The translations under genes were made by a program, and so were the position numbers. The notes under the pieces are model-generated. The model was not told the origin of the DNA, did not search any database, and was given only the letters and a program-made list of their open reading frames with translations. Shown one piece after another: positions 1-32,000 of a DNA stretch of 32,000 bases (its first letter is position 1; each line of letters begins with the position of its first letter). Source of the stretch: Candidatus Saccharimonadota bacterium (GTDB lineage Bacteria > Patescibacteriota > Gracilibacteria > BD1-5 > UBA2023); NCBI GenBank assembly GCA_963706795.1, contig OY970170.1:360001-392000 (forward strand). The letters are read 5' to 3'.

Positions 1-562
1 GAGTTGCCTTGCCGGAGAGTCCAAAGGTCTTGCCGGTTGGATCGCTTCCAATCACATTCCAGACGAGCGGCCCATCCATCGAAAAGACGAATTCTTTGGT
101 TGGTATGTAGGTATCAAATCCATTTGAAGCAGTAGGTTTTCGTGGATCTTTCCAGATTTTATCACTCACACGCGAGAGCTCTTTACCTTTTTCGTAAAAG
201 AGCGGGATGATTTCAAATCCCTGTGATGCGATCGTACCAGAATAGCTTATGGCATTTCCGATAAGTGAATAGCTAATAAGCGGAGCTCGTTTGTCGTCAT
301 TTTTTGTAAAGATTTTGCCATCTGTACTCGAAAAATCGAGATCATCTGCAAATCATTCTCGATGATTTTTGGTTTTAAGAAGCGCGTATTCCATAGCTCA
401 CTCAGCAGCATGGTATGACGAAATCCCATCGTAGAGCGCCTTATTAATCTGATTTTCGGAGAGGAAGAGGAAGAGAATTCCAGCTGATAATACGATCAAA
501 AATCCCGTGAGAAGCACGGCCATAATCGTTGAGAATCCTCGATTTGATGGAATTTTGCGCAT
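1..562 (-). CDS. PilX/GspK-like minor pilin, partial (3' end leaves the window)
   Basis: ATG at comp(560-562) overlaps the upstream TAA (TAATG). N-terminus is MRKIPSNRGFSTIMAVLLTGFLIVLSAGILF, followed by YHAAE-G-AMEYALLKTK (PilX_N-like). Two in-frame TGA are read as Gly. The frame stays open to position 1. Absent from the standard-code track. Confidence 0.6.
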
Positions 563-1230
563 TAGTGGGACTTATAAAGTTTTTCGGCGATGGTCGTCTG
601 GACTGGAATAGTGAGCGCTTCAGCAATTTCGGTCGTAATTCCTTGGCGCGGTGCGGCGGTGAGCAAGAAAGTTATAGTTACCTTTCATTCAGAGTCCGCA
701 TTATTGGCAAAAGTCTTCGAATCAACACCAGATATAAAAAATCTGAGTGTCTTGATCCGCACACTCTTGTCCGTAATACGTATACGCTCACCATCCGGAA
801 GCTCGCGACCAAGATAACAATCAGTATCACTCGCAGCACATTTTGTAGGAAGCGAAGCAAGATTATCGTGCATAAGATAGTACGACAGCGTGCAATTTTG
901 ACCGCCTCATGGACAATTTTCTGGGGCTACTTTTGTGATGAGCACATCCGTTCCTGAGCTCGTATAATTGGTTCGTCCCGCCATAACATTGCAGCCAGTC
1001 GCCACGGCATTCATCTGATCGTAGCAAGCAAATGCAATACCATTGTCACGAATATCTTTGGCGATAATCTCTGTCACATTTCTCGCATTTTCTTGGAGTG
1101 AGCGAGCAACAGAGAGGCGCTTATTGAGATTGATGATATTGGAATAGATACCAAAAACACTCACCATCACAAATGATAAAATAGTGACTGCGATAATAAT
1201 CTCTATGAGCGTGAAAGCTTTTTTGTTCAT
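562..1230 (-). CDS. PilW/GspJ-like minor pilin (prepilin N-terminal methylation motif)
   Basis: MNKKAFTLIEIIIAVTILSF followed by SLQENARNVTEIIAKDIRDNG. Track ORFs 907..1230 and 685..873 are joined through TGA at comp(907-909) and comp(685-687). TAA at comp(562-564). Confidence 0.7.
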
Positions 1231-1850
1231 TATTTTTTCCAGTCAGTGAGTATGGTGTGCATGGCGTATTCGCGATAATCTCACTCCGTCGTCGCGAGGA
1301 CCGCAGTAATTGCGAGCGCAGAAGGTACCACTCAGACACTATCTTTTACTTCCTCAATTTGAACAAAGGTGTAGTAGGGCGTGGATTTTGCACCGACGCA
1401 ATCGTGAGTATAACGTCCGAGTTCATCGATACAAAGTCTGATTTCGGAGCTTCCAAGTGGAGCGTTTGCCTCGGATGACACCTTTGTTTTCGCGTCAAAA
1501 GTACCGGTCGCGATCTTTTTAAGAGCGATGGGGCTTTGAGTTGTATAGCGGTTTTGGATGGTATAGTATCCAGGTGAAAGTTCGCAATTTGCAGCACTGC
1601 TACAGATCGACATTTCAGTGAGTCCTTTCAGGGAATTCCAATTGCGAAGCGCGAGGTAATTGGTATCGCGGATACTCTTTACGAGCTCCATCTGCTCGCG
1701 GATAAGATTGGCCGCAAGGATTTCTTGCTTGGAGCGAAGCGAGAGATTCATCGCGCTTCTCACGAGCGAGTAGGCTCACAAAAATCAGACAGTGAAGATG
1801 AGTATCGCCACCATGACTTCTATGATCGTAAATCCTTTGTGCGATCGCAT
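1230..1850 (-). CDS. PilV/GspI-like minor pilin
   Basis: MRSHKGFTIIEVMVAILIFTV-G-FL-G-AYSLV. Extends track ORF 1332..1763 on both sides through four in-frame TGA. TAA at comp(1230-1232) overlaps the next ATG. Confidence 0.7.
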
Positions 1851-1851
1851 A

Positions 1852-2376
1852 TTATTGAATGACGAAATTTTTAGCAAGCGACCCCGTAGCGACACCTTTG
1901 AGACCCACAATTCCACCACTTGCAGTGATCTGCGAAGTGGTATTTCGGATTTCGATCTTTCAGCTCGGAGCTCGGAAAATTACCATGATTTCTGGAGAGC
2001 TTGGAGTGGTATCAAGTGTCGAAATCTCGACCCGATCCTCGAGTCGTAATTGCTCAACCATGATAGTATTCGCACCGAGATTAAAATCAGAAGTTCCTCT
2101 TTGTAATGCTCTCATTTGGGTAGTTTTTTCGCCCTTTTTGAGATAGACGGCCATATCGGCGTTTTTGGAGGTGCCCGCAAAAGTATAACCCGTTGTAGAG
2201 AGGAGTTTTGCTTTATTTATGAGCTGTTCGATGCGCTCGGAGGACATGGCTACACGGGATTTATCCGCATAAAAGCTGTAGGGTGCATACGCAAGTGTCA
2301 TCAAAATCCCACCGATCGCGATAGCGACCATGAGTTCTATGAGTGTAAAAGCGTGACGAGACTTGCACCATTGCAT
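1852..2376 (-). CDS. FimT/GspH-like minor pilin
   Basis: MQWCKSRHAFTLIELMVAIAIGG gives a short prepilin leader if the ATG at 2376 is used; the track start at 2409 would give an implausibly long hydrophobic leader. Read through TGA at comp(1960-1962). TAA at comp(1852-1854). Confidence 0.65.
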
Positions 2377-2412
2377 GCCCACAGTGTAGGCAAAAACAAC
2401 GAAAATCAAAGC

Positions 2413-3501
2413 CTATCCAACCGTATCCGTAATCTTGAGAACAGCCGAAAATATCGCAAAAGCGAACCAGAGTACAAACATTCCTGCAATGAGGACCGCA
2501 CCTGGCTCAACAAACTTCACAAGCGTCGCAACCGAGGAGTCCACTTCCCTCGTATATTGCGCAGCGATCTTTGCACAGATTTTATTGATCGTAGAAGTAC
2601 GCTCACCCGCCCCAAGAAGTTGAATAAAATCCTGGGTAAATAGCGCATGATGCGGATCGATTTTTTCGAAACTGTCGGTGATCTTCATACCCGTTTCGAC
2701 GAGACGAGAGATTTCGGAGATGGCTTCTTCGTAGATGAGATTATTGGTGGATTCACCAGTGAGACGGAGCGTTTTTACGATCGGAATTCCTGCTCAGAGG
2801 AGGAGTCCAAGTGTCGTAGAAACTCGAACAATGAGATAATTACGATAGACCTTGCCGACCAGTGGCAATGAGAGAATAACTCGATCTATATGCTTGCGAC
2901 CCTGGTAGGTATTCGCATATGAAATCAACGCAACAATTACTCCGATCACTCCAAAGGCGAGAAGCAAAAAATGATTAGCGATGAAGTTACTCGTAACAAT
3001 GAGCGAAACCGTAACCGCTGGCAGATCTGTACCCGCATTTTCAAAGAGTGGAAGCAGTTTTGGTACGACAAAAACCATGATAATAGTCACGGCTGCCACC
3101 AAAAAGATGAGGATGATCATCGGATAGGTCATCGCTCCTTTAAGCTTTGCAGCAAGGTCTTCACGATCTCTGAGTTCGGTCGCGAGACTCATAAATGAGC
3201 GATGGATCGTTCCTGATTGTTCACCTGCTTCAATAATAGAAACTTCGCCTCGATCAAAGGTACGAGGAAGTTTCTTCATTGCATTACTCATGGAGTCACC
3301 GGACTCGACGAGCATGAGGAGATCGCTGGCATCGCGATAAAATTTTGGATTTTCGGTTTTAGCACAAAACGAGCGAAGTGCATCGATAAATGTCACTCCC
3401 CCATCTACGAGATTAGCGAGATGCTCATAAAAAAGCGCTTTTTCTTTGAGGGAAATACGATTCCAAAAATGTACGGTTACCTCTTGATTTTCTGATTTCA
3501 T
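2413..3501 (-). CDS. pilC: Type IV pilus assembly platform protein PilC (GspF family)
   Basis: Track ORFs 2794..3501 and 2413..2688 share a frame and are joined through TGA at comp(2794-2796). The model has the two-repeat GspF architecture, 362 aa, and ends in TAG. Confidence 0.9.
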
Positions 3502-3504
3502 GGT

Positions 3505-4056
3505 CTACTTGAGGTAATAGAGTCCGAGCTGCACACTTGCCGATACTGGGGCCGAAGCATCTGTATCCATTGGGAAAGTAAGTCCTTTTACAAGATAACG
3601 ACGCTTCCCATATACACCTGTGAGATCATCAATAAATGTATTAAGTCTCGCAACAGAATCCGCCTGAATAGAGAGTCCCACAGACGCGAGAGAAATACCA
3701 GACGGAAGTCGCTCACCTGGATTGAGAGACACTGAACCAATCGAAACTCCTGAACCAGAGACTGCAAAAATACTCTCAAGGATCTGGTCTTCGCGGTAAT
3801 TACCAGCATAACGAACTACATCTGCCTGCGCTGTATCAGAAGCCACAGATTGCTTGAGCGTATTAAGTGAATCAAGCGTTTTTCGGTAGCCTTCTACTTC
3901 ACGTGTTACATCCTCAAGATTAGAGGATTTTTCCATCGAAGAATAGTAGAGATCATAGGTGAAAAATCCACCAATGAAGAGACCAACGAGGACGAGAATA
4001 ACCGGAATGAGATTACCTTTTGAGCTCTGAAAGCGCTCGGAATTTTGTACGTTCAT
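3505..4056 (-). CDS. PilO-like pilus assembly protein (TM helix, coiled coil, C-terminal domain)
   Basis: Uninterrupted 183-aa ORF with an N-terminal TM segment (LIPVILVLVGLFIGGFF). Sits between the pilN-like gene and pilC. Ends in TAG. Confidence 0.55.
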   Translation of the reverse strand: MNVQNSERFQSSKGNLIPVILVLVGLFIGGFFTYDLYYSSMEKSSNLEDVTREVEGYRKTLDSLNTLKQSVASDTAQADVVRYAGNYREDQILESIFAVSGSGVSIGSVSLNPGERLPSGISLASVGLSIQADSVARLNTFIDDLTGVYGKRRYLVKGLTFPMDTDASAPVSASVQLGLYYLK

Positions 4057-4057
4057 G

Positions 4058-4615
4058 TTATTTTGTCTTAAATTCTACACCAAAACTGCGCTTTGATTCA
4101 TCACCATTTACACTCGTGATTGGCTCAAGTTGGAGGGAGCCTGAGTAAGTGTTATTTCTATAATCCCCTACGAGTTTAATCACTTTACGAATCGCATCAT
4201 CCGCGAGCCCCTTCTCAGCATTGACGGACGTATTGATATGACCACCCTGATATGCAAAGCCCGTAAATTGGATGAGGTAGTCACGATGAATCTTGTCGAT
4301 TTCACGAACATAATTTGAGACGATGGAAGACTCAATATTTTTAATGATCTCAGGTTTTGCCTGCGAAAGAATCTCAGCCGCCTGAACAACAGGATCCATT
4401 TTGAGAGCAACAATAGAAGTCTGGTATTCTGATCAGCGTTTCTTTTCTGCTGCAATGTCATTTTCGAGAGACATATTGCGATAGACAAAATACGCAGTGA
4501 AGAGCACGACGATTGCCAAAAACGCACCTGCACCCATCATGGCGTAGGAAGCGTGAGGTTTTTTTGGACTGAGCTCGTCAAGAGAGTCGTTGTTTTGGGT
4601 AGGATTCATAGGCAT
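4058..4615 (-). CDS. PilN-like bitopic membrane protein
   Basis: Track ORFs 4433..4657 and 4058..4399 are joined through TGA at comp(4433-4435). One TM segment (AMMGAGAFLAIVVLFTAYFVY). The start is uncertain: ATG at 4657, 4615 or 4609. Confidence 0.45.
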
Positions 4616-4698
4616 GTGATATATTGACAGGCTACCACGAAGTGCAAATGGTTGCAAATTTCCGCTTGCAGTGATGAAATACTCTCTAAAATGGCGCT

Positions 4699-5094
4699 AT
4701 GATTTTACGTGAAAACGACCTCCAAAACCTCAATCTCGACCTTGTACCCTGAGACACAGTCTTTCTTTTTGGGGATCTGGGCGCTGGCAAAACTACATTC
4801 GTACGACAATTGATCCAAAAGCTTACTGGTCAATCGACCATCGTTCGGAGTCCGACTTATACGTATTTTTCAAAATACGAACCTAATATTTATCACTTCG
4901 ACCTCTATCGAATTGATGACTACGAGACTTTTACGAATATTGGCGCAGAGGATATTTTTGAGGATGACACTGCTATTCGATTTATAGAATGGCCAGAAAT
5001 TCTGGGCGATCAATATGCACCTACGATATCGATCACACTCAAAAAAATCCCCGATGATGAGGGATTAAGAGAGGTTATAATTGAGCGATTTTAA
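4699..5094 (+). CDS. tsaE: tRNA t6A37 biosynthesis ATPase TsaE
   Basis: MILRENDLQNLNLDLVP-G-DTVFLFGDLGAGKTTFVRQL. The P-loop becomes visible only after reading TGA 4750-4752 as Gly. Continues into track ORF 4810..5094. Ends in TAA. Confidence 0.85.
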
Positions 5095-6047
5095 GCTTCA
5101 ACTGTTGTTCGCTCATCAAAGAGCACCTTCGTAAAAAAGAAATATCCAACCATAGCGTACACCGCAATAATACCTGTTTTTCCGTAAGTGAGCGAGATAT
5201 CAAAAAGTGCATGAACTCCTATCGCGATGAGAAACGCAAAGAAAAATCGGATATATGTCGCAGAGGTTCGAGCCACAACATATCGCCCAAATCCAAGTGC
5301 AAAAATGAGTGCAGCAAAGACATGTAAGAGAAGCGATACAACCGAACGGGATGCAAGTGTACCAATGAATGCCGCGGAACCGATCCCATCATCGAGCGCG
5401 AGATTTATGAGATAGTAGACATTCTCCAAAAATGCGAAGCCAAGCGCGGTAAATACCGTAGCAAGCGCTATATATTTTGGGGTGACTTCTGCGATGTCGA
5501 GCGAAGCATAGACTGCGAGATGTTTGGTGGATTCTTCGAGAGCACCGACAAAGAGATACGCGAGCGTAATCGAAGAAAGTGAAGCGAGCGTTGCTCCGAG
5601 CAGCTCAATATGTACTCCTGAGCTATTGATTCCTCCTGATGATCCAAGGAGGAGACTCAAGGCCAAAAACACGATCGCAAAGGAAGCGATCACTAAAAGC
5701 GACCGTACCAAAAGACCTATTCGATCGAAGATTTGACGGAAAAAAATGACCGAGATGACCATCAAAAATAGCAAAATTGGAAGCCCATATGAGAGCAAAA
5801 AACTCTCCAAAAAAGCAACTGAAAGACTCGGAGCTTGCAGATATGAAAAAACACTCTGCGTTGAGAAGTACTCAAATATTTCCTTGGAATGCACGATCGG
5901 AATAACACTCAGTCCGCCCGCGAGAATCCCAATAAAAAACCGTGTCGCAGAAAGTGGAGAATTCTGCGCATAAGAAAAAAGATATCCCCAAAAAACAATC
6001 GGGAGAAATACGATAATAATCGAGAATATTATTCGTAAGATATCCAT
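5091..6047 (-). CDS. PrsW-family intramembrane metalloprotease
   Basis: Polytopic 318-aa ORF with the motifs ALEESTKH, GFAFLENVYY, LLHVFAA and HALFD. No TGA. Its TAA overlaps the tsaE TAA (convergent genes, shared TTAA). Confidence 0.6.
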   Translation of the reverse strand: MDILRIIFSIIIVFLPIVFWGYLFSYAQNSPLSATRFFIGILAGGLSVIPIVHSKEIFEYFSTQSVFSYLQAPSLSVAFLESFLLSYGLPILLFLMVISVIFFRQIFDRIGLLVRSLLVIASFAIVFLALSLLLGSSGGINSSGVHIELLGATLASLSSITLAYLFVGALEESTKHLAVYASLDIAEVTPKYIALATVFTALGFAFLENVYYLINLALDDGIGSAAFIGTLASRSVVSLLLHVFAALIFALGFGRYVVARTSATYIRFFFAFLIAIGVHALFDISLTYGKTGIIAVYAMVGYFFFTKVLFDERTTVEA

Positions 6048-6254
6048 CTATTTGTTTTTCTTATAGATCTCATAGCCACCAAATCGGATAGGATCACCAT
6101 TCGATTTTTTCCCTCCAGTAGCAAAAATACCGCTTAAGAAAAGAAATTGTACGCCGATCGCTATACAGATAAATGCAAGGATATACGCAATGAGGTCAGG
6201 CTTAATGAGCACAAGGACTCCAAAAACGATCAAGATAGCTCCAGTAGTTCGCAT
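6048..6254 (-). CDS. Small two-TM membrane protein
   Basis: 68-aa ORF. Its TAG directly abuts the downstream ATG at 6047, and it lies 3 nt after the murA stop, so operon placement is likely. Confidence 0.5.
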   Translation of the reverse strand: MRTTGAILIVFGVLVLIKPDLIAYILAFICIAIGVQFLFLSGIFATGGKKSNGDPIRFGGYEIYKKNK

Positions 6255-6257
6255 ATG

Positions 6258-7523
6258 TTATGGGGTTACTCCGATATATTCGACATGTGCGCCCAGTTTA
6301 CGCAATTTTCCGATAATGTCTTCATATCCGCGATCGATGTATTCGACATTGGTAATGAGGGTCTCACCTTCAGCAACGAATGCTGCGAGGATCATCGCGA
6401 CTCCCGCTCTGAGATCCCAACTCGAAACCGTAGCACCGCGAAGCTGAGTTTTCCCGAATACAAGTGCTGCATTTGGATTAAGAATAGCAGGATGCCCCTT
6501 CATTTTTTCGATTTCAAAGAGCCAATTGAGACGGCTTTCGTAGACGATTTCTTCAACACGACTCACTCATTCTGCCTGTGTGAGAAGAATCACAAATGGA
6601 GACTGAAGATCCGTTGGAAATCCTGGGAAAATATTCGTCTGCATACGTACTGGCTTTAGCGAATCAATCGAACGATAGACGCGAAGTGTATCTCATGGAA
6701 GTACTTCATATCGAACTCCCGCCTCAGTAGCCTTTGTGAGGAATGCTCTGAGATCCTTGATACGAGCATCGAGAATATCGACATAAGTCTCAGCCGCAAG
6801 AGCCGCTGCAACAACAAATGTACCGGATTCAATATAATCTGCGATTACTTCGCCATGAGCTTCGTCAGCGAGTTTTTCGACACCGATGATCTCAATGGTG
6901 TGGTCATATCCGATCGAAATCTTTGCACCATGTGCATTTAAAAAATCTACAAGCGCCACAACATGCGGCTCAATAGCTGAGAGGAAGATGCGAGTAGTTC
7001 CCTTTCGAAGAACATTTGCGAGGATGAGTGACTCTGTAGCCGTTACTGCAAAACCAGCCGAAAACTCAACATCACCTTCTTTCGCTGTACCCGAGAGAGA
7101 AACTCCAGAGTCGGAATAACTTCCTTCGTAGCCGATATCAAAAAAACCGGACATGAGGAAGTCGATGGGGCGCTTACCAATATTACATCCACCTGGATAT
7201 GGCAACTCTACCGAACCAAAGGCACGAAGAAAGGCTGGCACCAAAAGAATACTCGCACGAATTTTTTTCACGAGATCGAGATCCATTCCCTCACCATGCA
7301 TCGAACCAGTTTCGATCGTAAGCGTTCAATTACTGAGCTCAACCTGTACACCAACACTCTTTGCAATCGCCAAAAGCGTGTGAACATCACTAATATTTGG
7401 CACGTTTTTGAGAACTGCCTTCTTAAATAAAAGTGCCGCACCAATGAGTGGAAGTGCTGCATTTTTAGAACCCGAGATTTGTACCGTACCTGAGAGCTTC
7501 TGTCCGCCTGTAATTTTGAGCAT
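6258..7523 (-). CDS. murA: UDP-N-acetylglucosamine 1-carboxyvinyltransferase
   Basis: Three same-frame track ORFs (7326..7523, 6693..7301, 6258..6566) are joined through TGA at comp(7326-7328), comp(6693-6695) and comp(6567-6569). Gives 421 aa. VELSN-G-TLTIE and LTQAE-G-VSRV match the Gly positions I recall in E. coli MurA (ERNGSV, VAEGTG). Confidence 0.95.
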
Positions 7524-7526
7524 TTT

Positions 7527-8225
7527 TTAGAGTATATTACGAAGTGCTGCGATATTGAATGCATAGTCCATCTTCATCGATCAGAGCATGCCGATGTAGG
7601 CGTCATAGCCTTCGAGATTGATTTTTTTGACGATCATGGCTGAGGTTTCGAGCTCGGGGATGATATTTTCTTCACCGAGGAAGACAGAGACGCGACGTGA
7701 GACTTCGAGGGTTTTGAGGAGGTCTATGAAGTGGTGTTTATTCTCAAGAACCTTAATAACATTGTAGGCCTCAGCTCCAAGTAAGAGGCTGTTTTTTTCG
7801 AGGAAGTTCGTGAGTCCGAGATAGTAATTAGCGCCCACATCAGGAATACACCCAAAGGTGATTTCTTTAGTGATCTTGGTCAGTTTTGCAACGATGGAAT
7901 AGAGTGCATCGTCGACTCTTTCGCGATCAGCCCGCTCGATGAGCTCGTTTTCGGCCTCAATGAATTGGGGCATCATATGCTCCATGAGGTAGTCAACGAA
8001 GACGCGTATACCGCGAGTGGTTGGTAGTCGACCTGCTGAATTGTAGGGCTGGAATATGAGGCCCATTTTTTCGAGACTCGCCATGTCATTTCGCACGGTC
8101 GCACTCGAAACACCCATATCGTGTTTTTTGAGAAGTGATTTCGAGCCGGTAATTTCTCCGGTCTTAATGTATTCCTCAACGATAATCTTGAGTATCTGGA
8201 TCTTTCGAAGGTCTATTTTCTTCAT
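7527..8225 (-). CDS. hrcA: Heat-inducible transcription repressor HrcA
   Basis: MKKIDLRKIQILKIIVEEYIKTGEITGSKSLL...VSSATVRNDMASLEKMGLIFQPYNSAGRLPTTRG. One TGA at comp(7581-7583). TAA at comp(7527-7529). Start chosen at the ATG at 8225, not the track start at 8333. Confidence 0.85.
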
Positions 8226-8243
8226 GCAAAATTGAATGTCTGA

Positions 8244-8271
8244 ATTGTAAGGGAAGCAGAGGGAAAGTAAA
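8244..8271 (-). promoter_or_regulatory. Putative sigma70-type promoter for hrcA-murA
   Basis: On the minus strand: TTTACT, 16-nt spacer, TACAAT, about 18 nt upstream of ATG 8225. Confidence 0.4.
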
Positions 8272-8306
8272 CGTGATTTTTGAAGCCATTTTTTGGACGA
8301 TTTTGA

Positions 8307-8334
8307 TTGACAAAACAAAGTTTTTGAATACAAA
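8307..8334 (+). promoter_or_regulatory. Putative promoter for the small gene at 8380
   Basis: TTGACA, 16-nt spacer, TACAAA. Confidence 0.45.
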
Positions 8335-8379
8335 GCTCACACACATTTTTTGTCTCATAGTGGGACTAAGGAGAAAGTT

Positions 8380-8742
8380 GTGAATAATGTATACAAATCG
8401 ATATCAAAAGTAGTTGCCTCGTTGTTCGGACGTATTGAACAATTGACGCGGACACAAGAAGCGGAAATTGCGGCTTACACCGTAAAAAATGTCAGTCTGT
8501 CTGCACTGCAAAAGCGGGTGAGCAAAACCCAGCACGACACAGCAAAGACGCTGATTATTCCGCATGGAACAACACATACCGTCATCACGACGTGTAGTGA
8601 AGTTCAAAATTATTTGAATGCACTTCCAGGCGCCACTCCAGAAACCGCGGATCTGCTGCCAAAAGCAAAAGCACAACTCACCAAACACAGACGCGACCAA
8701 TTGGTGACACTGGACTTCTCAAGTTCAGCATTCTGCTACTAA
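8380..8742 (+). CDS. Hypothetical small protein (120 aa)
   Basis: GTG start 6 nt after AAGGAG (8368-8373). No TGA. Ends in TAA, followed by a strong terminator. I recognise no motif. Confidence 0.55.
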   Translation: MNNVYKSISKVVASLFGRIEQLTRTQEAEIAAYTVKNVSLSALQKRVSKTQHDTAKTLIIPHGTTHTVITTCSEVQNYLNALPGATPETADLLPKAKAQLTKHRRDQLVTLDFSSSAFCY

Positions 8743-8785
8743 GCCAAGACGACGAAAAGGAATCTAAATGAATTTTCAGTCTTAC

Positions 8786-8820
8786 GGGATATTACACACT
8801 GTGTGATATCCCATTTTTTT
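8786..8820 (+). terminator. Rho-independent terminator
   Basis: GGGATATTACACA / TGTGTGATATCCC stem of about 13 bp, followed by ATTTTTTT. Confidence 0.8.
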
Positions 8821-8842
8821 GCCCTGCGAGGGAATCTGCAAA

Positions 8843-8870
8843 TTGACAAATGAGGCATTCAGAATACAAC
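8843..8870 (+). promoter_or_regulatory. Putative promoter for the small gene at 8909
   Basis: TTGACA, 16-nt spacer, TACAAC. Same architecture as the promoter at 8307-8334. Confidence 0.45.
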
Positions 8871-8908
8871 GGTAGCGCATTGTTCACTCTCTAGAAAGGA
8901 GGTCCGAT

Positions 8909-9226
8909 ATGCACGCACGTAAAATAAATCCTGCGCCACTCATTGAAATTCCACCGATTACTCGGGATCAAATGAGCATCCTATCAAAACGTGGTAAAAT
9001 CATAACCCGCAATGGGAGGCGATTTACCACAAATGGAAACATAGCTATACAGGCAATGTTTCTCGCTCAAAATGAGGATATCTACCCTTTATACGGTAAT
9101 GTTACAGCAAAAGAAATCCAAGATTTACAAGACGGAAATACACCTGTAACCATACGATTGCACACTGGGTATATCTATACAGATAGCTTGGGACTTGCGC
9201 AGCAAGCAGTCGGTCATCTCAATTGA
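8909..9226 (+). CDS. Hypothetical small protein (105 aa)
   Basis: ATG 6 nt after AGGAGG (8897-8902). No TGA codons internally, although its own terminating codon at 9224-9226 is TGA. A perfect 10-bp hairpin (CATCTCAATT / AATTGAGATG, 9216-9250) spans that codon, and a second terminator hairpin follows. Confidence 0.55.
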   Translation: MHARKINPAPLIEIPPITRDQMSILSKRGKIITRNGRRFTTNGNIAIQAMFLAQNEDIYPLYGNVTAKEIQDLQDGNTPVTIRLHTGYIYTDSLGLAQQAVGHLN

Positions 9227-9258
9227 ATTTTATCAATTTTAATTGAGATGACATATTC

Positions 9259-9295
9259 AAAAACCGTCACCCAGGGTGACGGTTTTATTTTTATC
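9259..9295. terminator. Bidirectional terminator between the 8909 gene and ftsK
   Basis: AAAAACCGTCAC..GTGACGGTTTTATTTTT, with an A-run on the left and a T-run on the right. Confidence 0.75.
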
Positions 9296-11477
9296 GATCG
9301 AGTACTTCGCGTGGTTTGCTTCCATCTGCAGGTCAGACGATTCCCATTTCTTCGAGGATGTCGATAACGCGGGCTGCGCGTGCATATCCGAGCTTCATTC
9401 GGCGCTGGAGCATGGAAGTCGACGCCTTGCCGGCTGTTCGCACAAATTGAATGGCTTCTTCGATGATTTTTGGATCTTCGTCATATCCGTCTGCGCCTCC
9501 GATCGATCATTCGAAGTTTCCACGATCCCCTTCTGTGATGGAGGTATCATAGATATCTTCGAGCATTGCAGGATCAATTGTACGTTTGATATGATTGACG
9601 ACGGCTTCTACTTCTTCGGTTTCTACGAGGATACCCTGAATGCGCTCAGGTGACATTGATCCAGATGGACTATAGAGCATATCTCCACGTCCGAGGAGGT
9701 CCTCTGCACCCATTCGATCGAGAATCGTTCGTGAGTCCACGAGACTCGCGACCGTGAAGGCGATGCGAGATGGGATATTTGCCTTAATGAGCCCCGTGAT
9801 GACATCAACCGATGGACGCTGTGTTGCTACGATGAGATGCATTCCGACAGCACGTGCCATCTGTGCAATACGAGCAATCGTGGTTTCGACTTCTTTTTTG
9901 TTTCCGCTCATCATGAGGTCTGCAAGCTCATCGATGACGATCACAATATTGGGCATTCGATCTTTTTTGCTAACCTTTGCATTGTATTCTGCAAGATTTC
10001 GAACCTTTGAAACATTGAGAATATCATAACGTCGAATCATCTCAGCAACGGACCACTTAAGCGAATTAAGTGCCTTGTCCGGCTCATTGATAACTGGTGT
10101 AAGGAGGTGTGGAATCCCATTATAGATACCAAGTTCGACACGTTTTGGATCGATGAGGATCATACGGAGATCACTCGGTGCGTTTTTGTAGAGAAGACTC
10201 ACTAGGAAGCCATTCATTCCAACTGACTTACCCGATCCAGTTTGTCCGGCAATGAGGAGATGGGGCATCTTTGCGAGGTCGCCAACGATGTAGTCTCCAT
10301 TAATATCCTTTCCGACTGCAATCGTGAGATTGGATTTTGCATTTACAAAATTGGGATGCTCGAGGACTTCACGAATACCGATGGTGTCGCGCTTGTCATT
10401 AGGCACCTCGATACCGACGAGACCAAGTCCTGGGATCGGCGCCTGAATACGGATCGATTTTGCTTTGAGCGCGAGTGTGAGGTCCTTTTTGAGATTTTCG
10501 ATTTTGGAGAGCTTAACTCCTTCGTTGGGTTCTAGTCGATATTGCACTACGGTTGGCCCGACCTTTTCACCCTTCATTTCTACACCGATTTTAAATTGGA
10601 GAAGTGTGCTCTCGATCTCGGCGGATTTCTCACGAATCTCTGCATCAGATACAACAGCGATATGCTTCACTTCATTGAGGAGTTTTGTAGATGGAAACTC
10701 CCATGTTCCAAAGTCTGGGATCGAGAGTTGTTTTTCGGGAGAAGCTTTGTGGTCGGATTTTTCTTCTTTTTTGGCACCAAAAATCGTGCCAAGCATGCCT
10801 TTTTCTTTTTTCTCGATCGCGACATGGATTGGTGCATCGGGTGCGTCGAGTTTTTTCTTTTCGATTTCGCGTTCTTTGCGGATGGATTCGAGCTCGAGTT
10901 CGAGGTCTTTTTTGCGCTTTTCGAATTCTCCTTCTTGTTTTTTAGATTTGAGGTCTTCTTTGACTTCTTTGCGAATAGTTGAGATCGTCTCTTTTACATC
11001 ACCAGCAGATGGAAGCTTTGACTGGACCGTCGCAAAAATCTTACGATAACTAATGCGCACAGTGAGATAAATCGAAACCAGATATCATCCGATCAGTGCC
11101 AAAATTGCCGGTGTTCGACCAAACCATGACGTTAAAAGTCCCGAAAAATCCAAAAGTGCATTGGCTCCATAGGGCCTAAATGCTGTCAGTACCGAAGTCA
11201 GCGAAATGAGATAAAGCAGAAGTCCGATAAATCGCACACTATTCCACGAAAGACGCCCAATGATAATGAGTCCACCAACAATACCGACGATCGGCACAAA
11301 AATCCAACGATAGAGATCACCCAAAAGATAACTCAGCGTACTCACGAGATAGCTTCCAACCAAAGAAGAGCTGTCTCCAAAGAACGCAAGTACGCTTAAA
11401 AAGAACAATACCCATCCAGCGATAACGTTCCCAAGCTCAAAATTCCAAGTAGGTCGTGACTTTTTCTTGCGTGCCAT
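9291..11477 (-). CDS. ftsK: DNA translocase FtsK
   Basis: An N-terminal membrane domain (track ORF 11085..11582 from MARKKKSRP), a K/E-rich linker, the motor domain (GQTGSGKS) and the gamma domain are joined through TGA at comp(11085-11087), comp(9507-9509) and comp(9333-9335). The gamma domain reads LEEMGIV-G-PADGSKPREVL. TAA at comp(9291-9293). 728 aa. Confidence 0.95.
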
Positions 11478-11566
11478 AATGGTCGGAAGTATATACGGAG
11501 AGCCGAAAAAGGAAAGTGTTGCGCATTCTCTCTGCAAAAAATCACCTAAATAGACACCCCCTACGC

Positions 11567-11594
11567 TTGCCTTCTGGATCATTCTCCCTATAAA
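11567..11594 (+). promoter_or_regulatory. Putative promoter
   Basis: TTGCCT, 16-nt spacer, TATAAA, 20 nt upstream of ATG 11615. Confidence 0.4.
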
Positions 11595-11614
11595 GAAGCC
11601 GTAACCCCATATAT

Positions 11615-12121
11615 ATGTTTCAGTTCATAGAATTTCTCAAAAAACGTCCGTCGGATACGACTATCCGTATCATTCGAATCCTCTTTTCTCTCGGAACAGC
11701 AGGGCTTCTTGTACTTGCCGCAAAGGATTATTCTCTGCCATTTCAGTCGCATTATGAATCATTCGCACTCTATGCAAAATACGCACTCGCGGCGGTTTTT
11801 GTGATTCACGCAGTCGTATTTGGTGCCATCGGAATCTGCTTTTGTAAGAGAAGTCTCATGAAAAAACTCCAGATGATCGTCGGAGTTCTCATGATTATCA
11901 CAGGAAATTTTATAGGAAAAGTAGAAGCCCCAACCCCACAAGCAACGCCAAACACACAGGTCAGCATTTCGGCAATTGCTACCGAAACTCCAAAACCGAT
12001 CAATGTTGGATTTTATTTCGCTCTACTTGGATTCCTCCCACTCCTCTCTGGAATCAGCGGAAAAATGATCATGTCAAAATGCCTCAAACATGGCGAAACA
12101 ATCACTAAAATCCGAGTCTAA
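11615..12121 (+). CDS. Hypothetical membrane protein (168 aa)
   Basis: Uninterrupted ORF with about four hydrophobic segments. Ends in TAA and is followed by a terminator. Confidence 0.6.
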   Translation: MFQFIEFLKKRPSDTTIRIIRILFSLGTAGLLVLAAKDYSLPFQSHYESFALYAKYALAAVFVIHAVVFGAIGICFCKRSLMKKLQMIVGVLMIITGNFIGKVEAPTPQATPNTQVSISAIATETPKPINVGFYFALLGFLPLLSGISGKMIMSKCLKHGETITKIRV

Positions 12122-12135
12122 AAATACTGCAAAAA

Positions 12136-12173
12136 ATCCCCCGAAGCCCGCAAGAGCTGAGGGGGATTTTTTA
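12136..12173 (+). terminator. Rho-independent terminator
   Basis: ATCCCCC...GGGGGAT stem followed by TTTTTTA. Confidence 0.7.
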
Positions 12174-12231
12174 TGGATACCATAAACCTTCTACGAAGCG
12201 ACCAAAAAAGCCAAATAATCAAGCTCCCTTT

Positions 12232-12259
12232 TTGCGCAAGTACAAAATATTGGTACAAT
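12232..12259 (+). promoter_or_regulatory. Putative extended -10 promoter for clpC
   Basis: TTGCGC, 16-nt spacer, TACAAT preceded by TGg. Confidence 0.45.
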
Positions 12260-12295
12260 AGATGGGAAAAAAATCAGAAATACACCTATTTTTCT

Positions 12296-14848
12296 ATGTT
12301 CAACAATTTCGCAGAAGACTACAAAAAACTCATGATCGATACGGAAAACACCGTAAAATCAGCCAACTACCAAGAAATCCTCCCCGAAGACGTCTTCCTT
12401 GAGATGATGAAGGTCAAAACCGGACCCATTTTTGAGATGTTCGCAAGCTATGGAATCAACGAAAAGATCACTCATGACGTTTTTACAAAGCGTCCATTTT
12501 CCGAATTCCGTAAGTGAGCAAACGGCGCATATATCGGACTCTCTCCGCGCATCAAAGAGCTCATTGTTTCGAGTGTAAAAATCGCCGCAAGCTTTGAGAA
12601 AAGAAAGGCTGGGATAGAGGACTTCCTCCTGGCTCTGATGAGAACTCCTGGAGAAACTTGGATCTATCAATTCTTTGATTTTGTCGGCGTAAGCCCTAAG
12701 GATTTTGAGGAGCAGCTCGTCAATTATTCGCGTGAGATTGCCAAGGACAAAGACAATGGCATGTTCGCTCCACTCGATGGCATTTTGAGTGCACTTGAGC
12801 ATAACATGGTGCAGGCAGAAGACATGAATAATCCATTTTTTGCCAACAAAAAGCAAGACGGCAAAAAGCAAGAGAGCGCCACTCCCGCCCTCGACTTCTT
12901 TGGAAATGACCTCACAGCACAGGCAAAGCTCGGCAAGATCGATCCAATCATTGGGCGCAATACCGAAATCGATCGTCTCATTTCGATCCTCAATCGCAAA
13001 ACCAAAAATAATCCTTGTCTCGTAGGTGAGCCAGGAGTTGGAAAGACTGCCGTAGTCGAAGGACTCGCACGTCGCATCGTCGAAGGCGATGTGCCATTCG
13101 CTATGCAAAACAAGCGTGTAGTTGCGCTCGATCTCTCTGGACTCGTTGCTGGTACCAAATACCGCGGTGAATTCGAAGCCCGCATCAAGCAAATCATCGA
13201 CGAAGCAAGCAAACTCGAGAACGAAATCATTCTCTTCATCGACGAAATCCACACCATTATCGGTGCTGGATCAGGCGAAGGAACACTCGATGCAGCCAAT
13301 ATTCTCAAACCCGCAATGGGCCGAGGAAAAATCTGTGTTATCGGAGCAACAACGCTCACTGAATACCAAAAATATATTGAAAAGGACAGTGCGCTCGAGC
13401 GACGATTTCAAAAGATTGAAGTCGATGAGCCAGACCAAAAAACTGCCATCGAAATCATTAAGGGCCTCGCACCAAGCTTCGAAGAATTCCACAATCTCAT
13501 TATTGAGGATGACGCCGTTATTGACGCTGTAACGCTCGCGACTCGATATGTAACGGATCGATTTTTGCCAGACAAGGCAATCGACCTCATTGACGAAGCA
13601 TGTTCAGCCAAGAGCATGAAATACAACTTTGATGAGGAAGAAATCAAAAAGATCAAAGAAGAGATCGAGACTATCCAAAAAGACATGGAGAATTTTATTA
13701 TCTCCCAGCAATACCACAAGGCTATCAACGCTAAGCAGCGCCGCGAAGAACTCGAAAATAAAATCGCTGAAAAGAAAGCAAAACGCACCATTCCTCGCGA
13801 AAAGCGTCTGCATATTACTGGAGAAGACATCCAGAAGATTGTTCGCCAAATTACAGGAGTGCCCGAGCGTAACCTCGATACCGAGGACATCGCAAAGCTC
13901 TCAAAACTCGGAACTCAGATCAAAAAACGCATCATCGATCAAAACGAAGCCGTGGATTCGATCGTCAATGCCATCAAGCGATCTCGCACGGGTATTGCGG
14001 ACGTCAATCGTCCAATTGGATCATTCCTCTTTTTGGGACCAACCGGAGTCGGAAAAACTGAGCTTGTAAAGGTACTTGCAGAGGAATTTTACGGTGATCC
14101 TAAGGCGCTCATCAAGATTGATATGAGTGAATTTAATGAGCGATCAAGTGCCTCAAAGCTCATCGGTACTACAGCTGGATATGTTGGCTACGAAGAAGGT
14201 GGAATGCTCACCGAAAAAGTACGTCGCAAGCCCTACTCAGTCGTACTCTTCGATGAGATCGAAAAGGGAAATTTTGAAGTCTTCAATCTCCTTCTACAAA
14301 TTCTCGAGGACGGAGTTGTGACTGATGGAAAGGGACGAAAGGTGAATTTTAAGAACACCATCGTCATTATGACCTCAAATATCGGCGGAGACGAATTTAC
14401 CTCAAAGGCCGAACAAATCGGGTTTAATGTCAGCGAAAAAGACGAAGAAAAAATCATCCGAGATTACGAAAAAACCAAAGAAAAAATCGTCGGAAGCCTC
14501 GATGAATACTTCACACCAGAGTTTATAAACCGTATCGATAAGATCGTGGTATTCTCGCCGCTCGACAAAAATTCGATGGGCAAAATCATCCGTATTCAGC
14601 TCGAACGCCTGCAATCTCGTCTTACTTCGGTCAATATTGGTCTCGAATACGACACCAAAGTAGTCAATCTCATCCAAAAGGAAACATACGATCCATCCTA
14701 CGGTGCACGCCCTGTACGACGATATATTCAGGACAAAATTGAGGATCACATAGCCGAACTTTTGATCGCCAAGGAGAAACCTGCTACAATACGCATAACT
14801 GTTACCAAAGGTGTCCTCTCTTTCGATCCGATCATTTCTCGCGCTTAG
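12296..14848 (+). CDS. clpC: ATP-dependent Clp protease ATP-binding subunit, ClpC type
   Basis: A Clp_N domain starting at MFNNFAEDYKK is joined to track ORF 12638..14848 through TGA 12515-12517. Two AAA modules (GEPGVGKTAVVEGLA and GPTGVGKTELVKVLA), a short middle domain, and an IGF loop (AEQIGFNVS). 850 aa. Ends in TAG. Confidence 0.9.
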
Positions 14849-16391
14849 TGCCATAGTTGTCACAGGCCTTATCCCTCTTGCGGTTTCCGCTGAGGGATAT
14901 ATTGGCGAGGATCTCGGAGTAGATCTTTATAGAAGAGTCGACAGCGGAGTTGCTTCCATGCGAAAAACTCTGGTCGAAAAGCGCATCCCTGGATCGGCAA
15001 AACGAATGAATGAGACGATCAAAAGTCAGTGCGACAAAGTCAAAAACACTGATGTGATCGAGACGAGTAACGAATTTACCGCATCAGAGCTCTCGCAGAT
15101 TTCACAGGGAGTTTCGAGTCCTCTCTATTTGCATCTCAAGCCACAATTTAAAGCAACCGGCGTGGCCACTGATCTTTTGGAATGTATCCAAAATGTTGTT
15201 GGCAACGACTTTGCAAACATGCAATACGAGAGCGCAAAAGAGCAGCGTACGCTCGAAAAACTCGGATCTGTAGGACTCTACACAGATGGAAATACTGATA
15301 ATTCGAGCTTTGATCTCATGTATGATCTCTCTCGGATTCATGACATTCTCTTTTCAAAAGACATCCCCTACAACGGAAAATCCAATCCGACGAATGGCAA
15401 TCTCAAGGCATTTCTCAGTAATCCGACGCCATTTTCATCACTCACAAATGGACTAACGCTCTCGGATCGATTGTCATTTGATCTCGCAGATAGTGGTTGG
15501 CAACTCGTAAATCCCGACAAACCACAAACTACTTGAACAGGAGGAACCGTCGGTCCATACTGTGCAACTGGTACCACAACCATCGCTGGTATCGACGCCA
15601 ATCTCATCAGTGATCTCAATTCACAAACGGCAGTCGGGACAAATAGCTCGTCAGAATCAAATCCTGATATCTCACTCAGCGTATCATCCGTCAATGACGC
15701 TGGCGATAGCCTCGCCAATGCAGCTCTGACCGGCAATGCCTGAGGAAGCCGCTTTGGTTGCAAAACATTCTTTTGTATCAATGTGGACTTCGTCATGTAC
15801 CAGGACACGCTTTTGTGAGGCGGGAAGAGTTATGCAATCCAGAGCATCCTCGAGCAAAATCTCAAGATCGTCCTGCATTTTGCTGGCTCAAGTTTTGTAC
15901 AGGCAAAGCACACGAGTAATTTCTTTGAATTGCTGCTCAAAAACATCAAGCTGCCTAGTATGGGACATATTGGCACGGTGGTAACTTCGAGACCGCCTCC
16001 TATTCTCAATCTTGCAGGCAAGGATACTCCTCGGGGGGCTCCAAAGCAAAATGACGATGAGAAACTCTTCGATGAAATTACCACGAATGTTCTTGCAGAT
16101 TACGGACTTAATACCAAACGAGAGAACGCGCTTCTGGAGAATAAAACTCAAAACTACGGGATTACTCTCCTCAATGGACTCAGCACTGACTACGCGAACG
16201 AAAAACTCAAAATCCCAAGTAATGCTCGTGCAAATTACTACGCAGCGAAGGAACGAGCGATCAAGACTGGATACTACGACGCATTTTTAGGTGATGTGCT
16301 CGAATTCCAAGCATTCACCAAGACATTCTCAGACAATATCGGGAACTTCGTTGCTCTCGTAAATGGCCTCCATGATATCCCACAAAATTAA
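14811..16391 (+). CDS. Secreted protein of unknown function (526 aa)
   Basis: GTG start overlapping the clpC 3' end. Signal peptide SIRSFLALSAIVVTGLIPLAVSA/EG. Track ORFs 14811..15536 and 15930..16391 share a frame and are joined through TGA at 15534, 15741 and 15816. Ends in TAA. Confidence 0.6.
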
Positions 16392-17649
16392 ATTCGTCCT
16401 CGTTACACTCCTCTCGCTATCCACGCTGGTATCGAGTGTTTCGGCGTGTGTGATCGAAACTGGACCTTCACCTGCACTCAGCAACTATTTAAGCAAACTC
16501 GACAAAGCTCTCGCAGATATCAGCTCAGCAAGCTCAGGAGCATCCTGCAGCAATACTTCCGACGGGAAGGCACGAGCCAGCGACAGCCTTAGTCGGTCGA
16601 CTTCTGAAATCGTCAAAAATACCAATCGTGCACTCACTCAGGACGACTACATGTCTGCTGGGAGATTTTCGATTGATCTCGTGCTCAGAGGAGAAGTTCC
16701 AACCGCCCTCAGACGTGACTATAATCTCCTTCTTCGTAAACAGGAGGCTATAAATTCACTCATTGATAGCATCTATACTAATTGTTGAAGCGATCTCGAC
16801 GGCAATACATCGATCATCGACGATCCCGCATACACTACTGGAAAATCCGACCAGACCAATCTCTGAACACTTGCCGGCGATCTGCTTACCAATCATATCA
16901 AGATCATTGGATTTTATCGTGAAGCGACCATCGGCGTACCTCCAACAAAAGCGAACTTTTTAATGGTCGATGATGATTTTGAGTCGAGTCTGAGCGCAGA
17001 CTACGGACCAAAATGAACTGAGATCTGTAACAAAAAATGAGACCCCTTCAAACGAGTCACTGAAGCCATTGACCGCATTGGAGATCTTGGTGGCAGCATT
17101 GCCCGAGGAACCGATGATTGGAAGGCTGCATGGGCACTTCTTCAGTCAAATTCGACAGAATATTCTCAGGTGGAACGGGGAGTATTGGCACGCGAACTCT
17201 CACGTCAGTGACTCTCAGGGAAGAGCTCAAGCCTCATCCTTCGCAATCTTGCCTACTATAACAAAACAGATCAGCATCGTGGAATTAGTGGCTTTGTAGA
17301 AGACATCGGAGATCGCATCAATCAGGGATTCAGCGCCGTCAACGAAGCCTTCGGTGGATTACGCGAAGACCTTGGAAAGGCAAAAGATACCGATCAATAC
17401 CTCGATCGCTACCAAAATATTCAAGCCGTTCGCACCGATATTGGCAAAGAAATTACCGGAGACTTCTACGAGCTCATGGACCATATCGGCGATGAAAATC
17501 TCACAACTGACGAAATCACCGGTCACCTCGCAGATATCTATAACGAAATCGACGCCACCACCAAGCTCATCTCACCATACCGCAAGATCGCTCGTGATAC
17601 CTGTAATCAGCAAACTCAAAATTCATGAGGAAACTGTAGCGGTAAATAA
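16363..17649 (+). CDS. Putative lipoprotein of unknown function (about 428 aa)
   Basis: MASMISHKIKFVLVTLLSLSTLVSSVSA-C has a lipobox-like signal. Overlaps the previous gene by 29 nt. Track ORF 16363..16788 continues in the same frame through six TGA to TAA 17647-17649. Confidence 0.55.
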
Positions 17650-17691
17650 AAAAATCCCTCCTTCACTCTTACGAGCTTCGGAGAGATTTTT
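17650..17691. terminator. Possible bidirectional terminator between convergent genes
   Basis: AAAAAAATCCCTCC...GGAGAGATTTTTTT, an imperfect stem with flanking A and T runs. Confidence 0.3.
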
Positions 17692-19032
17692 TTAGAATGA
17701 TTCTTCGTATTCACGTGCACCTTCACGATCGTAGAATTTTTGGAATTTCTTCTCGAACATGAGATCAACTTGGCCGACGGGTCCATTACGATTCTTGCGG
17801 ACAAAGATACTCGTAACACCTTTGTTTTCGGTGAATTCGTCATAGTAGTCTTCACGATAGATCATCATTACCACGTCCGCATCCTGCTCGATAGATCCAG
17901 ATTCACGAAGGTCTGAGAGGATTGGCTCTTTGGTTGTACGTGATTCGACATTACGCGAGAGCTGTGAGAGTGCGATAATTGGGACTTGGAGTTCACGAGC
18001 AAGCGACTTAATACCACGTGAGATTTCTGAGATTTCTTGTACGCGATTCATTGGATTTCCTCCACTCATGAGCTGGAGGTAGTCGATAACGAGGAAGTCG
18101 ATACCGGATTCGATCTTGAGACGTCGCGCCTTGGATTTGATCTCCATGAGGTTTCCCATTGGAGAGTCATCGATATAGATATTGGATCGTGAAAGTCGCT
18201 CAAGTGCATCACCCATTCGGGCGAACTCGTCGTCTTCGAGGAGTCCTTTGTTAAGCTTCCAACTGTCGATACCCATGGTCGCACAAATGAGACGATCCGT
18301 GAGCTGTTCTTTACTCATTTCGAGGGAGAAGATCGCGACGTTCTTACCTGCTTCAGCAACGCTCTGCACCATATTGAGAGCAAGCGCTGTCTTACCCATC
18401 GAAGGACGAGCCGCGATGATGACCATATCGCCAGCCTTAAATCCACCAATTTTGCCATCCAAGCCCTTAAACCCAGAGAGAATAAGCCCCTCATTTGCCT
18501 GATCAGGATTTGCATGGATCTCCGCAAAGGCTTCATATCGGAGATTGATGATATCCTTGATATGTACGAGTTTGTTCTGAATGAAGGTCTGCGTTACCGA
18601 AAAGAGCGCTTGTTCAGATTTTTCGAGGAGTTTGCTGATCTCAGATTCTTCGTCATATCCACAAAGGAGGATATCATTTCCAGCCTTAATAAGCTTACGA
18701 AGAACGGATTTATGCTTAACAATCTGCGCGTACTGATAAATATTTGAGCTCGTAAAGATCGAATTTGTGAGCGCAATGAGGTATTGATTTCCTCCGACTT
18801 CTTCGAGTTTTTTGCGGTCATCAAGAAGCTCGCGAACCGTCAAAAGATCAATCGGTCGATTCTTGGAAAAGAGATCGAGCATGACCTCATATACGAGAGC
18901 ATTTTTATTGTCATAAAAATCCACCGGCGTCAGCAATGATGAAACCTGGATAATACCGTCTTTGTCGAGCAAAATAGAACCGAGCACACCCTGTTCGGCT
19001 TCTATCGAGTGAGGAGGAACTTTAGAAATCAT
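17692..19032 (-). CDS. dnaB: Replicative DNA helicase DnaB
   Basis: Uninterrupted 446-aa ORF. PPHSIEAEQGVLGSILLD at the N-terminus and Walker A ARPSMGKTALALN. No TGA. Ends in TAA. Confidence 0.95.
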   Translation of the reverse strand: MISKVPPHSIEAEQGVLGSILLDKDGIIQVSSLLTPVDFYDNKNALVYEVMLDLFSKNRPIDLLTVRELLDDRKKLEEVGGNQYLIALTNSIFTSSNIYQYAQIVKHKSVLRKLIKAGNDILLCGYDEESEISKLLEKSEQALFSVTQTFIQNKLVHIKDIINLRYEAFAEIHANPDQANEGLILSGFKGLDGKIGGFKAGDMVIIAARPSMGKTALALNMVQSVAEAGKNVAIFSLEMSKEQLTDRLICATMGIDSWKLNKGLLEDDEFARMGDALERLSRSNIYIDDSPMGNLMEIKSKARRLKIESGIDFLVIDYLQLMSGGNPMNRVQEISEISRGIKSLARELQVPIIALSQLSRNVESRTTKEPILSDLRESGSIEQDADVVMMIYREDYYDEFTENKGVTSIFVRKNRNGPVGQVDLMFEKKFQKFYDREGAREYEESF

Positions 19033-19035
19033 GCG

Positions 19036-19944
19036 CTATTTAGGAGAATCGGATGCTTCTGGGGTTTCAAATTTTTTAGCAAGCTCGAGTTCAAGCTCGA
19101 GTTTATCCTTCATTTCACGGATGCGTGGATTGTATGGATCGAGATTTTTGAGTTTTTCGATGGTTTCGAGAGCTTCTTCTTTGCGCTCAAGTGCTATGAG
19201 ACTGACTGCAAGGATCGAGAGCATATCAGCATTTCGCGGATGTGGCCGAAGGAATTGTCGTGCATATTCGGCGCTTTCCTCAAATCGACCGAGTTCGTGC
19301 GCGAGATTAGCGAGCATTTCGATCGCTTCGATGTGCGCTTCGGAGAGATTAGCAAGACGTTTGTAGATTTCAAAAGCGATCTCAAATTTTCATTGGATGG
19401 AGAGCGCAAATCCGAGCTTCATGTAGATCTCAGGGTCCGTATCGTGGACGAGGATGAGGTCCTTATAGATGAACTCAGCCTTTTTGTAGTCCTTATCACG
19501 TTCGTAGAGTGAGGCAAGAAGACAGTTAAGGTCTTTGTTCCATTTATCGATCGCGAGACCTTCAATAATTTTCGCTCGGGCGTCAGTAAATTCACCGCGT
19601 GCAACTTTGGTACGAATCAGTTTAACGAGCTCGATAATCTCCATGCGTCTCTCAGGTGAGAGCTCAGCGGCTACTGCAGCAGGCTCTTCTACCACCTCAA
19701 TAGGAGCCTCTGGAGTGACCTCTGGATCTGTTTCAACTACCTCAATAGGTTGCTCGATTTTGATCTCAGGCTTGATCACTTCTGGCTGCACCGTGGATTT
19801 ACGACCAGTTGGGAAAAGTACCTCAGCAAGTCTTTTTGCGCGATTTACTCATTCAATCACGAAAAAAACCGTGAGAAATGCAATATTCACGAGAAAGAAG
19901 GCGATCTCAAATTTGAGATACGAAAGCGAGAGAAGAAATTCCAT
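19036..19944 (-). CDS. Membrane-anchored TPR-repeat protein
   Basis: ATG at 19944, then a TM segment (FFLVNIAFLTVFFVIE-G-V), a P/E/V-rich linker with repeated PIEVVE, and TPR-like helices. Track ORFs 19390..19791 and 19036..19317 are joined through TGA at comp(19390-19392). TAG abuts the dnaB ATG. Confidence 0.6.
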
Positions 19945-20067
19945 AAGAAAGTTGATGCACTATATAGAAAAACCAATGGTTTTCAACTTCGAATCGCGAC
20001 TTGGTCCATCCATTCTTGAAGACAAAAATCAGAAGCCTCAAAAAGTACAAAAATGCTCTCCAAATAT

Positions 20068-20096
20068 TTGACGGGTATTTTTAAGTATGCTCTAAT
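20068..20096 (+). promoter_or_regulatory. Putative promoter giving a leaderless or near-leaderless mRNA
   Basis: TTGACG, 17-nt spacer, TCTAAT, then 6 nt to ATG 20103. Confidence 0.35.
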
Positions 20097-20102
20097 AAAA
20101 GC

Positions 20103-20336
20103 ATGTGGAATACAACTGGTGTGGTCGGCTATATTGCAGTCCTTATGATCGTGGGTGCGTCTCTTGTCTCTAACAACGAAACCACCGCCTATTACGCGTC
20201 TCGTGCAGATGCATTTTCATCTCGCACTCGATTCGAAAACGTGATCGAACCCCAAAAAACCGAAGCCTCCAGTCGCTATGTCCGCCTCTATCTCGATGGC
20301 GTCGCCTACGAAGGAACTGTGCATATCGCGCAGTAA
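20103..20336 (+). CDS. Small membrane-anchored protein (77 aa)
   Basis: Uninterrupted ORF with an N-terminal TM segment (VVGYIAVLMIVGASLV). Ends in TAA and is followed by a terminator. Confidence 0.5.
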   Translation: MWNTTGVVGYIAVLMIVGASLVSNNETTAYYASRADAFSSRTRFENVIEPQKTEASSRYVRLYLDGVAYEGTVHIAQ

Positions 20337-20349
20337 TTCTGATTTCAAT

Positions 20350-20377
20350 AAAAAGCCAACATCACGTTGGCTTTTTA
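20350..20377. terminator. Bidirectional terminator
   Basis: AAAAAGCCAAC atcac GTTGGCTTTTT. Confidence 0.8.
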
Positions 20378-20389
20378 TGTGCTCATGCA

Positions 20390-21703
20390 TTAGACAGCAA
20401 TGCCGTTCGCTTCTATCTCTTGAGACAGACGTCTGGCAACTCCAGTATCAGACCATGGTTCGGATCCAGCATTGCGGACAATGGATTTTTCGGCACCTTT
20501 ACCCGCGAGGAGGACAACATCATCTTTTTCGGCGAGAATGAGAGCTGTGCGAATCGCGTCTTCGCGATTGAAAATGATCCAAAAATTATCTCATTCTTTG
20601 CGCTTAATCCCCTTACTGACTTCGTTCATGATCTGGAATTGGTCTTCACTGTAGTTATCATCTTCGGTGAGAATAACAACATCAGAGAGCTTGTGGACGA
20701 TCGCTCCCATTTTTGGACGCTTGTCGCGATCACGGTCACCGGTGGCTCCAAATACGGTAATTATTCGCTTCACTCATTCGAATGATTGGATGGTTTCGAG
20801 GACATTTCGGAGTGACTCTTCGGTATGGGCATAATCTACAAATACCGTAAATGGTGCATCAGTAGAGACTTCCTCAAGTCGACCTGGAAGCGTCCCAAGC
20901 TCGTTAATGGTCGTCTGTATGACCTTGGCATCGATTTTTTGTGAAATCAGTACGCCAACCGCTGCAAGGATATTCCAGACATTAAACTCTCCGATCATCT
21001 TGGTCGTCACAGGAAAACTACCTGATGGCATACGAACCGTAAATGAAGTTCCGGCTTTGGTTGTTACAATATCCTGTGCTCTGATCTGTGCATTAGCAAG
21101 CGTTCCAAAACTGTAGAGAGTGTCTACCGTCGCCTCCAAAAAGCGTGGAGCATACTCAGAGTCGATATTGATCACTGAGACCTTCTTTACACCCTTTTTA
21201 CGTCGTCCTTCAACGAGTCATGTGAAGAGTCTGAGTTTGGTATCCGCGTAATTCTCCATCGTGTGATGCAGATCGAGATGATCCTGCGAGAGATTGGTAA
21301 ATACCGCCACATCAAAATCGATTCCATACACGCGATTATAAAAAAGTGCGTGACTCGAGACTTCGATGATTGCGTATTCACATCCTCTTTTTTTTGCTTC
21401 TGTAAGCAATCTACCAAGTACAAAAGGATCTGCACTTGTCATTTTCATATCATTGTCGTACCATTCACCCGCTATACAATAGCGAACGGTCGAAAACATA
21501 AATACCTTCTTCCCTGCTTTTTCGAGGCCTTCGGCAATGATATTGGTGGTGGTAGATTTGCCCTTGCTGCCGGTAACTCCTATAACAATCATATCTTTGG
21601 AAGGATTTCCATAGATATGATGTGCCATAAAACCACGTAAAAAGTGGTAAAACACACGAATAGGGCTGTCGAGAGCGATGAGGTGGCGAAGTGTATTGAT
21701 CAT
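20390..21703 (-). CDS. murE: Mur ligase, MurE-like, with a short N-terminus
   Basis: Three same-frame track ORFs are joined through TGA at comp(21218-21220), comp(20774-20776) and comp(20591-20593). Motifs: GVTGSKGKSTT, EVSSHAL, TNLSQDHLDLHHTMENY, DYAHTEESL, GATGDRDRDKRPKMG. Start chosen at MINTLRHL (21703), which keeps the gene clear of the divergent def. Confidence 0.8.
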
Positions 21704-21749
21704 AAACGCGATTGATTTTAGCAAAAAGCGATTAAAATCCAATTCAAGC

Positions 21750-22247
21750 ATGAAACTCAACATACAAACCGGACGCGAAAACGAAATTCTTCGAAATATA
21801 TCGACCGAGCTTTCGCATGAAGATTGGAAGCGACTCGCGCCTCTTGGACGCGAAATGGTCGCCTGGCTCAAGGCCAAGGACAATGGAGCAGGCCTCGCTG
21901 CGCCTCAAGTCGGAGAGAACAAACGCCTTATCGTCGTCAATCTTTATGACGAGAGTGAGAATGAGCTCGAATACGTTCGCACGCTCATCATGATCAATCC
22001 AAAGATCGTTTCACATTCTGACGAGCTCTACAATGACGAAGAAGGATGCTTTAGTGTTCCTGGTGAATTCGGTCTCGTAAAGCGCTGGTCTTCCATCGTA
22101 GTCGAATACAATGATGATAAGTTCACAAAGCGCTCCATGCGCCTCTCCGGCTTTAGCGGAAGAGTCGTCCAGCACGAAATAGACCACCTCGATGGAGTTC
22201 TTTTTACGGATAAATTGGAACACGTAAGTGCACTTCATAGGATGTAA
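21750..22247 (+). CDS. def: Peptide deformylase
   Basis: GLAAPQVG, EGCFSVPG and QHEIDHLDG motifs. 165 aa from ATG 21750. No TGA. Confidence 0.9.
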   Translation: MKLNIQTGRENEILRNISTELSHEDWKRLAPLGREMVAWLKAKDNGAGLAAPQVGENKRLIVVNLYDESENELEYVRTLIMINPKIVSHSDELYNDEEGCFSVPGEFGLVKRWSSIVVEYNDDKFTKRSMRLSGFSGRVVQHEIDHLDGVLFTDKLEHVSALHRM

Positions 22248-22449
22248 ATTTCCTCATCCAGCCAATATCTCTTGCCAATGTATAAAAAAGTTGTGTAGGA
22301 GATGCTTTTCCATAGAATAACCCGAATTGTAGGATTTTGGAGAGATTATCTCCGCTTACGCTCACGCCAAACGAATCAAAATTGGCCTTTACTCTATGTT
22401 AGACATGCACGTTGGATGAGCTTCATCCAACACTCGACCTCCTTCGAAC

Positions 22450-23889
22450 ATGCAACACACCTGATTCCCCGACGAAGCCGAGGATCATAATTTATGAGCC
22501 TCAAAACTCGAAACTCGTGAGAGTTCGGGAGTTTTAGTTGCGCCAAATGTAAGTAAGACAACTGAAATTATTGCACAAGTTACAAAATCATCAGAGGAAA
22601 TCATTGCTGAGAAGGATAGAAAGATTGCGAAACTAGAGAGTATTCTCCGAAGAGCCAATGCTCGTCAATGAAAAGAGGCAGTACAGAGTAAAATTACTGA
22701 TGCAGTAGACAAAATTCTTGATGACCTTTTTAAAATTAATGTCGATGAGTCAACAAAGCTCTTTGATTATCTGTTTGAAATCGTACCTGAGGCACTTAAT
22801 TGTGATCTGCATTACTATATTTTTAGACGAAATATTAATGACGTCTCGATAAATGAAATGAAGCTTGCGGATGTGTTTTCATTTATGATTGAAATTGCAT
22901 TCTCCTGAGTGAGCGAAGGTCCAATTTCTCAGCATGCGAGCTTTATAGAAGAAGGCACGACAACAGAACATCTTCATTGAAATTCAGAATTCTCAGAAAT
23001 GGAAATAGACTGAGTAGTCATTGGTTATGCAGGCATTAATAAATCCAAGGATCTCAAACGCTTCCCCGAAGAATTCCCAAAAGCTTTTGAAAAAATTTCT
23101 CGTTCTGTTCAGACTTTTTTGAGGCAAGTACATAGCTTACTCTTGCAGGATGAGTTAAAAATACAAGACAGTAATAAGATGCAGCTCATCGACGAGCTAA
23201 ATAAAGCCCTTGCTCAAAAGGCCGATTTAATAACTCAGCTCGATAAAGAAACGATCACCGATCACCTCACTCGGGTATATATTCGAAGCGGATTCTACGA
23301 AAAAGCACTTGAGTTCTTCTTGGAAAATCCATGACGTGAAGCGAGTATCTTTGCAATCGACATCGACCACTTTAAGCAAGTAAATGACAAGTACGGACAC
23401 TGAATGGGAGACAAGGTACTTGAACATACAGCAAAAATCCTCAACGAAATTGCAGCGGATATTCCATGAGCCATTTTTGCTCGGTATGGTGGTGAGGAAT
23501 TCGCGATGATCCTTCCTGATCACAATATCCCCTCAGCAAAGATCGTTGCTGATAGTATCTGTGCCTATTTTACCGAGCAAGTTGATCAATTCTCTGATCC
23601 AAAAACTCGCGAACAATTCACTATTCCAGTTACTGTAAGTATCGGCGTTGCTAATATTCAGACCGACAGAGTAAGCGGTAAAGCAAATGAACTCTTTGGA
23701 GGCAAGCCGGATTATACTCGAGACGAGCACAAGCAAATGCTTCGTATTTTTGGAGATGAACTCGACAAGGACTTATGAGATGCTGACAAGGCGATGTATG
23801 TCGCCAAAGAGGCTGGACGCGCACGTGCTACCACTTATGACGAAAGCATGCTGAATATCGATCCACATAAAAAAAATCTTCCGGCATAG
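22450..23889 (+). CDS. Diguanylate cyclase: N-terminal sensor/GAF-like region, coiled coil, GGDEF domain
   Basis: One frame is open from 22333 to TAG 23887-23889 if ten TGA are read as Gly. C-terminal domain reads FAIDIDHFKQVNDKYGH-G-MGDKVL...ARYGGEEFAMIL...VSIGVA...DADKAMYVAKEAGR. The start is uncertain (ATG at 22396, 22405 or 22450), and there is no in-frame ATG/GTG/TTG between 22450 and about 22857. Confidence 0.75.
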
Positions 23890-23903
23890 GAAGATTTTTT
23901 TAT
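23871..23903. terminator. Bidirectional terminator (AAAATCTTCC / GGAAGATTTT arms)
   Basis: AAAAAATCTTCC ggcata GGAAGATTTTTTT. The GGDEF stop codon lies in the loop. Confidence 0.8.
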
Positions 23904-23921
23904 TCAGAATGAGTGCGAATA

Positions 23922-24080
23922 CTAGTTCGGCAGATTATTGTTTACCTTATTGCGACTGAGTTCAACCAAGAACTTAATAGCTGCGCGCGGATCAACCGTA
24001 CGATTGAACCCATCTCCAACAATGCAATTTTCTGGAAGACGGATTTCAGGACTTTTCGTTTGGTATGTTTGTGTATTCAT
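23922..24080 (-). CDS. Possible small ORF (52 aa)
   Basis: MNTQTYQTKSPEIRLPENCIVGDGFNRTVDPRAAIKFLVELSRNKVNNNLPN. Below the track's length cutoff. AT-rich upstream region containing TTGACC. Ends in TAG, just before the terminator at 23871-23903. Confidence 0.3.
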   Translation of the reverse strand: MNTQTYQTKSPEIRLPENCIVGDGFNRTVDPRAAIKFLVELSRNKVNNNLPN

Positions 24081-24154
24081 ATCCCAGATTGGTTAGATAT
24101 GAGATAATTAAACCATATAAAATATATTGGTCAAATATTGAATACACTTTTTTA

Positions 24155-24490
24155 CTATTTGAAGATCGAAAACAATACCGCGTTCACTACCGAGAGCACC
24201 AAACTAAAGAGGAGCGCCCACCAGAAACCATTTACTTTAAATCCTGGAACGAGCTGCGAGACCAAGAGGATGATCAGCGCATTGATTACAAAGGTAAAGA
24301 GCCCGATAGTGACGACATTAATCGGCAGCGTCAATAGGAGAAGAACCGGCTTTAAAAAAGTATTCACAACCGCAAGTACGACTGCTACGAGCACTGCAGA
24401 ACCCGCTCATGCCACCGCAACTCATGGAAGTAAATATGATGTCAACCCTACTGCAAGTGCAGTGATACATATACTAATGATAAGATTCAT
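24155..24490 (-). CDS. Four-TM membrane protein, PF04020-like (phage holin 4_2 / YvlD family)
   Basis: MNLIISICITALAVGLTSYLLP-G-VAVA-G-AGSAVLVAVVLAVVNTFLKPVLLLLTLPINVVTIGLFTFVINALIILLVSQLVPGFKVNGFW. Extends track ORF 24155..24394 upstream through two TGA. Ends in TAG. Confidence 0.65.
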
Positions 24491-24617
24491 GTGCAAAAAG
24501 AAAGGGATACGAAATACCGATAAGTACATCAAAATCTCGTTCATCTGCTTCGGCAAGCAATAGTCACTCTATGTCGAATGGCTGAGATTACAATTTTTAA
24601 GCAATTTCGCGCTCAAT

Positions 24618-24649
24618 AAAAATCTTCCGCTTAAAAGCGGAAGATTTTT
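24618..24649. terminator. Bidirectional terminator with the same arms as 23871-23903
   Basis: AAAAATCTTCCGC ttaaaa GCGGAAGATTTTT. Confidence 0.8.
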
Positions 24650-24650
24650 A

Positions 24651-25181
24651 TTAGACAACAGACTCATCGAGTCAACCATCCACAAATTCATAAATTTGAG
24701 TGGCAGTGAATGACCCCTGTATTACTGGTAATTCCTCTATTCCAAGATGTTTTCCTGCAAGCGTAAGCAGAGCAGTATCTTCGAGCGAAGCATATGGGAA
24801 GAAATCTGATTGATAGTCATTCCATTTCATACGTTCCACATATCCTCTATCAAAATGCATAGCCAGAAGGAGTGCGAGGCATTTTTTGGATTCTTCTATG
24901 CGATCGGCGAGCAAATGAGTCTGTGCTCATCGAATAAGGATATCGCGCTCACTTCGCCCCATCGAGATACCACCCGTGTCGTAGCCGGTCCAGACTATTC
25001 GAATACATTGCAAGATGATTTCTCTGGGATTTGGATAGCTTTCTGGTCTATCAGCAAGTTCTTCGATTACTTCCATTGCCTTCCTGCGGTAATGCTGGAT
25101 CTGCCCCTCATTCGCTAATCCTCATAAAACATAGACTTGCGATAACTGCGTTATAGAAGTGCTGTCAGGAGGAGTCAACAT
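24651..25181 (-). CDS. Hypothetical protein (176 aa), apparently helical
   Basis: ATG at 25181. Track ORF 24672..24914 is extended in both directions through three TGA. TAA at comp(24651-24653). Contains IRGAQTHLLADR, an R-x4-H spacing. I recognise no family. Confidence 0.5.
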
Positions 25182-25208
25182 CTGGACAAAGATGAGATAA
25201 TTGTTTTG

Positions 25209-25236
25209 ATTATAGCAGCGCCTGAGAAAATTCAAA
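25209..25236 (-). promoter_or_regulatory. Putative promoter for the 176-aa gene
   Basis: On the minus strand: TTTGAA, 16-nt spacer, TATAAT preceded by TGc, about 27 nt upstream of ATG 25181. Confidence 0.45.
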
Positions 25237-25240
25237 CAAT

Positions 25241-25271
25241 AAAAAGCCCGTATTTGCATACGAGCTTTTTT
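25241..25271 (-). terminator. Rho-independent terminator closing the tRNA transcription unit
   Basis: On the minus strand: AAAAAAGCTCGTAT gcaa ATACGGGCTTTTT. Confidence 0.6.
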
Positions 25272-25281
25272 GAGATTTTAT

Positions 25282-25395
25282 TGGTGCCCAAGGGGGAATT
25301 TGCCCTCTGGGCGCCTCGGGCAGAGTCCAAATCATTGGACTCTTGAAATGCTCACGCATTTCCCCTCGGTTCAAGTCCTGTGAGTTCATCTTTTG
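25282..25395. other. Structured element of unknown function with a tRNA-like 3' end
   Basis: Three strong hairpins at 25283-25315, 25323-25342 and 25346-25361. Bases 25282-25296 match the tRNA-Leu 3' end (25441-25455) at 14 of 15 positions. No canonical cloverleaf could be drawn. Confidence 0.35.
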
Positions 25396-25397
25396 AG

Positions 25398-25428
25398 TTT
25401 AAAAGTCCCCCGCTTTCGCAGGGGACTT
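25398..25428 (-). terminator. Hairpin/terminator just downstream of tRNA-Leu
   Basis: On the minus strand: AAGTCCCCTGC GAAA GCGGGGGACTT followed by TTTAAA. 10-bp stem with a GNRA loop and a short T-run. Confidence 0.5.
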
Positions 25429-25440
25429 CTTAAAATCAAA

Positions 25441-25525
25441 TGGTGCCCGAGGGGGGACTTGAACCCCCACACCTTTCGGCATACGCACCTCAAGCGTACG
25501 TGTCTACCAATTCCACCACCCGGGC
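25441..25525 (-). tRNA. tRNA-Leu (anticodon GAG), type II, CCA encoded
   Basis: Hand-folded cloverleaf: acceptor GCCCGGG/CTCGGGC, anticodon arm TACGC-TTGAGGT-GCGTA, long variable arm, T arm GGGGG-TTCAAGT-CCCCC, then ACCA. 85 nt. Confidence 0.9.
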
Positions 25526-25691
25526 GACAATCTTTATTCTAAATTGAGGATTTCTTCTAAACTTCTCTTGTGGCGAGAGCATTGATGAAATTTTTTCGAA
25601 GATCGAGTGCCGTAGCGAAACATACTTATGTACGTTGAGCGAGGAACGGAGATCTGAGCGAAAAGTTCGCAATGATATCGTTACAACCTTA

Positions 25692-25768
25692 TGGTGCACC
25701 CAGTAGGAGTCGAACCTACAACCAACGGCTTCGAAGACCGCTACTCTATCCAGTTGAGCTATAGGTGC
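25692..25768 (-). tRNA. tRNA-Arg (anticodon TCG), CCA encoded
   Basis: Acceptor GCACCTA/TGGGTGC, D arm GCTC..GAGT, anticodon arm GCGGT-CTTCGAA-GCCGT, T arm GTAGG-TTCGACT-CCTAC, then ACCA. 77 nt. Confidence 0.9.
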
Positions 25769-25798
25769 AGATAGTTCTCTTGTTGAGAGCGTGGCGAG

Positions 25799-25826
25799 TA
25801 TAGCGAAAGGCAGTAATTTGTAAAAT
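25799..25826 (-). promoter_or_regulatory. Putative promoter for the tRNA-Arg/tRNA-Leu unit
   Basis: On the minus strand: TTTACA, 16-nt spacer, TATACT, about 30 nt upstream of the tRNA-Arg 5' end. Confidence 0.45.
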
Positions 25827-25884
25827 TATTTTTGCGCTTCCATGATGATTTTTTGTGCAACTCGCTTGGTCAAAGTCAGATACC

Positions 25885-25914
25885 AAAAATAAAACCCCGT
25901 ACGGGGTTTTATTT
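25885..25914 (-). terminator. Terminator after secF
   Basis: AAAACCCC gtac GGGGTTTT with flanking A and T runs, immediately after the secF TAA. Confidence 0.8.
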
Positions 25915-26877
25915 TTAACGCTTCTTGGTGATATCGTAGAGGAGCGGTGCCGCGATACAGATAGAAGAGTACGCTCCAATGAATGTACCAAATATGAGCG
26001 CGAGAGTGAATCCCTTGATCGCCTGTGGTCCAAAGAAGAACATTGCAACGAGTACAATTACAATCGTAAGTGATGTGAAAATCGAACGTGTAAGTGTATC
26101 GTTGATAGAATTATTGATGAGTTCACCAAATCCCTGCTTCTTCGCAATTGGAAGACGGAGATTTGAGCGGATTCGGTCCATTACGACGATAGTATCGTTG
26201 ATCGAGTATCCAAGTACTGTGAGGAGCGCAGTAATAAAGAATGTATCGATTTTATATTCTGGAAAGAAGTGCGAAGCAATAACGTAAAATCCGAATGTAA
26301 TAATTACGTCATGGAAGAGTGAAACCGCAGTAACCGCTCCGAATGAAAAACTCGTAAATCCTTCGATTGATCCTCGGAATGCCCAAGCGATGTAGAGGGA
26401 GATGAAGAGAATAACCATTGCGAGCGTGAGGTACGCAGTCTTTTTGATGTAGTCTCCGAATGATTCACCAACATTGATGTAGCGCGAGAGTGAAGCCTGT
26501 GAAGACTTACCAAGTGCTGTAGTAATAGCATCTCGAAACTGCGTCTTTGCAGCGTCGAATGCCTGGTCATTCATGCCTTCGAGGCGAGAGAATCCAGCTT
26601 CTACAACAAATTTGTTTTCACCAGTAATGCGATACACGAGAGTATTATTTACAACGTGCTTACCATTGACCATGACAGCATCTTTGGCCGCTTCTACTGT
26701 TTTGGTAGTAGTAGGAAGGTCGAGAGTGCCCTTGTAATCGAACTCAGCCTGGATACCACCAGTCATGTCGATACCGAGATTCATCGGGAATACAAACGGT
26801 GCAGCAGCAGAAATAACTACGAGCGCGAGCGCAATTGCGTAGTAAGAAAATCGGTTTTTTATAAAATTGAAGCTCAT
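25915..26877 (-). CDS. secF: Protein translocase subunit SecF
   Basis: MSFNFIKNRFSYYAIALALVV, GIDMTGGIQAEFDY, and the C-terminal six-TM region (YSINDTIVVMDRIR). 320 aa from ATG 26877. No TGA. Ends in TAA. Confidence 0.85.
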   Translation of the reverse strand: MSFNFIKNRFSYYAIALALVVISAAAPFVFPMNLGIDMTGGIQAEFDYKGTLDLPTTTKTVEAAKDAVMVNGKHVVNNTLVYRITGENKFVVEAGFSRLEGMNDQAFDAAKTQFRDAITTALGKSSQASLSRYINVGESFGDYIKKTAYLTLAMVILFISLYIAWAFRGSIEGFTSFSFGAVTAVSLFHDVIITFGFYVIASHFFPEYKIDTFFITALLTVLGYSINDTIVVMDRIRSNLRLPIAKKQGFGELINNSINDTLTRSIFTSLTIVIVLVAMFFFGPQAIKGFTLALIFGTFIGAYSSICIAAPLLYDITKKR

Positions 26878-26899
26878 AGCTATGGGAAAAGATGGCTCT

Positions 26900-26927
26900 T
26901 TTATAAGTCGGAAGCCTCGAAAGTCAA
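26900..26927 (-). promoter_or_regulatory. Putative secF promoter
   Basis: On the minus strand: TTGACT, 16-nt spacer, TATAAA. Confidence 0.45.
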
Positions 26928-26946
26928 CAGAAAAGGGTCTCAATTG

Positions 26947-26975
26947 TTGCCTACATGAGCCACTTGCGCTATACT
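26947..26975 (+). promoter_or_regulatory. Putative promoter giving a leaderless mRNA for the PrgI-like gene
   Basis: TTGCCT, 17-nt spacer, TATACT, then 6 nt (gaagcc) to ATG 26982. Confidence 0.45.
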
Positions 26976-26981
26976 GAAGCC

Positions 26982-27398
26982 ATGCAGTATAAGATTCCCG
27001 TACAAATCGAAAACGAAGACACGATTTTTCTCGGCTTGTCTATCAGACAACTAGGAATTATCATGATCGGTGGCGGTATTGCCTATTCGATATTTAAGTC
27101 TCTAGAATGAGGAATTGGCCCTCAAGCGGCTTCAATTCCAGCGATTATTATCATCATAATAGCGCTTTTTGTGGCACTTTTCCGTAATTCGGAAATGACA
27201 TTTTTGCCATTTATTCTCAATATGATTCGACTCAATCTCAATACAGGAACCCGCGTTTGGTCAAAATGAACTGAGAGTTTCTCAAATCTTGAGATCGGAT
27301 ACGTCGTTTCATTCGCGAATGCGACTAAAAAATACGAAACAAAGAATTCTATCCACGAAATCTGAGACGCACTCAACGATAATCTCTGAAAGCTCTAA
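26982..27398 (+). CDS. PrgI-like (VirB3-like) small membrane protein
   Basis: MQYKIPVQIENEDTIFLGLSIRQLGIIMIGGGIAYSIFKSLE-G-GIGPQAASIPAIIIIIIALFVALFRNSEMTFLPFILNMIRL. Two TM segments. Four in-frame TGA. Invisible in the standard-code track. TAA at 27396-27398. Confidence 0.55.
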
Positions 27399-27400
27399 AT

Positions 27401-28126
27401 ATGTCAGACAAGACTACTGCATCGGTAAAAACCGCAAAGAAGCCTCAAAAGGATTCGACTACACAAAAATACATGCCATTCTCGGAAATTCGAGACAATT
27501 GTATGATTATGAAGGATGGATCAACTCGTATGGTGCTACGAGTTCAGGCGCTCAATTTTAATCTCAAAAGCGAGGAAGAGCAGGATTCGATCATCTATGG
27601 GTATCAGCGGTTTTTGAATTCTCTACGCTTCCCTATCCAGATTATTGTTCGTTCACTCAAGGTGGATATTGAGAGCTATCTAATGAAGCTCAAAAATCTT
27701 GCGATCAAGCAGCAGAACCCCCTCCTTCAAGAGCAGACATATCGATATATCGATTTTCTAACAAATCTGATCGATATGGCTCAGATTATGAAAAAGGATT
27801 TTTATATCGTCGTTCCTTATGACGAAGATCTCGAACGTTCTGTACGAGATACTGGAATGTTTGGAATGTTCCGATCATTTTGGAGTGCTATTACTGCCGA
27901 AGAAACCGTTGGTTCTATCCGAGAAAAACGTCGCAATATCGACGTCATGCGCAAGGCAAATCTCGAACGTGTGAGCACTATTAAAACTACACTCGAAGGA
28001 ATTGGGATCAAGGGTGAAGAACTCAAAAAAGATGAGCTCATCAAGCTGCTTTACGACTACTACAATCCAAAGGTAAACGGAGAAAATAAGATCCGTGAAA
28101 AGATGGAAAATCTCAATGTAGAGTAA
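27401..28126 (+). CDS. Protein resembling only the N-terminal domain of Gram-positive VirB4/PrgJ-type conjugation ATPases (241 aa)
   Basis: Starts 2 nt after the PrgI-like stop. TQKYMPFSEIRDNCMIMKDGSTRMVLRVQALNFNLKSEEEQDSIIYGYQRFLNSLRFPIQIIVRSLKVDIESYL. No Walker A. Ends at TAA, followed by a terminator. Confidence 0.5.
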   Translation: MSDKTTASVKTAKKPQKDSTTQKYMPFSEIRDNCMIMKDGSTRMVLRVQALNFNLKSEEEQDSIIYGYQRFLNSLRFPIQIIVRSLKVDIESYLMKLKNLAIKQQNPLLQEQTYRYIDFLTNLIDMAQIMKKDFYIVVPYDEDLERSVRDTGMFGMFRSFWSAITAEETVGSIREKRRNIDVMRKANLERVSTIKTTLEGIGIKGEELKKDELIKLLYDYYNPKVNGENKIREKMENLNVE

Positions 28127-28150
28127 TTCACCGAAAAATACACGAAATAT

Positions 28151-28188
28151 AAAAAACCTCAGTATATCCCAATATGCTGAGGTTTTTT
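28151..28188 (+). terminator. Rho-independent terminator
   Basis: AAAAAACCTCAGTATA..TATGCTGAGGTTTTTT. Confidence 0.75.
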
Positions 28189-28542
28189 ATGTCCACACGA
28201 GACATCTGAGCGAGCGGTGAAGATATTGCGGAAGCATATCTTTTACGCAATGACTACACTATCCAAACAAATAACTGGACCGTTCCTGGTGGAGAATTAG
28301 ATATCGTCGCCGAAAAAAATGGCATCGTTATTTTTGTGGAAGTAAAATTTCGTACGAGCACACGACTTGGGCATTCGAGAGAGAGCCTTGGAACTCTCAA
28401 AAAGAGATATTTCCGCAGAAGTGGCATGCTCTATGCAACAAAACATGGACTTCGCGAAGAACAGATCAGATTCGACTTTATTGCGATACAAAAAAACTCG
28501 AGTGGATACCATCTCGAGCATTTTTGTAATATTGAAGTGTAG
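28189..28542 (+). CDS. yraN: YraN-family (UPF0102) endonuclease-like protein
   Basis: MSTRDI-G-ASGEDIAEAYLLRNDYTIQTNNWTVPGGELDIVAEKNGIVIFVEVKFRTS...RFDFIAIQ. One TGA at 28207-28209. Extends track ORF 28336..28542. Ends in TAG. Confidence 0.75.
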
Positions 28543-28545
28543 GTT

Positions 28546-28971
28546 CTAGACTTCCTCGCTATCGAGACCGGCTTTGAGTGAATCGATACGAGCTTGATCA
28601 GCATTTGCACGCTCACGCTCTTTTGCTTCTCCGATATAGATTTCGCGAAGCTGTTGCCATCCGTCACGTGATTTGATGACGAGATCTTTGATCACTTCAC
28701 CTTCTTTAGTAAGGAGTTTGCGAAATTCTTCACGCTCATCTTCAAAGACCTTGTGGAGTTCGTCGATTTGAAATTGTGAAAGCGTAGGAATAGCATCAAC
28801 TACGCGCTTCTTTTCAGAAACTGAGAGTGAGAGAGAGTGTTCGAGGAGCTCTGCAAAATAGATTTCATCAAACTCTGTGAGCGGATGAACGGACATGAGC
28901 TCATAAATGAGGGCATTGTCTTCTTTGTATTGAGCGAGGGCTACACCCTGAGGGCTGTCGTCTTGAGTCAT
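28546..28971 (-). CDS. Hypothetical acidic helical protein (141 aa)
   Basis: Uninterrupted ORF. Its ATG lies 1 nt after the yebC-family stop, which suggests co-transcription. Ends in TAG. Confidence 0.55.
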   Translation of the reverse strand: MTQDDSPQGVALAQYKEDNALIYELMSVHPLTEFDEIYFAELLEHSLSLSVSEKKRVVDAIPTLSQFQIDELHKVFEDEREEFRKLLTKEGEVIKDLVIKSRDGWQQLREIYIGEAKERERANADQARIDSLKAGLDSEEV

Positions 28972-28972
28972 A

Positions 28973-29743
28973 TTAGGTTCGAAAACGGGTTTTTTCTACG
29001 TGATTGAGGATCTGTTCTGCAATCGATTCGGGAATGATTGCATTGTGCCAAACGGCAACAACATCTTCGTCATCTTCGAGAGTCTCGATGAGTGTATGCA
29101 CCTTGAGAGCCTTGTCAAACTCCTCAAGTGTAACGGTTACTGTGGGGATATATTCAAAATTTGCACTCGTATAGGCAATATTTTTTTGTGCTAAAAACTT
29201 CGCAACCTTCATGAGGTCTGACCAGACAGTTTCGATCAAAACGACATCATTTTCAACTCGATAGTCTTCAGCCCCTGACTCGATAATGATTTCTTCGAGC
29301 TCAGGTGTTACCTCACTATTTGGAAGCTCGATAATACCGCGATATTTAAATGCAAAATTAGAAACCGAACCCGTCTCACCAAGTGTACCAGAACATTTTG
29401 AAAATGCATGTCGCATACTCGGCGCAGTACGATTGCGATTGTCTGTGAGGGATTTTACGACTACCGCAACTCAGCCAGGTCCGTAACCCTCATAAGTAAC
29501 CTCTTCGATGGCGACTGCGCCTTTTTCTTGTCAGCTACCATTGCGAATGGCGCGGTCGATATTGTCATTTGGAACATTCGCTTTTTTGGCTGTCGCAATA
29601 GCCTCAGCAAGGGTGCTATTCTCGTGTGGATCCGCTCATTTTTGGGCAGCTAAGGCAATGAGTTTAGCGTGGATCGCAAAAACTTTGCCACGTTCTTTGG
29701 CATTTTGTTCTTTTTGTTTCTGTACAACTGGTCAGCGTCCCAT
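28973..29743 (-). CDS. YebC/PmpR-family transcriptional regulator
   Basis: [28 protein letters not shown]...[23 protein letters not shown] continues into track ORF 28973..29416. Four TGA. 256 aa. Ends in TAA. Confidence 0.85.
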
Positions 29744-29791
29744 AGTTTCGTAATGGCAATGAAAGTCGAATTATAGACGAGAATACCGACT

Positions 29792-30511
29792 TTACAAGGA
29801 TTTTGTAAGCATGAACAGGTATTCGAGATTTCAGGCTTCACCCTCGAGCGTGGATGATGCATCTGCGACAATATAGAGTCCAAAAAGTGAAACAAATGCC
29901 CTAAAATCCGTGAGTACAGAAGCAACAATAAGATCATTTTTAGGGACACCAGTCTTACGAAGATTGCGCGCACCTACCTCAAATTGAGGTTTAAAAAGCG
30001 CAACAATGCTTCCTGTTTTTGTAAGTAGTTTTTGTGCATGTGGAAGTACTTCTCGAAGCGAAATAAATGACACATCGATGGTAATAATCTCGAACAGTTC
30101 GGGACTTTGCCATGTGCGAATATCAGTATTTTCGAGTGATGTAATCTTAGGATTTCATCTGAGCGATTCATGCAGTTGTGCTGATCACACGTCGAGCGCC
30201 ACCACATGCTTCGCTCATTTTTCGAGAAGCACTTGAGTGAACCCCCCTGTAGAAGATCCGATATCGAGACAATGTTTCCCTGAGATATCTATAGGATATT
30301 CCTCAAGAAATCCAGCAAGTTTCATAGCACTACGCGCCACATAGCGCAAACGAGGATCGTCTTTTACCTGAACTTCGTGCGTTTCGAGCACTTCAAAAGA
30401 AGCTTTTTTTGTAGGCTTTCCATCGATAAAAACAAGCCCAGATTCGATTAAGAATTGGGCTCTATTACGAGAAAGTGTGAGTGATTGTGCAAGATACTGG
30501 TCGAGTCGCAT
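29792..30511 (-). CDS. tlyA: TlyA-family rRNA 2'-O-methyltransferase (S4 domain plus FtsJ-like domain)
   Basis: Track ORFs 30215..30511 and 29831..30073 are joined through TGA at comp(30215-30217), comp(30185-30187), comp(30155-30157) and comp(29831-29833). Motifs: LDIGSSTGGFTQVLL, LDV-G-SAQLHESLR-G-NPKI, EGEA-G-NLEYLF. Ends in TAA. Confidence 0.85.
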
Positions 30512-30537
30512 GTGAAACTTCAGGGAAAGATAATACG

Positions 30538-31401
30538 CTATATTCGTGTCTTCATGAATTCCCTCAATTTAGGCCCCAGATCTTCTCTGGCAAGTGCATA
30601 ATCAATCGTAGCCCTAAGAAATCCAAATTTATCACCCGTGTCATAGCGCATTCATTCGAGCTCAAGCCCGTAGATATCGCGATCTGCGAGCATGGCCATG
30701 AAGGCATCCGCAAGGCGTTTTTCGTTGTCTTTACCACTTGACGCTTTTTCGATGTAATCAAAAATATCAGGAGTCAGAACGTATTTACCAATTACACCCA
30801 GTCTCGAGCTTGTCTCGCTGGCTTTTGGTTTTTCAAGGAAGTGATCTACCTTATGGGCGCGTCATTCGGATGTTGTTGATTCGATGATTCCATAGCTCGA
30901 AACCTGATCATCAGTCACTCGCTCGAGCGCTATAATTGGCGATTGTTTCTGATGAAAAGCCTCAATAAGTTGAGCAGCTCAAGGAACACTATGCGAGATG
31001 AGATCATCCCCAAAAAGCACCAAAAATGGCTCATTGCCAACAAAATGTCGTGCATACATAAGCGCATCCCCATCACCGCGAGGCAGGGGTTGGCGAACAT
31101 AGGCAATATTTGCAAGATTTGAAACCTTTTCGACTTCTGCCAACTCTTTAACTTTACCTTTTTCTACGAGCGTGTATTCGAGCTCAAATGATGTATCAAA
31201 GTGATCCTCAATGCTTCGCTTCCCGCGCCCTGTAACAATAACAATATCCGTAATACCCGAAGCAACAGCTTCTTCTACAAGATATTGGATTACCGGCTTA
31301 TCAACAATCGGCAGCATTTCTTTTGGCTGAGCCTTGGTAGCAGGCAAAAATCGTGTCCCGAACCCTGCGGCTGGGATGATGCATTTGGTGATTGGTTTCA
31401 T
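30538..31401 (-). CDS. galU: UTP--glucose-1-phosphate uridylyltransferase
   Basis: [35 protein letters not shown]. Extended through TGA at comp(30979-30981), about comp(30862-30864) and comp(30652-30654). [25 protein letters not shown]. 287 aa. Ends in TAG. Confidence 0.9.
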
Positions 31402-31434
31402 GAAATTTTTGCTTATGATAGATGACTTTTTGTT

Positions 31435-31908
31435 TTATCCAAGCTTCTTCTTATTTTGCTTTCGGTGGCAAATATAGAGAGTGCGATAGACATAAGTAGT
31501 CGACGCTAAAAGTAGCAATACACCAATTGTTCGAACTTCATAGCCAAAAAATGGCAAACTCGACATGAGCGAAGACAGTCCTAGATATGTCGCAATAGTA
31601 ACACTACATGCAGGACAACCAGTCACCAAAATTGAGAAAAAAGACCCTAAAATTCCTGCTCAATCTTTTTTTTCGAATCGAGTAAAATGGATAATTTTAT
31701 AGGTCGAGAGCCCAAAAAATATTGGCGCAAAAATCAGCGTCAGCACACTTAAAAAAATCTCATAGTAATAAGCAAAAGAGCCAAGATTACCAAGAGTAAG
31801 CGCGAAGTCAGAAAAAGTGTATTCGATATATCCAAACACCACGAGCATCAGAAGAGTCGGAATGACGAACGCTCGAGAGCGCAGAATACGAGAGAGATTA
31901 TTCGTCAT
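31435..31908 (-). CDS. Polytopic membrane protein with an intramembrane CPAC (CxxC) motif
   Basis: Track ORFs 31660..31977 and 31435..31629 are joined through TGA at comp(31660-31662). LVTGCPACSVTIATYLG. Start uncertain: ATG at 31908 or 31950, or GTG at 31977. Ends in TAA. Confidence 0.5.
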
Positions 31909-32000
31909 GACCACCACAGGCTGCAGGATCTGGAAGACTATTCTGCTCATGTGCCGAAGATGGAACCATAGCAGCACGTGCTATTACCGCATCATTTGTC

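Follow-up and report, generated by a model that had tools for sequence, protein, structure and literature searches.

Gene content and in-frame TGA codons

The window, as the whole 32,000-nucleotide stretch analysed is called here, holds 33 tightly packed gene models when models are bounded by TAA and TAG only (Table 1). These models contain 68 in-frame TGA codons among 9,618 sense codons, and 25 of the 33 carry at least one; 18 of the 25 have a Pfam family. An earlier sequence-only reading had put the number of recognisable genes cut in this way at 20 or more, which stands for the genes with TGA but slightly overstates those with a Pfam family. Its statements that the breaks are always TGA and that genes end only in TAA or TAG were borne out: the 68 interruptions are of a single codon type, and the 32 complete models terminate at TAA (23) or TAG (9), none at TGA. 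The six positions that it had singled out in murA (two), tsaE, ftsK, tlyA and galU are all TGA, in the frame and on the strand it assigned. The only tRNAs in the window are tRNA-Leu(GAG) and tRNA-Arg(UCG), and an Rfam search of the window returned nothing besides these two.

Table 1. Genes of the window with in-frame TGA codons. Strand is + or -; the last column gives the codons at the TGA sites, in the order listed, in L001, the syntenic relative described in the text.
Gene	Coordinates	Strand	Length	In-frame TGA	Pfam match	Codon in L001
Four pseudopilin-like genes	2-562, 562-1230, 1230-1850, 1852-2376	-		2, 2, 4, 1	N_methyl in 3 of 4	
pilC (T2SS protein F family)	2413-3501	-	362 aa	2794-2796	T2SSF, two stretches	
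Pilus-cluster gene	4058-4615	-	185 aa	4433-4435	no family	
tsaE	4699-5094	+	131 aa	4750-4752	TsaE 13-116	
murA	6258-7523	-	421 aa	7326-7328, 6693-6695, 6567-6569	EPSP_synthase 5-407, unbroken	
hrcA	7527-8225	-	232 aa	7581-7583 (aa215)	HrcA C-terminal match 89-222, covers TGA	
ftsK	9291-11477	-	728 aa	11085-11087, 9507-9509, 9333-9335	FtsK alpha, motor, gamma	
clpC/clpB-type AAA+ chaperone	12173-14848	+	891 aa	12515-12517	AAA, AAA_lid_9, AAA_2, ClpB_D2-small	
Two large genes (long TAA/TAG-bounded ORFs)	14799-16391, 16363-17649	+		3, 6	no match	
TPR-repeat protein	19036-19944	-	302 aa	19849-19851, 19390-19392	TPR families	TTA (aa32, N-terminal region), GGG (aa185)
murE	20390-21703	-	437 aa	21218-21220, 20774-20776, 20591-20593	Mur_ligase_M + C	GGG, AAT, GGG
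GGDEF diguanylate cyclase	22396-23889	+	497 aa	11 (highest density in window)	GGDEF 287-423, covers three TGAs	
PF04020 (holin 4_2 family) membrane protein	24155-24544	-	129 aa	24422-24424, 24407-24409	19-123, full length	
Gene without Pfam family	24651-25181	-	176 aa	3	no family	no ortholog
PrgI-family	26955-27398	+	147 aa	27108-27110, 27267-27269, 27363-27365, 27387-27389	PrgI	TGA at 3 of 4
yraN (UPF0102)	28174-28542	+	122 aa	28207-28209	UPF0102	GGA
yebC-family	28973-29743	-	256 aa	29732-29734, 29636-29638, 29531-29533, 29471-29473	both domains	GGT (aa36), GGT (aa71), GGC (aa91)
tlyA (S4 + FtsJ methyltransferase)	29792-30511	-	239 aa	30215-30217, 30185-30187, 30155-30157, 29831-29833	S4 + FtsJ	TGA, TGA, GGT, GGC
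galU	30538-31401	-	287 aa	30979-30981, 30862-30864, 30652-30654	match crosses TGAs	GGT, GGG, GGG
Membrane protein	31435-31950	-	171 aa	31660-31662	no family	GGA

The window is tiled best when TGA is treated as sense: coverage is then 0.88 and the median ORF 247 aa, whereas table 11 yields 0.78 and 151 aa; making TAA or TAG sense instead gives a coverage of 0.80-0.81. Reading through the TGAs restores full-length genes, as had been proposed. Pfam matches to MurA, FtsK, MurE, YebC, TlyA, GalU, TsaE, T2SSF and PF04020 cross them unbroken, the match to the FtsK gamma domain (670-726) covers the last TGA of that gene, and homologs of solved structure align end to end across TGAs. In the two large genes, TGA is probably sense, as judged from context only.

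Sequencing error is excluded as the source of the TGAs by an independent Logan assembly (run ERR12037365), which matches at 100% identity across 20 kb. Standard-code gene calls on that assembly show the fragmentation described earlier for the standard-code track of the window, with MurA in pieces of 65, 202 and 102 aa. In public standard-code calls, pilC is split into two T2SSF pieces and the clpC/clpB-type gene, whose TGA lies in the N-terminal region, is shortened to 736 aa.

Residues and codons opposite TGA

Solved structures of homologs provide 76 aligned residues at 24 TGA positions, of which 35 are Gly and none is Trp. Summed BLOSUM62 scores over the 24 positions place Gly first (+45.8), 36 ahead of Asn, the next residue (+9.6), and Gly forms a strict majority at nine of the 24 (P = 3.5e-5 against a background of 7.5%).

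Among 78 standard-code Clostridia orthologs of YebC, Gly occupies aa36 in 77, aa71 in 72 and aa91 in all 78, the structures agree, and the TGA within YEGYGPG-x lies at an invariant Gly site. The LLP-G-V site of the PF04020 protein had been read as Gly, and its column (col41) is Gly in 119 of 120 homologs; col46 is divided between Gly (54) and Ser (49). Gly was also assigned correctly at LDV-G-S of TlyA (30185-30187) and at E-G-MRYDTG of GalU (30652-30654). The structures have Gly at TlyA aa99, aa109 and aa227 in three of three distinct proteins (N/S/Q at aa119) and at GalU aa250 in four of four (G/D/E/G at aa180, A/V/V/C at aa141). In MurA, the codon at 6567-6569 (aa319) aligns with the Gly of VAEGTG in E. 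coli, as had been suggested, with G/G/G in the structures; its column in 120 relatives comprises 85 Gly and 35 'W', the latter because TGA was translated with table 4. Two further TGAs, in ftsH just outside the window, within 6 kb of flanking sequence from this genome, both face an invariant Gly in E. coli and T. maritima, one of them in the Walker-region motif LG-x-KIP.

Other sites are less informative, and three of the earlier assignments to conserved Gly did not hold in the form given. The column of murA 7326-7328 (aa66) is Asn in 100 of 120 relatives and N/D/N in structures, with Gly only in three of the seven closest relatives, and that of ftsK 9333-9335 (aa715) is Ser in E. coli and Thr in P. 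aeruginosa, the two structures available for comparison. The third, tsaE 4750-4752, has Gly in T. maritima and Asp in the other structure. At roughly half of the TGA positions the column is variable, and standard-code homologs carry N, D, S, A, K or other residues there. All three MurE sites lie in variable loops of the structures, and residues opposite TGAs of the GGDEF protein vary (R/N/K, L/A/P, gap/G/A and Q/Q; no Trp). MurA aa277 has N/N/E, the PilC site faces Ser in M. xanthus PilC, and FtsK aa657 has G/gap. Taken alone, sites in variable columns would say just 'not Trp'; where the column is conserved, the alignments show TGA facing the Gly of standard-code homologs.

Codon usage in relatives points to the same amino acid. 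L001 is a syntenic Patescibacteria MAG whose YebC is 87% identical and whose nucleotide identity to the window is 72-79%; 12 orthologs gave 2,807 codon pairs. The 21 comparable TGAs of the window pair in L001 with six TGA, 13 GGN, one TTA and one AAT, and the TGAs of L001 pair in the window with three GGT, one CGA and the same six TGA. The probability of Gly at 13 or more of the 15 changed sites is ~1e-14. No TGA-TGG pair occurs among the 2,807, and TGG faces TGG in 16 of 17. Downstream of each of the six TGAs kept in place, the protein stays conserved. In L002, a Gracilibacteria locus, TGA occupies further conserved Gly positions in YebC, and at codons 2 and 4 TGA and GGN are swapped relative to the window. 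Between close relatives, these codon comparisons show UGA acting as a synonym of GGN and never exchanging with UGG. The preference for Gly over Trp voiced in the sequence-only reading is upheld by the structures, the YebC and PF04020 columns and the codon pairs together.

Among named relatives, Candidatus Gracilibacteria come nearest. YebC, MurA and PF04020 each have their best named matches in Candidatus Gracilibacteria or Altimarinota (47-62% identity), and the closest relative at species level carries just the label 'Patescibacteria group bacterium'. Gracilibacteria are a clade known for table 25. The organism is tiny, uncultured and probably of Gracilibacteria type. Gly, as opposed to Trp or stop, is supported by three independent lines: standard-code homologs, codon interchange and the lineage of the named relatives. 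The window is almost certainly part of the chromosome of an uncultured member of the Patescibacteria (CPR), of Gracilibacteria type, that uses table 25, with UGA as Gly and UAA and UAG as sole terminators.

Alternative readings of UGA

It is unlikely that UGA, while mainly Gly, is decoded ambiguously, either with a minority of Trp through near-cognate tRNA-Trp(CCA) or with some UGG read as Gly through U34 wobble of tRNA-Gly(UCA), and that it is mildly costly and avoided in the most constrained genes. TGA makes up ~10% of Gly codons (68/656), and its share is strongly uneven: it is 0% for each of dnaB, secF, def and prsW, clpC has 2%, and the GGDEF gene reaches 39% (dispersion test, P ~5e-5). 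A potential for ambiguous reading of UGA and UGG in the clade has been noted (PMC8629427), and proteomics, at the highest stringency, gave 40 Gly peptides and a single Trp peptide (PMC4032931). However, essential proteins have TGA at positions of invariant Gly (FtsH LG-x-KIP, YebC YEGYGPG-x, TlyA DV-x), and the uneven usage can arise equally from expression-linked codon bias or from the 22-25 kb stretch being of foreign origin; decoding fidelity is not measurable from sequence alone.

Table 4, in which UGA is Trp, is used by Mollicutes and several insect endosymbionts; taxa with this code are Mycoplasmatales, Entomoplasmatales, Hodgkinia, Zinderia, Nasuia, Stammera and some Eggerthellaceae. 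Many relatives in the databases show W at the TGA sites, having been deposited as table-4 translations, but in columns with such a minority 'W' the commonest other residue is Gly in 36 of 46. A Trp reading would raise Trp content from 0.48% to a normal-looking 1.18%; as the Gly reading gives a Gly content of 6.8%, and both values are plausible, amino-acid composition does not discriminate. The sole apparent case for Trp is YebC codon 4, which a MAFFT alignment sets against the invariant GHSKW Trp in 78 of 78 standard-code orthologs, yet this codon is GGT in L002. Trp is absent from the structure-aligned residues and, with a summed BLOSUM62 score of -62.8, is among the worst fits, and the lack of any TGA/TGG pair speaks against it as well. 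Furthermore, the peptidoglycan genes and CPR-type relatives indicate that the organism is not a Mollicute. The Trp reading is extremely improbable and for practical purposes refuted.

That UGA is still a stop, with the broken genes explained by pseudogene formation, by errors of assembly or sequencing, or by programmed readthrough or selenocysteine insertion, is scarcely credible: public standard-code calls do list separate short genes, but the interruptions are of one codon type, affect essential genes (murA, murE, ftsK, tsaE) among the 25, never coincide with a gene end, recur in an independent assembly that is identical over 20 kb and are in six cases kept in place in L001. Selenocysteine recoding was rejected in view of the 68 sites in 32 kb, Cys at one of 76 structure-aligned residues and an Rfam search that yielded two tRNAs only.

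Decoding and comparison with known codes

If UGA is Gly, as favoured here, published work on the clade suggests that a tRNA-Gly devoted to this codon would decode it, with a UCA anticodon and, as predicted, G1:C72, C2:G71, G3:C70 and U73 as Gly identity elements. Loss of release factor 2 would also be probable, leaving no competitor for UGA. No tRNA with a UCA anticodon was found in L001, L002, L082 or L083, the last of which makes up 38 kb of the source genome together with the window, nor in the window, from which tRNA-Gly(UCA) had already been reported missing. The reassignment is already-known biology, a known alternative code, and is relevant for annotation. Because UGA is read as Gly, standard-code predictions cut most genes into pieces; gene calling with table 11 fragments these genes, and calling with table 4 puts a false Trp at each UGA.

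Table 4 resembles the code of the window in that the same codon has passed from stop to sense, with the same fragmentation under table 11. It differs in the amino acid, since here conserved columns are Gly and codons interchange with GGN, never with Trp or TGG, and it differs in lineage too.

From the same broad clade, PMC8629427 reports reassignment of CGA and CGG to Trp, for Absconditabacteria and perhaps for some Gracilibacteria; added to UGA as Gly, this would make a second change of the code. The window gives no sign of CGA as Trp: CGA is common (123 codons, 127 per 10,000) and pairs with CGN or AGA in L001. The tRNA(UCG) of the window, with an A73 discriminator and the D-loop GGATA, is of Arg type by eye. 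CGG is rare, with 15 codons in the window and only two comparable with L001.

The closest counterpart is code 25 of Absconditabacteria and Gracilibacteria (Campbell 2013 and Rinke 2013, as cited in PMC8629427), in which UGA is read as Gly with a tRNA(UCA)-Gly and without RF2 (PMC8629427), an assignment confirmed through proteomics (PMC4032931). The likeness extends to in-frame UGA at conserved Gly positions, termination at UAA and UAG only, a small CPR-type genome (here a 1.27-Mb contig) with type IV pilus genes, and nearest named relatives that are Candidatus Gracilibacteria. The GC content of 44% lies within the clade range of 0.21-0.53 (PMC8629427). Across the 32-kb window and the flanking 6 kb, the code used here does not differ in kind from code 25 of these bacteria.

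Gene models with TAA and TAG as the only stops

With TAA and TAG as the only stops, the 32,000-bp window (44% GC) carries 33 gene models, packed closely on the two strands, some meeting at zero-gap junctions (e.g., 2412/2413, 3504/3505 and 7526/7527). In-frame TGA codons number 68 in 9,618 sense codons and are spread over 25 of the 33 genes; the eight genes without any are dnaB, secF, a prsW-family gene, def and four others. The sequence-only reading held that gene models with recognisable homologs end only in TAA or TAG, which is true of all 32 complete models (TAA in 23, TAG in 9), and every TGA coordinate it listed is indeed a TGA in the frame given. A Pfam family was found for 18 of the 25 TGA-containing genes, with matches that cross the TGAs in one stretch. 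In the proposed comparison of ORF lengths between codes, non-overlapping tiling is best with TGA as sense (coverage 0.88, median 247 aa), compared with 0.78 and 151 aa under table 11, the standard code, and a coverage of 0.80-0.81 when TAA or TAG is made sense instead. Because long antisense ORFs blunt this contrast, the tiling is not leaned on, and homology carries the argument.

The interval between hrcA and the end of ftsK is without a convincing gene. Its sole sizeable ORF overlaps the 3ʹ end of ftsK and had no match in a Pfam search, and an Rfam search of the interval returned no family. Solved MurE structures align to the murE product only from their residues 72-131, and the usual N-terminal domain appears from these alignments to be missing. 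The upstream part of the murE ORF overlaps def on the opposite strand and is unlike that domain; the MurE ortholog of L001, a syntenic locus from a related genome, aligns over the same 437 aa. The type IV pilus-like cluster and the PrgI/TraC-like pair are both typical of CPR bacteria.

Features of the window, Pfam matches that run across TGA codons, and residues of solved structures opposite TGA codons
Feature	Window position or residue	Strand	Detail
Type IV pilus-like cluster	1-4700		four pseudopilin-like genes, pilC, 2-3 small membrane genes without Pfam family
L082	2155-16047		Logan contig, run ERR12037365; identical to window
hrcA-ftsK interval	8226-9290		about 1 kb, 41.4% GC
ORF in interval	8909-9367	plus	
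murE model	20390-21703		437 aa
GGDEF gene	22396-23889		TGA share of Gly codons 39%
PF04020 gene	24155-24544		TGA share of Gly codons 29%
Neighbouring gene	24651-25181		TGA share of Gly codons 21%
tRNA-Leu(GAG)	25441-25525	minus	genome-encoded CCA end
tRNA-Arg(UCG)	25692-25768	minus	genome-encoded CCA end
L083	25887-32000		Logan contig, run ERR12037365; identical to window, extends 6.1 kb past it
PrgI-family gene, then gene with stored TraC-like Pfam annotation	26955-28126		
MurA	5-407 of 421 aa		Pfam match
FtsK			Pfam alpha, motor and gamma domains
MurE			Pfam middle and C-terminal domains
YebC			Pfam, both domains
TlyA			Pfam S4 and FtsJ
GalU, TsaE, T2SSF, GGDEF, PF04020, PrgI, UPF0102, HrcA			Pfam matches
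MurA	66		N/D/N
MurA	277		N/N/E
MurA	319		G/G/G
YebC	36; 91		G x5 each
YebC	71		G, G, G, S, D
TlyA	99; 109; 227		G x3 each
TlyA	119		N/S/Q
GalU	141		A/V/V/C
GalU	180		G/D/E/G
GalU	250		G x4
MurE	162; 310; 371		variable loops
FtsK	657		G/gap
FtsK	715		T/S
TsaE	18		G/D
GGDEF	four sites		variable
PilC	236		S

Residues and codons at the TGA positions

The residue opposite each TGA was read in alignments to solved structures from standard-code organisms. Database relatives were not taken as evidence for Gly because many use a recoded UGA as well and they have been translated by table 4 (UGA as Trp), 11 or 25 (UGA as Gly) depending on the source; residue evidence was limited to standard-code homologs and codon-level DNA comparisons. 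Among the 76 structure residues at 24 TGA positions, 35 are Gly and none is Trp. Per-position BLOSUM62 averages summed over these positions give +45.8 for Gly, +9.6 for Asn, +7.6 for Ser and -62.8 for Trp, and Gly forms a strict majority at 9 of the 24, against 7.5% expected (P = 3.5e-5). Three of the four YebC TGAs face G in 77/78, 72/78 and 78/78 Clostridia orthologs fetched as DNA. Furthermore, FtsH on L083 (within the 6.1 kb that follow the window) has two TGAs, in the contexts LG-G-KIPKG and RALG-V/Y-T, both opposite Gly invariant in E. coli and T. maritima FtsH. Amino-acid composition was without power to separate Gly from Trp.

Individual TGAs that had been proposed as conserved glycines fared unevenly. 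The proposal holds at murA 6567-6569, which lines up with the G in E. coli VAEGTG and with G in all three structures, at tlyA 30185-30187 (G in 3/3 structures), at galU 30652-30654 (4/4) and at the LLP-x-V motif of the PF04020 gene, where the column is G in 119 of 120 homologs, Geoanaerobacter and Parachlamydiales among them. The column of the second TGA in that gene is G in 54 and S in 49 of 120 homologs. Support at murA 7326-7328 is weaker than had been claimed: among the 7 closest relatives, 3 have G ('NG-T'), but the column is Asn in 100 of 120 relatives and N/D/N in structures, and the pairwise alignment to E. coli is gapped at the site. The tsaE site is similarly mixed, with G in T. maritima but D in another structure, and ftsK 9333-9335 does not bear out a conserved Gly, being opposite S in E. 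coli and T in P. aeruginosa. Judged from the alignments, none of the checked sites in murA, tlyA, galU, the PF04020 gene, ftsK and tsaE is compatible with Trp.

Column 319 of MurA is G in 85 and 'W' in 35 of 120 database relatives, and across that alignment G is the commonest other residue in 36 of the 46 columns with a minority of 'W'. On alignment grounds, this pairing is the signature of table-4 mistranslation of Gly-UGA.

Codon-level comparison was made with L001 (JBMOJK010000001.1, 'Patescibacteria group bacterium isolate Deming_bin.574', 44% GC), which came from a scan of the species representatives in GTDB. The YebC proteins of L001 and the window are 87% identical, and the locus is syntenic with 19,070-31,954 at 72-79% nucleotide identity, yielding 12 orthologs and 2,807 aligned codon pairs. 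The 21 window TGAs pair with TGA (6), GGN (13), TTA (1, in the N-terminal region of a TPR gene) and AAT (1, in a MurE loop); at a 6% Gly background, 13 Gly among 15 changed sites has a probability of ~1e-14. In the other direction, TGAs of L001 itself pair with GGT (3) and CGA (1) in the window, the latter probably within an over-extended def start. Of the 17 window TGG codons compared, 16 are also TGG in L001 and none is TGA there. Sites that are uninformative in distant homologs (GalU 141, TlyA 119, MurE 162 and 371) are resolved by this comparison because all are GGN in L001. The same behavior is seen at greater distance in L002 (JAXLZO010000001.1, a 1.28-Mb contig of Candidatus Gracilibacteria bacterium STL-PAT4), whose YebC has TGA at the conserved YEGYG and PGG glycines. 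Together, residue columns and codon pairing rule out table 4.

Other window/L001 orthologs are 67-93% identical, whereas a MurA possibly belonging to L001 (P0154) is only 56% identical to the window MurA; other metagenomic MurA proteins reach 76-79%. This divergence could reflect gene replacement or a paralog, or P0154 could be linked to L001 only by coincidence.

One TGA appears to face Trp. At codon 4 of YebC (M-G-R-x-P), MAFFT sets the TGA opposite the invariant Trp of GHSKW in 78/78 standard-code orthologs, with a 3-residue length difference at the same point. The L002 gene begins ATG-TGA-AGA-GGT-CCA and that of the window ATG-GGA-CGC-TGA-CCA; both glycines therefore flip between GGN and TGA. 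Codon 4 is read, from these aligned starts, as a lineage-specific Trp-to-Gly replacement and not as Trp decoding. The near-universal N-terminal GHSKW of YebC/TACO1 is M-G-R-G-P in this clade and three residues shorter (29732-29743; 10001-10012 in L001 and L002), and in place of the invariant Trp stands a Gly, for which some genomes use TGA and others GGT.

Sequence accuracy, stored gene calls and uneven UGA use

The window matches two Logan contigs of run ERR12037365 at 100% identity, one along 13.9 kb and the other along 6.1 kb, so the TGAs are not errors. Pseudogenes or sequencing error are ruled out by this identical independent assembly and by TGAs conserved in place in a relative; selenocysteine is ruled out because there are too many sites and no Cys columns. 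The stored standard-code calls on the identical contigs show exactly the fragmentation that the sequence-only reading had described, with MurA in three pieces (65 + 202 + 102 aa), the T2SSF gene in two, and FtsK, ClpC, YebC, TlyA and GalU truncated. In public protein collections, the YebC of this genome is a 147-aa C-terminal piece. Many relatives are stored as table-4 translations, in which each Gly-UGA becomes Trp (in one YebC, W is counted 18 times and G once), and such entries bring false Trp into alignments and profiles.

The UGA share of Gly codons varies by gene from 0% (dnaB, secF, def, prsW) to 39% in the GGDEF gene (dispersion P about 5e-5). The highest shares, against 10% overall, belong to three adjacent genes in 22200-25400, where GC is 40.8% vs 44% for the window. 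This stretch has no nucleotide match in the otherwise syntenic L001, where the GGDEF gene is 33% identical, contains one TGA and lies beside a different gene. One possibility is that UGA = Gly organisms exchange this stretch as a variable island; another is that the pattern signals UGA avoidance linked to expression. A broader idea touches the uneven shares, the GGDEF stretch absent in L001 and the YebC TGA at a position where almost every other bacterium has the invariant Trp: the reading of UGA would be measurably ambiguous between Gly and Trp, or costly; selection would act against the codon in the most constrained genes, and a UGA-tolerance gradient in code-25 genomes would record how the reassignment proceeded. 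We consider this very improbable. Uneven use among genes is the one thread that might repay follow-up.

Decoding and relation to known recoded lineages

As the sequence-only reading stated, the window lacks a tRNA-Gly(UCA). Only tRNA-Leu(GAG) and tRNA-Arg(UCG) were found in the window and in related loci from recoded genomes, with no UCA tRNA among them, and the two Logan contigs, including the 6.1 kb past the window, contain no tRNA. The tRNA(UCG) of the window, with A73 as discriminator and GGATA in its D-loop, looks by eye to be Arg-type. The tRNA-Leu/tRNA-Arg pair is conserved beside secF in L001 and also occurs together in the distant L002. The window shows UGA as a sense codon with the same meaning as GGN, and UAA and UAG as sole terminators. 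Of 656 Gly codons, 68 are UGA (about 10%; 70 per 10,000 codons overall). The literature on the clade suggests that UGA would be decoded by tRNA-Gly(UCA) and that RF2 would be absent (PMC8629427). In proteomics of a BD1-5 bacterium, 40 peptides had Gly and 1 had Trp when the highest stringency was applied (PMC4032931).

The code is translation table 25, and both the observation and the interpretation of the sequence-only reading were correct. The use of table 25 by Absconditabacteria (SR1) and Gracilibacteria (BD1-5) has been on record since 2013. The biology is already known, and the value is practical, as re-annotation with table 25, and not one of discovery. Table 11 breaks 25 of the 33 window genes, and table 4, used for many deposited relatives, turns each Gly-UGA into a false Trp; any conclusion drawn from this genome, be it on domain content, number of pseudogenes, coding density or metabolic reconstruction, requires table 25. 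The window adds one more genome for a known reassignment, from a moderately GC-rich lineage (44%) in which UGA makes up ~10% of Gly codons, and leaves the understanding of code evolution unchanged.

For YebC, MurA and the PF04020 protein, the top named hits all belong to Candidatus Gracilibacteria or Altimarinota (47-62% identity), and the GC content of the window lies inside the range reported for the recoded clade. CGA and CGG were checked because part of the clade is reported to read them as Trp (PMC8629427). CGG is rare (15 codons, 2 comparable with L001), too few to judge. CGA, with 123 codons, is common; opposite it L001 has CGN or AGA, and it behaves as Arg, with no sign here of a second reassignment of CGA to Trp. 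In its frequent use of CGA for Arg, the window differs from those Absconditabacteria for which a reading of CGA/CGG as Trp has been reported.

What the first reader, a model, noticed from the sequence alone, without database searches (positions are those of the whole stretch)
26947..28188. Orphan two-gene module: a PrgI/VirB3-like membrane protein plus a protein matching only the N-terminal domain of VirB4-type conjugation ATPases
Two genes 2 nt apart sit between a well-formed promoter and a strong terminator. The first (138 aa, four UGA-Gly, two TM helices) begins MQYKIPVQIENEDTIFLGLSIRQLGII, the pattern I associate with the PrgI family of Gram-positive type IV secretion systems. The second (241 aa) carries the ...MPFSEIRDNCMIMKDGS..LRVQALNFNLKSEEEQDSIIYGYQRFLNSLRFPIQIIV... 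pattern typical of the N-terminal region of PrgJ/TrsE/VirB4-like ATPases. It stops at TAA before any Walker A motif. No coupling protein, relaxase, VirB6 or hydrolase gene is nearby. This is either a decayed conjugative or T4SS remnant, or a stand-alone membrane module that reuses the VirB3/VirB4-N interface without the motor. I have not seen the second option described.
Basis: partly seen in the sequence, partly recalled or inferred. Interest (0 to 1): 0.65.

Follow-up and report, generated by a model that had tools for sequence, protein, structure and literature searches.

The report
PrgI–TrsD pair of patescibacterial T4SS

Summary
In a UGA=Gly recoded Gracilibacteria-type genome, a 138-aa two-TM PrgI-family gene (26982-27398) lies 2 nt before a 241-aa gene (27401-28126) that has no Walker A. 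A weak promoter match precedes the pair and a strong terminator follows it.

The pair is neither a decayed remnant nor a motor-less novelty.
- The 241-aa protein belongs to a large family of short stand-alone proteins (2296 representatives; TrsD / Pfam "TraC-like"). It is under strong purifying selection (median dN/dS 0.07). Its predicted fold matches the N-terminal domain of VirB4 (TrwK).
- In other Patescibacteria and in Firmicute plasmids the gene order is PrgI – TrsD-like – complete VirB4.
- In Gracilibacteria-type genomes the secF | prgI-trsD arrangement is fixed (74-80 of 81 loci). An intact virB4 lies 6-37 kb away on the same contigs, behind a SpoIIE phosphatase gene and often a coupling-protein gene.
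- Quiñonero-Coronel et al. 2025 (PMC12102498) already report TrsD and PrgI as core patescibacterial T4SS parts that are unlinked from virB4 specifically in Gracilibacteria.

I could not show the virB4 of this particular genome. It is not within -27 to +11 kb of the pair.

Low interest; already known.

The parts
26947..26975 (+). Promoter-like site, TTGCCT-17 nt-TATACT. The -10 hexamer ends 6 nt before the ATG of gene A, so the mRNA would be leaderless or nearly so.
   Evidence: 9/12 match; such matches are about twice the shuffled expectation in this region, so this is weak on its own. It lies in the 104-nt divergent intergenic region between secF (25915-26877, minus strand) and gene A.
26982..27398 (+). 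prgI / virB3-like gene. 138 aa, two transmembrane segments, four UGA (Gly) codons.
   Evidence: Pfam PF12666 PrgI, E = 3.1e-12, 47.3 bits against a cut-off of 27. Hydrophobic segments at about 15-38 and 48-66. Present directly upstream of the trsD-like gene in 79-80 of 81 related loci. Median dN/dS 0.25.
27401..28126 (+). trsD-like gene (Pfam 'TraC-like' PF26593). 241 aa, soluble, a paralogue of the VirB4 N-terminal domain with no P-loop.
   Evidence: NCBIfam NF045975 VirB4 N-terminal part, E = 4.2e-12, and NF041427 TrsD/TraD, E = 3e-5. Precomputed PF26593 hit. AlphaFold2 model with pLDDT 82.5, whose 14 best PDB matches are all TrwK/VirB4 of R388, probability 0.75-1.00 (0.91 or more for 13 of them), best E = 1.8e-3. 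No TM segment and no Walker A. Median dN/dS 0.067.
28147..28192 (+). Intrinsic terminator: A-tract, 11-bp core hairpin (extended to 21 pairs by A-U pairing), then a U-run. It closes the two-gene unit.
   Evidence: Fold dG -25.3 kcal/mol, z = -10.35 against shuffles. A comparable hairpin followed by a T-run is found after the gene in the closest relatives (L002-L005, L010, L011), but by a strict criterion in only 17 of 81 loci.

Best explanation
The two genes encode two inner-membrane-platform subunits of the chromosomal, MPF-FATA-like type IV secretion system that is typical of Patescibacteria.

- Gene A is the VirB3-type membrane hairpin (PrgI).
- Gene B is a TrsD-family protein: a free-standing paralogue of the VirB4 N-terminal domain, which is the VirB3-contacting part of VirB4 in the R388 structure.

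Inferred mechanism: PrgI inserts in the membrane and recruits TrsD. Together they form part of the cytoplasmic-face platform on which a complete VirB4 ATPase docks. That VirB4 is encoded elsewhere in the genome; in relatives it sits in a T4CP–SpoIIE phosphatase–VirB4 cluster. The system as a whole is thought to serve the epibiotic lifestyle rather than conjugation.

In Gracilibacteria-type genomes the ancestral prgI–trsD–virB4 operon has been split. prgI–trsD is an independently transcribed bicistronic unit fixed next to secF.

Shown here: the family and fold assignments, conservation, purifying selection, synteny, adjacency to virB4 in other lineages, and presence of virB4 on the same contigs in relatives.

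Inferred: the physical PrgI–TrsD–VirB4 interaction, the presence of virB4 in this particular genome, and the biological role.
For: Identity of the two proteins
- Gene A matches Pfam PrgI above the curated cut-off.
- Gene B matches the N-terminal part of a VirB4 model and, weakly, TrsD.
- Gene B's model (pLDDT 82.5) hits only TrwK/VirB4 chains in the top 14 PDB matches, including chains solved in complex with TrwM/VirB3 (the weaker first model gave the same answer).

Conservation of the short form
- 1394 homologues, the top 120 all 198-246 aa.
- 2296 representatives, the top 150 almost all 210-450 aa.
- Median dN/dS 0.067.

Canonical linkage elsewhere
- TrbL/VirB6 – x – PrgI – TraC-like – VirB4 – peptidases in L087/L088.
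- PrgI followed by a TrsD–VirB4 fusion of 898 aa that still contains VirB4's own N-terminal domain and Walker A.
- Every non-Gracilibacteria VirB4 locus from the metagenome scan that has upstream sequence carries TrsD 0.7-1.3 kb upstream, usually with PrgI before it.
- Firmicute plasmids have small ORF – TrsD-like ORF – VirB4 – peptidoglycan hydrolase (then TrbL in pOM18).

Gracilibacteria
- secF | prgI–trsD is present in 74-80 of 81 loci.
- virB4 lies within 10 kb of the pair in only 3 loci.
- It is on the same contig at 5.9, 6.9, about 10, 21.7, 22.6 and 36.7 kb.
- VirB4 homologues of 640-690 aa are abundant in this clade.

Literature
- PMC12102498 found TrsD to be the most abundant T4SS component in Patescibacteria (2272 homologues, 2209 of them in genomes with a patescibacterial VirB4).
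- TrsD is usually next to virB4, 'with the notable exception of ... Gracilibacteria'. Only 4.7% of Gracilibacteria VirB3 homologues are near virB4.
- A genome whose TrsD is 78% identical to this one (CG2_30_37_12) is listed there as VirB4-positive.
- According to PMC12102498, which cites Wang et al. 2023 (PMC10633639), PrgI, TrsD and VirB6 homologues are essential for epibiotic growth in Southlakia epibionticum. Wang et al.'s own text, as read here, reports the T4SS gene cluster SEML1_0006-0019 as essential.
Against: - The virB4 of this very genome was not seen. The window, plus an identical Logan contig (L001) that reaches 6 kb beyond its right end, covers -27.4 to +10.7 kb around the pair and has no VirB4, T4CP or SpoIIE. 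No VirB4 hit carried the 1,267,896-bp contig length of the source.
- Profile-profile comparison of the TrsD family with patescibacterial VirB4 is not significant. Homology to the VirB4 N-terminal domain therefore rests on one NCBIfam model, the fold match (best E only 1.8e-3, TM-score 0.44-0.48 on the query) and the literature.
- The score against the NCBIfam TrsD/TraD model is far below its cut-off (23.9 against 200 bits).
- No function has been shown experimentally for any TrsD protein (PMC12102498).
- The PrgI–TrsD contact was not modelled.
Confidence: 0.85

Rival explanations
1. Autonomous motor-less module. In Gracilibacteria the PrgI–TrsD pair has been freed from the T4SS and works without VirB4, for example with the Sec translocon whose secF gene it always neighbours.
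For: The pair has its own promoter-like site and terminator. It is separated from virB4 in nearly all Gracilibacteria loci. The divergent secF | prgI arrangement is conserved in 74 of 81 loci. No virB4 is seen within -27 to +11 kb here.
Against: VirB4 is present on the same contigs in every related case where both could be traced. 2209 of 2272 TrsD homologues occur in VirB4-positive genomes (PMC12102498). The pair is orthologous, with the same order and the same very short gap, to the pair that precedes virB4 in other lineages. Conserved neighbourhood with secF needs no functional link.
Confidence: 0.08
2. Decayed remnant of a conjugative element or T4SS: a VirB4 gene truncated before its ATPase domain.
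For: The protein resembles only the N-terminal part of VirB4 and ends before any Walker A. There are no other T4SS genes in the window.
Against: The length is invariant (237-248 aa) across about 80 species-level genomes. Median dN/dS is 0.067. The gene has no frameshifts or internal stops. The context is housekeeping, with no integrase or relaxase. The same short ORF is a separate gene in front of an intact VirB4 in other lineages, and that VirB4 keeps its own N-terminal domain.
Confidence: 0.02

Closest known systems
Patescibacteria chromosomal T4SS: VirB6 – PrgI/VirB3 – TrsD – VirB4 – VirB2-like pilins (Quiñonero-Coronel et al. 2025, PMC12102498; Wang et al. 2023, PMC10633639)
   Same: The same two protein families in the same order, with the same very short gap (2 nt in both the window and L087). 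Chromosomal, with no relaxase. The Gracilibacteria-specific separation from virB4 is reported in that paper.
   Different: Nothing essential. Added here: the fixed position next to secF, the 6-37 kb distances to virB4, and the SpoIIE phosphatase and T4CP genes in front of Gracilibacteria virB4. The paper's text does not mention these.
TrsC–TrsD–TrsE of staphylococcal conjugative plasmids pGO1/pSK41 (MPF-FATA, pGO1 subclass), and the analogous small ORF – TrsD-like ORF – VirB4 triplets on Bacillales plasmids
   Same: A VirB3-like small membrane protein is followed by a stand-alone protein of about 200-270 aa that is remotely related to the VirB4 N-terminus, and then by VirB4 (PMC12102498; Peribacillus pOM18 and a Pontibacillus plasmid).
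   Different: Those are plasmid-borne conjugation operons with VirB4 immediately downstream. Here the pair is chromosomal and VirB4 is not adjacent. The match to the NCBIfam TrsD/TraD model is far below its cut-off.
TrwM/VirB3 – TrwK/VirB4 N-terminal domain in the R388 T4SS inner-membrane complex (PDB 7O41, 8RTB, 8RTD)
   Same: The predicted fold of gene B superposes on TrwK over about 200 columns (probability up to 1.00). Gene A is of the VirB3 type, with two TM segments. FEMS review PMC12857230 describes a 1:1 VirB3:VirB4 stoichiometry.
   Different: In R388 the domain is covalently part of the ATPase. Here it is a separate polypeptide, and the patescibacterial VirB4 keeps an N-terminal domain of its own. 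Sequence identity is 11-16%.

Membership tests
PrgI family / VirB3-type T4SS subunit (gene A) | Match to Pfam PF12666 above the gathering score | tested here: met
   E = 3.1e-12, 47.3 bits against a cut-off of 27, covering profile positions 1-90 of 91.
PrgI family / VirB3-type T4SS subunit (gene A) | Small protein (about 10-15 kDa) with two transmembrane helices | tested here: met
   138 aa. Kyte-Doolittle analysis gives hydrophobic segments at about 15-38 and 48-66. No dedicated TM predictor was available.
PrgI family / VirB3-type T4SS subunit (gene A) | Gene located next to virB4 | tested here: not met
   No virB4 in the window. The gene is next to trsD, which is the normal neighbour in Patescibacteria. 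Only 4.7% of Gracilibacteria VirB3 homologues are near virB4 (PMC12102498).
TrsD / 'TraC-like' (PF26593) stand-alone VirB4-N-terminal paralogue (gene B) | Match to a curated family model | tested here: inconclusive
   The precomputed PF26593 hit is listed for this protein and all its homologues, but the local Pfam copy returned nothing. NCBIfam TrsD/TraD NF041427 gives only 23.9 bits against a cut-off of 200. The CONJScan FATA_trsD profile used in PMC12102498 was not available.
TrsD / 'TraC-like' (PF26593) stand-alone VirB4-N-terminal paralogue (gene B) | Short separate ORF placed between the virB3-like gene and virB4 in T4SS loci | tested here: met
   For homologues: L087/L088, about 35 metagenome loci and Firmicute plasmids. 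In the window it follows prgI with a 2-nt gap, but virB4 is not adjacent.
TrsD / 'TraC-like' (PF26593) stand-alone VirB4-N-terminal paralogue (gene B) | Fold of the VirB4 N-terminal domain | tested here: met
   The 14 best Foldseek PDB matches of the pLDDT-82.5 model are all TrwK/VirB4: probability 0.75-1.00 (0.91 or more for 13 of them), E = 1.8e-3 to 7e-2, TMq up to 0.48. Profile-profile sequence comparison with patescibacterial VirB4 is not significant.
VirB4 / TraC / TrsE conjugation ATPase (gene B) | P-loop ATPase domain with Walker A and B motifs (PF19044 / PF12846 / DUF87) | tested here: not met
   No Walker A motif and no ATPase-domain hit. Genuine Gracilibacteria VirB4 proteins are 640-690 aa and have the motif FAKSG(G)GKS. 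Gene B is not a VirB4.
Patescibacteria T4SS (the system as a whole) | VirB4 ATPase encoded in the same genome | not testable with these tools
   Only 32 kb of the 1.27-Mb contig is available, plus 6 kb from L001. In relatives VirB4 is on the same contig at 6-37 kb. CG2_30_37_12, whose TrsD is 78% identical, is listed as VirB4-positive.

The most novel reading that the evidence does not exclude
In Gracilibacteria the T4SS platform and its motor have become separately regulated modules. prgI–trsD is an autonomous, near-leaderless bicistron fixed beside secF. virB4 has been captured behind a membrane PP2C (SpoIIE-type) phosphatase and a coupling protein. TrsD, a free copy of the VirB3-binding domain of VirB4, would then be the constitutive partner of PrgI that pre-forms the docking site. 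Docking or activity of the ATPase would be controlled by phosphorylation. This would give TrsD, which has no assigned function anywhere, a defined role as an assembly or regulatory subunit.
Probability: 0.12. Interest if true: 0.5.

Novelty: already known. Interest (0 to 1): 0.18.

Why it matters
As a discovery it matters little. The pair is a routine instance of two catalogued components of the patescibacterial T4SS, and their separation from virB4 in Gracilibacteria is already published.

It is useful as an annotation lesson. In UGA-recoded, gene-dispersed CPR genomes, a 'VirB4 N-terminal fragment' is normally the intact TrsD-family gene and not a pseudogene.

The remaining open question is general and not specific to this locus: what TrsD does. 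It is very widespread, strongly constrained and reported as essential in Southlakia, yet it has no assigned function. The SpoIIE phosphatase–virB4 linkage seen in Gracilibacteria could be a lead on how the system is regulated.

Tried and rejected
- Local Pfam scan of gene B: no hit at E <= 10, although precomputed tables list PF26593. I relied instead on NCBIfam, the fold match and genomic context.
- Sequence search of the TrsD profile against PDB, with both a shallow and a deep alignment: nothing meaningful.
- hhalign of the TrsD family against Gracilibacteria VirB4 and against a broader patescibacterial VirB4 alignment: probability below 1%. The alignment falls on the correct VirB4 region (residues 75-230) but has no statistical support.
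- First structure model from a shallow alignment: pLDDT 67. Its VirB4 matches were only suggestive. It was superseded by the 117-sequence model.
- Attempts to find the virB4 of the source genome all failed:
  - looking for the 1,267,896-bp contig length among VirB4 hits;
  - a metagenome scan with the VirB4 alignment;
  - two look-ups of Logan-only VirB4 proteins, hoping for sample ERR12037365.
- A PrgI+TrsD complex prediction was considered and dropped. The structure tool returns no coordinates or PAE, so an interface could not have been judged.
- The idea that the FtsK gene at 9291-11477 is the coupling protein was rejected. It has FtsK alpha, motor and gamma domains and no tblastn similarity to the Gracilibacteria T4CP.
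- A mobile-element context was rejected. The neighbours are secF, yraN, yebC, tlyA, galU, murE, def, dnaB, clpB-like and ftsK.
Full report
**What is in the sequence**

The window comes from a UGA-recoded genome with 44% GC. Reading TGA as sense roughly doubles the length of open reading frames. Homologues are labelled Candidatus Gracilibacteria or Peribacteria.

I called genes with a codon-usage score under table 25.
- Gene A runs from ATG 26982 to TAA 27398: 138 aa with four in-frame TGA codons.
- Gene B runs from ATG 27401 to TAA 28126: 241 aa with no TGA. The gap between them is 2 nt.
- Homologues of gene A are mostly 137-140 aa. This supports the 26982 start rather than the upstream ATG at 26955.

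UGA = Gly is supported in two places. One TGA column of gene A is TGA in 40 homologues and GGN in 39. A Walker A position of Gracilibacteria VirB4 is TGA in 21 loci and GGN in 23.

A promoter-like site, TTGCCT-17-TATACT, lies at 26947-26975. It is a weak match, and such matches are only about twice the shuffled expectation in this region. Its -10 hexamer ends 6 nt before the ATG.

A strong terminator hairpin with a U-run lies at 28147-28192, with dG -25.3 kcal/mol and z = -10.4.

**What the proteins are**

Gene A matches Pfam PrgI (PF12666) above the curated cut-off: E = 3.1e-12, 47.3 bits against 27. It has two hydrophobic segments, as expected for a VirB3-type subunit.

Gene B has no TM segment and no Walker A.
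- The local Pfam copy finds nothing, but the precomputed tables give PF26593 'TraC-like'.
- NCBIfam matches positions 91-237 of an 894-position VirB4 model (E = 4.2e-12). It also matches the TrsD/TraD conjugative-transfer family weakly: E = 3e-5, far below that model's cut-off.
- An AlphaFold2 model built on a 117-sequence alignment reaches pLDDT 82.5 and pTM 0.71.
- The 14 best PDB matches of that model are all TrwK/VirB4 chains of the R388 T4SS. Probability is 0.75-1.00 (0.91 or more for 13 of them), best E = 1.8e-3, about 200 aligned columns, TM-score on the query up to 0.48. Some of these chains were solved together with TrwM/VirB3.
- A weaker first model gave the same ranking.
- Sequence-level searches against PDB and profile-profile comparison with patescibacterial VirB4 are not significant.

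The relationship to the VirB4 N-terminal domain is therefore remote. It is supported mainly by the fold, by one NCBIfam model and by the literature.

**It is not a decayed fragment**

- A search of 5.8 billion proteins gives 1394 homologues. The best 120 are 62-93% identical and all 198-246 aa.
- At 50% clustering there are 2296 representatives. The best 150 are almost all 210-450 aa.
- In 80 species-level Gracilibacteria genomes the gene is 237-248 aa in nearly all.
- Nei-Gojobori dN/dS over pairs with unsaturated dS has a median of 0.067 for gene B (106 pairs) and 0.25 for gene A (87 pairs).
- The neighbours are housekeeping genes: secF, yraN, yebC, tlyA, galU, murE, def, dnaB, a clpB-like gene and ftsK, plus type IV pilus genes. 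There is no integrase or relaxase.

**It is not motor-less**

The one long representative, P0183 (898 aa), is a fusion. It has a TrsD-like domain, a low-complexity linker, and a complete VirB4 with its own N-terminal domain and Walker A. It is encoded directly after a PrgI gene. TrsD is therefore an extra paralogue of the VirB4 N-terminal domain, not a split-off piece of VirB4.

A more distant homologue, P0140, lies in the order TrbL/VirB6 – x – PrgI – TraC-like – VirB4 – peptidases. Its PrgI-to-TrsD gap is the same 2 nt.

I took the VirB4 of locus L019 (660 aa) as a probe. It finds more than 7900 relatives. The best 120 are 70-81% identical, 574-693 aa (mostly 640-690), and many are named as Gracilibacteria proteins.

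A metagenome scan with a VirB4 alignment, followed by tblastn, gives a clean split.
- VirB4 loci at 46-52% identity (other Patescibacteria): every one with upstream sequence has TrsD 0.7-1.3 kb upstream, and most have PrgI before it.
- Gracilibacteria-type VirB4 loci (63-81% identity, about 45 loci): none has PrgI or TrsD within 10 kb. These have a SpoIIE/PP2C phosphatase gene directly upstream, and often a coupling-protein gene (DUF8128 + T4SS-DNA_transf) before that.

Conversely, the secF(-) | prgI(+) trsD(+) arrangement is present in 74-80 of 81 Gracilibacteria loci, and virB4 is within 10 kb of the pair in only three.

Where both genes could be traced to one contig they are:

| Locus or contig | Distance trsD to virB4 |
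|---|---|
| L079 | 5.9 kb |
| L019 | 6.9 kb |
| L059 | about 10 kb |
| JAYUDN010000003.1 | 21.7 kb |
| CAVXMT010000008.1 | 22.6 kb |
| CAKZJF010000061.1 | 36.7 kb |

Firmicute plasmids show the same triplet: small ORF – TrsD-like ORF – VirB4, followed by a peptidoglycan hydrolase (and TrbL in pOM18).

**The gap in the evidence**

I could not see the virB4 of the source genome. The window, plus an identical Logan contig (L001) that extends 6 kb past its right end, covers -27.4 to +10.7 kb around the pair. It holds no VirB4, T4CP or SpoIIE.

No VirB4 hit could be tied to the 1,267,896-bp source contig. The presence of virB4 elsewhere in this genome is an inference from relatives and from published co-occurrence.

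**Comparison with what is known**

Quiñonero-Coronel et al. 2025 (PMC12102498) surveyed 3035 Patescibacteria genomes. Their findings match this locus closely.
- 2209 of these are in genomes with a patescibacterial VirB4.
- Only 4.7% of Gracilibacteria VirB3/PrgI homologues are near virB4.
- Their supplementary table shows the order VirB6 – VirB3(PrgI) – TrsD – VirB4 – VirB2 in one genome.
- It lists Gracilibacteria bacterium CG2_30_37_12, whose TrsD is 78% identical to gene B, as VirB4-positive.

According to the same paper, citing Wang et al. 2023 (PMC10633639), the PrgI, TrsD and VirB6 homologues of Southlakia epibionticum are essential for epibiotic growth. [quoted passage not shown] Wang et al.'s text, as read here, reports the T4SS gene cluster as essential without naming these subunits. 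See also review PMC12857230.

The finding is therefore an instance of something already described. The paper's text does not mention the secF neighbourhood or the SpoIIE phosphatase in front of Gracilibacteria virB4. These are minor additions.

**Mechanism and verdict**

The most likely picture (confidence 0.85) is as follows. PrgI, a VirB3-type hairpin, anchors TrsD at the membrane. TrsD is a free copy of the VirB3-binding N-terminal domain of VirB4. Together they form part of the platform for a complete VirB4 motor encoded elsewhere. The system serves the epibiotic lifestyle rather than conjugation.

The family and fold assignments, conservation, selection and genomic linkage are shown. The physical contacts and the role are inferred.

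Rivals:
- A genuinely VirB4-independent module: 0.08.
- A decayed remnant: 0.02.

Novelty: already known. Interest: low.

Noticed in passing
L082 5072-11044; L084 4352-10595; L169 5678-8930; L170 8677-11989; many of L089-L148: In Gracilibacteria-type genomes virB4 is directly preceded by a SpoIIE/PP2C phosphatase gene of about 400 aa. Often a 930-994 aa coupling protein (DUF8128 + T4SS-DNA_transf) lies before that. The text of the 2025 survey paper does not mention this linkage. It hints at phospho-regulation of the T4SS.
   Followed up: partly
window 25915-26981 and the equivalent region of L002-L079: secF (minus strand) and prgI (plus strand) form a divergent pair, with an intergenic region of 104 nt in the window. 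This is conserved in 74 of 81 related loci. No secD lies next to secF in the window.
   Followed up: partly
VirB4 Walker A codon in L019, L079 and L082-L148; alignment A2: The middle position of the Walker A motif SG?GKS is TGA in 21 and GGN in 23 Gracilibacteria-type loci. Many public protein entries translate it as Trp (SGWGKS in the A2 consensus), because genetic code 4 was used instead of code 25.
   Followed up: yes
window 26970-26984: The -10-like hexamer TATACT ends 6 nt before the prgI ATG, and there is no room for a Shine-Dalgarno sequence. The transcript would be leaderless or nearly so. A TAnnnT hexamer ends 3-12 nt before the ATG in 47 of 77 related loci (a loose criterion).
   Followed up: partly
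window 1-4609 (minus strand): A type IV pilus gene block. It contains three proteins with the N-terminal methylation motif and a fourth similar ORF cut by the window edge, a PilC/T2SS-F protein (2413-3501), and two 183-aa single-TM ORFs without Pfam hits at the positions of PilN/PilO.
   Followed up: partly
window 14811-16391 and 16450-17649 (plus strand): Two adjacent large proteins, 526 and 399 aa. The first has a signal-peptide-like N-terminus. Neither has any Pfam match. They lie between a clpB-like gene and dnaB.
   Followed up: no
L085 8001-10697 (P0183): A natural fusion of a TrsD-like domain, a Pro/Ala-rich linker and a complete VirB4 (898 aa), found in an unidentified lineage directly after a PrgI gene.
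   Followed up: partly
window 8226-9290: About 1 kb between hrcA and ftsK with no confidently coding frame and no Rfam family at gathering score.
   Followed up: no
window 22450-23889 and 24155-24544: A GGDEF diguanylate-cyclase-domain protein (479 aa) and a 'phage holin 4_2' family membrane protein lie in the housekeeping region upstream of the pair. tRNA-Leu(GAG) is at 25441-25525 and tRNA-Arg(TCG) at 25692-25768, both on the minus strand.
   Followed up: no
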